From Lachnospiraceae bacterium (GTDB taxonomy: Bacteria; Bacillota; Clostridia; Lachnospirales; Lachnospiraceae), in assembly GCA_045127535.1 (NCBI GenBank), contig JBGVQN010000009.1, positions 54,786 to 118,785 on the forward strand: a stretch of 64,000 bases of DNA, written 5' to 3'. Shown piece after piece: positions 1 to 64,000 of this stretch (position 1 is the first letter of the stretch; every line of letters begins with the position of its first letter). The notes below the pieces were generated by a model. That model saw only the letters and a list, made by a program, of their open reading frames with translations, was not told where the DNA came from and made no database searches. Position numbers and translations under genes: made by a program.

Positions 1-1350
1 CTGAACCGGCTGACCTCGGATACAGTTGTATGTGCCAGCGGTGTAACCGAGATTTTGCCGGGAATGGCAGGGATGCTGGTGAAAATGATTGGCGCTCTGG
101 TGATGATTCTGGCTCTTGAACCACGATTTGCATATGTTTTCATTCCAGGGGGTGCAGCGCTGATTTTTCTGACTTATGGGTTCCGAAGGGTGCTGAAGCA
201 GCTGCACAAAAAGATACAGGAGCAGGATGGAAAACTGCGGGTTTTCCTGCAGGAACATCTGGAAAGCCTTCTTGTTGTCCGTTCTTTTACAGTTGAAAAG
301 CAGGCGGAAGCAGAGGCGGAGGAAAAGATGGAAAATCACAAGGATGCGCGAATGAAGAAAAATCACTTTTCCAATCTGTGCAATACTGGATTTTCAGGAG
401 TTATGAATGGAATGTATCTGTTTGGACTGGGATACTGCAGCTATGGGATTTTGGCAGGAACGGTTTCTTACGGAACACTTACGGCTATATTGCGGCTGGT
501 TTCACAAATTCAGTCTCCATTTGCCAATATTACGGGGTATTTGCCCAAGTTTTATGCGATGACAGCCAGTGCGGAGCGGTTGATGGAAGCGGAGCAGATG
601 AAGGACGATTGTCCTGGCGGAGTCATAGAGGCATCCGAAATTCACCGGTTTTACAGAGATGAATTTGCAGCAATGGGTTTTGAAAATGCGGATTTTACTT
701 ATCGGAGGTCTGTGGATGGAAAGGAAATTCCACTGGTTCTTCAAGGGATTGATCTGCAAATAAAGAGGGGAGAATATATAGCGTTTACGGGGCAGTCCGG
801 ATGTGGAAAATCCACATTGCTGAAATTGTTCATGTGTCTGTATCCACTGGATGGCGGAAAACGCTATTTGCTGAAAAAAGACAATGAAATGCAGGAACTG
901 ACCAGTGCGTGGCACAGGCTGTTTGCTTATGTCCCCCAGGGAAATCAGCTGATGAGCGGTACCATTCGGGAGATTGTTGCATTTTCAGATAAGGGAAAAA
1001 TGCAGCAGGAAGATAAGATCTGGCGCTCTCTGGAAATTGCCTGTGCAGATGAATTTGTAAAGAATCTGGAAAATGGCATGGATGCACTTTTGGGAGAGCG
1101 AGGCTTGGGACTTTCAGAAGGACAGATGCAGAGAATCGCCATTGCAAGGGCTATTTTCTCAGATAATCCTATTCTTTTGCTGGATGAGTCTACCAGTGCT
1201 TTGGACGAGCAAACGGAGAAACAGCTGCTTGAAAATCTCCGCAGTATGACGAATAAAACGGTGTTGATCGTAACACACCGCCCTGCAGTGCTGGATATTT
1301 GTGACAGGGTGGTTGTGATGGATGAAGCAGGAATTGAGGTGAGGGGATGA
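1..1350 (+). CDS. ABC transporter ATP-binding/permease protein, C-terminal part (5' end outside window)
   Basis: The frame is open from base 1 and the first in-frame ATG is at 55. Walker A GQSGCGKST, ABC signature LSEGQMQRIAIARA and Walker B ILLLDEST are present. The upstream hydrophobic segment fits the end of a fused TMD, so this is an exporter type. Confidence 0.85.
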   Translation: MNRLTSDTVVCASGVTEILPGMAGMLVKMIGALVMILALEPRFAYVFIPGGAALIFLTYGFRRVLKQLHKKIQEQDGKLRVFLQEHLESLLVVRSFTVEKQAEAEAEEKMENHKDARMKKNHFSNLCNTGFSGVMNGMYLFGLGYCSYGILAGTVSYGTLTAILRLVSQIQSPFANITGYLPKFYAMTASAERLMEAEQMKDDCPGGVIEASEIHRFYRDEFAAMGFENADFTYRRSVDGKEIPLVLQGIDLQIKRGEYIAFTGQSGCGKSTLLKLFMCLYPLDGGKRYLLKKDNEMQELTSAWHRLFAYVPQGNQLMSGTIREIVAFSDKGKMQQEDKIWRSLEIACADEFVKNLENGMDALLGERGLGLSEGQMQRIAIARAIFSDNPILLLDESTSALDEQTEKQLLENLRSMTNKTVLIVTHRPAVLDICDRVVVMDEAGIEVRG

Positions 1351-2474
1351 AACAGGCTGGATATGATATGCTGTATTTGTCGGCCTGTGCATTAAACAAT
1401 GTGCAGCCGGATTATGAGAAAGTTGGGGCAATGGATCTGGACAAACTGTATCAGATGTGCAGGTCTCACAGTATGACTGCCATCGTCTGTGATGGGCTGG
1501 AAATGGCGGGGATGAAGCCGGAACAGAAGTGGGTGGAAGCAAAAGCCAAAGCGATCCGGAAAATTGTGCTGCTGGATGCGGAGCGAAAGAAACTTCTTGA
1601 TTTCATGGAGCAGAATGGCATCTGGTATATGCCCATGAAAGGGATTATTCTGAAAGAATTCTATCCAAAGCTTGGTATGCGGCAGATGGGAGATAATGAT
1701 ATTTTGTATGATGAAAAATATCGGGCACAAATTGCAGCATTTATGAAACAGAATGGTTATACAGCAGAAAGCGTGGGAGAAAGCAATCATGATGTCTACC
1801 AGAAAAAGCCGATTTACAATTTTGAACTCCATCGGAATTTATTTTGTGAAATTGTAAATGAGGATATTCTTGCATACTATGCAGATGAGAAACAGCGTCT
1901 TAAAAAAGACAAAGGGAATCAATATGGCTTTCATTTTTCGGATGAAGATTTTTATATTTATATGATCGTTCATGAATATAAGCACTACAGCATTTCAGGA
2001 ACCGGACTGAGATCCCTGATGGATGATTTTGTGTATCTGCGTGCCAAAGGTGAAAGTTTGGATTGGAGTTATATACAAAATGAGTTGCAAAAGCTGGGAA
2101 TACGGGAGTTTGAACAAAGATCCCGCACCCTGAGCAGCAAAGTGTTTTCAGACCCGGGGTGCAGCAGGCTGACAGAAGCAGAGCGGGAGATATTAGAGGA
2201 GTATCTGTTTTCGGGAACATACGGTACTGCACGGAAAACCATTGAAAAGCGTATGGAACTATTTCAGGAACCTGGTGGAAAGGTGTTAAAAATCCGTTAT
2301 CTATGGAGCCGGTTGTTTCCGGATATGAAATTTTACAAAATGAACTATCCGTTTTTCTATCGGCATAAATGCTTACTGCCGGTTGCCTGGATTTACCGAT
2401 TTTTCCGGGGAATTACTGTGAACAGTGCAAAAACCCGAATGGAGATACAGATTGTAAGGAAAAGGGGCCAATAG
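1347..2474 (+). CDS. nucleotidyltransferase-family protein (NTP_transf_5-like, as found in RiPP/lasso-peptide clusters)
   Basis: Its ATGA overlaps the stop of the ABC gene. The 375-aa product resembles the uncharacterised nucleotidyltransferase family that accompanies ABC exporters in lasso and sactipeptide clusters. This is recalled similarity, not a computed match. Confidence 0.45.
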   Translation: MKQAGYDMLYLSACALNNVQPDYEKVGAMDLDKLYQMCRSHSMTAIVCDGLEMAGMKPEQKWVEAKAKAIRKIVLLDAERKKLLDFMEQNGIWYMPMKGIILKEFYPKLGMRQMGDNDILYDEKYRAQIAAFMKQNGYTAESVGESNHDVYQKKPIYNFELHRNLFCEIVNEDILAYYADEKQRLKKDKGNQYGFHFSDEDFYIYMIVHEYKHYSISGTGLRSLMDDFVYLRAKGESLDWSYIQNELQKLGIREFEQRSRTLSSKVFSDPGCSRLTEAEREILEEYLFSGTYGTARKTIEKRMELFQEPGGKVLKIRYLWSRLFPDMKFYKMNYPFFYRHKCLLPVAWIYRFFRGITVNSAKTRMEIQIVRKRGQ

Positions 2475-2591
2475 TGCTTTCCAGCCTCTGGTCATACCCC
2501 AAGAAATCTCCTTGCCTATTTCAATGAGGGAGATGAAAAGGGTTTTCAAGTCTGAATGGTTCCATAAATTTGGATCTTACGGAGGAAAAAT

Positions 2592-3431
2592 ATGAATTTT
2601 AAAGTAGCAATTTTACAAAAACGTTCCGTTGACAGGGAAATGGATCGAAATACCGATACCATCATTGCCAATATGGTGCTTGCTGCAGAAGAAAAAGCAG
2701 ACATTCTGCTGATACCGGAGTGTTTCATTACAGGATATGAATTGCCAATAGACAATCAGGATGCACTGACAGACAACTGTACATACATAGACAGGCTGTG
2801 TGCTGCTGCAAAGCAGTATCATATCGGTGTAGTGGCAACTGCCTTGACACAGGGAGCAGAGAAACCCCAGAATTCTGCTTATGTGATCGATCAGGACGGA
2901 CAGGTTTTGATGAAGTATTCTAAGGTCCACACCTGCGATTTTGCAGATGAGCGCTGCTTGGAAAGCGGCAGTGAATTTAAGGTCTGCGATTTTCATGGAG
3001 TGAAGTTAGGCATTATGATCTGCTATGACAGAGAGTATCCGGAAAGTGCCAGGGTACTGATGATGAAAGGGGCTGAGATCATTCTGGTGCCCAATGACTG
3101 CGGCGCTATGAAGCCCAGAATCCAGGCTCTTTCCACACGTGCATATGAAAATATGGTAGGTATCGCAATGGCAAATCCAAATGGAGCCAATGCAGGTAAT
3201 TCCTGTGCCTATAGCCCCATCTGCTGGGACAGAGATGGAATGTGTGTAGACAATACCATCCTGCTGGCAGATGATATGACAGAAGGCTTGTATTATGCAG
3301 AGTTTGATATGGATGAGCTTCGTGTATACCGGGAGCGGGAGATGATGGGGAATACATTCCGTAAGGTGAAAGCGTATGCGGAGCTGATGGGTACGGATAT
3401 TGGGTATCCATTTGTGAGAGAGGGGCAGTAA
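2592..3431 (+). CDS. carbon-nitrogen hydrolase family protein (nitrilase/amidase superfamily)
   Basis: The Glu (IPECF), Lys and Cys (ICYDREYPE) catalytic-triad context typical of CN hydrolases is present. An RBS, GGAGG, lies before the ATG at 2592. Confidence 0.75.
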   Translation: MNFKVAILQKRSVDREMDRNTDTIIANMVLAAEEKADILLIPECFITGYELPIDNQDALTDNCTYIDRLCAAAKQYHIGVVATALTQGAEKPQNSAYVIDQDGQVLMKYSKVHTCDFADERCLESGSEFKVCDFHGVKLGIMICYDREYPESARVLMMKGAEIILVPNDCGAMKPRIQALSTRAYENMVGIAMANPNGANAGNSCAYSPICWDRDGMCVDNTILLADDMTEGLYYAEFDMDELRVYREREMMGNTFRKVKAYAELMGTDIGYPFVREGQ

Positions 3432-3943
3432 GGTGTGACTGAACAGGTTGCAGCGTCAGGGCGTCAGTGTTCTCATTGACAAAAAGAATAGGAGATGCTA
3501 GAATAACGCTATCTGAAAAACGTTTGCAAGAGTCCTGTGTGAAATGATTCTGATACGGAGGCTCTTGCAATTGCGTGATATGATCTGACGGAGAGAGGTG
3601 AAAAGATGAGAAGATAATTTGCTTTTTGTGTACATGAAGATCGATAGCAGTATGGGTAAACATGCGCATACTGTTTCATCATGTTGCCAAAAGTGGATTA
3701 TGTTCTCATAACCTCTCTTTTTGTGTGCAGAAATGGATGAAAAGTGATGATGGTGCTATCATTCTTTTCTGAATATGAGGTGGTAGGATGTAATGGAACT
3801 GTTTGGCAGCAAATGGTTCCTGTTTTTGTTTATGGATCAGGAGCCGGCACTCTGCTTGTGAAGCAGAGAAATGGTAAATGTGTTACCAGGTAATGTGTTT
3901 CACAATTACCTGAAAGAGGTTACAGCAGATAGGAGAAAACCGT

Positions 3944-4744
3944 ATGAAAAATATTTTTATAGAAGGAATTCAGGGAATGGGCAAGTCCACCTTATTGAAT
4001 CGTATTGCTGCAGAACTGCCGGAATTACATGTGTGCAGAGAGGGAGATTATTCGCCCATTGAGCTGGCCTGGTGTGCATGGATGACAGAGGCAGAATATG
4101 ATCAGATGCTGGATTGCTATGAATCTATCCGTGAAGACATCATACAAAATACTGTTAGAGAAGGAAATCACTATATTGTTTCCTACACCAGGATCATTAC
4201 AGATGTGCCAAACTTCCACAGAGAACTGGAGAAATTTGAAATATACAATGGCAGAAGGACATTGCAGGAGCTGGAAAAAATCGTGCTTTCCAGATATGAG
4301 GGGTTTACGCAAAATGGGTATCTGTTTGAATGTGCATTTTTCCAGAATATCATAGAGGACTTGATTTTATTCCACCAGTTGGGGGATGATGAGATCGCAG
4401 CATTTTATAAAAGACTATACAGCAAAGTGAAGAAAGAAGATTTCCTGTTGCTGTATCTGTATGAGGATGGGATAGAGGATAATATAAAGATTATCCAAAA
4501 GGAGCGTTGTGACCAGCAGGGACAGGAGTTGTGGTATCCGCTGATGCTGCAGTATTTGATCAATTCGCCTTATGGAAAGCAGCAGGGGTATTGTGGCTTT
4601 GCAGATATGATCACCCATTTCCGACACAGACAGGAGCTGGAGCTGCGCATCATCCGTGAGATCATTGGAGACCATGCAGTGATCCTTCCGGCGAAGCAAT
4701 GGGACATGGATGCAATCCTGGCATTGATAAAATCAGGCAATTGA
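3944..4744 (+). CDS. P-loop NTPase, putative (deoxy)nucleoside/small-molecule kinase
   Basis: The N-terminus carries a Walker A, GIQGMGKST. The protein is 266 aa with no other recognisable motif. An RBS, AGGAGAAAA, precedes the ATG. Confidence 0.45.
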   Translation: MKNIFIEGIQGMGKSTLLNRIAAELPELHVCREGDYSPIELAWCAWMTEAEYDQMLDCYESIREDIIQNTVREGNHYIVSYTRIITDVPNFHRELEKFEIYNGRRTLQELEKIVLSRYEGFTQNGYLFECAFFQNIIEDLILFHQLGDDEIAAFYKRLYSKVKKEDFLLLYLYEDGIEDNIKIIQKERCDQQGQELWYPLMLQYLINSPYGKQQGYCGFADMITHFRHRQELELRIIREIIGDHAVILPAKQWDMDAILALIKSGN

Positions 4745-5130
4745 GAAATGCATGAACAGACACTTCGCAAAGCTGATATTAAGCATACTTTTGCAATTGC
4801 CTATTGATAAAATAAAAGGAGGAAGCAGGTTTTGCTGCGCAAAACGTTGCAGTACCTGCCAAAATGCACTTGTATATGAAAAAATCCTTCGTTATAATAC
4901 TCATATATGAATTGCAGATCTGAAACAAGGTCAATGCAGGGCATTTTGAAGTCTGAGAAGTTGGAACCTTTGGGATAGGTGAGGAATATGGCAAAAAAGA
5001 AAAGAGAGCATATGGTGTTTGATCAAATGTGGAAGCAGAAAAAAAAGCATTCCCTTTTCTGTAGTGAACAAACAAAGTGCCAAAAAGAAACAGATAAATG
5101 ATATATTGAAAACAAGGCATAGGAGTGAGT

Positions 5131-5913
5131 ATGAGCAATAAACGTACTTCCATAGCAGTTGTTCTGCTGACGATTATCATGACATTTATGGAAATGACTG
5201 GTTTACCGGCAAGATTATTTTTGAATATCCAGGCTGCAGACATCAATCCAATTTACTTTACGTTGATGGTGAATTTTGTCATAGCCGTTGCCATCTGCTG
5301 GCTGTTCCAAAAAACCATCATCAAAGACTGGAAGTTTGGATTGGGATGGAAAGGAGTATTCAATGGATGTATCCAATATGGAAAACCAGCAGCTATTGCA
5401 ACCATATGTGTAACCATAGCCTTTTGCGTAGGATTGGCACCCTTTGACAACACATCAACCATATGGCGGGTACTGATTGAGGGGATCGTGTATTACATTG
5501 GTGTAGGCATTATGGAGGAGCTTTATCTACGAGGGTTGCTGCAGAATATCATCGAAAAGTGGTTTGGAAAGAGTAAGAATGGAACACTGTATGCAATATT
5601 GATTGCAGCAGTATTATTTGGTCTGGGGCATATTTTTGGCGCACTGGGACAGCCAATTGGGACGATTGTATGTAAAACAGTTTGGGCAGCTGCTCTGGGC
5701 GTGTATTTTGGTGCAGTTTATGTAAAGACCCGTAATCTGTGGGTTCCCATCATTTTGCATTTGATAATTAATTTGTGTGGAATTCCATTCTGTTTTTCAA
5801 CCAGCAATCAGTATCCAACCATAGCATTGATTACCTGCCTGACATCGTATCTGTTGTTGGCAGTTTATGGGGTGTGGATCTTGAAAGAAGATCAGGAGAT
5901 AACATGTGAATAA
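5131..5913 (+). CDS. CPBP family intramembrane metalloprotease (CAAX protease-like)
   Basis: A multi-TM protein with the EELYLRG, FGLGH and HLIIN motifs, which are CPBP motifs 1-3. An RBS, AGGAG, lies 5 nt before the ATG at 5131. Confidence 0.75.
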   Translation: MSNKRTSIAVVLLTIIMTFMEMTGLPARLFLNIQAADINPIYFTLMVNFVIAVAICWLFQKTIIKDWKFGLGWKGVFNGCIQYGKPAAIATICVTIAFCVGLAPFDNTSTIWRVLIEGIVYYIGVGIMEELYLRGLLQNIIEKWFGKSKNGTLYAILIAAVLFGLGHIFGALGQPIGTIVCKTVWAAALGVYFGAVYVKTRNLWVPIILHLIINLCGIPFCFSTSNQYPTIALITCLTSYLLLAVYGVWILKEDQEITCE

Positions 5914-6004
5914 ATTTCAATCAATCTACAGGAGTATACAATTATGAGATTGACAACAAACAGACTGATTTTAAGGTAATCTGGTGACAGTTAGGAGGAC
6001 ACAT

Positions 6005-6559
6005 ATGAAGCATGCAGGAACCATACAAATGGAAACCAAACGTCTGATTTTAAGACGATTTACAGTAGAAGATGCCCCGGCGGCTTTTCGCAACTGGACC
6101 AGTGAAGACCAGGTTACCAAATTTTTGACCTGGCCTACCCATACAGATATTTCGGTTACAGAGGCTATTTTCAAGGATTGGGTGGAACACTATCAGGATA
6201 AAGCCTATTACCAGTGGGCCATTGTGCCAAAGGACTTAGGAGAACCAATTGGTTCCATCAGTGTAGTGGAGATGGATGAAAAGACAGAAAAGGTGCATAT
6301 TGGCTACTGTATTGGCAGTACATGGTGGAAAAATGGTTATACCAGCGAAGCCTTTGCAGCTATCATTCCCTTTTTATTTGAAACTGTGGAGGCAAAACGG
6401 ATTGAAGCCAGACACGATCCCAACAATCCAAACTCCGGAAAAGTGATGCAGAAATGTGGGCTGAAATACGAAGGGACACTGCGAAAGGCAGACTGGAACA
6501 ATCAGGGAATCGTGGATGCCAGTATGTATGGATTATTGGCAGAGGAGTATTATGCATGA
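6005..6559 (+). CDS. GNAT family N-acetyltransferase (RimJ/RimL-like)
   Basis: The N-terminus reads KRLILRRFTVEDA, which is typical of GNAT acetyltransferases. An RBS, AGGAGG, lies 7 nt before the ATG at 6005. Confidence 0.75.
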   Translation: MKHAGTIQMETKRLILRRFTVEDAPAAFRNWTSEDQVTKFLTWPTHTDISVTEAIFKDWVEHYQDKAYYQWAIVPKDLGEPIGSISVVEMDEKTEKVHIGYCIGSTWWKNGYTSEAFAAIIPFLFETVEAKRIEARHDPNNPNSGKVMQKCGLKYEGTLRKADWNNQGIVDASMYGLLAEEYYA

Positions 6560-6638
6560 ATATTGATTCATCTGAAACCATACCGGAAATACAGATACAA
6601 CAATGCTGCTGAAAAATCACACAGAAAAGAGGTTTTTT

Positions 6639-7130
6639 ATGAAATACCATAATATTACCAAAGACGATATGTTAAATGGAGATGGTCTGCGCACAGTGCT
6701 GTGGGTGTCCGGCTGCACCCACAGATGCCCAGGCTGTCACAATCCTATGACTTGGGACATTCAGGATGGGCTGCAGTTTGACCAGACTGCAAAAGCAGAA
6801 CTGTTTGCAGCCTTAGACAAGGAGTATATTTCCGGTGTCACATTCAGCGGCGGAGACCCCCTCCATCCGGATAACCGGCAGGAGATTGGAGAACTGATTG
6901 GAGAGATCTGCAGCACATTTCCAGACAAAACCATCTGGGTGTATACTGGCTATCGGTGGGAAGACTTGCAGGAGCTTGGATATTTGGAAAACATAGATGT
7001 ATTGGTAGATGGTGTGTTCATACAGGCGCAAAAGGACAATACCCTTATGTGGAGGGGCAGTGCCAATCAGCGTGTGATCGATGTGAAAAAAAGTCTGGCA
7101 GAGCAGAAAGTGATCCTGCACTGCCAGTAA
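6639..7130 (+). CDS. nrdG: anaerobic ribonucleoside-triphosphate reductase activating protein-like radical SAM enzyme (NrdG family)
   Basis: The N-terminus YHNITKDDMLNGDGLRTVLWVSGCTHRCPGCHNP carries the CxxxCxxC cluster and the size expected of NrdG. No nrdD gene is adjacent. Confidence 0.7.
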   Translation: MKYHNITKDDMLNGDGLRTVLWVSGCTHRCPGCHNPMTWDIQDGLQFDQTAKAELFAALDKEYISGVTFSGGDPLHPDNRQEIGELIGEICSTFPDKTIWVYTGYRWEDLQELGYLENIDVLVDGVFIQAQKDNTLMWRGSANQRVIDVKKSLAEQKVILHCQ

Positions 7131-7139
7131 CAGATGGAT

Positions 7140-7574
7140 TTATTGTTTACCGGTACTTCCAATCCCGCCCCGGTCTGCGTTCCCCAGATGGGCACATTCT
7201 GCAAAGGAAAGTGCAGGCTGGTGTGCCATCAGGCGGAACTGGCAGATGCGGTCGTTGACATGGATCACTGTGTCACGGAGTGCATATGCAGGCATATACC
7301 ACTGGTCGTTGTCGCCGCAGTAGCTTTCATCTACAACACCCATATGGTTGGTCTGGATGATGCCAAAGTTCTTGAAAGTAGAGCTGCGAGGTACGATATG
7401 AGCCTCATAACCCTGTGGCAGCTCCATGGCGATGCCCAGAGGGATCAGTTTGAATTCTCCCTGCTTCATGGTAATTTCCTCTGCGCAGCGTAAGTCGATC
7501 CAGTCGGACTTGCCGTCAATGTAGCGCAGCTTTTCGATTTGGTCACTGAAATATCTGATTTTTACTGAAATCAT
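7140..7574 (-). CDS. dut: dUTP diphosphatase
   Basis: A 144-aa dUTPase fold with motifs including [17 protein letters not shown] and the RGGIGSTG tail. An RBS, GGAGG, precedes the start. Confidence 0.8.
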
Positions 7575-7618
7575 TAGAATCCTCCATTGTGAAGCGGCTG
7601 ACCGCTTCTTTTTTATTT

Positions 7619-7708
7619 AGGGAATTGCGAAATATAGTTATTGTAATGAATGCTTTAAAAACACAAATACTTCCCAAAGCTGATACGGACGCTGGTTTCG
7701 CAATGTCC
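7619..7708 (-). repeat. MITE-like palindromic intergenic repeat, minimal copy
   Basis: The termini are GGAATTGCGAA ... GGTTTCGCAATGTCC. The internal ACTTCCCAAAGCTGATA matches the TIR of the full copies. Confidence 0.6.
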
Positions 7709-7734
7709 TATTGGGATGTGCAGCAAGAGTAGTA

Positions 7735-8367
7735 TTATGCTTTCTGAGACGGATCAAAAGTCAGCAGCTCCTGTGCATAAGGCAGTGTCTCCACCCAGTC
7801 ACAGAAGGTGTGCCACTCAGCCAGCTTATGGTGTCGTCTGGCATGGTAAATATTGAACAATGTCTCATAATTAAAGGTACAGGTACGCATCTGGTTATAG
7901 CTGGTAGGCAGAAGCTGGATCATATCATACCAGTCCTCCTTAGACTTGCTTTCCAGATACCGCAGACGGATCACCTCTAACTGCTTTACAACCGTCTCCA
8001 TAAATTCATAGGTATCCGGTGTCATATGGTCACAGCTGAAATCCTCCATGGAAAATTCCTTGCTGTGGATCTTATGCATGGTGCTGGTAGAATTGGCAAC
8101 CGTAGCAACCTTATACGTATCATACTCCTTCCACCAGTAAAGGGGGCCTGTAATATCCACAGATACAAAAATCATACGCATATATTTTCTATGGTCACTT
8201 CCTGCACGGGCCAGACGGGCAGCCAGACTTAAATCATTGGGTCCCAACACATAGTTGCCCTCATCATCATAACTGCTGTCCATACGATCCCAGCTGTTCA
8301 TAGGATTTCTCGCCCCACGAATCGCATTCTCCAGATTCATCACCTGGTCACGCTCAATCTTTAACAT
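7735..8367 (-). CDS. ThyX-like (flavin-dependent thymidylate synthase fold) protein with divergent active-site motif
   Basis: In a by-eye alignment to ThyX, the ITG segment and the C-terminal N-x-x-x-L-x-N-[FI]...R...A-x-W block are recognisable. The canonical RHRx7S motif is not seen; the position reads W-K-E-Y-D-T-Y-K. An RBS, GGAGG, lies 5 nt before the start. Confidence 0.5.
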   Translation of the reverse strand: MLKIERDQVMNLENAIRGARNPMNSWDRMDSSYDDEGNYVLGPNDLSLAARLARAGSDHRKYMRMIFVSVDITGPLYWWKEYDTYKVATVANSTSTMHKIHSKEFSMEDFSCDHMTPDTYEFMETVVKQLEVIRLRYLESKSKEDWYDMIQLLPTSYNQMRTCTFNYETLFNIYHARRHHKLAEWHTFCDWVETLPYAQELLTFDPSQKA

Positions 8368-8805
8368 TGCAACCTCCTATACATACAGAGAAAATGACAC
8401 AGACACCCATGCCCCTTTCACTGTGTAATTCAAAACAATAGAAACCCCAAAAAAGGATCCTCTACTGCATTCCAAAACCATAAAAAGCCTGACAACTACA
8501 CACACTCACCAGACTCCACCCAATATCATACCATGTCTGCCCCCGTTTGTGTAAAAAAAATGCAGGCTTGTGCAAGGAATCTCTATTGTCAGACAGTGCC
8601 AGATTCGTTTATAATAATATCAAAATACAAGCATATGGAATCTGACATAGGATACTCCTGATACACCGGTGAGACCTCATGACACATCCAATGTCAGCAT
8701 TTTTAGAGATTTCGGGCATACTTACCGGCTAAAGCAAAACGTGTCCAGTGAAAAACAATTACCCCAGCCCGTAAGTCCGTTCTAAATCTCCTAAAGTGCA
8801 TCCAT

Positions 8806-9026
8806 AGACAATTATGAAACGATATTCAAAATCAGCTTTGGGAAGTATCTGCAAGCAAATATTTGCTAAGCAGGACTCTTGAAAACGCCGGCACTTTAAA
8901 TTTTGTGCTGTAGGCACAAAATTTATTAGTACCGCTGCGTTTTCACCGAAGCGAGAGCGTGTCCTGCGTGCAAATATTTGCTTGCAGATACTTCCCAAAG
9001 CGTCCGGTACCGAGTTGTGCAATTGC
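8806..9026 (+). repeat. MITE-like palindromic intergenic repeat, full copy
   Basis: Left TIR, CAATTATGAAACGATATTCAAAATCAGCTTTGGGAAGTATCTGCAAGCAAATATTTGC. Core, TAAGCAGGACTCTTGAAAACGCCGGCACTTTAAATTTTGTGCTGTAGGCACAAAATTTATTAGTACCGCTGCGTTTTCACCGAAGCGAGAGCG. Right TIR, ...GCAAATATTTGCTTGCAGATACTTCCCAAAGCGTCCGGTACCGAGTTGTGCAATTGCC. Confidence 0.8.
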
Positions 9027-9058
9027 CTGTCCATATGCCAAAATGAAAGGAGAAAAAT

Positions 9059-10189
9059 ATGCAGTATAGAGAGTTTGGTTCCACAGGTGAAAAGGTGTCT
9101 GCACTGGGGTACGGATGTATGAGACTTCCGTTGTTAGATCCAAAGGATGGTAAGTCCATTAATGAGGCAGAAGCCATCCGCATGATCCGCACCGCCATTG
9201 ATGCCGGTCTGAATTATGTAGATACCGCCTATCCATACCACGACGGTGAAAGCGAAAGACTGGTAGGCAAGGCATTAAAGGACGGGTATCGTGAAAGAGT
9301 CTTTCTGGCCACCAAGCTGCCAATGTGGATGGTACATAAGACAGAGGATTTTGATCTGTACTTAAATGAGCAGTTAGGAAAGTTAGACACAGACCACATA
9401 GATATGTACATGCTGCATGCCATGGACAAGAGCCGCTATGAGGAGATGTGCAAATATCATTTGACAGACAAGCTGACAGAAGCCAAGGCCTCCGGCAAGA
9501 TTCGTTATGCAGGATTTTCCTTCCATGATGATGCAGAGACCTTCCGCACCATCATTGACGCATATGACTGGGATTTCTGCCAGATTCAGATGAACTATAT
9601 TGATGTCAACAATCAGGCAACCATAGCAGGTATGGAGTATGCAGCGTCTAAGGGCATTGCAGTGATCATTATGGAGCCTCTGTTAGGAGGCAAGCTGGCA
9701 AATCCGCCAAAGCAGGTAGCCAAGGCGCTTTCTCCGGAAAAGACAGCAGTAGAATGGGCGCTGGATTTCCTCTGGAACCGTCCGGAGGTCAGTGTGATCT
9801 TGAGCGGTATGAGCGATATGCAGCAGACCATGGACAATATGCTTTATGCAGACCGCTCTGCAGCAGGCATGCTTTCTGATGCAGAGCTGGAGATGTTTGT
9901 CCAGGCCAAGGAGATCTACGATACCAAGGCAGTGGTGCCATGTACCAAGTGCCGCTACTGTATGCCATGTCCATTTGGACTGGATATCCCGGAATTGTTT
10001 GAGTCCTATAACCGTACTGCCACTCAAGGTATGAAGGAGGCACGCAAGCTGTATGACAGCATGGAGGTAAAGGCAGATGCCTGCCGCAAGTGCCACCGCT
10101 GTGAAAAAGAGTGTCCACAGCACATCAAGATCAGTGAAACTATGGAAGAACTGGCAGGTGTTTTTGCAGAGGAATCATGCTGTGACTAA
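9059..10189 (+). CDS. aldo/keto reductase fused to C-terminal 4Fe-4S ferredoxin-like domain
   Basis: An AKR N-terminus with a YDTAxxY-like motif, and two Cys clusters, CTKCRYCMPCP and CRKCHRCEKECP. An RBS, AAAGGAG, precedes the start. Confidence 0.8.
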   Translation: MQYREFGSTGEKVSALGYGCMRLPLLDPKDGKSINEAEAIRMIRTAIDAGLNYVDTAYPYHDGESERLVGKALKDGYRERVFLATKLPMWMVHKTEDFDLYLNEQLGKLDTDHIDMYMLHAMDKSRYEEMCKYHLTDKLTEAKASGKIRYAGFSFHDDAETFRTIIDAYDWDFCQIQMNYIDVNNQATIAGMEYAASKGIAVIIMEPLLGGKLANPPKQVAKALSPEKTAVEWALDFLWNRPEVSVILSGMSDMQQTMDNMLYADRSAAGMLSDAELEMFVQAKEIYDTKAVVPCTKCRYCMPCPFGLDIPELFESYNRTATQGMKEARKLYDSMEVKADACRKCHRCEKECPQHIKISETMEELAGVFAEESCCD

Positions 10190-10405
10190 AAGGTTTCAAA
10201 ATTGCCTGCAAAAAATCCTGATCATGATACAAAAAGAACCAGAAAGTGAAAATTTTATCATGAAAAAGACCAATTATCGTAAGAGAAGCGTAAAGATATT
10301 GTGTATATCCTATGCTAAAATTACCCTATATCAATAGAAGAAACAGATAGTTGCGTTTCATCACCACCTGGAAAAAGTATCAGTGATGTGATATAAGGAT
10401 AGCGC

Positions 10406-10843
10406 ATGGAGAAAGGCTCGGATGGGTATATGTCAATATTATTATGGGTGATGCTTGCCATGATGACCGTCATCGGTTATTTTTGCAACGGTGCAATTGG
10501 AAATCATGCACTGATTGGTAATTTTCTGGTTTCTGTAGTGCTGATTCTGGCATGGGGGTATTATATTGCTTTTGGAATAAAATCCAAATGTGGATATAAG
10601 ATCACACTGGGATATTGTTTTTTGATCTTTGCAGCAGCAATGATACAGCTTGTGTTGTCTTTCAATGACAGAAACAGCATTTTATGGACAGTCTGCAGCA
10701 TGTTGATTGCACCATTTCAAGGAATGCAATATATTGCCAGTTCTGCGCTGCAGTTTTATGCTGTGGTTGGAGTGGTGTCACTGACAGGAATAGCAGGCAG
10801 CATTTATAAACTGTGGAAAAAAGAGACAGATAAGAGACAATGA
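10406..10843 (+). CDS. small integral membrane protein, function unknown
   Basis: A 145-aa product with four predicted TM helices. It overlaps the downstream start. Confidence 0.45.
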   Translation: MEKGSDGYMSILLWVMLAMMTVIGYFCNGAIGNHALIGNFLVSVVLILAWGYYIAFGIKSKCGYKITLGYCFLIFAAAMIQLVLSFNDRNSILWTVCSMLIAPFQGMQYIASSALQFYAVVGVVSLTGIAGSIYKLWKKETDKRQ

Positions 10844-11634
10844 AAAAATTATTTTTATTTGATATTGACGGAACCATTGCCATTGACAATGACTTGTTAG
10901 ATGGAACAATGGATTTACTGAACTATATTGATGGAATTGGAGGAAAGGCAATTTATATTACCAATAATTCCACCAAAAGCAGAAAAGATTATATAGAAAA
11001 GTTTGCCTGCTGGAAAATTTCTGCGGCAGCAGATCAGTTTATTACGGCTTCTTATGCAACAGCAGTATATTTGCGGGAGCATCATATGCAGGATAAGATT
11101 TTTGTACTGGGAACGGCTTCTCTGGTGAAGGAGCTGAGAGAAGAAGGGTTTCTGGTGACAGAAGAGGCAGAGCCGGATGTGGCAGCTGTGCTGGTTGGAT
11201 TTGACAATGAACTGACCTACAGCAAAGTGGAAAAAGCCTGCCAATTGCTATTGACCCATCCGGATATGCCGTATCTGGCAACCAATCCGGATTTATGCTG
11301 TCCCACCAGTTTTGGCAGCGTGCCGGACTGCGGTGCGATCTGCAGGCTGTTAGAGTGTGCAGTAGGCAGACAACCAGTGTATCTTGGGAAACCAAGTCCC
11401 AATATTGTACAGCTTTGCCTGGAGCAGACAGGCTTTGCAGCAGAAGAAACATTGGTAGTAGGAGACCGGCTGTATACAGATATTGCCTGTGGATTGAATG
11501 CAGGAGTGGATACTGCAGTGGTATTTACAGGAGAAGCCAGACCAGAAGATTGTGTGGAGACAGAATATAAACCTACGTATGCATTTCCTACAGTAAGAGA
11601 GCTGTATGAATGGTGTTTCGAAGGAAAACTGTAG
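10840..11634 (+). CDS. HAD-IIA family hydrolase (NagD-like sugar-phosphatase)
   Basis: The N-terminus FLFDIDGT is HAD motif I, and the C-terminus VGDRLYTDI is motif IV. Confidence 0.7.
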   Translation: MKKLFLFDIDGTIAIDNDLLDGTMDLLNYIDGIGGKAIYITNNSTKSRKDYIEKFACWKISAAADQFITASYATAVYLREHHMQDKIFVLGTASLVKELREEGFLVTEEAEPDVAAVLVGFDNELTYSKVEKACQLLLTHPDMPYLATNPDLCCPTSFGSVPDCGAICRLLECAVGRQPVYLGKPSPNIVQLCLEQTGFAAEETLVVGDRLYTDIACGLNAGVDTAVVFTGEARPEDCVETEYKPTYAFPTVRELYEWCFEGKL

Positions 11635-11781
11635 CATCCACGTACTTATAAAAAGATATTCTGGGGAAAATCATCATACAGATAGGTCTGAAAAAATGGA
11701 ACCAAAAGAACTGCATCTGTATATACATAATTTTCTAAAAAAAGGCTATACTGATTCATAAATGTCCCTTTGGAGGAACTT

Positions 11782-12762
11782 ATGAAAAAGATAGCCTTTT
11801 TTGATGCAAAATCATATGACAAGATCTGGTTTGACCATTGGAATAATGGACGTTTTCAGATCAAATACCTGGAAAATAAGCTGACAGCAGATACAGTATC
11901 CATGGCAGCAGGATATGATGCAGTCTGTGCTTTTGTCAATGACAATTTGGATAAGACGGTCATTGACAGTCTGTACAGGGAAGGGATCCGGGTAGTTGGC
12001 ATGCGTTGTACCGGATACAACAATGTAGATCTGCAGGCAGCAGCAGGGCAGGTTGCCATCCTCAGGGTGCCAGCTTATTCTCCCTATGCAGTAGCAGAAC
12101 ATGCCATTGCCATGTTACAGACCTTGAACCGGAAGATCCACAAAGCTTATATCCGTACCAGAGATTACAATTTCAGCCTGGAACGCCTGATTGGATTTGA
12201 TTTACATGGAAAAACAGTAGGAGTGATCGGAACCGGACAGATTGGAAGGGTCTTTGTACAGATTTGCAACGGGTTTGGCATGAAGGTACTGGCATATGAC
12301 CCATATCCAGTGGAAAATCTGGCAGCAGAATATGTACCATTGGAGCGGATTTTTAAAGAAAGCGATATCATTTCTCTTCATTGTCCTTTGACAGAAGACT
12401 CACGTCACATCATCAACGCAGACAGTCTTGGACAAATGAAGAAAAATACCATATTGATCAATACATCCAGAGGCGCCCTGGTTGACTCAAGAGCGCTGGT
12501 GGATGCGCTGGAAAATGGTCAGATAGCAGGAGCCTGCCTGGATGTATATGAAGAAGAAACCAGTCTGTTTTTTGAAGACAATTCCAATGAAACCAGAAGA
12601 GATGAGGTGCTGGTAAAGATCGTGTCTATGCCAAATGTGATCCTGACCTCTCATCAGGCATATCTGACCCATGAAGCATTAAGCAACATTGCCAGTACCA
12701 CTCTTCAGAATCTGGAAGACTATTTTGACGGAAAAGAACTGAAAAATGCAATCAAAGCTTGA
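11782..12762 (+). CDS. ldhA: D-lactate dehydrogenase / D-isomer-specific 2-hydroxyacid dehydrogenase
   Basis: The product appears collinear with fermentative LdhA in a by-eye comparison; it carries VPAYSPYAVAEHA, the NAD-binding GxGxxG motif, and the catalytic R, E and H context. An RBS, GGAGG, lies 5 nt before the ATG at 11782. Confidence 0.8.
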   Translation: MKKIAFFDAKSYDKIWFDHWNNGRFQIKYLENKLTADTVSMAAGYDAVCAFVNDNLDKTVIDSLYREGIRVVGMRCTGYNNVDLQAAAGQVAILRVPAYSPYAVAEHAIAMLQTLNRKIHKAYIRTRDYNFSLERLIGFDLHGKTVGVIGTGQIGRVFVQICNGFGMKVLAYDPYPVENLAAEYVPLERIFKESDIISLHCPLTEDSRHIINADSLGQMKKNTILINTSRGALVDSRALVDALENGQIAGACLDVYEEETSLFFEDNSNETRRDEVLVKIVSMPNVILTSHQAYLTHEALSNIASTTLQNLEDYFDGKELKNAIKA

Positions 12763-12805
12763 TTGCTGCAGGAATCAGGCTTGACAGAAAACAGAATGGC
12801 TTTGA

Positions 12806-13843
12806 TTACAGGTCTAATTTTAAATCACCTTCACGGATCCAGTCTATTCTGCGGAAGAACAGGCCGATTGCCCAGGTGAGCACTGCCGGCAGTAAAAAGC
12901 TGATTAAAATCAGTCCTGCCCAGTCAAAAGCAGTAATCATATGACCTGTCTCTAACCATCCGGTGTATACGCCGATCTGTCCTACCAGACCGCAGGTGCC
13001 CATACCGGAGGAAATGGCAGCACCGTTCATTTTCAGATGGAAAATGCAGGTAGCAATAGGGCCTGTAATGGCAGAGCAGATGATTGGAGGAAGCCAGATT
13101 CGGGGATTTTTTACAATATTGCCCATCTGCAGCATAGAAGTACCAATCCCCTGTGCCAGCAGACCGCCCCATTTGTTTTCCCGGAAGCTCATTACTGCAA
13201 AGCCTACCATCTGGGCACAGCAGCCTGCTACAGCAGCGCCTCCAGCCAGACCGGTTAAGGACAGGGCGGCACAGATGGCAGCACTGCTGATGGGCAGAGT
13301 CAGGGCAATCCCCACCACAACAGATACAACAATACCCATAAGGAATGGCTGCTGCTCCGTTGCCCACATGATGATCTGGCCTACGGAAGAAGCAGCTTTT
13401 CCTATGTACGGTGCAACATAAATGGAAAGAAGGCAGCCAATGGTAATGGTAACCAGAGGGGTTACAATAATATCGATCTTGGTTTCTTTTGAAACTGCCT
13501 TACCAAATTCTGCGGAAATAATGGTGATGACCAGTACTGCCAAAGGGCCTCCTGCACCGCCGCAGGTACAGGCGGCACCACCTACAGCTGCAAGAGAAAA
13601 GAGTACCAGTGGAGGGCACTGGAGAGCGTAGCCAATGGAAATGGCCATTGCATAGCCCTGGGCGCCGGAGGCATATCCCCCGATTTCTACTAACAGGTCA
13701 ATGCCAAGCTGCTGTCCAAGTGTCTTAATAATGGTACCAATTAACAGGGAAGCAAAGAGACCCTGAGCCATGGCACCTAATGCATCAATACCGTAACGTT
13801 TTGCAGAGAAAACAATATTTTTCCGCTTGAGAAATTCTTTCAT
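12806..13843 (-). CDS. integral membrane permease, possibly PTS EIIC-like family
   Basis: About 10 TM segments with Gly/Ala-rich helices. The start is at MKEFLKRK with the RBS AAGGAAG. The family assignment rests on recollection only. Confidence 0.4.
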   Translation of the reverse strand: MKEFLKRKNIVFSAKRYGIDALGAMAQGLFASLLIGTIIKTLGQQLGIDLLVEIGGYASGAQGYAMAISIGYALQCPPLVLFSLAAVGGAACTCGGAGGPLAVLVITIISAEFGKAVSKETKIDIIVTPLVTITIGCLLSIYVAPYIGKAASSVGQIIMWATEQQPFLMGIVVSVVVGIALTLPISSAAICAALSLTGLAGGAAVAGCCAQMVGFAVMSFRENKWGGLLAQGIGTSMLQMGNIVKNPRIWLPPIICSAITGPIATCIFHLKMNGAAISSGMGTCGLVGQIGVYTGWLETGHMITAFDWAGLILISFLLPAVLTWAIGLFFRRIDWIREGDLKLDL

Positions 13844-14163
13844 AAAAAACACTTCCTTTGTTAAAAAAATAACAATACAGGCTATAAAAAAGTACCACTG
13901 GGAATGACGGGGCACATTACCGTACATTTGTGGTACATTCCTGGTAATTTATCCGCAAAAAGCCATTTTTACAAAGGCCGGATACTATAAATTGCTGCAT
14001 GTTGTGACTTAGTGTAGCATAGGACAGCTGCCTTGGCAACTATTTTTTGGTAAAAATTGAAAAAATTTCGTCTGTTTTTTGTTAAAAGGTTAACAAAAAA
14101 ACCCATTCACAAGGACAGGTAATACAGCATAGACTAAAGCAAAGTGATGTCGCAGGTGGCTGT

Positions 14164-14808
14164 TTGAAAACATTTCCCCAACCGCTGACGGCTAAAGAAG
14201 AAAAGAGGTATTTAGAAGAATTTCGGAAGGGTGATCAGGCTGCAAAGGACATCTTAATAGAGCGGAATATGCGGCTGGTTGCCCATATGGTAAAAAAGTA
14301 CACGGTAACAGACAGAGAGATGGAAGATTTGATTTCCGTAGGAAGCATCGGCCTCATTAAGGCTGTGCATACCTTTGATCCGGAAAAAGGCAGCCGTCTG
14401 GGTACCTATGCCGCCAAATGTATTGACAATGAAATCCTCATGCTGCTGCGCTCCCAGAAAAAACAAAGCAGAGAGGTCAGCCTACAGGAGCCGGTAGGCA
14501 TAGACAAAGAGGGCAATGAGATCACATTGTTAGATCTGTTGGAATCAGAGGGAGAACCCATAGAGCTTTTGTATGCCAGGAAAGAGTCCATTGTGCGGAT
14601 GGCAGCAGCATTCCAGACCTGTCTTACAGAGAAGGAAAAAACGGTGATCCGTATGCGGTATGGCTTGGATGGAAAGGCAGAGGCAACTCAGAGAGAAATT
14701 GCAGCCAGACTGGGTATTTCCCGGTCTTACGTCAGCCGGATCGAAAAATGCGCTCTGCAGAAAATGCGTACAGAGATGGAGAAAAAAGGGCACAGCAATC
14801 CCTTGTAG
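14164..14808 (+). CDS. sigK: sporulation sigma factor SigK (sigma-27), encoded without N-terminal pro-sequence
   Basis: The product appears collinear with mature B. subtilis SigK in a by-eye comparison (FPQPL...GDxxA...LRLVAHIVKK...GISRSYVSRIEK). It starts at TTG 14164, with the RBS AGGTGG 5 nt upstream. There is no in-frame ATG upstream before the stop at 14083. Confidence 0.85.
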   Translation: MKTFPQPLTAKEEKRYLEEFRKGDQAAKDILIERNMRLVAHMVKKYTVTDREMEDLISVGSIGLIKAVHTFDPEKGSRLGTYAAKCIDNEILMLLRSQKKQSREVSLQEPVGIDKEGNEITLLDLLESEGEPIELLYARKESIVRMAAAFQTCLTEKEKTVIRMRYGLDGKAEATQREIAARLGISRSYVSRIEKCALQKMRTEMEKKGHSNPL

Positions 14809-14920
14809 TTTCATGGAAAACATTGTATACTGAAACGGAGGGAATTACAAAAGCAGGGTATGTAAACGCTGCGTGAATAACCTTGAAGACTCTTTTGAAA
14901 GATACAGAGGAATCTATAAT

Positions 14921-15661
14921 ATGATAGATATGCACATTCATATCGTTCCAGGCATTGATGATGGTGCCAGAACAACAGAGGAAGCCCGCCGTATGCTGCT
15001 GCAGGCAGCAGATGGCGGTACCACAGGAATGATTGTGACCCCTCATTGTAATATAGAGGGGTATTTTGAAAATTTTGAAAGCCCCAGGTTAGAAGCGGCA
15101 TTTCAAAGCTTTGCTGAACTGGCAAAGCAGACGGTACCGAATATGAAGATTGGTTTTGGACAGGAAGTATACGGTACATTTGAGGCACCGGAGCTCATAC
15201 GGGAAGGGAGACTGCGTACTTTACATAACAGCAGATATGTATTAATGGAGTTTCCATTTGACGGCAGTTTTGGATACATGACGGAAATTCTCATGCGCAC
15301 CTGTGATTATGGATTTGTATCTGTGGTAGCACATCCGGAGCGATATGACGTGATACAGGAAGTACCATGGAAAGTAGAAGACTGGGTAGATGCAGGACTT
15401 TGCATTCAGGTGAATAAAGGCAGTATCCTGGGCCGTTTTGGTTCCAGACCCTATTATGCAGCAGAATATCTGCTGCAGCATGGACTGGTTCATCTGTCTG
15501 CCAGTGATGCCCACCGCACCAATACCCGGACTGCTTATTTAAATGAGCTTAGGAGCGTATTAAACCGAGATTATGGACGGGCTATTACACAGATGATGTT
15601 AGAGGAGAATCCTGACCGCATCTGGAATAATCAGGAGCTGTTATTGCCAAAGGATTTGTGA
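14921..15661 (+). CDS. CpsB/YwqE-family protein-tyrosine phosphatase (PHP domain)
   Basis: The N-terminus reads MIDMHIHIVPGIDDGA, which is a PHP-domain signature. An alternative start lies at 14873. Confidence 0.65.
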   Translation: MIDMHIHIVPGIDDGARTTEEARRMLLQAADGGTTGMIVTPHCNIEGYFENFESPRLEAAFQSFAELAKQTVPNMKIGFGQEVYGTFEAPELIREGRLRTLHNSRYVLMEFPFDGSFGYMTEILMRTCDYGFVSVVAHPERYDVIQEVPWKVEDWVDAGLCIQVNKGSILGRFGSRPYYAAEYLLQHGLVHLSASDAHRTNTRTAYLNELRSVLNRDYGRAITQMMLEENPDRIWNNQELLLPKDL

Positions 15662-15730
15662 TGATCCTGAAAATGTCCGGTAATGTGTTTCACAATTGCC
15701 TAATCCTTTATTAAAGTGAAAGGAAACAAC

Positions 15731-16687
15731 ATGAGAAAAGAATACAAAGTACCTTCCAGCGCAGGAAACCAGATGCTGCGTACAGTAATCTGGACTCCTG
15801 CAAAAAGACCCAAGGCAGCAGTGGTAATGCTGCACGGTATGCTTGAGCACATTGACCGTTATGAGGAATTTGCTCTGTATCTGTGTGACCAGGGGTATGC
15901 AGCTGCAGGTTATGACCAGCTGGGTCATGGAAAAACTGTCATGCATCAGAAAGATCTGGGCTTTTTTGCAGAAAAGCATGGAGAAAAGATTCTCATCCAG
16001 GATATACAGAGGGTGGTCTCCTGTACCAAAAAGTTGTTTCCAGGTGTCCCGGTAGTGTTGTTTGGACATAGCATGGGTTCCTTTTTTGTGCGGAAATATG
16101 TGACTGTTTATGGAAAGGAAATAGATGGTGCAGTATTTTGCGGAACCGGTTCCACACCTATGCCTGTCTTGCTGGCAGGACTTGCAGCAGCACGGTTTTT
16201 GAAAGTGGTGAAAGGGAGTCATTACCGCAGCAGCTTTTTGCACAATCAGGTATTTGAGGGGAACAACCGGCAGATTGAAAATCCCCAGACAGAGAAGGAC
16301 TGGCTGACCAAAGATCCGGACAAGCTTCGGGAAAATATGGAGGACCCTTATTGTAATTTCATGTTTACTGCCAGTGCATATGCAGATTTTATGAAAATTA
16401 TGATGGATCTGCAAAGAAAGAAGGGCCTGAGCCATATGCCAAAGGACTTGCCGATCCTTATGATTGCAGGGGGCCAGGACCCGGTGGGACATCAGGGAGA
16501 GGATGTGGCAGCGTTGTGTGATTTGTTCCGGGAGATCGGGATGGAGCAGGTAACCTTGATCCTCTGTGAAGAAGACAGGCATGAGATTTTAAATGAAACA
16601 AACAGGCAGGCCGTATACCGCCAGATTGATCAGTGGATGGATACGTTCCTGAAAGAAAAAGGTATTGCGGAAAGAGGTAACAGATGA
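15731..16687 (+). CDS. alpha/beta hydrolase (lysophospholipase/monoacylglycerol lipase-like)
   Basis: A GHSMGS nucleophile elbow is present. An RBS, AAAGGAAA, precedes the ATG at 15731. Confidence 0.7.
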   Translation: MRKEYKVPSSAGNQMLRTVIWTPAKRPKAAVVMLHGMLEHIDRYEEFALYLCDQGYAAAGYDQLGHGKTVMHQKDLGFFAEKHGEKILIQDIQRVVSCTKKLFPGVPVVLFGHSMGSFFVRKYVTVYGKEIDGAVFCGTGSTPMPVLLAGLAAARFLKVVKGSHYRSSFLHNQVFEGNNRQIENPQTEKDWLTKDPDKLRENMEDPYCNFMFTASAYADFMKIMMDLQRKKGLSHMPKDLPILMIAGGQDPVGHQGEDVAALCDLFREIGMEQVTLILCEEDRHEILNETNRQAVYRQIDQWMDTFLKEKGIAERGNR

Positions 16688-17301
16688 TTCGTACAATTGT
16701 ATTGGATATTGGTATGGTATTGGTAGACTTTCCCTGGAGAAAGTATGTAAAAAGCTTTGGATTTTCCCAGGAAAAAGAGGAAAAAATCGTTCAGGCAGTT
16801 TTTGAAAATCCAAACTGGAATGAGTTTGACAGAGGTGTACTGGCAGATGAAGAGATTTTGGATCTGTTTAGCCAGGCGGCTCCAGACTGCGAAGAGGAGA
16901 TTCACAGGATTTTTGCCGGTCCTATAGAGCAGATGGTTGAAGAATATCCATTTGCAGCTGCCTGGGTACAGGAGTTAAAGGCAGCGGGGTATCAGGTATT
17001 GCTGCTTTCTAATTTTGGCAGTACCTTATTTAGCCGGATGCATTTTCAGTTCCTCCCTTATGCGGATGGCGGCATTATTTCCTTCAAAGTGAAATGCATC
17101 AAACCAGATCCCCAGATTTACCATATTTTAATGAAGAAATATGGACTTACGGGGGAGGAAATTCTGTTTTTGGATGATAATCCTGCCAATATTAAAGCTG
17201 CCCAGGCAGAGGGATGGAACACCATATGGTCTCCTGACCATAAAACTGCCCTGGAAGGTCTGGAATCATATGGCATTCTCTGCAGCGCCGGCAGAGAATA
17301 A
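16684..17301 (+). CDS. HAD superfamily hydrolase
   Basis: VLDIGMVLVDF is HAD motif I and the C-terminus carries LFLDDNPANI. The start overlaps the upstream gene by 4 nt. Confidence 0.65.
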   Translation: MIRTIVLDIGMVLVDFPWRKYVKSFGFSQEKEEKIVQAVFENPNWNEFDRGVLADEEILDLFSQAAPDCEEEIHRIFAGPIEQMVEEYPFAAAWVQELKAAGYQVLLLSNFGSTLFSRMHFQFLPYADGGIISFKVKCIKPDPQIYHILMKKYGLTGEEILFLDDNPANIKAAQAEGWNTIWSPDHKTALEGLESYGILCSAGRE

Positions 17302-17318
17302 ATGAGAGGAGGGACAGA

Positions 17319-18005
17319 ATGTACCAGCATTTGCAAAAAGAAACATATACATTTGAAGATTTGAAAGAGATTATTGCAGCATTGAGAAGCGAAAATGGCT
17401 GCCCATGGGACAAGGTACAGACGCATGAAAGCTTGAAAGGATGTATGAAAGAGGAAGCTTATGAGGTGATTGAAGCCATTGATGAGCTTAAGGAAGATAG
17501 AAAAGGGGAGCATCTGCGTGAGGAACTGGGAGATGTATTGCTGCAGGTGATGATGCACAGCCAGATTGCCAGTGAGCAGCAGCATTTTACAGTGGAGGAT
17601 GTGGTGCAGGAAGTTGCAGAAAAGATGGTGCGCAGACATCCACACGTATTTGGAACCATCTCTGCAGATACACCAGAGGCAGCACTGGATACCTGGGAAC
17701 AGGCCAAGGAAAAGGAAAAAGGCAAATCTGCAGATAAGTCATCAGAAATGGAACGGGTGGCCAAGGCGCTTCCAGCGCTGATTCGCTGTCAGAAAGTACT
17801 GAAAAAGGGCGGTCTGGTAACAGATAAAAAGACTGCTTTCACAAGATTGACAGAGACGATACAGGCAATGGGTGAAGAACCTGATGAAACGCAGATCGGG
17901 CAGCTGCTGGCAGAGACAGTGAATCTGGCTGCATCCCGGAAAATTTCCAGTGAGGATGCTCTGATCAGAACCATAGAAAGTATCATTGCAGAGGCAAAGG
18001 AATGA
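17319..18005 (+). CDS. mazG: MazG nucleoside triphosphate pyrophosphohydrolase
   Basis: An EExxE motif in EEAYEVIEAIDE, and the tandem-domain architecture of MazG. Confidence 0.8.
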   Translation: MYQHLQKETYTFEDLKEIIAALRSENGCPWDKVQTHESLKGCMKEEAYEVIEAIDELKEDRKGEHLREELGDVLLQVMMHSQIASEQQHFTVEDVVQEVAEKMVRRHPHVFGTISADTPEAALDTWEQAKEKEKGKSADKSSEMERVAKALPALIRCQKVLKKGGLVTDKKTAFTRLTETIQAMGEEPDETQIGQLLAETVNLAASRKISSEDALIRTIESIIAEAKE

Positions 18006-18085
18006 AACCAATGCTTTTGAAAATTGCTGTGATATCAGGTATAGTGATTATCAGGAAAATAGAACGGAAAAGGAGGTGATTGCCA

Positions 18086-18172
18086 TGTCAGGAAAATTCA
18101 GTGATTACAATTGCATTATTTATCTACAGAACAGACAGGCGCAGTCATCTCTGTGTATGAGAATCGGTTAGA
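18086..18172 (+). CDS. possible 28-aa small protein
   Basis: A strong RBS, AAGGAGGTGAT, lies 4 nt before the ATG. The ORF ends just before a rho-independent terminator. Confidence 0.25.
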
Positions 18173-18219
18173 CCGCAAATAGGTTGCAGCTATTTGGTTC
18201 TTTTACGTGATAGAAAAAA

Positions 18220-18252
18220 TGGGCACCTCATTGTTGAGGTGTCTTTTTTGCG
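18220..18252 (+). terminator. rho-independent terminator after mazG region
   Basis: Hairpin GCACCTCA-ttgt-TGAGGTGTC followed by TTTTTTG. Confidence 0.6.
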
Positions 18253-18386
18253 CCTTTTTTTAGGCAAAAAAAGGTAAGGTGTTTCACAATCGCTGTTTTC
18301 AAAAAAGAATAAAGGTTGACAAAATACGACACTGGTTATAATATATAGCTATCAGCATAAAAATATAACCAAAAGGGAATGATATA

Positions 18387-19916
18387 ATGTTCGGACGAGT
18401 AAACAGCGGTGCGATTTTAGGGATTGACGGGTATCTGGTGCAGGTGGAGGCAGATGTATGCAGCGGCCTGCCGGGATTTGATATGGTAGGGTTTCTGGCA
18501 TCAGAGGTCAGGGAGGCCAGAGAGCGTGTGCGGACAGCTCTGCGTAATTCCGGTTATGAGATGCCTCCAGCCAGAACTACCATCAATCTTTCTCCCGCAG
18601 ATTTGCGCAAAGAGGGGAATTATTTTGACCTGCCCATAGCCATAGCCATTTTAATGGCCATAGGAATACTGAGCAAAGAGGCATTGGAGGATGTATTTTT
18701 GGTAGGGGAGCTGAGCCTGGATGGAACCCTGCAGCCAGTAAATGGAGTGATCTCCCTGATTGGTACTGCCAGACAGGAGGGGATTCATACCTGCATCGTT
18801 CCTGCGGCCAATGGCAGGGAGGGTGCTGTCATAGAGGGCATACAGGTGTATGGGATGCATACCCTTTCTGATGTCATTGCATTTCTTTCGGGAAAAGGAC
18901 AGTTTGCTCCTGAACAGCCTGCAGAGGATGAACCATGTCTGGAGGATGATGCAGATGTGGATTTTGGAGAAATCAACGGACAGGAGACGGTGAAGCGTGC
19001 CACAATAGTGGCTGCAGCCGGCATGCACAATATTCTTTACATAGGTCCTCCAGGCTCTGGTAAGACGATGATCGCCAGACGGCTGCCTACCATACTGCCG
19101 CCTCTGACCAAAGAAGAACGCATAGAAATTTCTAAGATATACAGTATTTGCGGCCTGCTGCCCCCGGAACAGGGGCTGATCTGGAAGCGGCCGTTTCGCT
19201 GTCCTCATCATACCATTTCTGCCACTGCCCTTACCGGAGGCGGGCGGATTCCAAGACCTGGAGAGATTTCCCTGGCCAACAGAGGGGTATTGTTTTTAGA
19301 TGAGCTGCCGGAATTTCAGAAAAGTACTCTGGAGATTCTGCGCCAGCCCTTAGAGGATAAAAAAGTGGTCATTTCCAGAGTTCATGGTACTTACGAATAT
19401 CCCACCAATTTTGTATTGGCAGCTGCCATGAATCCCTGTAAATGTGGTTTTTATCCGGACAGGCGGTTATGCCGCTGCAGTGAAGCAGAGGTACAGAAGT
19501 ATTTAAATCATATTTCACAGCCGCTGCTGGACCGGATCGACATCTGCATTGAGGTGCCAAGGCTTGCTTATCAGGAGTTTTCCGCAGACCGCCCAGTTCC
19601 TACATCTGCCCAGCTGCGAAAGATGGTGGTTAGAGCTATGGAGATTCAAAAAGAACGGTATGCAGGTACTTCAGTATTATTTAACAGTGCCCTGTCGCCT
19701 GCCCAGATAAAAAAATACTGCAGACTGCAAAAAGAAGAGCAGACATTTTTAAAGGAAGTATTTGAAACCATGGAACTAAGCGCCAGAGCTTATCACAAAA
19801 TTTTGAAAGTAGCCCGTACCATAGCAGATTTAGAAGAAGCGGAGGAGATTTCAGGAGCACATCTGGCAGAAGCCATTGGGTATCGGAGTCTGGATAAAAA
19901 GTACTGGGGGCAGTAG
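18387..19916 (+). CDS. comM: YifB/ComM family Mg-chelatase-like ATPase
   Basis: The product is 509 aa with a ChlI-like AAA+ core. The N-terminus reads MFGRVNSGAILGIDGYLVQVEADV. Confidence 0.85.
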   Translation: MFGRVNSGAILGIDGYLVQVEADVCSGLPGFDMVGFLASEVREARERVRTALRNSGYEMPPARTTINLSPADLRKEGNYFDLPIAIAILMAIGILSKEALEDVFLVGELSLDGTLQPVNGVISLIGTARQEGIHTCIVPAANGREGAVIEGIQVYGMHTLSDVIAFLSGKGQFAPEQPAEDEPCLEDDADVDFGEINGQETVKRATIVAAAGMHNILYIGPPGSGKTMIARRLPTILPPLTKEERIEISKIYSICGLLPPEQGLIWKRPFRCPHHTISATALTGGGRIPRPGEISLANRGVLFLDELPEFQKSTLEILRQPLEDKKVVISRVHGTYEYPTNFVLAAAMNPCKCGFYPDRRLCRCSEAEVQKYLNHISQPLLDRIDICIEVPRLAYQEFSADRPVPTSAQLRKMVVRAMEIQKERYAGTSVLFNSALSPAQIKKYCRLQKEEQTFLKEVFETMELSARAYHKILKVARTIADLEEAEEISGAHLAEAIGYRSLDKKYWGQ

Positions 19917-19928
19917 GAGGATAAAAGG

Positions 19929-21023
19929 ATGACAAATGACGAATACTGGTACTGGTTTTGCACCATCCCGGGATTTGGAGCCAGAAAGCTGCAGGCGATA
20001 TTAGAATATTTTGGCAGTCCGGCAGATGCATTTAAGGCAGATCCGGAATACATTGGCCAGATTCCTCCTGTGCGGAAAAAAGATGTGGAAGCATGGAGAG
20101 AAAGTATTAGGAATGTGCATTTTGCCTGCAGACAGTATCATCTTCTCCAGCAGAAGCACATACAATTTATCACAAAAGTCCACTCTGCATATCCAAAGCG
20201 TCTTTTGCAGATCTATGACCCTCCTATGGGATTGTTTTACAGAGGCAGCCTGCCGTCAGATGATCAGCCTGCTGCTGCTATTATAGGAGCCAGAAGCTGC
20301 ACTTCTTATGGGAGAGAGGCGGCTTATCTTCTTGGAAAAGAGCTTGGCAGCAGGGACATCCAGATCGTCAGCGGCATGGCTCTGGGCATTGACGGTGCAG
20401 GACAGCGGGGAGCCATTGCAGGAGGAGGGCGGACCTTTGGCATTTTGGGTTCAGGGGTAGATGTGTGTTATCCAAAGGAAAATATAGAGCTATATTGCCA
20501 GATCCCGGCTCATGGAGGACTGATCTCCGAGTATTGTCCGGGACAAAAAGGGCTGCCCCAGCTCTTCCCAGTGCGTAATCGGATCATTGCTGCTTTATCA
20601 GACTGTATTATTGTAGTAGAGGCACGGGAAAAGAGTGGTACCTTGATTACGGTAGACCAGGGATTGGAGCAGGGAAAAGATATATTTGCAGTACCGGGCA
20701 GGTTAGGAGATCCCTTAAGTGCAGGGTGTAACCGGCTGATTCAAAACGGTGCTGCTATTTTGACGGATATACAGGATATTTATGCATATTTTCATATGGA
20801 AACGGTTTTGGAGGGCACAAAGGAGAAAAAGAAGAAAAAAACACTTGCAAATGACGAGAAAATAATATATAGTTGTTTGCGTTTAGAACCCAAACATTTA
20901 GAGGAGATTTTAAGCGAAACAGGGCTTTCCGTGAATCAGGCTGTATGGGGATTGATGCAGCTGGAGATGAAAGGATATATCACCCAGCCGCGGAAAAACT
21001 ATTACAAACGCAGAAGCAGCTGA
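19929..21023 (+). CDS. dprA: DNA processing protein DprA (Smf)
   Basis: A Rossmann-like DprA core, with GMALGIDGAGQRGA, and the conserved comM-dprA-topA synteny. Confidence 0.85.
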   Translation: MTNDEYWYWFCTIPGFGARKLQAILEYFGSPADAFKADPEYIGQIPPVRKKDVEAWRESIRNVHFACRQYHLLQQKHIQFITKVHSAYPKRLLQIYDPPMGLFYRGSLPSDDQPAAAIIGARSCTSYGREAAYLLGKELGSRDIQIVSGMALGIDGAGQRGAIAGGGRTFGILGSGVDVCYPKENIELYCQIPAHGGLISEYCPGQKGLPQLFPVRNRIIAALSDCIIVVEAREKSGTLITVDQGLEQGKDIFAVPGRLGDPLSAGCNRLIQNGAAILTDIQDIYAYFHMETVLEGTKEKKKKKTLANDEKIIYSCLRLEPKHLEEILSETGLSVNQAVWGLMQLEMKGYITQPRKNYYKRRSS

Positions 21024-21127
21024 TTGCTGTGCAGTCTGAGGAAACGGTTTCTGTTTTCAAAATAGATATCGGATATGAAATACCGGATATCAAAAACTGA
21101 CAGAATATGAAACGGTGAGGTATTGAA

Positions 21128-23203
21128 ATGGCCAAAAATCTGGTTATTGTGGAGTCACCTGCAAAGGTAAAAACAATTAAAAAGTTTCTGGGTAAGAATT
21201 ATGAGGTAATGGCCTCTAACGGACATGTCCGGGATCTGCCCAAAAGTCAGATGGGTATTGATGCAGAAAATGATTTCGAACCCAAATATATTACCATCCG
21301 AGGCAAAGGTGATGTACTGGCTGCCCTTCGTAAGGAAGTCAAAAAGGCAGACCATGTATACCTGGCAACGGACCCTGACCGGGAGGGAGAAGCCATTTCC
21401 TGGCATCTTTCGAATGCCTTGAAGCTGGAAGGGAAGGATGTACACCGGATTACCTTTAATGAAATCACCAAGAATGCAGTAAATGCATCGATTAAGAATC
21501 CAAGAAGCATCAATATGGATCTGGTCAACGCCCAGCAGACCAGACGTATTCTGGACAGAATGGTAGGTTACCGTATCAGTCCTCTGCTCTGGCAGAAAGT
21601 AAAAAGAGGTTTAAGTGCAGGCCGCGTACAGTCTGTCGCTTTGCGTATCATATGTGACAGAGAGGCAGAAATTGCTGCATTTATTCCGGAGGAATACTGG
21701 ACACTGGATGCTTTCCTGCAGGTGGCAGGAGAAAAGAAGCTTTTGGAGGCCAAATTTTACGGAAAAGAGGGCAGAAAGCAGACCATCGGTTCCAAAGAAG
21801 AATTGGATGGGATTATGCAGGCCATTGATGGCAAGCCTTTTCAGGTAAAGGAGATCAAGGAAAAAGAGCGCATCAAAAAAGCACCTCTTCCATTTACTAC
21901 CAGTACATTACAGCAGGAAGCTGCCAATCGTCTGAACTTTTCTACTCAGAAAACCATGCGTCTGGCCCAGCAGCTGTATGAAGGTGTAGATGTGGAGGGA
22001 GAAGGTACCATTGGTATTATTACGTATCTGCGTACCGATTCTACCCGTATTGCAGAGGAAGCAGATGCCTCTGCAAGAGCATATATTTCCCAGGTGTATG
22101 GAGATGCGTATGTAGGAGTCAGGGAAGAAAAGGAGCAGAAGAGTCAGAAAATTCAGGATGCGCATGAAGCCATACGTCCTACCAATATCAGCCTGACACC
22201 GGAGCGGTTAAAGAGCTCTTTAAGCAGAGACCAGTACCGCCTGTATCAATTGATCTGGAAACGGTTTGCAGCCAGCCGTATGGCAGAGGCAAAGTATGGT
22301 ACGGTACAGATCAAACTGCAGGCAGGAGAGTATCTTTTTACTGCATCTGCCACCAAGCTGGTTTTTGAAGGATTTTTGCAGGTATATAATGATGAAGAAA
22401 AGCAGCAGAACAATGGGGCAGTGCGCAGTGTAACGAAGGATTCTGCATTGACAGTGGATTCCCTGGTCAGCAAGCAGCATTTTACCCAGCCGCCGGCACA
22501 CTTTACAGAGGCATCCCTGGTAAAGGCATTGGAGGAACAGGGCATTGGACGTCCTTCTACCTATGCGCCTACCATTACTACTATTCTGGCAAGACATTAC
22601 ATTGTAAAGGAAAATAAAAATCTATATGTAACAGCATTGGGAGAAGTGGTAAATGATATTATGGTACATTCTTTTGCCAGCATTGTAGATGTCTCCTTTA
22701 CGGCCAATCTGGAATATTTGTTAGATATGGTAGGAGAGGGAAAGGTAGAGTGGAAGACCGTGATCCGCAATTTCTATCCCGATCTGGATGCGGCAGTCAT
22801 TGCTGCAGAAAAGGAATTGGAAAATGTGACGATCCAGGAAGAAGTCAGTGACGAAATCTGTGATGTATGCGGCCGGAATATGGTCATCAAGTATGGTCCT
22901 CATGGTAAATTCCTGGCATGCCCGGGATTTCCAGAATGCCGTAATACCAAGCCTTATTATGAAAAGATCGGTGTAGCATGCCCTAAATGCGGGAAAGATG
23001 TGGTAATCAAGATGTCTAAAAAGGGCAGACGTTACTATGGCTGTATTGATAATCCGGATTGTGATTTTATGTCCTGGGCAAAACCTTCCCAGAAAACCTG
23101 CCCGGAATGTGGAAGCTACATGGTAGAAAAAGGCAATAAGCTGATTTGTGCAGCAGAAGGATGCGGTTATATGGAAAACCGCCCTCAGGAAGAAGAGGAT
23201 TAA
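21128..23203 (+). CDS. topA: DNA topoisomerase I
   Basis: A TOPRIM N-terminus reading LVIVESPAKVKTIKKFLG, and three C-terminal Cys4 zinc ribbons. Confidence 0.9.
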   Translation: MAKNLVIVESPAKVKTIKKFLGKNYEVMASNGHVRDLPKSQMGIDAENDFEPKYITIRGKGDVLAALRKEVKKADHVYLATDPDREGEAISWHLSNALKLEGKDVHRITFNEITKNAVNASIKNPRSINMDLVNAQQTRRILDRMVGYRISPLLWQKVKRGLSAGRVQSVALRIICDREAEIAAFIPEEYWTLDAFLQVAGEKKLLEAKFYGKEGRKQTIGSKEELDGIMQAIDGKPFQVKEIKEKERIKKAPLPFTTSTLQQEAANRLNFSTQKTMRLAQQLYEGVDVEGEGTIGIITYLRTDSTRIAEEADASARAYISQVYGDAYVGVREEKEQKSQKIQDAHEAIRPTNISLTPERLKSSLSRDQYRLYQLIWKRFAASRMAEAKYGTVQIKLQAGEYLFTASATKLVFEGFLQVYNDEEKQQNNGAVRSVTKDSALTVDSLVSKQHFTQPPAHFTEASLVKALEEQGIGRPSTYAPTITTILARHYIVKENKNLYVTALGEVVNDIMVHSFASIVDVSFTANLEYLLDMVGEGKVEWKTVIRNFYPDLDAAVIAAEKELENVTIQEEVSDEICDVCGRNMVIKYGPHGKFLACPGFPECRNTKPYYEKIGVACPKCGKDVVIKMSKKGRRYYGCIDNPDCDFMSWAKPSQKTCPECGSYMVEKGNKLICAAEGCGYMENRPQEEED

Positions 23204-23459
23204 GGCTGCAGCAGGCTGCCTGAGATGATGTATTGCTTATCAATATTCTGTGTTGCGTGTGTTTTACAGGTAAAAAAAGCAAGATTGAGAAAATATGCAG
23301 GACTTAAGAGACTAATTAACAGAATAAATTGGAAAAATTATAAATTTTCTGACAAAAGATAGAATTACCGCTTGTTTAATTGATAAATATATGATACTCT
23401 AGTTATAGATTCTAATATAAATGCATGTGTGATAACTGCAGAGGGAAAGGAAGGGTATC

Positions 23460-24239
23460 ATGAGTGTACAGTTGTTAGACAAGACAAGAAAAATTAATAA
23501 GCTGCTTCACAATAATAATTCCAGCAAGGTTGTTTTCAATGATATTTGTCTGGTACTGAGTGAAATTCTCAATTCCAATATTCTGGTCATCAGTAAAAAA
23601 GGCAAAGTATTAGGAATTGGACACAGAAACGGTGTGGATGAAATCAATGAGCTGCTGCAGGGACAGGTGGGCGGTTTTATTGACCATATGCTCAATGAGC
23701 GTCTGTTAAGTGTATTGTCTACCAAGGAAAATGTCAATCTGGCAACCTTGGGATTCACAGAGGAAAATGTGAGAAAATACCAGGCCATTATTACACCCAT
23801 TGATATTGCCGGGGAGCGTCTGGGAACCTTGTTCATTTACAAGAGCGGAGAGGGATATGAAATTGATGACATTATTCTCAGTGAATACGGTACGACTGTA
23901 GTGGGATTGGAAATGATGCGTTCTGTCAATGAGGAAAATGCAGAAGAAAACCGGAAGGTCAGCATTGTAAAATCAGCAATTAATACATTGAGCTTTTCAG
24001 AACTGGAAGCCATTACCCATATCTTTGATGAACTGGATGGCAATGAGGGCATACTGGTAGCCAGCAAGATTGCAGACAGAGTGGGTATTACCCGTTCTGT
24101 GATTGTGAATGCACTCCGTAAGTTCGAAAGCGCTGGTGTCATTGAATCCCGTTCCTCTGGTATGAAGGGAACCTATATTAAGATCCTCAATGATGCGGTA
24201 TTTGACGAGCTGAAGAAGATCGATACCAAGAATATGTAA
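23460..24239 (+). CDS. codY: GTP-sensing pleiotropic transcriptional repressor CodY
   Basis: A GAF N-terminus and a C-terminal wHTH reading ASKIADRVGITRSVIVNALRKFES. Confidence 0.9.
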   Translation: MSVQLLDKTRKINKLLHNNNSSKVVFNDICLVLSEILNSNILVISKKGKVLGIGHRNGVDEINELLQGQVGGFIDHMLNERLLSVLSTKENVNLATLGFTEENVRKYQAIITPIDIAGERLGTLFIYKSGEGYEIDDIILSEYGTTVVGLEMMRSVNEENAEENRKVSIVKSAINTLSFSELEAITHIFDELDGNEGILVASKIADRVGITRSVIVNALRKFESAGVIESRSSGMKGTYIKILNDAVFDELKKIDTKNM

Positions 24240-24512
24240 TGCTATTTCTCAATAGAGAGACCCGCCCAGAGCAGTATATTATATGGAAGAAACTCCTGTA
24301 AAAGCAGCAAGTGGATTTGCAGAAGATGTTTTGCCAGATCCGGATATAGAATATGCAGAAAAGATAGAATTCATGCTTGATTTCTATCTTTTTTTGTGTT
24401 ATAGTGGTAAGGCTGAACATACACGTATGGGAATGACGTGGACGGTGCCGCAATGCGGTCCCATGGGAACGAACCATACGGAAGCAAAAACCAAATCAAA
24501 AGGAGAACGAAA

Positions 24513-25256
24513 ATGAGCGTTATTTCTATGAAGCAGCTGCTGGAAGCAGGCGTACACTTTGGACATCAGACAAGAAGATGGAACCCTAAGATGGCTCCAT
24601 ACATCTACACCGAGAGAAACGGTATTTACATCATCGACTTACAGAAGTCTGTAGGTAAGGTAGACGAAGCTTACAAGGCTGTAGCTGATATCGCAGCTGA
24701 AGGTGGTACAATCTTATTCGTTGGTACTAAGAAGCAGGCTCAGGATGCTGTAGCAAGCGAAGCACAGAGATGTGGTATGTACTATGTAAACCAGAGATGG
24801 TTAGGTGGTATGCTGACCAACTTCAAGACCATCCAGAGCAGAATTGAGCGTCTTCGTGCAATTGAGAAGATGTCTGAGGATGGAACTTTCGACGTACTGC
24901 CAAAGAAGGAAGTAGTTGAATTAAAGAAGGAATGGGACAAGTTAGAGAAGAACCTTGGCGGTATCAAGGATATGAAGAAGATCCCAGATGCAATCTTCGT
25001 TGTTGACCCTAAGAAGGAGAAGAACTGTGTACAGGAGGCTCACAACTTAGGCATCACTCTGATCGGTATTGCAGATACCAACTGTGATCCAGAAGAATTA
25101 GATTATGTAATCCCAGGCAATGATGATGCAATCAGAGCCGTTAAGTTAATTGTTTCCAAGATGGCAGATGCTGTAATCGAGGCTAAGCAGGGTGAAGTAA
25201 CTGTTGAGACTGAGGAAGCAGAGGTTGTTGAAGAGGAAACAGCAGTAGAAGAGTAA
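24513..25256 (+). CDS. rpsB: 30S ribosomal protein S2
   Basis: The N-terminus reads [27 protein letters not shown]. Confidence 0.9.
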
Positions 25257-25398
25257 TCTTCACAATCTGAACCTAAGAAGGCGGCATTCCACAGGGATGC
25301 CTGCCGCTTTCATTCATGACAGCGGAAAGTTCGCAAGGCATACTTTTGCTGTTTGAAACAAGAGAAAGCATATTATCATATATCAGGAGGGTTTTACA

Positions 25399-26340
25399 AT
25401 GGCAGCTATTTCTGCAAAGATGGTAAAAGATTTAAGAGAAATGACTGGCGCTGGTATGATGGACTGTAAGAAGGCTCTTGCAGCTACAGACGGCGATATG
25501 GATAAGGCAGTAGAGTTCTTAAGAGAAAAAGGACTTGCTGCAGCTGCAAAGAAGGCTGGCAGAATTGCAGCTGAGGGTATTGTTTACGCAGTAGTAAACA
25601 ACGACACTACAGCTACTATCGTTGAGGTTAACTCTGAGACAGACTTCGTTGCAAAGAATGCTGATTTCCAGGCATATGTTGCTGAGGTTGCTGAGCAGGC
25701 AATCGCTTCTGCAAACGAGAACGATATGGATGCATTCATGGCTGAGACATGGTGCAAGGACGCTTCCAAGACTGTTGCTGAGGAGCTGTCTTCTAAGACT
25801 GCTATCATCGGTGAGAAGTTAAGCATCCGTAGATTCAAGAACATCCAGGTTACCGACGGCTGTGTAGTTTCCTACATTCACGGCGGCGGAAGAATCGGTG
25901 TTCTGTTAGAGGCTGCTACTGCAACTGTAAATGACAACGTAAAGGAAGCATTAAAGAACGTTGCAATGCAGATCGCTGCATTAAAGCCAATGTATCTGGA
26001 CAGAGCTTCTGTATCTGAAGAATTCATTGCTCATGAGAAGGAAATCCTGATGGCTCAGATCATGAACGATCCTAAGGAAGCAAGCAAGCCAGAGAAGGTA
26101 ATCGCTGGTATGATCAATGGACGTCTGAACAAGGAATTAAAGGAATTCTGTCTGTTAGATCAGGTTTATGTAAAGGCTGAGGATGGCAAGCAGACTGTAG
26201 GTCAGTATCTGGCAGCAGTATCTAAGGCAGAAGGTACAGACATCACATTAAAGAGCTTCGTTCGTTTCGAGACCGGTGAAGGTATGGAAAAGAAGGAAGA
26301 GAACTTTGCTGAGGAAGTAGCAAAGCAGATGGGATGCTAA
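25399..26340 (+). CDS. tsf: elongation factor Ts
   Basis: A UBA-like N-terminus reading VKDLREMTGAGMMDCKKAL. The position follows rpsB. Confidence 0.9.
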   Translation: MAAISAKMVKDLREMTGAGMMDCKKALAATDGDMDKAVEFLREKGLAAAAKKAGRIAAEGIVYAVVNNDTTATIVEVNSETDFVAKNADFQAYVAEVAEQAIASANENDMDAFMAETWCKDASKTVAEELSSKTAIIGEKLSIRRFKNIQVTDGCVVSYIHGGGRIGVLLEAATATVNDNVKEALKNVAMQIAALKPMYLDRASVSEEFIAHEKEILMAQIMNDPKEASKPEKVIAGMINGRLNKELKEFCLLDQVYVKAEDGKQTVGQYLAAVSKAEGTDITLKSFVRFETGEGMEKKEENFAEEVAKQMGC

Positions 26341-26361
26341 AAAGAAGTGTTTAAGTATAAA

Positions 26362-26405
26362 ATAGAGTGCTATTGTTTACAAGATAATAGCACTCTATTT
26401 TTTGT
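26362..26405 (+). terminator. rho-independent terminator of rpsB-tsf
   Basis: A 13-bp stem, ATAGAGTGCTATT / AATAGCACTCTAT, followed by TTTTTTG. Confidence 0.7.
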
Positions 26406-26424
26406 GAAAATAATTTTTAAAAAT

Positions 26425-26462
26425 CGTAAAAAAATAGGAGTAACTTACTAGTTACTCCTATT
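26425..26462 (-). terminator. rho-independent terminator of the amidase cassette
   Basis: Hairpin AGGAGTAACT-tact-AGTTACTCCT, followed by TTTTTTT on the minus strand. Confidence 0.65.
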
Positions 26463-26469
26463 CGTCTTA

Positions 26470-27459
26470 TTATTTTGCGGGAATTAACAAAATTTGTCCT
26501 ACATTAATGACAGTGCTTTTTAATCCATTTAATTCCATAATTTCCGTATATCTATTTTCAGCACCCAGATGTTTCTTTGCGATACTGGATAATGTGTCGC
26601 CAGATTTAACAGTATACTCTTTATGATTTGGAACATAAGAGTAGTATTTGCCATTCTGATAAGAAGTATAAGCATAACCACATTCTTCGCCCGCCCAAAC
26701 AATTTTGAACCATCCGTTTGAAGTAATTTCTAATACTTCGACTGCAGTTCCTTTTGTAATAGTTGCATAAGCTTTATAGTTAGTTCCTGCACCGCTACGG
26801 ATAGCCATTGAGTCTAATGCAAATGCAGAACCAATTCCTTTTCCAACATAAGATGTATTGCCGTCACTGCTTGCTGTTAAATTAAACCCCTCAGTAATAC
26901 CTTTAATATAGGCTTGTGCAATTTTATTTTTATTGTTTTGATACCAAGTCACATCATCCTTATCAGAAATAAAACATGTCTCAAATAATCCATGAGATAC
27001 ACCTTGCGCTCTGACACGTTCCTGCACCAATAAACCACCACTATATTGTCTTTGAGATACTACAATTCCGTCCCATGCTTTACAGCTTCCAATTGCATAC
27101 ATATTTTTCAAAATTGCATCTTCTACGCTGTGTCCTGTTTCTGACTGACTGATATAAAACATAGACCCCTTCATCTTACCATCACCAGTTGTATCGTTTG
27201 TGGTTGAAGAATTAAAATGGATCTCACCAACATATGTATATGGAGTAAAATCATAAGAACCACCATTTTTTAAAAATGTATAGTAGTTTTTTGATGTATC
27301 AGCAATAGTACAATTAATACCTGCGGTATCAGCAGCAGACTTAATTAATTTCACAAGTTCTCTTGTCAAATCAGCCTCTTTATATCCATTGCCGCATGCG
27401 CCAGAATCGCCGTTTCCATGTCCAGCAATTAACAATAATTTAAACTCTTTCTTTTCCAT
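26470..27459 (-). CDS. N-acetylmuramoyl-L-alanine amidase (Amidase_3) with SH3b and C-terminal LysM domains
   Basis: The amidase_3 N-terminus reads LLIAGHGNGDSGACGNGYKEADL. The LysM at the C-terminus reads YTVKSGDTLSSIAKKHLG. An RBS, GGAGGACG, lies 5 nt before the start at MEKKEF. Confidence 0.75.
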   Translation of the reverse strand: MEKKEFKLLLIAGHGNGDSGACGNGYKEADLTRELVKLIKSAADTAGINCTIADTSKNYYTFLKNGGSYDFTPYTYVGEIHFNSSTTNDTTGDGKMKGSMFYISQSETGHSVEDAILKNMYAIGSCKAWDGIVVSQRQYSGGLLVQERVRAQGVSHGLFETCFISDKDDVTWYQNNKNKIAQAYIKGITEGFNLTASSDGNTSYVGKGIGSAFALDSMAIRSGAGTNYKAYATITKGTAVEVLEITSNGWFKIVWAGEECGYAYTSYQNGKYYSYVPNHKEYTVKSGDTLSSIAKKHLGAENRYTEIMELNGLKSTVINVGQILLIPAK

Positions 27460-27474
27460 ATAATCGTCCTCCAT

Positions 27475-27939
27475 TTATCGTAATTTTTTAGGAAATTCTA
27501 AAATAACATAGCCAAATACTTTATAATAAGGAACCGGAAGCTCCTTAAAAATATAATAATTTATAGCATCCGCTATAAAAATACCAATAACCGATAAAAA
27601 ACACCATATAATACTAAATGGCAAACAAATAACTCCCATAAAGTTCAGTGGAATATTTGAATAGTCCCACATTTGTGGTATAGAAGTGTGTAATGCTAAT
27701 AATCCTATAATCAACTCAAAAAATGTGATTATTATAGACCCTATTATTGACTGAATTATCAAATCTGTTTCCCATGATATTTTGTTATTAATTTTATCTA
27801 GTATTACAATTGCTAATCCACCACACAATCCCATTAAAGGAAACGTATATTGCCTCCACAATAACTCTATCAACATGTATCCAAAAAATCCAACCGAAAA
27901 CAAAGTAATAAATTTTACTATTTTTCGTCTAATTTTCAT
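27475..27939 (-). CDS. small 4-TM membrane protein (holin-like?), translationally coupled to amidase
   Basis: A 154-aa hydrophobic protein. Its stop abuts the amidase RBS. The region is low-GC. Confidence 0.45.
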   Translation of the reverse strand: MKIRRKIVKFITLFSVGFFGYMLIELLWRQYTFPLMGLCGGLAIVILDKINNKISWETDLIIQSIIGSIIITFFELIIGLLALHTSIPQMWDYSNIPLNFMGVICLPFSIIWCFLSVIGIFIADAINYYIFKELPVPYYKVFGYVILEFPKKLR

Positions 27940-28254
27940 TTATACCTCCAACAATTCTTTTAGAATTTCAGACTGATATTCTTCTGGGATTTCACATCCG
28001 TATTCAATAATTGCAATCTCTTCGATTGTTGCTAATGATTCTACATATGCTTTTAACGAATTAAAATATGTAACATGATATGTTTTGAATGCTGTTGCAG
28101 TATTCAAGATTGTATTGATATCTTGTGCTGAGTAATAACGGCATAACTCACCATCTGCATGATATGGAATTTCGGTCTGACCAGAGGCAGCCAAAGAAGA
28201 AAGAGTGATCAAATTCAATTGATTCATATAAAATATCGTATTCAGATTTTTCAA
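27940..28254 (-). CDS. hypothetical 104-aa protein, first gene of the low-GC cassette
   Basis: Its stop codon overlaps the ATG of the 4-TM gene. No recognisable motifs. Confidence 0.4.
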   Translation of the reverse strand: MKNLNTIFYMNQLNLITLSSLAASGQTEIPYHADGELCRYYSAQDINTILNTATAFKTYHVTYFNSLKAYVESLATIEEIAIIEYGCEIPEEYQSEILKELLEV

Positions 28255-28347
28255 TACTTATTACAGTATTTCTTCATAAACATATTTATCAGAAGTAATT
28301 GGCAACATCCAATATGTATGATATGATTTATCTTTATATTGAATATA

Positions 28348-28569
28348 TTATGCTTCAGATTCGTTACATTTTAGGATAATTTGATGTTTTTCTTGAAATT
28401 TTCTGAAGTCAGAAGTAGTACCAATTCCTATAAAATTAGTATTAATAATTAATTTGTAATAGTTCATTATACCACGTATAATCCAATTATCCTCTTTTGA
28501 GGGTAATGGATTATTCTCCTTTTTGATAAGTATAATCTGTTCAACGTGTCCATAGTTATATCTTAGCAC
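28348..28569 (-). pseudogene. possible remnant of a group II intron maturase/RT (domain X-like 'RGxxNYY')
   Basis: A 73-aa ORF containing IRGIMNYYKL, reminiscent of the RGWxNYY maturase motif. The region is AT-rich. Confidence 0.2.
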
Positions 28570-28911
28570 CAGAACTGGTCAGATATCAAAGTGGAATCCA
28601 TTCATCATAGCGTATCTCTGGATACCAAAAAGAAAGTCTATTTTAATGCACATATATGGGGATTGTAAAAACATAGGAAGAAAACTCCATTATAGAAAAA
28701 AGTTGCATTTAGATAAATAAGGAAGTATAGTACAAGTATCAGATCTACACCTGATGCTTTATCAGTGTGTCTTGGACAGAGTCAGTCCTTTTATTTCCGA
28801 AGGTAAATTTACGCAATCGAAGAAAGCTTTTATACATTGCCTCTCTGCTGACTTTCTGTTATTCTGTTATTATTCCCAATATTTTCCCATAGGAGAGAAA
28901 CGGAGTACTTT

Positions 28912-30459
28912 ATGAAAAATATTTATGTTCGTGCCGGAATGTCCCCTTTTGAAAGTTTTCCAGCAGAAAAAATACTGAATGAAAATTCAATTGGAACCAA
29001 TGTCGGCAATTTTTTATATTTATTTGGAACTCTGCGCAATCTTGTGCAGGAAGATACCATAGTGACCCCAAGCTATTACAAGTTAAACCACACCAAAGAA
29101 GAAATTGACCGGATCAATCAGGAGTGTGACTGCTTCCTGATCCCTCTGGCAGATGCATTCCGTCCGGATTTTCGTGGAGAGATGCGTGCATTGACCAGAC
29201 TGGTAGAGCAGTTAACCATTCCCTGTGTGGTAACTGGTGTGGGATTATGCGCTCCGTATGATGCATCTCCTGACCAGTCTTATCCTTTTGACGAGGATGC
29301 AAAAGCATTTGTAAAAGCGGTACTAAATAAATCAGCCAAGATAGGTGTCCGTGGAGAAATTACATCTGCCTATCTGTCTCATCTGGGGTTCAGAGAGGGC
29401 ATTGACCATACACCCATTGGCTGTCCGTCTTTGTATATGAATGGACCTAAGCTGCAGATCAGGGAGGCAAATATCACGCCTGATTCATTTGTATGCTACA
29501 ATACCACTTTCACGACTCCGGACAATGTGCATGAGTTTGTACACAGAAGCCTTGCACAGTTTCATGATACCCATTTTGTGCCCCAGGTACGCAATGAATT
29601 AAAGCTTTTGTATACAGGAGCGCCGTATATCTGTAATGCAAATCCATTGTATCCTACCAAAATCACAGATGAAGCATACCGGGGCAATCAGTCCAGATTT
29701 TTCCTGAATGTACCTACCTGGATCGAATATATGAAGGGAGCGGATTTCTGTTTTGGTACCAGACTCCACGGTAATGTGGCTGCCATGCTGGCAGGAACCC
29801 CAAGCATTCTGCTGGCAAAGGATGCCCGTGTCAGAGAACTGGCTGAGTATCACGATATGACCCGTTTCCCTGTGGAACAGATTGATGAGAAGACAGATAT
29901 CTGGGATCTGATTGCAAAGGCAGATTTCCACCAGGCAGAAAAGTGCCAGTATGCCAACTATACCCATTTCATTGATTTTCTGGAGGAAAATCATTTGTCA
30001 CCTTACCGCCAGGATCCTGCACATATGGAGGAACTTCCTTTTGAAGAGCGGATGAAGCATGTGAAGTTAGAACCCCCTGTGGAATCCATTGCCACCTGTA
30101 GCTTGGAGGAAATGGCAAAGCGCTGGGGCACATACTGGCCTTTGCAGGAGCAGCGTGTAAATCGGTTGGAAACTGAGGTGAAAACCCTTAAAAAAGAGAA
30201 AAAAGAATTCCAGGGTGAAGCAAAGAAACTTCAACAGGAAAAGACTGTTCTGCAGGCAGAAAATAAAGAACTCCAAAAAGAAACGTCTGCTTTGCAGGCA
30301 GAGAAGAAAACGCTGGCAAAAGAGAAAAAACGTCTTCAGTCTGAATTGGAAAAACCTCTGCTGATTCAGCTGGGTAAGCGGATAGAAAAGAGGTGCCCAT
30401 CTATTGGAACACTTCTTAGAAAAGTGAAAAAGATGGTTTGCCATGGCAAAAAAGAATAA
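28912..30459 (+). CDS. polysaccharide pyruvyl transferase-like protein with C-terminal coiled-coil repeat tail
   Basis: A CFGTRLHGNVAAM motif is shared with WcaK and CsaB-type pyruvyl transferases. About 110 C-terminal residues are Lys/Glu/Gln-rich heptad-like repeats, such as EKKEFQGEAKKLQQEKTVLQAENKELQKE. Confidence 0.5.
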   Translation: MKNIYVRAGMSPFESFPAEKILNENSIGTNVGNFLYLFGTLRNLVQEDTIVTPSYYKLNHTKEEIDRINQECDCFLIPLADAFRPDFRGEMRALTRLVEQLTIPCVVTGVGLCAPYDASPDQSYPFDEDAKAFVKAVLNKSAKIGVRGEITSAYLSHLGFREGIDHTPIGCPSLYMNGPKLQIREANITPDSFVCYNTTFTTPDNVHEFVHRSLAQFHDTHFVPQVRNELKLLYTGAPYICNANPLYPTKITDEAYRGNQSRFFLNVPTWIEYMKGADFCFGTRLHGNVAAMLAGTPSILLAKDARVRELAEYHDMTRFPVEQIDEKTDIWDLIAKADFHQAEKCQYANYTHFIDFLEENHLSPYRQDPAHMEELPFEERMKHVKLEPPVESIATCSLEEMAKRWGTYWPLQEQRVNRLETEVKTLKKEKKEFQGEAKKLQQEKTVLQAENKELQKETSALQAEKKTLAKEKKRLQSELEKPLLIQLGKRIEKRCPSIGTLLRKVKKMVCHGKKE

Positions 30460-30605
30460 CGCACAGGTGGGTGACGGAGAACGTGTTTTTCTAAATGTCT
30501 GCTTTACTTCTGCGCAAGTTTGCGATAGAATGAAATGCACAGATGATTCATGGCAATAGAATGTTTTTCTATTGTTTGTAAACAAAGGGATTCAAAGGGG
30601 ACATT

Positions 30606-33600
30606 TTGAAAGAACGGATTATACAAATCGCAAAAGGAATAGTTTCATATGATGCACCTCAGTTCCGCATTTATCCGGAACAGCTTACTGGAGAACTGGC
30701 AGTAAATCAGTCAGTAAAGAAGGAAGTGGAGATACGCACTTGTAATGGCAAGCCTGTAAAAGGGGTTGCCTGTTCTGATTGTCCTCATGTACGGATCAAA
30801 GGAGACACCTTTCAGGGATATGTAAACCGGGTGACGGTAGAAATAGATGCTGCAGGACTGGAAGCAGGAGAGATACTGGCAGGAGAACTGGTATTGCTTA
30901 CCGATGGTGGAGAAAATTACATTCCTTACCGGTATCAGGTGTGCAGTGAGGAAAAGGCATTGGAAGAAGGAGAGAATACACCAGAGGGCAATGGCTGTAA
31001 GGATACTGAAAAAACAGAGTCTGATGCTGATGATGGGCACTGCAATAATATAGAAGAAAATGGGACTGCCAGAGAGCAGGAAAATCAAACAGAGCAGAAA
31101 GAGCAGCCAATACCGGAATCTCCAAATATGCAAAGAGAGTCTGCTCATAAAACTGCGGAACTGATGAAGCTGATGCTACACTGTCTGACAGAGCATTACA
31201 GCCAGGATGCCATGGAAGACCTGGAACTGAATCTGATGGTCTGGCAGGATGAGCCAGAGCCTTTTCTCACAGAAGCCCAAAACAACCTGCTGCAGGTATT
31301 GGTCATGTACCATACAGGCTGTAGGGAGGAAGGTATTAACCTGTATGAGCAGATCAGGGAGCAGATTTATGCTGACCGGGAAAATACCTCCTGGGCTTAT
31401 CTGCTGGGTTTATATTTAGAAGACAGACTGTTGCCTGAGGAAGAACGCGGCGCCCAGGTACATCAGCTGCAGCAGTATAGGCAACAGTATAAAGATGATT
31501 TCAGTCTGCTGCTTTTATCAGAAATGGACTTAAATCGTCTGTTTCATCCGAAAACAGCAGCAGAAGAATTGTGTGCTGCTTATGAAAATGGATATCACAG
31601 TCCGTTTTTACTCTGGAGGTTGTTTCAGATTTTAGAAGAAGCACCTCAGATCATGGATTTACACAGCCGGCCTATGATACAGGCTTTTGGATCTGTCATT
31701 CGTTATGGCATGGTACCGGTGCATATGCTGAGAGAAATCCTCAGACAGATGAAACCGGAAACAGAACCAGCTTGTGCCCCGGTACTCCTTCGGGCATTTT
31801 TGCGCCTGATGGAGAATGAAGCATATGAAGGCCCGGATTTGTTAAATGCTGCAGTACAGCTTATGCTGCAGCTTCAGTATGCAGGAACACAGTATTTCCC
31901 TCTGTATCATCAGGCCGCTTGTGCCAATATGCATTCAGAAGAACTGTTTGTGTATTATCTGAATTCCGTGCCAGGAGGATACAGAAAGCCCATTGCCAGA
32001 CCTGTGGTTCTGTATTATACTTATGGAGATACGCTTTCAGAACCTTTGAGAGAGCTTTTATATACCAATGTGCAGCTTTTTTACAGCGATGAAGAACGCA
32101 TCTATACCGGGTACCGCAACCGGATAGAGCGGTTTATGATAGATCACCTGCTGCAGGGGCAGATAAATGAAAATCTGCTGTTTTTGTATACCACTTTGCT
32201 GCATCCGGAGATGCTGGATGAGCGGGCGGCAGCTGCATTAACGGATATACTCTCTTTAGCGCATATTTCTGAGGAAAAGAGTGGGGCAGAAACTGTAGTG
32301 GTACGGTATCCTCTGCTGGAACAGGAGTGGAGCTATCCTTTGGCCAAAGGAGAAGGAAATGTGCCTGTATGGAGTCAGGATGCAGAGATCATCTGTCTGG
32401 ATGCTGCAGGAAATCCATTGGAGGATCAGGGGGGAAAGCGCTCCCTGTGGATGGAACACCAGGAGCTGGAAAAGCGGTGCAGACAGTTATATCCTTCTCA
32501 TATCAGATTTCAGCTGACTGATTTGAAAAAGCTGTTGGAGTATGGTGTGGATACAAAGGAACAGTTAGACCAGGTAATCGGACTGGCCAATGCATTGCCA
32601 GTGTGTTGGGAGGCTGTGTGCCGGATCGTATCTATGGTCATCGCATACTGCAATGTACATCCGGAGGATACTGCATATGATGGTGTATTGGTAGGGGCTT
32701 CCTGGGAAGATCTAGGAAAAGAGGAACAGAGGCAGGTATTTGACCTGCTGCTGCGCCGGGGATATGTAAAAGAGGCAGAAAGCCGCATTCGCAGCTATGG
32801 CTGGAAGGAACTGTCGGATGAAAGTCTGTCTGTATTTTTAAGACTGCGCAGCGAAAAGTCCGCAAAGACAGATAACTGGCAGACGGCTATGTGTTATGAG
32901 CTGTATGTCAGGGGCAGCAGAGAAAGCTGGCTTTTAAACGAGCTTTGTCTGCATTACAGCAGCAGCCAGGAAAAAATGCTGGCATTGCTGCAGGATTGTC
33001 TGCAGTCAGGAATGCAGGCAGAAAATCATCAGACAGACTGCCGTGCAGACAGGTTAGGAGAACGTCTCCTGACACAAAGTATGTTCACCGGAAAGTGGGA
33101 AAAGCTGCCGGAAATTATGAACGGGTACATAGATGGAAATGGACAGGATGGCCTTTTAATGAGCAGCTATCTGGTGATTCGCTGTCAGGTTTATTATATG
33201 ACTGGAACAGCAGATTCGGTATTGGAAGGGTGGTTTTCCTATGCATCTGTTCAAGAGCCGTTTCAGGGAAAACTGCCGGAGATCTGCTGTATGGCATTGT
33301 TAAAGTGGTACGGAGAGAAAGGGCAGCTTACAAATCAGGAGCAGCAGCTTTGTATTCCATTGTTAGAGGGACTGCTGCAAAGAAACAGATGCTACAGTTT
33401 CTTCCATAGATATGCAGAGCTGGTATCTATGCCATCTGTTTTGGAAGGAAAAACGATATTAGAATATCATGGAGCAGCAAACCGGCAGGTCATGCTGGTT
33501 TACCAAAGAGACAAACTGGAAACAGATGAAAACGTAATTTTGCTGAAAGAGCAGTATCCAGGTGTATATTGTGCGGCCATCTCCCTGTTCGCAGGAGAAG

Positions 33601-33827
33601 AACTGCATTATCGTCTGCTGGAGGACGGGGAATATCAGGCAGTATGTTTTACACTGGAAGAACCCTTTGCCGGAAAAGATGAAGGATATGTAAGCCTGAA
33701 TCAGATCATTTCAGCATATCAAAGAAACGACTGGCAGAAGGTACAGGATGCAGTGCGCACAAGGGAACTTGGCAGATGCATGCTGGACCGGCTGTTCCCA
33801 TTAAATTATATTTCAGAGGAAAGGTAG
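30606..33827 (+). CDS. large (1073 aa) uncharacterised protein: N-terminal beta-rich domain, acidic linker, long alpha-helical body
   Basis: A continuous ORF starting at TTG. No recognisable catalytic motif. Its stop abuts the next start. Confidence 0.55.
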   Translation: MKERIIQIAKGIVSYDAPQFRIYPEQLTGELAVNQSVKKEVEIRTCNGKPVKGVACSDCPHVRIKGDTFQGYVNRVTVEIDAAGLEAGEILAGELVLLTDGGENYIPYRYQVCSEEKALEEGENTPEGNGCKDTEKTESDADDGHCNNIEENGTAREQENQTEQKEQPIPESPNMQRESAHKTAELMKLMLHCLTEHYSQDAMEDLELNLMVWQDEPEPFLTEAQNNLLQVLVMYHTGCREEGINLYEQIREQIYADRENTSWAYLLGLYLEDRLLPEEERGAQVHQLQQYRQQYKDDFSLLLLSEMDLNRLFHPKTAAEELCAAYENGYHSPFLLWRLFQILEEAPQIMDLHSRPMIQAFGSVIRYGMVPVHMLREILRQMKPETEPACAPVLLRAFLRLMENEAYEGPDLLNAAVQLMLQLQYAGTQYFPLYHQAACANMHSEELFVYYLNSVPGGYRKPIARPVVLYYTYGDTLSEPLRELLYTNVQLFYSDEERIYTGYRNRIERFMIDHLLQGQINENLLFLYTTLLHPEMLDERAAAALTDILSLAHISEEKSGAETVVVRYPLLEQEWSYPLAKGEGNVPVWSQDAEIICLDAAGNPLEDQGGKRSLWMEHQELEKRCRQLYPSHIRFQLTDLKKLLEYGVDTKEQLDQVIGLANALPVCWEAVCRIVSMVIAYCNVHPEDTAYDGVLVGASWEDLGKEEQRQVFDLLLRRGYVKEAESRIRSYGWKELSDESLSVFLRLRSEKSAKTDNWQTAMCYELYVRGSRESWLLNELCLHYSSSQEKMLALLQDCLQSGMQAENHQTDCRADRLGERLLTQSMFTGKWEKLPEIMNGYIDGNGQDGLLMSSYLVIRCQVYYMTGTADSVLEGWFSYASVQEPFQGKLPEICCMALLKWYGEKGQLTNQEQQLCIPLLEGLLQRNRCYSFFHRYAELVSMPSVLEGKTILEYHGAANRQVMLVYQRDKLETDENVILLKEQYPGVYCAAISLFAGEELHYRLLEDGEYQAVCFTLEEPFAGKDEGYVSLNQIISAYQRNDWQKVQDAVRTRELGRCMLDRLFPLNYISEER

Positions 33828-35117
33828 TTGGTACAGAGGATGAATGATGCAGATGGTTTGATAATTGGATATGATTTATGCCCGGATTTTGTACGCATCA
33901 GCTGTTACTGTCCCGGCAAAGATGAGCCGGAAGACTTTTCCTTTGATGAAGAGGGATTAAAACAATCCATTGCTACCCTGCTCTGCAAAAAAAGGGGAGC
34001 AGATGAGTGGCTGATTGGAGAAGAAGCCCTGCAGAATGCCCTGACCGGCAGCGGAATTATGGTAGATAACCTTTTGGGGATGATTCAGCGCAAGGGAGAA
34101 ACTGTTTTAGAGGGCGTTCACTATACTGCTGACAGGCTGCTGGATATTTTTCTGCGGAAAACCATTCAGATGGTTCTGGATACCTATCATCAGTCAAGGC
34201 TTGTAAAAATATTTTTTACTATTCCCAAAATGGAACCGGCATGGATGGAAACCATTTATCAGGCAGCAGCAGGCATGGGGCTGGAAAGCAGCCAGGTGCG
34301 GATTCTCTGCCATGCAGACAGCTTTGGCTGTTATATTGCCAACCATTCCAGAGGCGGACTCTCTGGCATTACAGCCTTGTTTGACCTGACCAAAATGGGT
34401 CTGGATTATTATGAAATCAGATGCAACAAATCTGTAAAGCCTCAGCAACTCCTGGTACAGCATGAGACGTTAGAGGAACGGTTCAGCCTGGATATATTAA
34501 AAGAAAAGACAGGAGTCCGTATGGCTGACTCCATCCTCACCTCCTGTGCAGACAGGCTGTTTCACGGAAAAGTGGTAACACAGGTATTTCTGGCAGGAGA
34601 AGGGCTGGCACACTGCCAGGAGTGGTCAGAAAAATTCCTTGCTACCATCTGTAAACAGAGAAAGGTCTATTACCACCACAACCTGTTTGCCCAAGGTGCT
34701 CTGGCAGCAGCTCTTGCATCCTTAGATGCAGGGGGGAATCCGCCTTATCTGTTGCTTTGCGAAGGCAGGATCCCTTCTGACATTTCTATGGAAGTGGTAC
34801 AGCAAAACACCAGAAAAAAACTCGTACTCTGTCAGGGTGGAAGTGACTGGTACGAAGCTGGCGCTACAGTAGAACTGATACCGGATATTTGCGACAGTCT
34901 CCAGTTACAGATCTGCAGATTGACAGACAGACGTACCAGAACCTGTTCTATTTCTCTGGAAGCGCTGCCAAAGCGTCCAGAACGTACCACCCGCCTGGAA
35001 GTAAAGATTTATTTCCGCTCGTCAGAAGAAATGACAGTGCGGGTAAAAGATCTTGGTTTTGGAGAGCTGTATCCGGCTACAGACACTATAATAGAAGAAA
35101 AAGTTTATATCGGCTAA
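33828..35117 (+). CDS. Hsp70/actin-fold (ASKHA) ATPase-domain protein lacking a substrate-binding domain (YegD-like)
   Basis: DGLIIGYDLCPDFVRIS matches Hsp70 phosphate-1. TIPKMEPAWMETIYQAAAGMGLESSQVRILCHADSFGCYIA parallels Hsp70 TVPAYFNDAQRQATKDAG...IINEPTAAALAY. The connect-1 and adenosine motifs ALFDLTKMGLDY and VFLAGEGLA are also present. The protein is only 429 aa. Confidence 0.55.
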   Translation: MVQRMNDADGLIIGYDLCPDFVRISCYCPGKDEPEDFSFDEEGLKQSIATLLCKKRGADEWLIGEEALQNALTGSGIMVDNLLGMIQRKGETVLEGVHYTADRLLDIFLRKTIQMVLDTYHQSRLVKIFFTIPKMEPAWMETIYQAAAGMGLESSQVRILCHADSFGCYIANHSRGGLSGITALFDLTKMGLDYYEIRCNKSVKPQQLLVQHETLEERFSLDILKEKTGVRMADSILTSCADRLFHGKVVTQVFLAGEGLAHCQEWSEKFLATICKQRKVYYHHNLFAQGALAAALASLDAGGNPPYLLLCEGRIPSDISMEVVQQNTRKKLVLCQGGSDWYEAGATVELIPDICDSLQLQICRLTDRRTRTCSISLEALPKRPERTTRLEVKIYFRSSEEMTVRVKDLGFGELYPATDTIIEEKVYIG

Positions 35118-35187
35118 CGGGTAAAACAATATCCCCCATAATCTGATGCCCACACTCTTGTAAACGTCCGGGAAAGGAGAATGAAAG

Positions 35188-35988
35188 ATGAACCGATATC
35201 TGTTATGCAGAAAAAGAGTGAACAGGCCATATGTAGTAAAGGAGCTTGGACTGCGGATCTATTCTCCGGAGGAACTCTGTTATTTTATTTATCAGAATCT
35301 TCCCTTGATTGAAAACAGCTTTCTGGATGAGAATTTCTATGAATTTATTGGGCAGGACTGTGGCATGCCGGAGACTGCAAGACAAATGGAGCGATATGCC
35401 AGAGCCAGTCAGTCTCCCTTAGAAGCACTGCGGATTTTATTTTCGGCAGTAGGGTATTATACAGAAGAAGAATGCAGTCGGTTTTGCAAACGTCTGATGC
35501 AGCAGCTGCACAACTCTCCTGACCGGATTTATGAAGAAAAAGCAGATCTGCTGGTTCAGCTTGGGCGGTATCAGGAAGCTGTGCAGTATTATGAAAAGAT
35601 AAGCAGCGCCAGACATGGACAGTCTGCTGCACCGGTGTTGGAAAAAATGGCAGGACTGTATTTGAGAATGGGACAGCAGAAAAAGGCAATGGAGCATTTG
35701 ATTTCCTTATGGAAGCTGACCAAAGAAAAGAAAGCTGCCAGGGCACTGTGCTTTGGCTGCCTGTTTACAGGACAGGAAGTGAGCGAATTGGGGGCAGATA
35801 TCCCAGAGGCATTGCAGCAGCAGTACAGTCAGGAGTATGAGCTCATCCGTCAGGAAGTGGAAAACCAGGTTGGAGAAGGTCCAGTAGAGACAGTTATGAC
35901 AGATCATTTTCAGGGGCGGAGAGAAGAACTGGAGCAGTATTTTTACCTAGAAAAGCAGGCATACCGGAAAATGATGGGGATTGCATAA
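35188..35988 (+). CDS. TPR-like helical repeat protein
   Basis: A 266-aa protein with repeated LxxxGxYxEAxxYYEK-like helix pairs. An RBS, GGAGA, precedes the ATG. Confidence 0.5.
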   Translation: MNRYLLCRKRVNRPYVVKELGLRIYSPEELCYFIYQNLPLIENSFLDENFYEFIGQDCGMPETARQMERYARASQSPLEALRILFSAVGYYTEEECSRFCKRLMQQLHNSPDRIYEEKADLLVQLGRYQEAVQYYEKISSARHGQSAAPVLEKMAGLYLRMGQQKKAMEHLISLWKLTKEKKAARALCFGCLFTGQEVSELGADIPEALQQQYSQEYELIRQEVENQVGEGPVETVMTDHFQGRREELEQYFYLEKQAYRKMMGIA

Positions 35989-35996
35989 AAACCTGC

Positions 35997-36025
35997 TTGA
36001 CAAAAACCATATAAATAGCTATGAT
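35997..36025 (+). promoter_or_regulatory. sigma-A-type promoter for valS leader
   Basis: TTGACA, a 17-nt spacer, then TATGAT. Confidence 0.5.
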
Positions 36026-36029
36026 GAAA

Positions 36030-36305
36030 ACAGTCACATCTAAGGAAAGGTGATGAAGCAGAGGAGTACTGTTTGGAGGCGGACAGAGAGGTGGCCGGAT
36101 GTTGAGAGGCCATTACGTACAGAAGGATAGGAAGGTAGCTGCTGAACTGGATTTTTGAACGGCAAGACTCATTAGAGAATCCCGGTTAGTCCCCGTTATC
36201 GGTCACAAGGGAATCGGAGCAGCAGCTCCCGTTCTGAAATGAAGGTGGTACCGTGCATATGCGCCCTTTATGGAGATCATTCCATAAAGGGCTTTTTTAT
36301 TTTAT
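36030..36305 (+). ncRNA. T-box riboswitch leader (tRNA-Val-responsive) with terminator
   Basis: The T-box sequence AATGAAGGTGGTACCGTG is at 36238-36255. A terminator, GCGCCCTTTATGGA...TCCATAAAGGGC followed by TTTTTTATTTT, comes next. The position upstream of valS fits. Confidence 0.7.
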
Positions 36306-36491
36306 TTCATCGCATGCAAAGAGGGTACCGGAAAAAGGTATTGTAAAATTCACCTGCAGGGAGAGTCGTGTGGACAACAGTGGGACAGCTGTTGCGTCAC
36401 AGGGCAGTTTGTGCGGAAGCGTCACAAATTGTCTGATTGCAGAGGGGTATGATAGGCCCATTGCAATTGTTACCCGGCAAGTCGCTTCAGA

Positions 36492-39143
36492 ATGGAGGAT
36501 ATGATGAAAGAATTAGAAAAAACATACAGCCCTGCTGATATAGAGGAGCGTCTGTATGAAAAGTGGTTGGACAAAAAGTATTTTCACGCAGAAGTAGATA
36601 GAAGCAAGAAGCCATTTACCATTGTAATGCCGCCGCCAAATGTAACCGGTCAGCTGCACATGGGTCATGCATTGGACAACACCATGCAGGACATTCTCTG
36701 CCGTTATAAGAGAATGCAGGGGTATAACGTATTATGGCAGCCAGGTACAGACCATGCAGCCATTGCCACAGAGGTAAAGGTCATTGACAAGCTGAAAAAA
36801 GAAGGCATTGATAAGAATGACATTGGACGTGAGAAGTTTTTAGAGCATGCCTGGGAGTGGAAGCGTGAGTACGGCGGAAGAATCATCAACCAGTTAAAGA
36901 AGTTAGGTTCTTCTGCAGACTGGGACAGAGAGCGTTTTACCATGGACGAGGGCTGCTCCAAGGCAGTAGAGGAAGTCTTTATCCGTCTGTATGAAAAAGG
37001 CTGGATCTACAAAGGCTCCCGTATCGTAAACTGGTGTCCTGTATGTAAGACCTCCATTTCTGATGCAGAGGTAGAGCATACAGAGCAGGCAGGCCATTTC
37101 TGGCATATTAAGTACCCGATCGTAGGGGAGGAAGGCAGATTCGTAGAGATCGCCACCACCAGACCGGAGACCATGCTTGGAGATACTGCAGTGGCAGTCA
37201 ATCCGGAGGATGACCGTTACAAGGATATCGTAGGCAAGATGCTGCTGCTGCCTCTGGTCAACAAGGAGATCCCGGTAGTGGCAGATCCATATGTAGACAA
37301 AGAGTTTGGAACCGGTTGTGTCAAGATCACCCCAGCCCATGATCCTAACGACTTTGAAGTAGGAAAGCGTCACAGCCTGCCGGAGATCAACATCATGAAT
37401 GATGATGCCACCATCAACAATCACGGCGGTAAATATGCAGGCATGGATCGTTACGAGGCAAGAAAGCTGATCGTACAGGAATTAGATGAGCTGGGCTTAC
37501 TGGTAAAGATCGAAGACCACGTACACAATGTAGGTACCCATGACCGTTGTAAGACCACCATTGAGCCACTGATCAAGCAGCAGTGGTTTGTAAAGATGGA
37601 TGAGATGATCAAGCCTGCTGTAGAGGCAGTAAAGTCCGGTGAGATCAAGCTGCTGCCGGAGCGCATGGACCGTACTTACTTTAACTGGACAGACAACATC
37701 CGTGACTGGTGTATTTCCAGACAGCTGTGGTGGGGACACAGGATCCCGGCTTACTATTGTAAGGATTGTGGTGAAATGGTTGTGTCCAGAGACGCAGTGA
37801 CGGTATGCCCTAAGTGCGGCAGCGTACACATGGAGCAGGATCCGGATACATTGGACACCTGGTTTTCTTCTGCACTGTGGCCATTCTCCACATTGGGCTG
37901 GCCGGAGCAGACAGAGGATCTGGATTACTTCTATCCGACAGACGTACTGGTAACCGGCTATGATATTATCTTCTTCTGGGTCATCCGTATGATCTTCTCC
38001 GGCTATGAGCAGACCGGTAAGGCGCCGTTCCATACGGTACTGTTCCATGGTCTGGTCAGAGACTCTCAGGGACGTAAGATGAGTAAGTCTCTGGGCAATG
38101 GTATCGATCCATTAGAGGTCATTGATAAATATGGTGCAGATGCCCTGCGTCTCACCCTGATTACCGGTAATGCACCAGGTAATGACATGCGTTTCTACTG
38201 GGAGAGAGTAGAAGCATCCCGTAACTTTGCCAACAAGCTGTGGAACGCATCCCGTTTCATTATGATGAACATGGAAAAGGCATCCTCAGACAATGTCACT
38301 CTGGCAGATCTGACCAACGCAGACAAGTGGATTCTGTCCAAGGCAAACCGTCTTGCCAAGGAAGTGACTGAAAATATGGACAAGTATGAAATGGGTATTG
38401 CTGTACAAAAGGTTTACGATTTTGTATGGGAAGAATTCTGCGACTGGTATATCGAGATGGTAAAGCCACGTCTGTGGAATGCAGAGGACAAGACCCAGGC
38501 AGCTGCCATCTGGACATTAAAGACTGTCCTGATCCAGTCCTTAAAGCTGCTGCACCCATTCATTCCATTTATTACAGAGGAGATCTTCTGCAACCTGCAG
38601 GATGCAGAGGAATCCATTATGATCTCTGAATGGCCGCAGTTCCAGAATGCATGGGACTTCGCCCAGGAGGAAAATGCAGTAGAGACCATCAAGGAAGCAG
38701 TACGCAGCATCCGTGCAGTACGTCTGTCCATGAATGTACCACCAAGCAAAAAGGCTACCATCTATGTAGTCAGCGAGCAGGACAAGGTACGTGAGATCTT
38801 TGAGACCTCCAAGGTATTCTTTGCACAGCTTGGTTCTGCAAGTGAGGTACTGGTACAGGCTGATAAGACCGGCATCGGGGAAGATGCAGTCTCTGCTGTG
38901 ACAGCAGATGCAGTGCTGTATATGCCTCTGGCAGAGCTGGTTGACATCTCCAAGGAGATCGAGCGCCTGCAGAAGGAAGCAGAAAAGCTGACCAAGGAGC
39001 TGGCACGTTCCAAGGGCATGTTAAGCAATGAGAAGTTTATCAGCAAGGCACCTGCTGCCAAGATCGCAGAGGAACAGGAGAAGCTGGCACGCTACGAAGC
39101 AATGATGGCCCAGGTACAGGAGAGACTGGAGGCACTGCAGTAA
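36492..39143 (+). CDS. valS: valine--tRNA ligase
   Basis: The class I HIGH motif PPNVTGQLHMGHA, KMSKS, and a C-terminal coiled coil. Alternative starts lie at 36501 and 36504. Confidence 0.9.
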   Translation: MEDMMKELEKTYSPADIEERLYEKWLDKKYFHAEVDRSKKPFTIVMPPPNVTGQLHMGHALDNTMQDILCRYKRMQGYNVLWQPGTDHAAIATEVKVIDKLKKEGIDKNDIGREKFLEHAWEWKREYGGRIINQLKKLGSSADWDRERFTMDEGCSKAVEEVFIRLYEKGWIYKGSRIVNWCPVCKTSISDAEVEHTEQAGHFWHIKYPIVGEEGRFVEIATTRPETMLGDTAVAVNPEDDRYKDIVGKMLLLPLVNKEIPVVADPYVDKEFGTGCVKITPAHDPNDFEVGKRHSLPEINIMNDDATINNHGGKYAGMDRYEARKLIVQELDELGLLVKIEDHVHNVGTHDRCKTTIEPLIKQQWFVKMDEMIKPAVEAVKSGEIKLLPERMDRTYFNWTDNIRDWCISRQLWWGHRIPAYYCKDCGEMVVSRDAVTVCPKCGSVHMEQDPDTLDTWFSSALWPFSTLGWPEQTEDLDYFYPTDVLVTGYDIIFFWVIRMIFSGYEQTGKAPFHTVLFHGLVRDSQGRKMSKSLGNGIDPLEVIDKYGADALRLTLITGNAPGNDMRFYWERVEASRNFANKLWNASRFIMMNMEKASSDNVTLADLTNADKWILSKANRLAKEVTENMDKYEMGIAVQKVYDFVWEEFCDWYIEMVKPRLWNAEDKTQAAAIWTLKTVLIQSLKLLHPFIPFITEEIFCNLQDAEESIMISEWPQFQNAWDFAQEENAVETIKEAVRSIRAVRLSMNVPPSKKATIYVVSEQDKVREIFETSKVFFAQLGSASEVLVQADKTGIGEDAVSAVTADAVLYMPLAELVDISKEIERLQKEAEKLTKELARSKGMLSNEKFISKAPAAKIAEEQEKLARYEAMMAQVQERLEALQ

Positions 39144-39158
39144 AATAGCATGGATACC

Positions 39159-39360
39159 CGACTACCCGGACGGAGTTAGCCAGACTGGATGCATTTGCAC
39201 GCAAAACACGCTCTCGCTTCGGGAAGTACGCAGCGGTTCTAAGGCCGCAGACAGGCAAAATCAGTCGTAAGTAAACTTACGGCTGATTTCACCTGTCTGC
39301 GGCCTAAGAACCGGCGTCCTTCAGAGTTTTGTTTAGCAAAGGCAGCCAGCCTGGCTAACT
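39159..39360 (-). repeat. diverged variant of the repeat family containing a ~75-nt near-perfect palindrome
   Basis: CGCTCTCGCTTCGG...CGCAGCGG matches the reverse-complement core. Its own TIRs are GGAGTTAGCCAGACTGG and CCAGCCTGGCTAACTCC. The internal hairpin spans 39236-39311. Confidence 0.55.
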
Positions 39361-39633
39361 CCTGGGTATTGGTAAATCTCCAGGTGTATTTGTAAATGTG
39401 GAATGTGGTCGACTTAGCAGGAAACTGGTTGCTGCAGAGTGCAAAGTATATTTGCAAGCATGGAAATGCGTCTATGCGGGCAAGGCCTGTGAGCTGGTGC
39501 ATAAAGTGGACTGCAGTGTAGCATGGCAGTTGTGAATAAGAAGGTAGGGAAGCAGGTTTTCACGGGGGATTCGTATAAATGCGGAGCGTGGAGATCTGCT
39601 TTTTATATCGATGTTTTACAGAGTGTCAGGGAA

Positions 39634-39904
39634 GGTGTTTTGCAATCGACTATTCTCATATTTGAACAATAACGAAAGTCTGCTACGTATCAGCTTTGTG
39701 AAGTGCCTGTCAGAAAATGTTTTCTAAGCAGGCTCTTAAAAACGCCGGCACTTTAAATTTTGCACCGTAGGTGCAAAATTTATTAGTACCGCTGGGTTTT
39801 TACCGAAGCGAGAGCATGCAAACGTATCATAAATGATACGTCGCGTGCAAACATTTTCTGACAGGCACTTCACAAAGCGTCCGGTAACAAGTTGTGCAAT
39901 TGTC
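39634..39904 (+). repeat. MITE-like palindromic intergenic repeat, full copy
   Basis: It shares the core with 8806-9026. The central hairpin is TTTTGCACCGTAGGTGCAAAA. There is an extra CGTATCAT-aa-ATGATACG hairpin. The TIR reads CTTTGTGAAGTGCCTGTCAGAAAATGTTTT. Confidence 0.8.
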
Positions 39905-39930
39905 TATTTCAGATTAGTTGGAAGGAGAAG

Positions 39931-40908
39931 GTTTTGGAGAATAAGAAGACAAATTTTTATAGTATTATACATGAGATCTGCAGGGAGCAGGGGATCGTCT
40001 GCAGGGATTATGCAGATGGATGGGCGTTTGAATTGTCCAGAGAGGGGAAACACAGTTTTATTTTTGGCTATCAGTTTGGGCTGAATCTTTCTGCAGTGCA
40101 GCAGATCTGCAATGACAAGGGGGCAGCCAGTGAGGTGATGGCGGCTAAGGGGATCGCCCATGTGCATCATCAGGCTTTTATGTGTCCTCCTATGCAGAAG
40201 TTTGTTGGAGGAGATGGGTGCTTTCAGGAGATTTTGGATCTGTTTGAGGCACAGGGACGTGACCTGGTGGTGAAGGATAATGAGGGCACCGGAGGCAATC
40301 TGGTGTTTCATGTGACCAGCCGCAAGGCACTGGAGCTGGCAGCTTTTGAGATCTTTTCTTCCTGTAACTCCATTGCTTTGTGCCCTTATTATGATATTTT
40401 GCAGGAGTATCGGGTGGTGCTGTTGGATGGAGAGGTCAAGGTGATCTTCTCCAAGCTCCGTCAGGGGATTACAGGAGATGGTACCTCCAGCCTGCTTGCA
40501 TTGTATCAGCAGTATCTGGCAGAGGAAGGCGCAAAAGAGGATGGTGCGGCAAAGAGCGCTGCGATCGAGCAGGCAGCAGCTGAAAGCGGATTTTTACTGC
40601 AGGATCTGAGCCGGATTTCTGAGAAAGGAAAGTTTTATCCCTTCCAGTGGAAGCACAACTTAGGACAGGGAGCAGGCGCGCAGCTCATTGTACCAGAGGA
40701 CGTACCGGAAGCAGTGGCGCTGGCCAGACAGACAGCAGAGGCGCTGCAGGTGCGGTTTGGTTCCTTTGATGTGATACGGACAGCAGAGGGGATGTTGGTA
40801 TTAGAGGTGAACACCGGCGTGATGATGGAAAATCTGGCTGGTATGAGTGAGAAAAATTACAGGATGGTAAAGTCTGTTTATACGGAGGCCATTGAAAAAA
40901 TGCTCTGA
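39931..40908 (+). CDS. ATP-grasp domain protein
   Basis: TTG start, with the RBS GGAAGGAGAAGG 5 nt upstream. The ATP-grasp assignment is a tentative by-eye guess from the Gly-rich segment KDNEGTGGNLV and the overall size and order. Confidence 0.4.
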   Translation, partial: VLENKKTNFYSIIHEICREQGIVCRDYADGWAFELSREGKHSFIFGYQFGLNLSAVQQICNDKGAASEVMAAKGIAHVHHQAFMCPPMQKFVGGDGCFQEILDLFEAQGRDLVVKDNEGTGGNLVFHVTSRKALELAAFEIFSSCNSIALCPYYDILQEYRVVLLDGEVKVIFSKLRQGITGDGTSSLLALYQQYLAEEGAKEDGAAKSAAIEQAAAESGFLLQDLSRISEKGKFYPFQWKHNLGQGAGAQLIVPEDVPEAVALARQTAEALQVRFGSFDVIRTAEGMLVLEVNTGVMMENLAGMSEKNYRMVKSVYTEAIEKML

Positions 40909-41106
40909 TAGGGGTTTCGCCATTTTCGATATTATGCTATAATAAAATAATGAGTGTGGTTTTACATCCATCACCATATAACACAGATAATTGACAGGCA
41001 GCTGCGGTCAGTTTGTCTGCCTGATGGCACAAAGGCAGCAACAGATGGCAGGATTTGATAGAATCATAGAGCAAGGGGAAGTCTGTTTCCCGAATTGGAG
41101 GTTATT

Positions 41107-41256
41107 ATGATTAATTTCGAAGAAGAATTGGCAAAATTCCGCCCCAGCGAAGAAATCAGTCAGAATAAAGACGAGGCAGTACACGATAAATCCACTGATT
41201 TATCCGATATTATGATGGAAATTTTAAAGCAGATGAATGAAACAACCAAAAGTTGA
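41107..41256 (+). CDS. possible 49-aa acidic small protein
   Basis: The RBS GGAGG lies 6 nt before the ATG. The product reads MINFEEELAKFRPSEEISQNKDEAVHDKSTDLSDIMMEILKQMNETTKS. Confidence 0.3.
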   Translation: MINFEEELAKFRPSEEISQNKDEAVHDKSTDLSDIMMEILKQMNETTKS

Positions 41257-41279
41257 TTCATACAATAGGGGTGAAAAGC

Positions 41280-42767
41280 ATGAATTGTTGCAATTGTGAT
41301 GTGAGTTTAACAAAGAATCACATCTGTCCAAACTGCGGTACAGATTACAGCTTGTACGTGCGGATACTGGAATTATCTAACGAGTATTATAATGACGGTC
41401 TCATGAAAGCCCGTGCCAGGGATTTATCCGGTGCTGCAGAAAAATTACGAACCAGTCTGCAGTTGAATAAGCGAAATGTACCGGCCAGAAATCTTCTTGG
41501 CCTTATTTACTATGAAATGGGAGATGCCGACCTGGCATTGAAGGAATGGAATGTCAGCCGTATGCTGAAATTCCGCAGCAATCCTGCGGACAAGTATGTA
41601 GAAGAACTGCTGTCAGACACAGAGTCTGTTAACAGTTATAATAATTCCATCTGCAAGTTTAATCTGGCTCTGCAGAATGTGCAGGAGGAAAATAACGTTG
41701 ATCTGGCCATTGTCCAGCTGAAAAAAGTGATCAACATCAATCCAAGACTGTTAAAAGCCTATCAGTTGCTGGCACTGCTTTACATCAAAACAGGCCAGTA
41801 TGCCAAGGCACTGGCGGTGTTAAACAGATGTCTGGAAGTGGACAGAGGCAATATCTGTGCCAGAGCATATATCAATGAGTTAAAGACCAGAAAGCTGGTA
41901 CAGGATAAAAAAGAACGCCTGACTGCAGGAGAAAAGGAACGGGCAGACGTAGTTGTTCCTACTAAAATACGGGATGTGGGTACTTATGTTTCCAATGGAT
42001 TGTATATTTTGCTGGGTGTTGTTCTGGCGATTGGAATCTTCTGGTATGCCATTGTGCCGGAGATCCGTACCGAGTATGAAAGCGTAAGCCGCTATACGGC
42101 CAGTGAATACGAAGGAAAAATTGATGACCTGAACAGAGAAGTGACAGAACTGACGGATCAGGTGGAAGAATTGAACGACACCATCGAAGAGATGGAAAAG
42201 GATTCCCAAGAAGCCAGGGCAGATTATGAGGCGAATGCAAGCAATTCAGAAGGCATTATTGCAGACTATAACAAGCTGCTGGATATTTTTGCATTGTATG
42301 TGAATCATGATTATATGAATGTAGAGACAGCTTTTGATGGACTGTCTCTGCGGGATTCTGAGGAAACTGCTTATCAGGATATGTATCGCCAGGTGCGGGA
42401 CAACATTCAGAATGAAATGCCTACCCAGCTGTTGGTATGGGCAAATTATTACCGGGACAGCGGGGATTATCAGCATGCGGCGGAATATTATGATCAGGTG
42501 CTTACCTATCAGCAGGATGCCAATACCTTATATTGGGCTGGTGTAAGTTATCAGAATCTGAATAACAAGGATAAAGCTGTGAGCTATTATACCATGGTGG
42601 CGGAGAATTATGTGGAAACAGAGTTTTTCGAACCAGCTGTGGAGCAGATTGCGGCTTTACAGGGCGGACATGCAGATACTTTGAAGGCCCAGTATAGACA
42701 GCTGTGGCAGGAGAAACAGGCAGCGGCTCAGGGGGATGAGCAGGGCGGAGAGAATCAGAATCCGTAA
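41280..42767 (+). CDS. TPR-repeat protein with N-terminal zinc-ribbon, single TM helix and coiled coil
   Basis: The zinc ribbon reads CCNCDVSLTKNHICPNCG. TPR-like helices flank a TM segment reading LYILLGVVLAIGIFWYAIV. An acidic coiled coil is also present. Confidence 0.55.
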   Translation: MNCCNCDVSLTKNHICPNCGTDYSLYVRILELSNEYYNDGLMKARARDLSGAAEKLRTSLQLNKRNVPARNLLGLIYYEMGDADLALKEWNVSRMLKFRSNPADKYVEELLSDTESVNSYNNSICKFNLALQNVQEENNVDLAIVQLKKVININPRLLKAYQLLALLYIKTGQYAKALAVLNRCLEVDRGNICARAYINELKTRKLVQDKKERLTAGEKERADVVVPTKIRDVGTYVSNGLYILLGVVLAIGIFWYAIVPEIRTEYESVSRYTASEYEGKIDDLNREVTELTDQVEELNDTIEEMEKDSQEARADYEANASNSEGIIADYNKLLDIFALYVNHDYMNVETAFDGLSLRDSEETAYQDMYRQVRDNIQNEMPTQLLVWANYYRDSGDYQHAAEYYDQVLTYQQDANTLYWAGVSYQNLNNKDKAVSYYTMVAENYVETEFFEPAVEQIAALQGGHADTLKAQYRQLWQEKQAAAQGDEQGGENQNP

Positions 42768-43305
42768 GGTTGTATAAAGAATAAATGTGAGAAAGACTGT
42801 TACGAACAGGGAAAATGACCTGTAGTAGCAGTCTTTTTTTGTGTACAAAAATTAGTTCTTTGAAAAGAGTTATATACAATGGAGATATATAATGTAGCAT
42901 GGTGGAGAACTGTTCTTATAAACAATTTTAACATTATTTACTATATAATATCCAATGATTTTTAATTAATAACGGAAATAAGCCATGGTTTATTGACGTG
43001 TCGGAATATAAATGATAAAATATAAAAAAATGTAATAAAAAGGGAATTTGTATAAAAATAACTTAAAATTCTGACATATATTGACAAAATTGTGCGACAA
43101 ATAAACATTAACATTGAGAAATGCAAACAATAGATGGATATAGAATACTTTCTAGATATTACTTATATTCATGATTCCTGAAATACCAGAACTTCATTGA
43201 AAACGGAACTCAAAGAATATAATGAGTATGTAATTATAAGTTTTACAAATAACGTATCGTAATGTTCAGTCTTTCAAAATAAAAAATACAAAAGGAGTGT
43301 GCGGA

Positions 43306-44295
43306 ATGAATCAATGGCAGGAATGGATCAAGAAAAACGCAGCATTATTGCTTCACATTACAGTGGGAGTTACAGCAAGTATACTAGCAGCCATTCTATA
43401 CGAACAGCTGACCCCATGTCACCTATTCATCAACATAGTATTCATCATCATACTGCTTTACAGTGCAGTGAACTTCGTACTGACCCCTCAAAAGAAACAC
43501 TGGAAATGGAAGTGTTTTGTACTCATAGCTGTTATGATCGGAATGAACCGATTATATGAGTATCAGACGATCCTTGAGCTGTGTCCTTTTTTAGAGGATT
43601 ATTCACCAGCCGCATTAGGCAGCTGTGCCATACTGATCATCGTCAGTATCATCACTACGATCAAATTGCTGCAATATATAGATTGGAGTACTCTCCTAAC
43701 CCCAGACGAACCCCGGTCTCCCAATAAAACCAGAATAGATGGCAGATGGATCTTCATTTTCGTAGGTCTGATCCTTGTGATGACAATAGTAATGGTAGGA
43801 AGTGTCTGGGTCAGTAAGCATGATGGCGTCTCATACAAGGAAGTGCTAAAAGATGTTATAATACTTGTGGCTGTCATATATGCCGGCACCATGGGCATAC
43901 TGCTTTGTATCAAATATACAGGATCAAAAAACAAGACCAAGATGGTGGTAAAGCCTGTAAATGCAGAAAATCAAGCAGAAGAAGATCTGAATCCTGGAGC
44001 AATCAAAAGTCCCAATCCGGAATATGTCTATCCGGATGAAACAGATGAGGACTGGAAGGAAATCAAATCAGCTGCAAAAAGCAAGGTCATCGCAATTGTA
44101 AAATACTTATTTGTGGATCTGATCCTGGGATTTTTCCTGTCCATAGTCACCTATATGAAATTTATCCCGGAATTTCTTCTGGAAATATATGAACTGATAT
44201 TTGAAAATGAAGAGAGCGACGATACTGTAGAGGGTGAGACTGCAGCTGCGACAGCAGAAAGCGAACCATTGGCATTTCAGGAAACAGAAGAGTAA
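43306..44295 (+). CDS. polytopic membrane protein with acidic C-terminal tail, function unknown
   Basis: The RBS AAAGGAG lies 8 nt before the ATG. There are about 6 TM helices, and the C-terminus reads ESDDTVEGETAAATAESEPLAFQETEE. Confidence 0.5.
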   Translation: MNQWQEWIKKNAALLLHITVGVTASILAAILYEQLTPCHLFINIVFIIILLYSAVNFVLTPQKKHWKWKCFVLIAVMIGMNRLYEYQTILELCPFLEDYSPAALGSCAILIIVSIITTIKLLQYIDWSTLLTPDEPRSPNKTRIDGRWIFIFVGLILVMTIVMVGSVWVSKHDGVSYKEVLKDVIILVAVIYAGTMGILLCIKYTGSKNKTKMVVKPVNAENQAEEDLNPGAIKSPNPEYVYPDETDEDWKEIKSAAKSKVIAIVKYLFVDLILGFFLSIVTYMKFIPEFLLEIYELIFENEESDDTVEGETAAATAESEPLAFQETEE

Positions 44296-44310
44296 GGGGG
44301 GAGGAATGGT

Positions 44311-45900
44311 ATGGCAGAAAAAAGCAAAAATACAAAACAGATAGATCATCAGAAAAAAGGCGGCAACGGAATCCGGGTTTTGAAAGTAGCTGCCCTGTAC
44401 TTTGCAATCATTTCTTTCATAGCCACCGCACAGGGATTAGAGGAATTTATATTTCATGATGGGATACAGGCCAGCATACTGTCATTTGCAATACAGGGAA
44501 CCCTTTTTGTTCTGAACCTGCGGCTCCCCAGTTATATTGGCAGACTGAAAAGAATGTACAGAGTGTGCCTGATTACCTTATATGCGGGAACTCTGTGTAC
44601 AAGCTCCATATTTTCATTCATTTACATTGCCAATTTTAACTATGAGTCTACAAGATATATCAATTCTGAAATTGATTTAAAAAACAGCTATCAGGCAGCT
44701 CTGACAGATGCAGATGAATATATTGAAGAGGGTATGAAGCTGACCCTGGATCTGATGGTTACATATGCAGGGGATCTGGTGGAACTGTCAGGAACAGGCA
44801 GCAAAACGCCGCTGGAATATTATGAAGAGATACTGGCAGGAAAGACACCAGCAGAACGTGAAGAATTCATGGCGTACGGCGAATACAAAACATTAACAGA
44901 CCTGCAAAACAGCAGCAATGAGCTGTGGATAGAGACAATTGATACGATCCTTGCAGATTTTGAAAAAAAGGCTGCTGATAAGGATGTTGAGGTTGCAAAA
45001 TACAACAGCATGTGTGAAAGAGATCCGGCCAATTCTGCGGCCTATGAGGCTGCCCGTGATGAGATGGAAGCAGAATACGAAGGGTTGCGAATCGAAAGCA
45101 GGACTTCTGTCATGAAAAGTCTGAAAGAAAAGATTGCCAATGGCAGCACCGATCTGATGAATGAGTTTCTGGCAGAAGCGTTAAAACCAAGCCCGGATGC
45201 AGATGTGCTGGAAAGCAAAATTGGAGAATTTGTTGAAGTTGTAGTAGATGGGGTGAACAGCAATGGTTCGGGTACTGCAGGGGCTGCTGTCAATGAAGAC
45301 GTTGCCTATTCTGATATCATTGATGCCACCCAGAAATTAAGGGCAGTGGTAGAGCAGTACATAGAGCTGGTAGAATTGACTGACAATACAGATGACAGTT
45401 TGTCAATCCAGGGATTAAAGGAAGAATTCTATGGCCGGGCAGATCTGGTACCAGATGCCGCAATAGGAAGCATGTCACAGGAAGAATTAGAGGAAAAAGG
45501 CAATGCATCCTTACTGGAAGCCAAAAATCTGTGGATCAGCGACTGGGATGCAAGGTACAAAAATCTGGAACGCCTGATTGGTTCCCTTCCGGTTTTCTCT
45601 GAAGAAGCACGAAACAGCGTATCAGAAAATGCAGTTGTGAATACAGAAATACTGGAAACATTTGATAAAGACCAGGTGGTAGAAGCGTTAAGCTTTACAT
45701 CCAGAGCCAATTTAGCAGAAGTCAGTGTAATGGAACGGGTATTTAGAAGTTTAAGCAAAGGACCCATCCGTACACCAGCGGTGGCTGCGCTGCTTCTGGC
45801 TTTTATGTGTGATTTGGCATCTTTGGCATCTGGTATATTTATTTATGGTATTACCAAGAAAGAGGATAAAAACGACTTACGTATTACTCCTGTGAAATAA
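44311..45900 (+). CDS. membrane-anchored protein with long acidic coiled-coil ectodomain and C-terminal TM helix, function unknown
   Basis: The RBS GGGGGGAGG precedes the ATG. N-terminal TM helices, a helical segment of about 350 aa, and a C-terminal hydrophobic helix. Confidence 0.5.
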   Translation: MAEKSKNTKQIDHQKKGGNGIRVLKVAALYFAIISFIATAQGLEEFIFHDGIQASILSFAIQGTLFVLNLRLPSYIGRLKRMYRVCLITLYAGTLCTSSIFSFIYIANFNYESTRYINSEIDLKNSYQAALTDADEYIEEGMKLTLDLMVTYAGDLVELSGTGSKTPLEYYEEILAGKTPAEREEFMAYGEYKTLTDLQNSSNELWIETIDTILADFEKKAADKDVEVAKYNSMCERDPANSAAYEAARDEMEAEYEGLRIESRTSVMKSLKEKIANGSTDLMNEFLAEALKPSPDADVLESKIGEFVEVVVDGVNSNGSGTAGAAVNEDVAYSDIIDATQKLRAVVEQYIELVELTDNTDDSLSIQGLKEEFYGRADLVPDAAIGSMSQEELEEKGNASLLEAKNLWISDWDARYKNLERLIGSLPVFSEEARNSVSENAVVNTEILETFDKDQVVEALSFTSRANLAEVSVMERVFRSLSKGPIRTPAVAALLLAFMCDLASLASGIFIYGITKKEDKNDLRITPVK

Positions 45901-46149
45901 AAAGTTTTCATAGCAGCTGTGTGACCAACTGCGTCACTAACTTTGTCACCATCAAGTGGCGAAGCTGGTGACGCAGTTTTTTTGATTGCAGCCAATATGC
46001 TTTGCGGGCATCATGCAGGTAACCACCGCGTGATCTACTAATTCAATTGAAAAGCATACATATATCCAGTCATGAACCTCTTCCCTTGCGCATAAATTAT
46101 AATAGTATGCCCCGCAGTCTTTACTTCTGCCCGGCAAAAGGAGGAACTA

Positions 46150-46469
46150 TGAATCCAAAATCACTCACGCAATATTCCGGCTCCAATCTCATCATCCACC
46201 TGCCATCCGAACTGGATGAAAATACCTGCCCACAGATCACCAGCGAACTGAAATCCCGTATGGCCAACCGCCATCCCACAGCCATCATATTTGACTTCAC
46301 CAATACCATTTTCATGGACAGTGCTGCCATTGGTATGCTTCTTGCCCGCTATAAGGAGTTATCTCTCACTGGGACTGCCATCTGCCTGACCGGAGAGCGT
46401 GACCGCATTCAGAGAATCCTCCGTATGTCCGGCATATACACCATTATAAAACACATAGACAGGCCTTGA
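46150..46469 (+). CDS. spoIIAA: anti-sigma F factor antagonist SpoIIAA (STAS domain)
   Basis: A 106-aa STAS protein carrying the phospho-Ser context DSAAIGML. An RBS, AAAGGAGGA, precedes the ATG. Confidence 0.8.
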
Positions 46470-46515
46470 AGCAGTGCCAGATACATTGCCAAAAACCCAG
46501 CAGAAAGGACGCAAA

Positions 46516-47046
46516 ATGAACGAGCAAATGCAATTGCAAATCCAAAGCGACTGCCGAAACGTCTCTTTTGCCAGAGTCGTAGTAGCAGCATTTATATCCA
46601 GACTGGATCCTACCATTGAGGAATTAGAAGACGTAAAAACGGCTGTCTCCGAAGCTGTCACCAATGCCATCATCCATGGCTACCGTGACCAGCCAGGTAT
46701 TGTAACCATTACCTGCCGGATTACAGAGCAGCAGCCGGTGCAGCAGGCTTTAAAAACACAGACAAGCATGCCCACCCAGAAGTCCCTGCAGTATGACATT
46801 GCGCCACAGACAAGAACGGCGCAAACTCCATCCCCGGAAATCACCATTAGCATTCAGGATACCGGCATCGGCATTCCCGATATCAAACAGGCTATGGAAC
46901 CGATGTACACAGGCCGTCCAGACCTGGAACGTTCCGGTATGGGCTTTTCTTTCATGGAAGCCTTTATGGACAACCTGCAGGTAGAGTCTGCCCTGGGAAA
47001 AGGCACCACTGTCACTATGAAAAAATCATTCAGAAAGGAAGCATAA
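46516..47046 (+). CDS. spoIIAB: anti-sigma F factor SpoIIAB (GHKL serine kinase) with ~35-aa Q/T/P-rich insertion
   Basis: SFARVVVAAF...AVSEAVTNAIIHGY, DTGIGIPD and ERSGMGF appear collinear with B. subtilis SpoIIAB. There is an extra low-complexity loop at about 46720-46830. Confidence 0.8.
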   Translation: MNEQMQLQIQSDCRNVSFARVVVAAFISRLDPTIEELEDVKTAVSEAVTNAIIHGYRDQPGIVTITCRITEQQPVQQALKTQTSMPTQKSLQYDIAPQTRTAQTPSPEITISIQDTGIGIPDIKQAMEPMYTGRPDLERSGMGFSFMEAFMDNLQVESALGKGTTVTMKKSFRKEA

Positions 47047-47053
47047 CTGCATT

Positions 47054-47773
47054 ATGGATAATCGTCTGCTGTTGATAGAACAGGCTCAGGCGGGAGATAA
47101 GGCTGCAAGGGAATTGGTGGTCAGCACGAATTTAGGGCTGGTTTGGAGCATTGTCAAACGATTCACCGGCAGGGGATACGATGCAGAGGATTTGTTTCAG
47201 TTAGGGTGCATAGGATTGATCAAGGCTGTAGACCGGTTTGACAACAGCTTTGGAGTACAGTTTTCTACATATGCGGTTCCTATGATCACAGGAGAGATCA
47301 AGCGCTTTCTGCGGGACGACGGCATGGTTAAGGTCAGCCGCTCCATGAAAGAGCTGTCTTTTGCTGCAAAAAAAAAGGTAGAGGAATTTCAAAGTAAAGA
47401 GGGCAGAGACCCTACTATAGAGGAACTTTCCGCTCTGGTAGGGGTTTCAAGGGAAGAACTGGCAGCAGCCATGGAATCAGGGGCTGAGGTAGAAAGCCTG
47501 CAGCAGGTGATTTATCAGGGAGAGGGACAGGCGATTACCAGAATGGATCATTTAGAACAGGAGCGTGACGAGCAGGCAGAGCTGGTAGACCGTATGACCG
47601 TGTACCAGCTGGTAGAGGAATTGGAGGAAAATGAGCAGAAGCTGATCATCCTGCGCTTTTTCCTGGACCAGACTCAGAACCAGATCGCAGCTACCCTTGG
47701 AATCTCCCAGGTACAAGTCAGCCGTATGGAAAAAAGAATATTGAAAAAAATGCGGGAAAAAATCACTACATAA
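47054..47773 (+). CDS. sigF: sporulation sigma factor SigF
   Basis: Sigma-70 regions 2 to 4, with GLIKAVDRFD and QIAATLGISQVQVSRMEKR. The position after spoIIAA-spoIIAB fits. Confidence 0.85.
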   Translation: MDNRLLLIEQAQAGDKAARELVVSTNLGLVWSIVKRFTGRGYDAEDLFQLGCIGLIKAVDRFDNSFGVQFSTYAVPMITGEIKRFLRDDGMVKVSRSMKELSFAAKKKVEEFQSKEGRDPTIEELSALVGVSREELAAAMESGAEVESLQQVIYQGEGQAITRMDHLEQERDEQAELVDRMTVYQLVEELEENEQKLIILRFFLDQTQNQIAATLGISQVQVSRMEKRILKKMREKITT

Positions 47774-47997
47774 AGAATGAAAAGCAGCTGAATCAAATCC
47801 AGAAATTTCCAGCATACAAAATTTGTATTGGATAACACTATCTACAAAGAGTTCCAGTAATCATACTGGAATGGGCACCAGAAAATGCCGGAAGATCTGA
47901 AACGGAACTTTTTATAAAAAGTTCAGCAGGAGTGCTGGCAAATGATTTGGAAAAGCAATACATGCGTTTTCCTATATAGGTGCAGATTGGAGACACT

Positions 47998-48189
47998 ATG
48001 AGCAAACCTATGATTCGAACTGGATTGATAATTGCGTTGATTACAGTTATGATGCTGTGTGCATGGTACTTTCTGCAAAGCGGCAAAAAGGCAGTCTACA
48101 CAGATGCAGTTCTGGTGCAGAACAATGCTCAGGTAGCAGAGGAAACCAAAGATTGTTTTCTGCTGCAGGAGGATGATACTTCTATATGA
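47998..48189 (+). CDS. possible small membrane protein upstream of spoVAA
   Basis: A 63-aa protein with one TM helix. Its stop overlaps the spoVAA start. Confidence 0.3.
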   Translation: MSKPMIRTGLIIALITVMMLCAWYFLQSGKKAVYTDAVLVQNNAQVAEETKDCFLLQEDDTSI

Positions 48190-48806
48190 GTGAAACATTA
48201 TATTTGAAACTGGAGCAAAATCCACAAGTGACCGCAGATTCTGTCCATATTTCAGACATCAGCGAAACCTGGTGCAAGGATAAGCACATCTTAGCCGAGT
48301 GCAGGGCAGTAAAGGTAAAAAATCTGAATCCAGGTCCCAAAAGCAGAACCATTTACTCTGCAATGGAGCTTGTACAGATGATTCAGGAGTCAGTGGAGGA
48401 TGTAGAGGTAACGGTGCTTGGAGAGCAGGATATCATTATTTCCCGCCATCCCGGTGAACAATGCAATCCAGTGTGGGAGTGGTGCAAGACCATTGGCATA
48501 TCCCTGGTGATCTTTTTTGGCTCTGCCTTTGCCATTATGACCTTTAACAATGACGTAGGGGTAAAAGACGTATTTGACGAGCTGCATGTATGGGTAATGG
48601 GCAGCGCATCAGAAGGCTTGTCTGCTCTGGAAATATCGTATACAGTAGGACTTGCAGTGGGGATCCTGGTGTTTTATAACCATTTCCGTAAAAAGACCAG
48701 AATTTCCGATCCTACCCCTCTGGAAGTGGAGATGCGACAGTATGAAACAGACGTCAATACTGCCATCATTCAGGAGGATTCCAGATTAAAGAAGTCAGGC
48801 AGTTGA
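48186..48806 (+). CDS. spoVAA: stage V sporulation protein AA
   Basis: The product appears collinear with B. subtilis SpoVAA in a by-eye comparison (AIMTFNNDV, SPLEVEM). Confidence 0.8.
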   Translation: MSETLYLKLEQNPQVTADSVHISDISETWCKDKHILAECRAVKVKNLNPGPKSRTIYSAMELVQMIQESVEDVEVTVLGEQDIIISRHPGEQCNPVWEWCKTIGISLVIFFGSAFAIMTFNNDVGVKDVFDELHVWVMGSASEGLSALEISYTVGLAVGILVFYNHFRKKTRISDPTPLEVEMRQYETDVNTAIIQEDSRLKKSGS

Positions 48807-49092
48807 TGTGAGTCTGCCACACCTATTGTAAAGTAAGAAAATGTTCTGAAAAATCAGCTTTGTATCGAAAAAACTGATAGGGCACAAGCTTGAATGCAGA
48901 ACATCTATCCCAAAATAGGGATTCAATGAGGATAGAAGGAACAATATCAGTTGGCATTTGATCAAACGATATACAGCAGGCTCAAATGAAAGGATCATGC
49001 AATTGTGACTTACACACAGATGAGTGTAATGGTAATGAACAAGCAGATATTAAAAAACAGATACTTAAGTCTATATACAAAGGGGAGTGCAT

Positions 49093-49509
49093 ATGCGGTG
49101 GATAATACTTTGGCTGATAGGGGTGTCATCTGGACTGGTAACTTCTGCCGGTGTGTTTGCACTGATTACGGTAATTGGCATCATTCCAAGACTGGCAGGT
49201 AAGAGCCGGACAGCTTCACGTGTCCGTATTTATGAATGGGCCATCATTTTAGGCGGCGTACTTGGAAACCTGCAGTATCTTCTGGGTACGAAGCTTCCTG
49301 TGGGACAGGTGGGTCTTGGGATGTTTGGATTGGGATGCGGCATCTTTGTCAGCTGTCTGGTCATGTCTCTGGCAGAGACATTGGATGTATTCCCGATCAT
49401 GATCCGCCGAACCAGAATGAAGGTGGGACTGCCCTGGCTGGTGCTTGCATTTGCTTTGGGCAAAAGTGTAGGGGCATTTCTGTTTTTCTGGTATGGATGG
49501 CATGTGTAG
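49093..49509 (+). CDS. spoVAB: stage V sporulation protein AB
   Basis: The product appears collinear with B. subtilis SpoVAB in a by-eye comparison (VIGIIPRL..., FPIMIRR). An RBS, AGGGGAG, lies 5 nt before the ATG. Confidence 0.8.
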   Translation: MRWIILWLIGVSSGLVTSAGVFALITVIGIIPRLAGKSRTASRVRIYEWAIILGGVLGNLQYLLGTKLPVGQVGLGMFGLGCGIFVSCLVMSLAETLDVFPIMIRRTRMKVGLPWLVLAFALGKSVGAFLFFWYGWHV

Positions 49510-49545
49510 GCTGGTCTGATTAATAGATTAAGGTGATTTAAGAAT

Positions 49546-49590
49546 CAGACACTTCACAAAGCGTCCAGTAACGTGTTTTTCGTAATTGTC
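49546..49590 (+). repeat. solo right-terminus fragment of the repeat
   Basis: CAGACACTTCACAAAGCGTCCAGTAACGTGTTTTTCGTAATTGTC. Confidence 0.6.
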
Positions 49591-49623
49591 TATAAAAAAT
49601 AATATAATGAGAGGAGACACAGT

Positions 49624-50094
49624 ATGAATCAGCAGGAAAGCAAGCAGAAGCTTGCAGAAGAATACAACGCTTACATCAAAGCAGTCACACCCACATTCAG
49701 TACAGCCAAAAATATGTTTCGGGCTTTCTGGACAGGCGGTGTGGTCTGTGTCATTGGGCAGGCACTGAACAACCTGTTTACAGGCATGGGGCTGGAGAAA
49801 AAGGATGCGTCTGCCTGGACATTGCTGGTGCTGATCTTTGTGGCCATTGTACTGACTGGCTTTAATCTGTTCAGCAAGATTGCAAAGTATGCAGGTGCAG
49901 GCGTATTGGTGCCCATTACTGGTTTTGCCAATGGTGTGGCTTCCCCTGCCATAGAGTATAAGAAAGAGGGATGGGTGTTTGGCGTAGGCTGCAAGATCTT
50001 TACCATTGCAGGGCCGGTGATCTTGTATGGAATCATTACCAGCTGGGTGTTGGGGGTGATCTGTTGGGTGTTGCAGATGATGGGAGTGGCGTGA
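49624..50094 (+). CDS. spoVAC: stage V sporulation protein AC
   Basis: A SpoVAC/SpoVAEB-family membrane protein with GVLVPITGFANGVASPAIEYKKEG. An RBS, GAGAGGAG, precedes the start. Confidence 0.8.
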   Translation: MNQQESKQKLAEEYNAYIKAVTPTFSTAKNMFRAFWTGGVVCVIGQALNNLFTGMGLEKKDASAWTLLVLIFVAIVLTGFNLFSKIAKYAGAGVLVPITGFANGVASPAIEYKKEGWVFGVGCKIFTIAGPVILYGIITSWVLGVICWVLQMMGVA

Positions 50095-50402
50095 GGCTAC
50101 TCCTGTTTGCGTTTGCTGGTACATTTTTGGGGCATTATACAGCATAAATACAAAACAAAATGGCTCAAAAATATAAAATAAAACACATCAAAAAACCGGA
50201 TTTGCTGATGGTAATTACTGGTGGCAATATGGCATATACGAGACCGGATGGTGTGAAGATCATACCAATCGGGTGTCTGAAAGACTAGTAACAGGACAGA
50301 GGGAACTGGGTAAAATACGGAAAATGTGAAAAATGCAGAAAAAGTCGCTCATCTTTTTGTGATATACTTCAAAAAGTCGCTCATTTTTTTGTATATTGTA
50401 TA

Positions 50403-50508
50403 GGTAATTGCGGAACGGTATTCCATATCAGATTTGAGAAGTATTTGTAAGAAAATATTTTCTTACAGATACTTCTCAAAGCGTCCGTTCAGATGTTTCG
50501 TAATTACC
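50403..50508 (+). repeat. core-less copy of the repeat (left and right TIR fused into one long hairpin)
   Basis: GGTAATTGCGGAACGGTATTCCATATCAGATTTGAGAAGTATTTGTAAGAAAATATTTTCTTACAGATACTTCTCAAAGCGTCCGTTCAGATGTTTCGTAATTACC. The central 42 nt form a perfect palindrome. Confidence 0.75.
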
Positions 50509-51015
50509 TAATATTGTATAAAGAAGGGAGTGTGCGTATGGGCGAAATATATTTAAAACGTAAAGTGAATACGTTTTTGCTGAAGGATTATTTGAATGAA
50601 CCATAACTGCCTACAAGCCGTAGGCTGTATGAGATTGTATCTGTTAGCGGTTGCAGTTTTTATGAAAGACATGGCTTGCATAGAGCAGAAATGGCTGGTG
50701 GAGCTTGGCAAAAATGAATGATGTGCAGAAAAAATATAGATAAATGGTATTTTTTACAAAATTGTGCTATAATGAAAAAGGGTCATATATGAGCTATTTT
50801 GGTTCAAAAAGCAAAAAAAGGATAATATATTATCCTTATCAGCAGGAGGAAATATGTTTGAGCAGCTGAAATTTCCTAGTGAAATTGCAAAAGATGTTGC
50901 TGTAAAAGAAAAAAATGTCCATTTTAAAAAGATATAAAAATTTGTAGAGAACATAGGATCGTATTGATTGAAATGGAATCAATGAACCGACTAAAAAATG
51001 ATTTAAAAATGTTTT

Positions 51016-51160
51016 GACAAAAAATCCGTAAGATGCTATATTGTTTTTAGTTCAATAAGAGTCTGCCACCGGGTAGAAGATGCCAAAAGCATCCGTAAAC
51101 GTATCGTTAGGTCTGAGAAGATACGTTACGGATGCTTTTTTAGAGAAATCCTGCCAGGAG
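51016..51160 (+). promoter_or_regulatory. promoter plus structured leader with intrinsic terminator upstream of pnuC (candidate riboswitch/attenuator)
   Basis: TTGACA, 17 nt, then TATATT. A leader follows in which the small hairpin GATGC-caaaa-GCATC overlaps the left arm of a 17-bp terminator stem, GCATCCGTAAACGTATC...GATACGTTACGGATGC, followed by TTTTTT. Confidence 0.4.
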
Positions 51161-51197
51161 CGCTGCATGAAATATATTTCAGGAGTTGGAGGTAATT

Positions 51198-51884
51198 ATG
51201 CATATTGTGAAATCATTTCAGAATCTGAACAGATTAGAGAGGGGGTTATGGATCAGCTCGGTACTGGTATTGGTGATATCCTTTGGAATGAGCCCGAATC
51301 AGGATTATCTGACTCTGACAGCATCTTTGATTGGAGTAACTGCTTTGATATTTGTATCCAAAGGAGATGTACTGGGGCAGATGCTGACAGTTGGATTCAG
51401 CCTTTTTTATGCTGTGATTTCCTGGCGGTTCCGATATTATGGAGAAATGATTACGTATCTGTGTATGACAACACCCATTGCATTATTGTCAGTCATTACC
51501 TGGCTGCGCAATCCCTATTCCGAGCAAGAGGTAAAAGTGAATCATCTGACAAGCAAAATATGGGGCATATTGCTTGTATCTGCGGTATTGGTAACAGCAG
51601 TCTTTTATTGGATTTTAAAAGCCTTTGATACACCAAATCTGTTTTTCAGTACGGCTTCCATTGCCACCAGCTTTCTGGCTTCTGGTCTGATGATGCTGCG
51701 CAGTCCTTATTATGCAGTGGCATATGCGGCCAATGACATTGTACTGATTATATTGTGGGTTTTGGCAGCTGTTTCTGATATAATATATTTGCCAATGGTG
51801 CTGTGTTTTGGAATGTTTCTGCTCAATGATCTGTATGGATTTGTGAACTGGAACCGAATGAAGTGCAGGCAGCAGATGGAATAA
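51198..51884 (+). CDS. pnuC: nicotinamide riboside transporter PnuC-like
   Basis: A 7-8 TM protein of PnuC size and hydropathy. The C-terminus reads LNDLYGFVNW. The RBS GGAGG lies 5 nt before the ATG at 51198. Confidence 0.6.
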   Translation: MHIVKSFQNLNRLERGLWISSVLVLVISFGMSPNQDYLTLTASLIGVTALIFVSKGDVLGQMLTVGFSLFYAVISWRFRYYGEMITYLCMTTPIALLSVITWLRNPYSEQEVKVNHLTSKIWGILLVSAVLVTAVFYWILKAFDTPNLFFSTASIATSFLASGLMMLRSPYYAVAYAANDIVLIILWVLAAVSDIIYLPMVLCFGMFLLNDLYGFVNWNRMKCRQQME

Positions 51885-52221
51885 ACAAATAAAATGTGAG
51901 AAAGCAATTACAGCAGAGGAATGTGATTGTAAAAAATGTGAAAAAGTGTTTGCAGAATTGAAATCAGAATAAGAAAAAAAGGTGAATGGGTCTGTCAGTC
52001 TGAGAGGATTGGCAGGCTTTTTTATGCTATCTGGATAGTAAAAAAGCCGTCCTTGTATAAAAAATAGAATAGAAAGTGTGATAGGATTGAATAAAAGTGT
52101 AGAAAAAAATAAAAAGTATGCTATAATGAGAAAAAGAACATTTGTTTGGTCTGGATTATAAAAAAAGATAATTTCCACAAATAGGGTTTCTGACAGCAGG
52201 ACATAGAGATAGGAAAGAGGG

Positions 52222-52794
52222 ATGGAAATGGATTATGAAATACGCTACAGCCAACGTAAATCAGTTGGAATTGAGGTGACAAAGGAGGCAAAGGTGCTGG
52301 TCAGGGCGCCTTATGGCACATCGGTTAAGCAAATACAGTATTTTGTAGAAGCACATGCAGACTGGATCATAAAGCACAGACAAAAGGTACTGCAGCAGAT
52401 ACAGGCAGTGCAAACCAGAGAACCCATTGATGTTTTGGAGATCGAGCAGCTGGCACAGCAGGCAGCTAAGGTGATACCAGAGCGTGCTGCATATTTTGCA
52501 GGAGTCATGGGGGTTACCTATGGCAGGATCACCATACGCAATCAAAAGACCCGTTGGGGCAGCTGCAGCAGCAAAGGCAATCTGAATTTTAACTGTCTTT
52601 TGATGCTGGTACCGGCAGAGGTGTTGGATTATGTGGTAGTACATGAGCTGTGCCATCGAAAAGAGATGAATCACTCTCCCAGATTTTGGAGAGAGGTGGA
52701 GAAGGTGCTGCCCCGTTATAGAGAGCAGGAAAGATGGCTGAAGGAGCATGGCAGCACCATCATAAGGAGTGTGGACAGAAGCGGATCAGCGTAA
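52222..52794 (+). CDS. YgjP-like (DUF45/M48-related) zinc metallohydrolase
   Basis: A HELCHRKEMNHSPRFW zincin-like motif in the C-terminal half. Confidence 0.65.
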   Translation: MEMDYEIRYSQRKSVGIEVTKEAKVLVRAPYGTSVKQIQYFVEAHADWIIKHRQKVLQQIQAVQTREPIDVLEIEQLAQQAAKVIPERAAYFAGVMGVTYGRITIRNQKTRWGSCSSKGNLNFNCLLMLVPAEVLDYVVVHELCHRKEMNHSPRFWREVEKVLPRYREQERWLKEHGSTIIRSVDRSGSA

Positions 52795-52996
52795 GTAAGC
52801 CCTATGGATATAAAATAAGACCTATAGCTTTCGCGTAGAAAGAGGCTGATTACAATAAAGCAAAGAAATATTTGAAAAATTGGGTATGGCAGCTCTGATA
52901 AAGCGGGCATCAGACAGGTACATTGGCCATGAGATCTTAAAAAAGAAAGGTGCCGGGGAATAGACAGTATAAACGGATCAGGAGGAAAAGAGCAGC

Positions 52997-53419
52997 ATGC
53001 AGAAGGAAAAATTGATTTGTTGCACATATGATAAGGAAACATTGGCAGATTGCAAGTATGTTGTGGTGCTGTCCCACTATCAGGGACAGATCCTGTTAAG
53101 CAGGCATAAGGACAGAGCCACCTGGGAGACCCAGGGCGGTCATATTGAGCCAGGGGAAGCGCCCGTAGAGGCTGCAAGGCGTGAGCTGTATGAGGAATCC
53201 GGGGCTTTGGAGTATGAGCTGCAGTATCTGTGTGACTACCGGGCAGAGCATCCGGTGACCCGCAGGGGTGCCAATGGAGCAGTATTTGCAGCAGAGATCC
53301 ATACATTGGGGCCAATGCCGGAAAGTGAAATGGCAGAGGTCAGAACGTTTGATGTGCTGCCGGACAACCTGACCTATCCGGAGATCACACCGGTTTTATT
53401 TATGAAACTAGAAAGCTAG
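52997..53419 (+). CDS. NUDIX hydrolase
   Basis: A Nudix box reading GGHIEPGEAPVEAARRELYEESG. Confidence 0.75.
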   Translation: MQKEKLICCTYDKETLADCKYVVVLSHYQGQILLSRHKDRATWETQGGHIEPGEAPVEAARRELYEESGALEYELQYLCDYRAEHPVTRRGANGAVFAAEIHTLGPMPESEMAEVRTFDVLPDNLTYPEITPVLFMKLES

Positions 53420-53538
53420 GGAAAGATGCGGTTGCATGTTGGGAAAGCTGGAAAAAGGTTTTGGCGCAATGTGCAGCGTATCAGAAATGATGCCATAGAG
53501 CAAAGAAAAATCATAACGATAGAAACAGAGGAAACACA

Positions 53539-54312
53539 ATGGATGTGATAGATCAGCAGACTGCTGCAAATGCGGATGAAATTTTAGAAAAGGTATTTCG
53601 CCTGGTAGCCCTTCACAAATCAGGGGCACTTGGGGGAGAAAAGATGCCGGAGGACGAAAATCCAGGACTGGATCCGGCATCTAAGGAGAATTATATGTAC
53701 TTTACCTTACCAATGGCACTCAATTACCAGCGCAATTCTTATGTACTTTGGCAGTGTGCCAATGCAATGTACAAGGAGGCGCAGGACAGAGTGGTATTTA
53801 ACAGTGAGGCGGTTTGCAGGATGTCCATAGAGCAGCTGCGACAGATCCTGGTACAGTATAAGGTGGCACTGCAGCCCAATAAGCAGCCGGTCATTTGGCA
53901 GAAGCTGTGTGAGACCATTTCCAATCAGTTTGACGGAGATATCCGCCGCCTGTTTGTACAGCAGGGATATTCAGCTGCAGGTGTAAGAGAGTATATTGCA
54001 GGTCATAAAAAGGACTTTCCCTATTTGGGCGGCAACAAGATCTGCAATTACTGGCTGTATGTGCTGGAGCAGTATACAGATATGCGCTTTGTAGACAGGG
54101 AAGCCATTACGGTGGCACCGGATACCCATGTGATACAGGCCAGCATCCGTCTGGGGCTTTTGACGGAGGAAGAGGGCAGGCAGTCTCAGGTGCAGGTACT
54201 GGCAGCAGACAGGTGGAAAGCGCTGTTACAGGGGACCGGGCTGGTGCCCATTGATGTACATACGCCCATGTGGCTGTGGAGCAGGGGTGGATTCAAAGTG
54301 CCATTACAGTAG
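53539..54312 (+). CDS. hypothetical protein (possibly HhH-GPD/queuosine-salvage-like fold)
   Basis: A 257-aa protein with no certain motif. A helical HhH-like segment reads VAPDTHVIQASIRLGLL. Confidence 0.35.
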   Translation: MDVIDQQTAANADEILEKVFRLVALHKSGALGGEKMPEDENPGLDPASKENYMYFTLPMALNYQRNSYVLWQCANAMYKEAQDRVVFNSEAVCRMSIEQLRQILVQYKVALQPNKQPVIWQKLCETISNQFDGDIRRLFVQQGYSAAGVREYIAGHKKDFPYLGGNKICNYWLYVLEQYTDMRFVDREAITVAPDTHVIQASIRLGLLTEEEGRQSQVQVLAADRWKALLQGTGLVPIDVHTPMWLWSRGGFKVPLQ

Positions 54313-54480
54313 GTATCATTTCCATCCTGAAAAATGGAAAGGCCAAGGCGCTGAAAATATCTACTTTAGCCAAGCTGTATGCAGCGCTGGACTGCCAGCC
54401 GGGAGATCTTCTGGAATACAGAAAAAAAGAAGCAGAAAAATCAGTTTTGCAAAAATGAATTCAAGAGAAAGAGGCATAAT

Positions 54481-55233
54481 ATGACTGAACTGGAACTGAC
54501 ACAGCAGATGGCATACAGGGTAAAGGCCTGCAGCGCCATTATGTTAGAGGCCAAACATATAGAAAAGGACACCATCGCCAAAGAGGGGCGTGCCAATTTT
54601 GTAACAGCATATGACAAAAAAGTACAGGAAAGACTGTATCAGGATCTGTTAGAGCTGCTGCCGGAAGCAGAATTTCTGGGAGAAGAAGGGGAGCAGGGAC
54701 AGATCGATGTATCTAAGGGCTATGTATATATTGTAGACCCAATTGATGGCACCACCAATTTTATGAAGGGGTACCAGATGAGTGCTATTTCTGTAGCGCT
54801 GGCCAAAGATGGTCAGGTGATCTGCGGTGTAGTGTATAATCCTTATCTGGATGAACTGTTTACTGCAGCTAAGGGACAGGGGGCATTTTTAAATGGAGTC
54901 TCCATTCATGTATCCAAAGCACCATTATCAGAGGGACTGGTATTGTTTGGGACTTCCCCATATCATGAAAGCCTGGCAGAAAAGTCCTTTCAGACTGCAT
55001 ATCAATATTTTAAGCAGGCACTGGATGTGCGCAGAAGTGGTTCTGCAGCTTTGGATCTGTGCAGCATTGCAGCAGGCAGGGCAGAACTGTTTTTTGAATT
55101 GATTTTGCAGCCTTGGGATTATGCAGCTGGTTCCCTGCTGATCCAGGAAGCAGGAGGGGTGGTTACAGATATGGAGGGTAGTGAAATTATCCTGGATGGT
55201 CCATGCAGTATACTGGCAACAAATGGTGTGTAA
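54481..55233 (+). CDS. inositol monophosphatase family protein (SuhB-like)
   Basis: The IMPase motifs FLGEEG, IVDPIDGTTNF and WDYAAG. An RBS, AAAGAGG, precedes the ATG at 54481. Confidence 0.75.
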   Translation: MTELELTQQMAYRVKACSAIMLEAKHIEKDTIAKEGRANFVTAYDKKVQERLYQDLLELLPEAEFLGEEGEQGQIDVSKGYVYIVDPIDGTTNFMKGYQMSAISVALAKDGQVICGVVYNPYLDELFTAAKGQGAFLNGVSIHVSKAPLSEGLVLFGTSPYHESLAEKSFQTAYQYFKQALDVRRSGSAALDLCSIAAGRAELFFELILQPWDYAAGSLLIQEAGGVVTDMEGSEIILDGPCSILATNGV

Positions 55234-55348
55234 GGAGGAAAGGTACAATAACTTGGGATTGATTGCAGCCGGGAATTGTGATAGTATGTATACGTTGGTG
55301 TTTGTACAAGATGGAAATACCATTTATGTAGATTGGGGAGAAAATACA

Positions 55349-56704
55349 GTGAAGATTATCATTATCGGTTGTGGAAAAGTAGGCCAGACACTAGCTGTTG
55401 TGTTAAGTGAGGAAAACAATGATGTAACAGTTGTGGATCAGCAGAGAAGCAAAATGGAGGTTTTGTGTAACCAGTATAATATCATTGGTGTGGTAGGCAA
55501 TGGTGCCAGCTATGCAGTACAAAAGGAGGCAGGCGTAGAGCAGGCAGATCTGCTGATCGCAGTAACGGGTTCTGACGAACTGAATCTGTTAAGCTGTCTG
55601 ATAGCCAAGAAAGCCGGAAACTGTAATACCATAGCCAGAGTTCGTAAACCGGAATACAATGAGCAGCTGGATTTGATAAAAGAAGAATTAGGACTTGCCA
55701 TGGTTATTAATCAGGAGTGGGCTTCTGCTCAGGAAGTTTCCAGAGTGTTAAAGTTCCCTTCTGCCATTAAGATCGATACATTTGCCAAGTCCAGAGTGGA
55801 AATATTGAAATACCGGGTACCCGCTGGATCCATCCTGGCAGGAATGACCTTGGAGGAAATGCATTCCAGATTAAAGTGTAACATTCTGATCTGTGCTGCG
55901 GAGCGGGACGGCCAGGTGCGTATTCCAAAAGGTGATTATGAGATCCAGGAAAAGGATGTGATTTCTATAGTAGCTACAGCAGGAGATGCCAATGATTTCT
56001 TTAAGAAAATTGGTGTTGCTTCTGCAAAAGTGAAAAATATCATTATGGTAGGAGGCGGCGAAATAGCCTATTATCTGGCCAAAATGCTTCTGCCTCTGGG
56101 AATCCGTGTGAAAATCATTGAAAAGAATCTGTCCAGATGTGAAGAACTTGCCAGACTGCTGCCAAAAGCAACCATTATTAATGGGGATGGTACAGACAAG
56201 CAGCTACTGCTGGAAGAAGGGATTCAGGACTGTGATTCCTTTGCAGCACTGACAGATTTTGACGAAGAAAATATTTTGATTTCCCTATACTTTAAGGGGC
56301 TTGGAAAGAAAAAGTCTATTACCAAAATCAACCGCATTGCCTTTGATGAGGTAGTAAGAGAACTGGATCTGGATACCGTATTTTATCCTAAAAATATTAC
56401 AGCAGAAAATATTATACGATATGTAAGGGCTATGAAACAGTCCTTTGGCAGCAATGTGGAGACAGTTCATCGCCTGGAGAATAATGTAGAAGCCCTGGAG
56501 TTTGTGGTAGATGAAAAGGCTGATTTTACAGATATTGAGCTGCAGAAACTGTCTTTAAAGGATACCATATTGCTGGCTTACATTGGAAGAAAAGGAGAAC
56601 ATATTATACCAAGAGGTAATGATGTACTGAAAACAGGAGATACTGTGATTGTGGTGACCACCAAAACCGGTTTCCATGACATATCAGATATTTTCCAGAA
56701 GTAA
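55349..56704 (+). CDS. trkA: Trk system potassium uptake protein TrkA (two RCK/NAD-binding domains)
   Basis: VKIIIIGCGKVG is a Rossmann motif. A second one reads IIMVGGGEIAYYLA. GTG start, with the RBS GGGGAG 7 nt upstream. Confidence 0.75.
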   Translation: MKIIIIGCGKVGQTLAVVLSEENNDVTVVDQQRSKMEVLCNQYNIIGVVGNGASYAVQKEAGVEQADLLIAVTGSDELNLLSCLIAKKAGNCNTIARVRKPEYNEQLDLIKEELGLAMVINQEWASAQEVSRVLKFPSAIKIDTFAKSRVEILKYRVPAGSILAGMTLEEMHSRLKCNILICAAERDGQVRIPKGDYEIQEKDVISIVATAGDANDFFKKIGVASAKVKNIIMVGGGEIAYYLAKMLLPLGIRVKIIEKNLSRCEELARLLPKATIINGDGTDKQLLLEEGIQDCDSFAALTDFDEENILISLYFKGLGKKKSITKINRIAFDEVVRELDLDTVFYPKNITAENIIRYVRAMKQSFGSNVETVHRLENNVEALEFVVDEKADFTDIELQKLSLKDTILLAYIGRKGEHIIPRGNDVLKTGDTVIVVTTKTGFHDISDIFQK

Positions 56705-56747
56705 GAAAAAGTATGGGAAGCTCCTTTCTTTGAACGGGAACAATTTA

Positions 56748-56989
56748 GGCAATTGCGAAACTCTTTACCGGACGTTTTGCGAAGTGCTTGTCAGAAAATA
56801 TTTTCACGCGACGTATCATTTATGATACGTTTGGCGCGCTCTCGCTTCGGTAAAAACGCAGTGGTACTAATAAATTTTGCACCTGTGGCACAAAATTTAA
56901 AGTACTGGCGTTTTTAAGAGCCTGCTTAGAAAACATGTTCTGACAGACATTTCACAAAGCTGGTACGAAACCTAGTTTCGCAATTATCT
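56748..56989 (-). repeat. MITE-like palindromic intergenic repeat, full copy, reverse orientation
   Basis: It is the reverse complement of the 39634-39904 type. The termini are GGCAATTGCGAAACTC ... AGTTTCGCAATTATC. The central hairpin is TTTTGCACCTGTGGCACAAAA. Confidence 0.8.
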
Positions 56990-57120
56990 AAGCATGAACA
57001 ACAAAAGTACTCGTAGATCTTTCTCTGTGTTTATGAATAATGGGAAAGAGGACGACAAACACGGATATTCTGGAAATATGCGGCAGAAAAATACGAAGAA
57101 CCTTGAGGTTTTGGTGAACT

Positions 57121-58560
57121 ATGAATTATGGAATGATTATCTATATATTGGGATGTGTGTTGAGTTTTGAAGCAGTATTTCTGTTTCCTTCCTGCCTGGT
57201 AGCTGTCATATACAGAGAACAGGCTGGCTGGGGATGTTTTTGGGCTGCAGCATTGTGTGCGGCAGTTGGTTTTTTGCTGACCAGAAAGAGACCCAAAAAC
57301 CGGGCAATTTATGCCAAGGAAGGATTTGTGGTAGTGGCGTTCAGCTGGATTGTACTGAGTATTTTTGGCGCGCTGCCTTTTGTGTTTTCGGGCGCCATTC
57401 CTTCTATGGTAGATGCATTGTTTGAAACGGTTTCTGGTTTTACCACCACGGGAGCCAGCATTTTGTCAGATGTGGAAGCTTTGCCTAAATGTATTCAGTT
57501 TTGGCGCAGCTTTACCCACTGGATCGGCGGTATGGGTGTGCTGGTATTTGTGATGGCAGTCATCCCCCTGTCAGGAGGCAACAGTGTGTATCTGATGAAG
57601 GCAGAAAGCCCTGGCCCCAGTGTGGAAAAACTGGTGCCCAATGTAAAGCAGACTGCATTTATTTTATATGCCATGTACATTGTCATTACGGTCATTGAGT
57701 TTGTGATTCTGGTGCTGGGAAAAATGCCGGTATTTGACAGTCTGCTGCTGACCTTTGGTACAGCAGGTACCGGTGGCTTTGGCATCAAAAATGACAGTCT
57801 GGGCAGCTATACAGATTTCCAGCAGATCGTCATTACCATCTTTATGATCTTGTTTGGTATTAATTTTAATGCATATTACTTTATCTATCGAAAGAAGTGG
57901 AAAGATGCATGCCGTATGACAGAGGTCAGGGCATATCTGCTGATCATCCTCACTGCCATTGTGCTGATCAGTATGAATACCAGAGGTATGTTTGCGTCCC
58001 TGTTCCAGACTGTCAAGCACAGTGCCTTTCAGGTGGCATCCATTATTACGACCACTGGATATTCTACAGTGGATTTTGACCTGTGGCCGGCCTTTTCCAA
58101 AACCATTCTGGTCGTGTTGATGTTTATTGGGGCCTGTGCCGGAAGCACCGGCGGCGGTATGAAGGTCTCCAGATTTATCATATGGCTGAAAGCAGTTGTA
58201 AAGGAATTGGATTATGTCATCCATCCCCGCAATATTCGTCAGCTCAGTATGGATGGAAAACCCATTGAGCGGCCCACACTGCGGTCAGTCAATGTATTTT
58301 TGTTTACGTATATTTTGATATTTGCGTTGAGCCTGCTGTTGATTTCCCTGGAAAATAAGGATATGACCACCAATTTTACAGCAGTTGCAGCTACGCTGAA
58401 CAATATTGGCCCGGGACTTTCTTTGGTAGGTCCCATGGGGAACTTTGGGGTATTTTCAGACTGGTCAAAGCTGGTGCTGATCTTTGATATGCTGGCAGGC
58501 AGACTGGAGCTGTTCCCCATGCTGATTTTATTTTCACCAAACACCTGGAAAAGAAGGTAA
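57121..58560 (+). CDS. trkH: Trk system potassium transporter TrkH
   Basis: Four MPM repeats with GFTTTGAS and GTGGFG selectivity-filter-like glycines, and GGGMKVSRF. Confidence 0.85.
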   Translation: MNYGMIIYILGCVLSFEAVFLFPSCLVAVIYREQAGWGCFWAAALCAAVGFLLTRKRPKNRAIYAKEGFVVVAFSWIVLSIFGALPFVFSGAIPSMVDALFETVSGFTTTGASILSDVEALPKCIQFWRSFTHWIGGMGVLVFVMAVIPLSGGNSVYLMKAESPGPSVEKLVPNVKQTAFILYAMYIVITVIEFVILVLGKMPVFDSLLLTFGTAGTGGFGIKNDSLGSYTDFQQIVITIFMILFGINFNAYYFIYRKKWKDACRMTEVRAYLLIILTAIVLISMNTRGMFASLFQTVKHSAFQVASIITTTGYSTVDFDLWPAFSKTILVVLMFIGACAGSTGGGMKVSRFIIWLKAVVKELDYVIHPRNIRQLSMDGKPIERPTLRSVNVFLFTYILIFALSLLLISLENKDMTTNFTAVAATLNNIGPGLSLVGPMGNFGVFSDWSKLVLIFDMLAGRLELFPMLILFSPNTWKRR

Positions 58561-58651
58561 AGCCTTGCAACCGTCCGAGATGATAGAAAAGCTATAGGTA
58601 TAAGACCTGCAGCTTTCTATAGAAAACCCAAGTGATTGAGAAACGTTGGAT

Positions 58652-58693
58652 CAGACGCTTCACAAAACGTCCGTCATGTGTTTCACAATTACC
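58652..58693 (+). repeat. solo right-terminus fragment of the repeat
   Basis: CAGACGCTTCACAAAACGTCCGTCATGTGTTTCACAATTACC. Confidence 0.6.
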
Positions 58694-58708
58694 TGTGGGA
58701 ACAGTTAA

Positions 58709-58948
58709 ACAATTGCGAAGCGGTATTCAATATCAGCTTTGGGAAGTATCTGTAAGAAAATGTTTTCTAAGCAGGACTCTTGAAAACGCCGGTACTTTAA
58801 ATTTTGCGCCACAGGCGCAAAATTTATTAGTACCGCTGCGTTTTCACCGAAGCGAGAGCGGGTCAAACGTATCATAAATAATACGTCGCGTAAAAACATT
58901 TTCTTACAGATACTTCCCAAAGCGTCCGTTCACGTGTTTCGCAATTGC
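58709..58948 (+). repeat. MITE-like palindromic intergenic repeat, full copy
   Basis: The termini are CAATTGCGAAGCGG ... GTGTTTCGCAATTGC. The central hairpin is TTTTGCGCCACAGGCGCAAAA. TIR, CTGTAAGAAAATGTTTTC / AAAACATTTTCTTACAG. Confidence 0.85.
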
Positions 58949-58983
58949 TTAATGGAAAAAGTATTTGAAAGGAACAAAAGGTC

Positions 58984-59889
58984 ATGAGCAGAAAGGTATT
59001 GGTAACTGGAGGAACTGTATTTGTCAGCAGGTATGTGGCAGAGTATTTTGCCGGTCAGGGAGATCAGGTATATGTATTAAACCGCAACAGCAGACCCCAG
59101 TCTCCCGGTGTGACTTTGATTGAGGCAGACCGGAGTCAGTTAGGAGATGTGTTAAAGGGATATGACTTTGATGCAGTATTGGATATTACTGCATATACAA
59201 AAGAGGACGTAGCACATCTGCTGGATGCGTTGGACAGTGTGGGACAGTATATTTTCATCAGCTCCAGTGCAGTATATCCGGAAACACTGCCCCAGCCTTT
59301 TACTGAGGAGCAGGTATGCGGCCCCAATGCAGTATGGGGTGCATATGGTACCAATAAATTGGAGGCTGAACAGTACCTGTCAGAGCGGGTACCGCAGGCG
59401 TACATTCTCAGACCTCCTTATCTGTATGGCCCTATGCAGAATCTGTACCGGGAAGGACTGCCCTTTGACTGCGCAGAACAGAACCGTCCCTTTTACCTGC
59501 CGGGAGATGGCAGCATGCCGCTGCAGTTTTTCCATGTAGAGGATCTGTGCCGGTTTATGGAATGTCTGTTGGACAAGCAGCCAGAGCAGCGGATCTGGAA
59601 TGTGGGAAATCCAGAGATCGTGGATATCCGTCAGTGGGTAACCTTGTGCTATGAAGCAGTAGGTGTCACGCCGGAGTTTGTATCAGTAGATCAGACCCAT
59701 GGACAGAGAAGCTATTTCTGCTTCCATGATTATGGATATCAGCTGGATGTGACAAAGCAGCAGGCGCTGATGCCGGAGGTAAAGCCTCTGGCAGAGGGAT
59801 TAAAGGAATCCTATGCATGGTATCAGGTACATAAGGATTCTGTAGTGAAAAAACCTTATCTGGAATATATTGATACAGTGTTGAGATAA
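58984..59889 (+). CDS. NAD-dependent epimerase/dehydratase family protein (SDR)
   Basis: The N-terminus VLVTGGTVFVSRYVAEYF is a GxxGxxG-like Rossmann motif. A YxxxK context is present. Confidence 0.7.
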   Translation: MSRKVLVTGGTVFVSRYVAEYFAGQGDQVYVLNRNSRPQSPGVTLIEADRSQLGDVLKGYDFDAVLDITAYTKEDVAHLLDALDSVGQYIFISSSAVYPETLPQPFTEEQVCGPNAVWGAYGTNKLEAEQYLSERVPQAYILRPPYLYGPMQNLYREGLPFDCAEQNRPFYLPGDGSMPLQFFHVEDLCRFMECLLDKQPEQRIWNVGNPEIVDIRQWVTLCYEAVGVTPEFVSVDQTHGQRSYFCFHDYGYQLDVTKQQALMPEVKPLAEGLKESYAWYQVHKDSVVKKPYLEYIDTVLR

Positions 59890-59897
59890 TCAGTCAT

Positions 59898-59940
59898 CCC
59901 CATATCCCCTTTTCAAAAGAGGGGATATGGGGATTTTTAT
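59898..59940 (+). terminator. rho-independent terminator
   Basis: A perfect 13-bp stem, CCCCATATCCCCT / AGGGGATATGGGG, with a 9-nt loop, then ATTTTTAT. Confidence 0.7.
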
Positions 59941-60475
59941 GTGATGCGTCCATGGCAGGAGCGGATCAGACAGGAGCATGGTACAAGATCATCCATTGCT
60001 TTTGTATGTATTTCCTGTTACACTGTACTTGCAGCTGCCTGCTGTGTGGTAAGCAGCACAGTGCGCCAGGGTGTCCCAAAGCGTATTCTGCGGCAGTCTG
60101 TATACGCAGGTTCGAGTCCTGCCCGAAAGAGTCCGGGGAAAGCATGCTTTTATTGCCCAAGCCGGATTCAGATCGGCCAAGTGGTTTTGGATAGCCGGAA
60201 ACGGCAGCAAGTATTTATGATCAAACCCTAAATCATCAGGTATGGGCATTTCCTTCTGTCGCTGACAGAGGGGATGTCCATGCCACGGAATATCTGCCTT
60301 GTCCTAAGGAGGATACCGGATGGGAAATGGGCAGGAGCGCCTGACTGCAAATACTCTCTGTGGGAGATCCTGCAAAGAGCTTGCAGCAGGCTTCTGCTGC
60401 GGCTCTCATTCTGAATCCTTTGGCCGCAGATATTCCGGAAAGATGAGGGATCAGATGAAGTGGGGAGGAACCAAG

Positions 60476-61576
60476 ATGAAGACAATTATTACTGAAAACC
60501 AAAGAGGTCTTTTATTTAAAAATGGCAGACTGATCAAATTATTAGAGCCGGGAGCCTATCATACCTTTGGAAACAGCCGCATTGAGGTGGTCGATACCAA
60601 TCAGGAGGTCTGTTCAGACAGCTGTGATCTGGAAAGTCTGCTGCAGAATTCTGACATTGCTGCCCGGACTGTGGCAGTAGAGGTGTCTGATGAACAGCTG
60701 GCCATTCATTTTGTCAATGGCAATTTCAGGGAGTGTCTCACTGCAGGAAAGTATGCCTTTTGGTCTGTCTCAGAAAAGCATACTTTTTTATTGGCAGATA
60801 TTTCTGCGCCTGAGGTGTCTGAGGAGATTCCGGAGTACATCCTCCATTGTGTGCCGGAGCGCCATTACACCAAGGTTTCTGTAGAAGAATACCAAAAAGC
60901 CAGATTGTATTACAATAAACGCTTTGTGCGGCTGTTGGATGCAGGTACCTATTATTTTTGGAAGAACCACATTCAGGTGGATGCAGAGCTTGTGGATACC
61001 AGACTGATCCAGATGGACATAACCGGTCAGGAGGTATTGACCAAGGACAAAGTAGCAGTGCGGATCAATTTTGTGTGCCATTACCGGATCACAGATTATG
61101 TCAAGATCGTAACAGAAATAGATGATTTTAAGGGACAGATGCATGTGGCAGCTCAGCTGGCGCTTCGGGAGTACATAGGCAAGTATAGCATTGATGAGAT
61201 CCTGGATAACAAGGAGCAGCTGTCTCAGTATGTATTTGAAAAGTTAAAGGAGAAGGAAAATCAGTTTTACATTGAGCTGGCAGATGCAGGCATTCGGGAT
61301 ATTATCCTGCCGGGAGAGGTGCGGGAAATCATGAACACAGTCCTGCTGGCAGAAAAGCGTGCCCAGGCCAATGTGATCACCCGCAGGGAAGAAGTGGCGT
61401 CCACCCGTTCTCTTTTAAATACAGCCAGACTGATGGATGAAAACAAGACCCTGTATCAGTTAAAGGAGTTAGAGTATATTGAACGTATCTGCGAAAATGT
61501 AGGCAGCATCCATGTCACCGGCGGCGGAGATCTGCTGACCCAGCTTATGAGCATGATACAGAAACCCAAAGAATAA
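60476..61576 (+). CDS. SPFH/band-7 domain protein with triplicated N-terminal beta-hairpin segment
   Basis: The RBS GGGGAGGAA lies 5 nt before the ATG. Three tandem copies of an x-G-x-L-x-x-L-x-PG-x-Y-x-F segment occur, then an SPFH core reading VAVRINFVCHYRI...AQLALREYIGKYSIDEIL. Confidence 0.6.
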   Translation: MKTIITENQRGLLFKNGRLIKLLEPGAYHTFGNSRIEVVDTNQEVCSDSCDLESLLQNSDIAARTVAVEVSDEQLAIHFVNGNFRECLTAGKYAFWSVSEKHTFLLADISAPEVSEEIPEYILHCVPERHYTKVSVEEYQKARLYYNKRFVRLLDAGTYYFWKNHIQVDAELVDTRLIQMDITGQEVLTKDKVAVRINFVCHYRITDYVKIVTEIDDFKGQMHVAAQLALREYIGKYSIDEILDNKEQLSQYVFEKLKEKENQFYIELADAGIRDIILPGEVREIMNTVLLAEKRAQANVITRREEVASTRSLLNTARLMDENKTLYQLKELEYIERICENVGSIHVTGGGDLLTQLMSMIQKPKE

Positions 61577-61606
61577 AAATACCAGGTGTGTCCTGACAAA
61601 ATCCAT

Positions 61607-61662
61607 AAACAGGATGAATTTGTAAACTCGTTTACAGATTCATCCTGTTTCTTGCTTTTCTG
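61607..61662 (+). terminator. rho-independent terminator
   Basis: A 20-bp stem, AAACAGGATGAATTTGTAAA / TTTACAGATTCATCCTGTTT, then CTTGCTTTTCTG. Confidence 0.55.
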
Positions 61663-61680
61663 AGATCTTAGAACCTCTGC

Positions 61681-61751
61681 GATTTCACCGAAGTGGGAGC
61701 GAGTCAAACGTGTCCTTACGACACGTTGCGTCAAACAATCCACTCATTGCC
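61681..61751 (+). repeat. degenerate partial copy of the repeat
   Basis: TTCACCGAAGTGGGAGCGAGTCAAACGTGTCCTTACGACACGTT...CATTGCC is a core-to-right-end remnant. Confidence 0.45.
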
Positions 61752-61908
61752 TGACATCACAAATGCAGCTTCTATGTATAAATTTCCTGTATGAAACCAT
61801 ACTAGCAGTAAAGCAGTGATAGTTTTCCTGGCTGCAGCAAATGGATTTGATTTGCTGCAGGGGGGAAATGGAGATAGCTGCATATAGTGCAGCGGAAAAC
61901 GAGGTTGT

Positions 61909-62919
61909 ATGGGAAGACAGGGAAAAGCCAGTTTAAAATTTGAAAATCCGCCTGGGATCATTTCTACAGGATGTGTGGCAGGAAAAAAAGAGGGAGAGGG
62001 GCCCTTGGGCAGCCTGATCGATGAGATCGTGACAGATCCAATGGCAGGAAAAAACACCTGGGAAGAAGCAGAAAGTGAGCTGCAGACCAGAGCAGCACAG
62101 CATGCCATTGAAAAAGCAGGTATTTCTGCAAATCGTATCCGGTATTTGTTTGCAGGAGATCTGCTGGGGCAGAGCATTGCGTCTACCTTTGGATTGATGG
62201 ACATGAATGTGCCTTTGTTTGGATTGTATGGAGCATGTTCTACCATGGGGGAATCCCTGGCTCTTGGCAGTGCATTTGTCAATGCAGGCTATGGAGAGTT
62301 TGTCATGTGTGTGACCTCCAGTCATTTTGCCAGTGCGGAAAAGCAGTTTCGGTTCCCACTGGATTATGGGAATCAGCGACCCTTTGCAGCGACCTGGACA
62401 GTCACCGGCTCCGGTGCAGTGATCCTGGGGCAAAATGGGGGCAATGTATGTGTAAAGGGCATTACCACGGGGAAAATCGTAGATTATGGCATCCGTGATT
62501 CCATGAATATGGGGGCAGCCATGGCTCCTGCAGCTGCTGAGACCATACACCGCAATCTTCTGGATTTTGGTGTGGATCCTGGTTATTACGATAAAATTAT
62601 TACAGGTGATTTGGGAGAAGTAGGGCAGCAGGCGCTGATCGATCTGTTGGCCAAAAAGAATTGTGACATTTCTGACTGCCATATGGACTGCGGTATAGAG
62701 ATATTTGACGGAAAGACCCAGGATACCCATGCAGGAGGCAGCGGATGCGGCTGTGCAGCAGTGACCCTGTGCGCCAAGCTGATCAGGAAATTAGAGGATA
62801 AGGAATGGAGAAGGATCCTGTTTGTACCCACAGGCGCTTTGCTGTCTCCCACCAGCTTTAATGAGGGACAGAATATTCCGGGCATTGCCCATGCAATTAT
62901 ATTAGAAAGAAGACAGTAA
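61909..62919 (+). CDS. spoVAD: stage V sporulation protein AD
   Basis: A thiolase-like SpoVAD reading ISTGCVAGKKEGEGPLG...GLYGACSTMGESLALG. Confidence 0.85.
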   Translation: MGRQGKASLKFENPPGIISTGCVAGKKEGEGPLGSLIDEIVTDPMAGKNTWEEAESELQTRAAQHAIEKAGISANRIRYLFAGDLLGQSIASTFGLMDMNVPLFGLYGACSTMGESLALGSAFVNAGYGEFVMCVTSSHFASAEKQFRFPLDYGNQRPFAATWTVTGSGAVILGQNGGNVCVKGITTGKIVDYGIRDSMNMGAAMAPAAAETIHRNLLDFGVDPGYYDKIITGDLGEVGQQALIDLLAKKNCDISDCHMDCGIEIFDGKTQDTHAGGSGCGCAAVTLCAKLIRKLEDKEWRRILFVPTGALLSPTSFNEGQNIPGIAHAIILERRQ

Positions 62920-62978
62920 AAAAGAATGGTCTATGCATATTTTGTCTGATGATGAATCATGGTGCCGGGAGGTAAGAT

Positions 62979-63335
62979 ATGGATTATGTAAAAGCATTTG
63001 TGGTAGGAGGACTGATCTGCTGTTTGGTACAGCTGCTGATGGATAAGACAAAGCTGATGCCGGGAAGAATTATGGTACTGCTGGTAGTCAGCGGGTGTAT
63101 CCTGGGGGCGATAGGAATTTATGAGCCGTTCCTGGAATGGGCAGGAGCGGGAGCGTCTGTCCCCCTTTTGGGATTCGGGAATACTCTGTGGAAAGGAATG
63201 AAAGAAGCAATTGATGCAGACGGGGCTCTTGGATTGTTTAAAGGTGGCTTTACAGCCAGTGCAGTGGGAATTTCAGGGGCACTTATATTTGGGTATCTGG
63301 CATCCCTCGTTTTCTCTCCTAGGATGAAAGGATAG
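62979..63335 (+). CDS. spoVAE: stage V sporulation protein AE (SpoVAEB-type)
   Basis: A 118-aa membrane protein with GASVPLLGFGNTLWKG. It follows spoVAD. Confidence 0.75.
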   Translation: MDYVKAFVVGGLICCLVQLLMDKTKLMPGRIMVLLVVSGCILGAIGIYEPFLEWAGAGASVPLLGFGNTLWKGMKEAIDADGALGLFKGGFTASAVGISGALIFGYLASLVFSPRMKG

Positions 63336-63370
63336 ACTGCATGAGACAAATGCAGGATACGATCAAAGAA

Positions 63371-63426
63371 CAGACAGTACAATCTGCAATTTCCTATATT
63401 GCAGAGTGCATTGTCTGTTTTTTATT
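63371..63426 (+). terminator. rho-independent terminator after spoVAD-spoVAE
   Basis: A long hairpin, ACAGACAGTACAATCTGCAAT...ATTGCAGAGTGCATTGTCTGT, then TTTTTTATT. Confidence 0.6.
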
Positions 63427-63622
63427 CATAAGATATAGAAAGTTGGGAAGGGTGCTTTCTGTTGTTTATGGCAATAGAAAGCCTGCAGCACAGGGAAAGG
63501 ATACCATTGAATTTGCGTGAAGATGATCTTGAAAAAGCAGGGATATGGATTTGTATGATTTTTCCTATGGAGAACAGGTGAAAAAATGGTATAGTAAAAA
63601 ATGAAAAAAATGAAAAAAAGTT

Positions 63623-63795
63623 GTTGACAAATTCTGCGCCTGGTGATAAGATATGTTCTGTTGCTGATGAACAACAGCGACACAATAAAAACAATTCAGA
63701 CACAATTCAATAAATTGTAAATGCTTCTTAAAAAGCTTTCATGAAAGAAAGAAAAATTTTTGAAAAAAGGTATTGACAAATCTTGAAAATGTGAT
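63623..63795 (+). promoter_or_regulatory. tandem sigma-A-type promoters at window end (possibly driving an rRNA/tRNA operon beyond the window)
   Basis: P1 is TTGACA, 17 nt, then TAAGAT. P2 is TTGACA, 16 nt, then an extended -10, TGTGATATACT. A purine-rich non-coding leader follows. Confidence 0.35.
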
Positions 63796-64000
63796 ATACT
63801 GAATAAGCTGACTTGAGAGAGAAAGAAAACAAAGCTCGAAAGAAAGCACAGAACCTTGGCAACTGAACAGTATAACCAACCTCGAAAATTCTTAAAGAAG
63901 CAGGACTGCGAACTGTAGCGGTACCTGTGGATGAGAATGTTCAAGAAAAAGAACGAACCTAAAACAGTAAGAAAACGGAAGTTTCAAACGGGAAGTTTTA

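Follow-up and report, generated by a model that had tools for sequence, protein, structure and literature searches.

How did the spoVA genes of this Lachnospiraceae genome come to stand in two groups 11.8 kb apart, and are the palindromic repeats scattered around them the cause of the separation or its companions? The first-pass annotation of the 64,000-nucleotide stretch analyzed here (the window) had suspected a repeat-associated insertion or rearrangement inside the operon. We consider it quite probable that the spoVA locus instead shows a variant gene order that was inherited and is shared across the lineage.

Architecture of the locus and its repeats

The spoVA locus is directly preceded by spoIIAA (46047-46469; Pfam STAS), spoIIAB (46474-47046; HATPase_c_2) and sigF (47054-47773; Sigma70 r2/r3/r4), a placement as in Bacillus subtilis; these and all window genes named below are encoded on the + strand. 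A conserved 63-aa ORF (47998-48189), recognized from the sequence and from gene calls in relatives (63-74 aa in L093-L101 and L105), has a stop codon that overlaps the start of spoVAA (ATGA). It is followed by spoVAA (48186-48806; PF12164), spoVAB (from 49087 or 49093 to 49509; PF13782) and spoVAC (49624-50094; PF03862). The canonical order is then interrupted for 11,815 nt, from the end of spoVAC at 50094 to the start of spoVAD at 61909, and resumes with spoVAD (61909-62919; PF07451, E 5e-141) and spoVAEb (62979-63335; PF03862), the pair being the only copy in the 64-kb window. The coordinates and Pfam identities behind the proposed 11.8-kb separation thus hold.

Nine unrelated genes occupy the interval, and Pfam matches identify all of them except one: pnuC (ORF from 51186, likely start ATG 51198, end 51884; PF04973), whose product is 77-79% identical at the amino acid level to PnuC of L097, L098 and L101, a YgjP-like gene (52222-52794), a NUDIX gene (52997-53419), a gene for a 257-aa protein without Pfam match (53539-54312), an IMPase gene (54379-55233), trkA (ORF from 55181, likely start GTG 55349, end 56704), trkH (57121-58560; PF02386), an NAD-dependent epimerase gene (58984-59889) and an SPFH/Band-7 gene (from 60320 or 60476 to 61576).

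The repeat fragments named in the first-pass annotation are real and belong to one palindromic family of about 250 nt: a right-terminus fragment in the spoVAB/spoVAC spacer (49546-49593, + strand), a core-less copy in which both repeat ends are joined into a long hairpin (50406-50512, no strand assigned; fold of 50398-50518 at -50.4 kcal/mol, z -10.3), and a degenerate core fragment between the terminator of the SPFH gene and the promoter P2 described below (61668-61751, + strand). The claim that the block is bounded by repeat copies is accurate insofar as fragments lie near its ends, but selective: a full inverted copy stands in the trkA/trkH spacer (56745-56991, - strand), a terminus fragment in the trkH/epimerase spacer (58640-58690, + strand) and a second full copy 5' of the epimerase gene (58701-58960, + strand; fold at -118 kcal/mol, z -14.3), and other copies or fragments occur at 4756, 7663, 8800, 39193 and 39656. 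The repeats therefore do not mark the block edges. Of the ten repeat places that blastn detected in the window, five lie between 49.5 and 61.8 kb, a mild enrichment that we tentatively attribute to the larger spacers there. Among the related genomes sampled, the family was detected in only two.

The same split in related genomes

A survey of 80 Lachnospiraceae species gave 76 informative loci; spoVAC and spoVAD are separated in 36 of them, and the remaining spoVA junctions are almost never broken. For the closer comparison the relatives are mostly metagenome bins or short contigs, and the tree is a single-protein neighbor-joining tree without support values. In GCA_052830565.1 the order is YgjP-NUDIX-unknown-(3 extra genes)-IMPase-TrkA-TrkH-epimerase-SPFH-spoVAD-AE, with 75-93% amino acid identity to the window and a SpoVAD that is 91% identical; in GCA_965343145.1 it is TrkA-TrkH-DUF7657-epimerase-SPFH-spoVAD-AE, with a SpoVAD of 94% identity. 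A blastn search with the repeats finds no match in these blocks of either genome. In L089 and L107, as in the window, the SPFH gene (89-90% amino acid identity) adjoins spoVAD on its 5' side. On the other side of the gap, L097-L101 (SpoVAC 86-92%) carry sigF, the 63-aa ORF and spoVAA-AB-AC, followed by HD, HTH, MatE, pnuC and other genes, and are free of repeats downstream of spoVAC. Finally, L105 and L090 overlap with 96.5% nucleotide identity over 7.1 kb and, when joined, place 12.9 kb between spoVAC and spoVAD-AE: this interval lacks the repeats and holds a cargo wholly different from that of the window, namely peptidase A24, FHA, PP2C, protein kinase, Big_13 and a giant GH81 protein. In the nearest outgroups (L010, L011, L013; SpoVAD 70-72%) the five spoVA genes are contiguous; relative to this order, the window is interrupted between spoVAC and spoVAD. 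The synteny comparison suggested by the first-pass annotation thus returned repeat-free relatives with the same split, which contradicts a recent repeat-driven insertion: the split is older than the species group, and the repeats came later.

To the right of the core-less copy, the + strand retains what is left of two decayed genes: an HD-domain gene (50623-50732) and the 5' part of an HTH gene (50744-50915). blastn aligns these remnants at 70-78% identity to L097, L098 and L100, where the genes are intact after spoVAC; the order of HD remnant, HTH remnant and pnuC leader is that of L097-L101. As the DNA to the right of 50406-50512 is still homologous to the region downstream of spoVAC in relatives, this repeat is not a synteny breakpoint. 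In L089 and L107 the copy is absent from the trkA/trkH junction and the core fragment from the homologous SPFH/spoVAD spacer. The fragment in the spoVAB/spoVAC spacer has an equally placed homolog in L097 and L099 (SpoVAC 92%) and is missing from L100, L101 and L105. A recent repeat-mediated insertion or rearrangement that placed the block into a contiguous sigma-G operon could draw on the fragments near both gap ends and between spoVAB and spoVAC, on the clustering of half of the repeat places in this region, and on GCA_052830565.1, where a repeat copy directly 5' of a relocated spoVAC indicates that these elements can coincide with breakpoints in this group. However, the block-spoVAD, trkA-trkH and spoVAC-to-pnuC neighborhoods are all repeat-free in related species, and repeats also sit in ordinary distant spacers at 8.8 kb and 39.7 kb, so that we regard this explanation as largely refuted by the relatives and very unlikely for the window. 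A repeat-associated rearrangement is plausible only for the spoVAC relocation in GCA_052830565.1.

In that genome spoVAC stands alone after pnp in another context, about 51 kb from spoVAD, and in GCA_965343145.1 the two halves are on separate contigs; the window and the species represented by L105 and L090 are therefore the only documented cases of closely linked halves, at a distance of about 12-13 kb. On the contigs L102-L104 (SpoVAD 94%) the YgjP-like gene abuts spoVAD and the genes from NUDIX to SPFH are missing 5' of spoVAD, which means that this segment was gained or lost recently in some lineage. This absence, the great variation among species of what lies between spoVAC and spoVAD, and the report of spoVA genes on islands of gut Firmicutes (PMC6907783) would suit an origin of the block by horizontal transfer, as a genomic island or mobile element inserted into the operon. 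Such an origin nevertheless appears highly improbable to us: a Pfam search of the block found no integrase, transposase, recombinase or conjugation domains, the GC content of its coding part (0.40-0.49) does not depart from that of the flanks (0.43-0.49), its cargo consists of housekeeping genes with promoters and terminators of their own, and its proteins have diverged from those of GCA_052830565.1 (75-93% identity) to about the same degree as SpoVAD and SpoVAEb (91-92%), as vertical descent would predict. So far, neither a near-identical block in unrelated taxa nor attachment sites with an integrase in a relative have been found.

A mis-joined contig could also simulate the arrangement, with halves that are not truly 11.8 kb apart, and short-read contigs of the same species indeed break exactly at repeats: L093-L095 end inside the hairpin of the core-less copy, and the first base of L001, L002 and L004 lies 82 nt upstream of the epimerase gene. 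Yet each repeat-spanning join is backed by synteny in repeat-free relatives, with spoVAC followed by the two gene remnants (HD, HTH) and the pnuC leader as in L097-L101 and the order trkA-trkH-epimerase-SPFH-spoVAD recurring in L089 and L107, and six independent contigs (L001-L006) span the SPFH-spoVAD join. We judge an assembly artifact to be extremely unlikely.

Promoters and terminators of the two halves

A separated spoVAD-AE pair had been expected to need its own promoter, and a sigma-G-type candidate, P2, was found 5' of 61909: GTATA-N17-CATACTA at 61776-61804 (+ strand), with 104 nt between the end of the -10 element and the spoVAD ATG. The + strand of the window contains no other strict match to GnATR-N17/18-CATnnTA in its 64 kb; chance alone would give 1.5 per strand. 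P2 is conserved in six relatives (L089, L102, L103, L090, L009, L107) with unalignable flanks, which makes it the sole conserved segment across six spoVAD upstream regions located behind three different genes. Of 42 loci with a detached spoVAD, 8 have the strict motif in front of the gene, where shuffled sequences predict 0.22, and 18 have the relaxed motif (3.7 expected); for contiguous spoVAD loci the counts are 0/40 and 4/40 (4.4 expected for the relaxed motif). As a positive control, 16 of 47 loci have the strict motif immediately 3' of sigF. At this place the window carries P1, a candidate forespore-type promoter (GCATA-N17-AACACTA, 47812-47840, + strand) that fits the relaxed consensus only; its sequence is identical in L093-L101 or differs at 1-3 spacer positions (L100, L101). 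Both P1 and P2 are promoters predicted from motif and conservation.

The genes between the spoVA halves have their own sigma-70-type promoters and terminators. The stretch 5' of pnuC (51014-51145, + strand) combines a near-consensus promoter (TTGACA-N17-TATATT, with TG) with a leader that is conserved, carries a terminator hairpin, is 80-86% identical at the nucleotide level to the leaders of L097, L098 and L101, and has no match in Rfam. Intrinsic terminators on the + strand follow pnuC (51988-52019), the epimerase gene (59896-59934; 18-bp stem) and the SPFH gene (61607-61650; 20-bp stem, -25.3 kcal/mol, z -7.2), so that strong terminators stand 5' of P2 and a single transcript across the 11.8-kb block seems unlikely. 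A hairpin with a T-run also follows spoVAEb (63365-63423, + strand; -28 kcal/mol, z -7.5). That the intervening genes belong functionally to a larger sporulation operon, being transcribed or regulated together with spoVA and providing the forespore with, for example, K+ uptake or NAD salvage, would agree with the common strand of all genes, with the lack of a strong terminator found directly 3' of spoVAC, and with the cargo of other lineages, in which transporters of cations or metabolites are frequent (P-type ATPases, FeoB, MatE). Against this stand the three strong terminators and the promoter before pnuC, a cargo that differs between lineages, and the TrkA/TrkH genes of GCA_052830565.1, which have neither repeats nor spoVAC nearby; we give such an operon very little credence.

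Returning to the inherited gene-order variant, we propose that spoVAA-AB-AC-AD-AEb was broken between spoVAC and spoVAD in an ancestor of the genus-level Lachnospiraceae group to which the window belongs. Since then, spoVAD-spoVAEb would have been an autonomous two-gene unit with its own sigma-G/sigma-F-type promoter P2 and terminator, and the 63-aa ORF with spoVAA-AB-AC would have been left behind sigF under a forespore-like promoter of their own, the conserved P1. What lies between the halves may have turned into a region of high gene turnover with species-specific content, of which the window would retain remnants of lost genes. The repeats, probably small non-coding intergenic elements of MITE- or REP-like type, would have spread, once the operon was split, through the spacers of the window genome and of a single sister genome, as passengers at the spoVA split and not its cause.

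Comparison with known systems

Correia, RUP, BOX and REP elements are bacterial MITE- or REP-like palindromic intergenic repeats. The window repeats resemble them in being non-coding, multi-copy and about 250 nt long, with long inverted ends and a hairpin of extreme stability, in being confined to spacers, in occurring as truncated or end-only versions and in breaking short-read assemblies. They differ in that no Rfam match, partner transposase or target-site duplication was identified for the family.

In B. subtilis, spoVA comprises spoVAA-AB-AC-AD-AEb-AEa-AF, is sigma-G-dependent and lies downstream of spoIIA, and its C, D and Eb proteins form a complex (PMC9186386). The window shares the gene families, the order AA, AB, AC, AD, AEb, the position after spoIIAA-AB-sigF and forespore-type motifs, but has 11.8 kb of other DNA separating AC from AD, is divided into two predicted transcription units, lacks AEa and AF, and has the additional 63-aa ORF coupled to spoVAA. 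The spoVAC-AD-AE genes of Clostridioides difficile (CD0773-0775) form a tricistronic sigma-G operon (PMC3789822); there, too, a sigma-G-type promoter serves spoVA genes and AD and AE are adjacent, but one promoter before spoVAC suffices for all three genes, whereas in the window, which also has spoVAA and spoVAB, spoVAC and spoVAD-AE would each need their own. Separable or mobile spoVA modules are known as well: spoVA2mob, borne by a Tn1546-like element in Bacillus, and gut Firmicutes islands, among them GI175 of Roseburia intestinalis with SpoVAEb, SpoVAD and an HTH gene (PMC6907783). Unlike these, the window shows no sign of a mobile element and a divergence that fits vertical inheritance; what it has in common with them is that, in a Lachnospiraceae genome, spoVAD-spoVAEb can stand as a unit separately from spoVAC.

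Layout of the split spoVA locus

The spoVA genes of the window lie directly downstream of spoIIAA (46047–46469), spoIIAB (46474–47046) and sigF (47054–47773), which is their placement in Bacillus and many Clostridia. An ORF listing and Pfam scans assigned spoVAA (48186–48806, PF12164), spoVAB (49087–49509, PF13782), spoVAC (49624–50094, PF03862), spoVAD (61909–62919, PF07451, E 5e-141) and spoVAEb (62979–63335, PF03862), all of them, like the three preceding genes, on the + strand: All five Spo families are encoded in the window, each far above the Pfam gathering score, and the gene identities and coordinates of the first-pass annotation are thus confirmed. The same applies to its claim that an 11.8-kb block splits spoVA. 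Between spoVAC and spoVAD lie 11,815 nt with nine genes, so that the five spoVA genes are not contiguous; the order in this gap, entirely on the + strand, is pnuC, a YgjP-like gene, NUDIX, a gene for a 257-aa protein, an inositol-monophosphatase-family gene, trkA, trkH, an NAD-dependent epimerase gene and an SPFH/Band-7 gene.

Two of the smaller features merit description. A 63-aa ORF (47998–48189, + strand), whose stop overlaps the spoVAA start in an ATGA and which is thereby translationally coupled to spoVAA, has no Pfam family on record; its N-terminus looks hydrophobic by eye, and it is kept in all close relatives examined at a length of 63–74 aa. The 257-aa protein (53539–54312) has no Pfam match and is a member of a widespread uncharacterised family: The protein collection contains 3416 homologues at E ≤ 1e-10, and the best 120 of these are 65–86% identical and 225–261 aa long.

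Palindromic repeats and the age of the split

The first-pass annotation had described the block as bounded by repeat copies and had tentatively attributed the split to a repeat-associated insertion or rearrangement within the operon. The three repeat features it named are real and are all members of a single family, about 250 nt in length and with long inverted termini, which is represented in the window by four full copies (8800–9040, 39656–39915, 56745–56991 and 58701–58960, three of them on the + strand) and at least six fragments. Searching the window by blastn with full copies yielded ten places: 4756, 7663, 8800–9040, 39193 and 39656–39915 outside the spoVA region, a fragment in the spoVAB–spoVAC spacer (49546–49593), the "core-less" copy after spoVAC (50406–50512), in which the two ends are joined, full copies between trkA and trkH (56745–56991) and upstream of the epimerase gene (58701–58960), and a fragment ahead of spoVAD (61668–61714, extending to 61751 in the alignment). 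Repeat-finding and alignment added a terminus fragment (58640–58690) beside the copy at the epimerase gene. Because copies are not confined to the block edges, but also occur inside the block and elsewhere in the window, "bounded by repeat copies" is a selective reading, and the edges of the block are not marked by them.

A full copy folds as a single long hairpin (−118 kcal/mol, z −14.3), and the family shares several properties with MITE/REP-like elements: its members are short and non-coding, occur in multiple copies, carry inverted repeats at their termini and form a stable hairpin. In their behaviour the repeats resemble small intergenic palindromes that take up residence in spacers. The three full copies on the + strand each stop 20–35 nt short of a gene start. 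The spoVAA–spoVAB spacer (48807–49086), which measures 280 nt in the window versus 5–170 nt in relatives, carries a stretch, AAAATCAGCTTTGTATCG, that is similar to the left repeat arm, and this may be another decayed copy. No Rfam family matched the repeats, either in the whole window at gathering thresholds or in 47.7–64 kb at E ≤ 1, their hairpins attracting spurious microRNA models only; the whole-window scan also recorded a T-box leader at 36044–36271 (RF00230, 101.6 bits).

Whether the split depends on these repeats is best judged from the relatives. A SpoVAD scan of GTDB species representatives gave 80 loci, and tblastn detected none of the block genes near spoVAD in any of them. The insertion unique to the window that this null result first suggested was overturned by closer metagenome and NCBI relatives, which were taken from the protein collection and followed to their contigs. 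On a single 74.6-kb contig of GCA_052830565.1 (SpoVAD 91% identical) we found GH64, HAD, YgjP, NUDIX, the unknown protein, three extra small genes, IMPase, TrkA, TrkH, the epimerase, SPFH, spoVAD and spoVAEb in this order, with block proteins 75–93% identical to those of the window and no repeat copy in the block. GCA_965343145.1 (SpoVAD 94%) likewise has TrkA, TrkH, a DUF7657 gene, the epimerase, SPFH, spoVAD and spoVAEb, again without repeats in this stretch. Consequently, the SPFH–spoVAD junction and the trk–epimerase–SPFH neighbourhood predate these species and are independent of the repeats. In three further contigs (L102–L104, SpoVAD 94%) the YgjP-like gene stands directly ahead of spoVAD, which means that the group has seen gain or loss of the segment from NUDIX to SPFH.

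The spoVAC side leads to a corresponding result. Five contigs with SpoVAC 86–92% identical to that of the window (L097–L101) carry sigF, the small ORF and spoVAA-AB-AC, followed in all cases by non-spoVA genes, which include Exo_endo_phos, HD, HTH, MatE (opposite strand), variable genes, pnuC (77–79% identical to the pnuC of the window), DUF6487 and a giant GH81 protein. Blastn with full copies detected no repeats in them; the sole trace is a terminus-like fragment in the spoVAB–spoVAC spacer of L097–L099. In the window, spoVAC is followed by a 1.1-kb non-coding stretch with homologous fragments in the order of these relatives: remnants of the HD gene (50623–50732) and of the 5′ region of the HTH gene (50744–50915), both intact downstream of spoVAC in L097, L098 and L100, and homology to the pnuC leader (51005–51141). 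On the right of the "core-less" repeat, the window therefore still has the ancestral spoVAC neighbourhood, and this repeat is no synteny breakpoint. A more distant pair of contigs, L105 (SpoVAC 72%) and L090 (SpoVAD 83%), overlaps with 96.5% nucleotide identity over 7.1 kb; joined, they read spoVAA-AB-AC, about 12.9 kb with peptidase A24, FHA, PP2C, protein kinase, a small ORF, Big_13 and a giant GH81 protein, and then spoVAD-AE, with no repeats in the locus. In the next outgroups (L010, L011 and L013; SpoVAD 70–72%) the five spoVA genes are contiguous. The simplest reading is that the spoVAC–spoVAD break predates the diversification of this genus-level group, with continued turnover of the interval from then on.

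A recent repeat-mediated insertion that placed the block in the operon is thus not supported, because relatives without repeats show the split, an observation that the first-pass annotation had itself named as speaking against its proposal: The trk, SPFH and spoVAD junctions as well as the stretch from spoVAC to pnuC exist repeat-free in relatives, where the expected empty site at repeat boundaries is not seen. That the block is a mobile genomic island is very improbable, given that neither its nine genes nor three further ORFs scanned encode an integrase, transposase or recombinase Pfam domain, that its coding GC (0.40–0.49 versus 0.43–0.49 in the flanks) reveals no compositional shift and that its proteins diverge from those of GCA_052830565.1 about as much as SpoVAD does. 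The AT-rich part (GC 0.36) is limited to 50.0–51.5 kb and is mostly non-coding, with pnuC starting at 51186; a tRNA scan for integration sites returned none. Misassembly across the repeats might be suspected from the short-read contigs of the same species, which break at repeat copies, but is exceedingly unlikely, as every repeat-spanning join is backed either by contigs that cross it or by the gene order of relatives free of repeats.

Beyond GCA_052830565.1, where it also occurs, the repeat family is absent from the other related loci, except for the terminus-like fragment of L097–L099. In GCA_052830565.1, spoVAC lies by itself behind infB-rbfA-nrnA-truB-ribF-rpsO-pnp, on the contig of spoVAD but about 51 kb further downstream, and a full repeat copy sits immediately ahead of it (L092, 9716–10471). 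Since the window, L097 and L099 have repeat sequence upstream of spoVAC as well, in the form of a terminus fragment, recombination between repeat copies could have moved spoVAC in GCA_052830565.1, a statement that concerns that genome and not the window. Excision of spoVAC alone was not confirmed there: At the contig start the block is preceded by GH64 and a HAD hydrolase, not by spoVAA-AB. The locus of GCA_965343145.1 additionally harbours a JetABCD (Wadjet) defence operon (L107, 14808–21011) about 3.4 kb downstream of spoVAEb.

A predicted forespore unit of spoVAD and spoVAEb

The first-pass annotation had reasoned that a detached spoVAD-AE would need its own promoter, and a search for a sigma-G-type promoter upstream of 61909 lends this support at the sequence level. 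The B. subtilis sigma-G consensus is GHATR-N17/18-CATXHTA, on which we based the strict motif GnATR-N17/18-CATnnTA. The + strand of the 64-kb window has a single match to it, for which shuffles predict 1.5 per strand: the candidate promoter P2 (GTATAAATTTCCTGTATGAAACCATACTA, 61776–61804), the end of whose −10 element is 104 nt away from the downstream spoVAD ATG. When the spoVAD upstream regions of the window and the contigs L089, L102, L103, L090 and L009 are aligned, six regions that follow three different upstream genes, the P2 motif, in the form G(T/C)ATA, N17–18, CATA(C/T)TA, is the only conserved block; it is also present in GCA_965343145.1. In a broader set of loci, the strict motif occurs ≤200 nt upstream of detached spoVAD in 8 of 42 loci versus 0.22 in shuffles (maximum 2); for a relaxed motif the figures are 18 of 42 versus 3.7. 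Contiguous spoVAD loci score 0 of 40 for the strict and 4 of 40 for the relaxed motif (4.4 in shuffles). As a positive control, 16 of 47 loci have the strict motif immediately past sigF and in front of the first spoVA gene; upstream of spoVAA in the window it is absent, the P1 position (47812–47840) holding a relaxed match only, GCATA-N17-AACACTA, that is conserved in the clade. As far as sequence can show, spoVAD-AE has its own predicted forespore promoter.

One long transcript across the block does not seem likely because of strong intrinsic terminators at three places, after pnuC (51988–52019), after the epimerase gene (59896–59934, 18-bp stem) and after the SPFH gene (61607–61650, 20-bp stem, −25.3 kcal/mol, z −7.2), and because of the near-consensus sigma-70 promoter of pnuC (51014–51042), all on the + strand; the long repeat hairpins would be further barriers. 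The predicted unit has its own terminator after spoVAEb (63365–63423, + strand). That the block forms part of an extended sporulation operon is hardly credible against these terminators, the sigma-70 promoter and the non-conserved cargo. The window contains a split spoVA locus, probably inherited within its lineage and with a predicted autonomous forespore spoVAD-spoVAEb unit.

The pnuC leader (51014–51145) deserves separate mention: Its promoter is followed by about 95 nt with a small hairpin, CUGCCACCGGGUAG, and a strong terminator, whose 14-nt loop GUUAGGUCUKAGAA is conserved in four species (K, G or U, being the sole variable position) between diverging flanks. Rfam gave no match for the leader even at E ≤ 1, and we regard it as a candidate unclassified riboswitch or attenuator for a PnuC-family transporter.

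Separation of spoVAC from spoVAD across the Lachnospiraceae

A census of the 80 Lachnospiraceae species loci (L009–L088) places the window in a wider context. Among 76 informative loci, 40 have spoVAC and spoVAD adjacent and 36 show a broken junction: 11 have a gap of 2.3–9.7 kb and 25 lack spoVAC within at least 3 kb (mostly 10 kb). Another 4 loci are uninformative. The other junctions are almost never broken. For spoVAD–spoVAE, 75 loci are adjacent, with one gap, three absences and one uninformative case; spoVAA–spoVAB is adjacent in 18 and broken in none (2 uninformative); and spoVAB–spoVAC is adjacent in 18, with one gap, one locus without spoVAC downstream, 21 without spoVAB upstream, in which spoVAA and spoVAB go undetected, and 11 uninformative. 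The cargo of the spoVAC–spoVAD gaps is heterogeneous (among others FeoB with a P-type ATPase; a cation P-type ATPase; alpha-galactosidase; an AAA-ATPase/PD-(D/E)XK protein; in a mouse-gut clade, MatE with an unknown 520-aa protein). Cultured relatives such as Lachnotalea sp. AF33-28 or Hungatella have a split locus too. In a neighbour-joining tree of SpoVAD, a single protein and without support values, the loci in which the genes are not contiguous are spread over at least four clades, and every one of these has sisters with the contiguous arrangement. This suggests that spoVAC–spoVAD is a recurrent breakpoint, with the count of breaks provisional.

We propose only tentatively, as a possibility we hold to be rather unlikely, that the junction is a Lachnospiraceae-wide recurrent breakpoint and turnover hotspot, with at least four independent breaks, a forespore promoter gained or retained by the detached spoVAD-spoVAEb pair each time and unrelated cargo, often membrane transporters. 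If so, channel subunit C and the D–Eb pair need not be co-transcribed, and either a feature of the junction that favours insertion or selection for separate control of C and D–Eb would be suggested. Literature searches turned up no account of a split spoVA operon in Lachnospiraceae or of spoVAC–spoVAD as a recurrent breakpoint. In annotation, the spoVAD-spoVAEb pair of this group is best handled as a forespore transcription unit of its own, and a spoVAC missing beside spoVAD should not count as gene loss. The conserved P2 motif offers a ready test of sigma-G promoter recognition in a family rich in uncultured members, and the window locus is chiefly of value as an instance of a family-wide tendency to keep C apart from D–Eb.

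This tendency can be set beside known systems: An island in Roseburia intestinalis comprises SpoVAEb and SpoVAD without SpoVAC (PMC6907783), and the three core SpoVA subunits constitute one membrane complex (PMC9186386). The current view of SpoVA channel function is unchanged by the split locus; the three core subunits evidently need not share one operon, as half of the sampled Lachnospiraceae species separate C from D–Eb.
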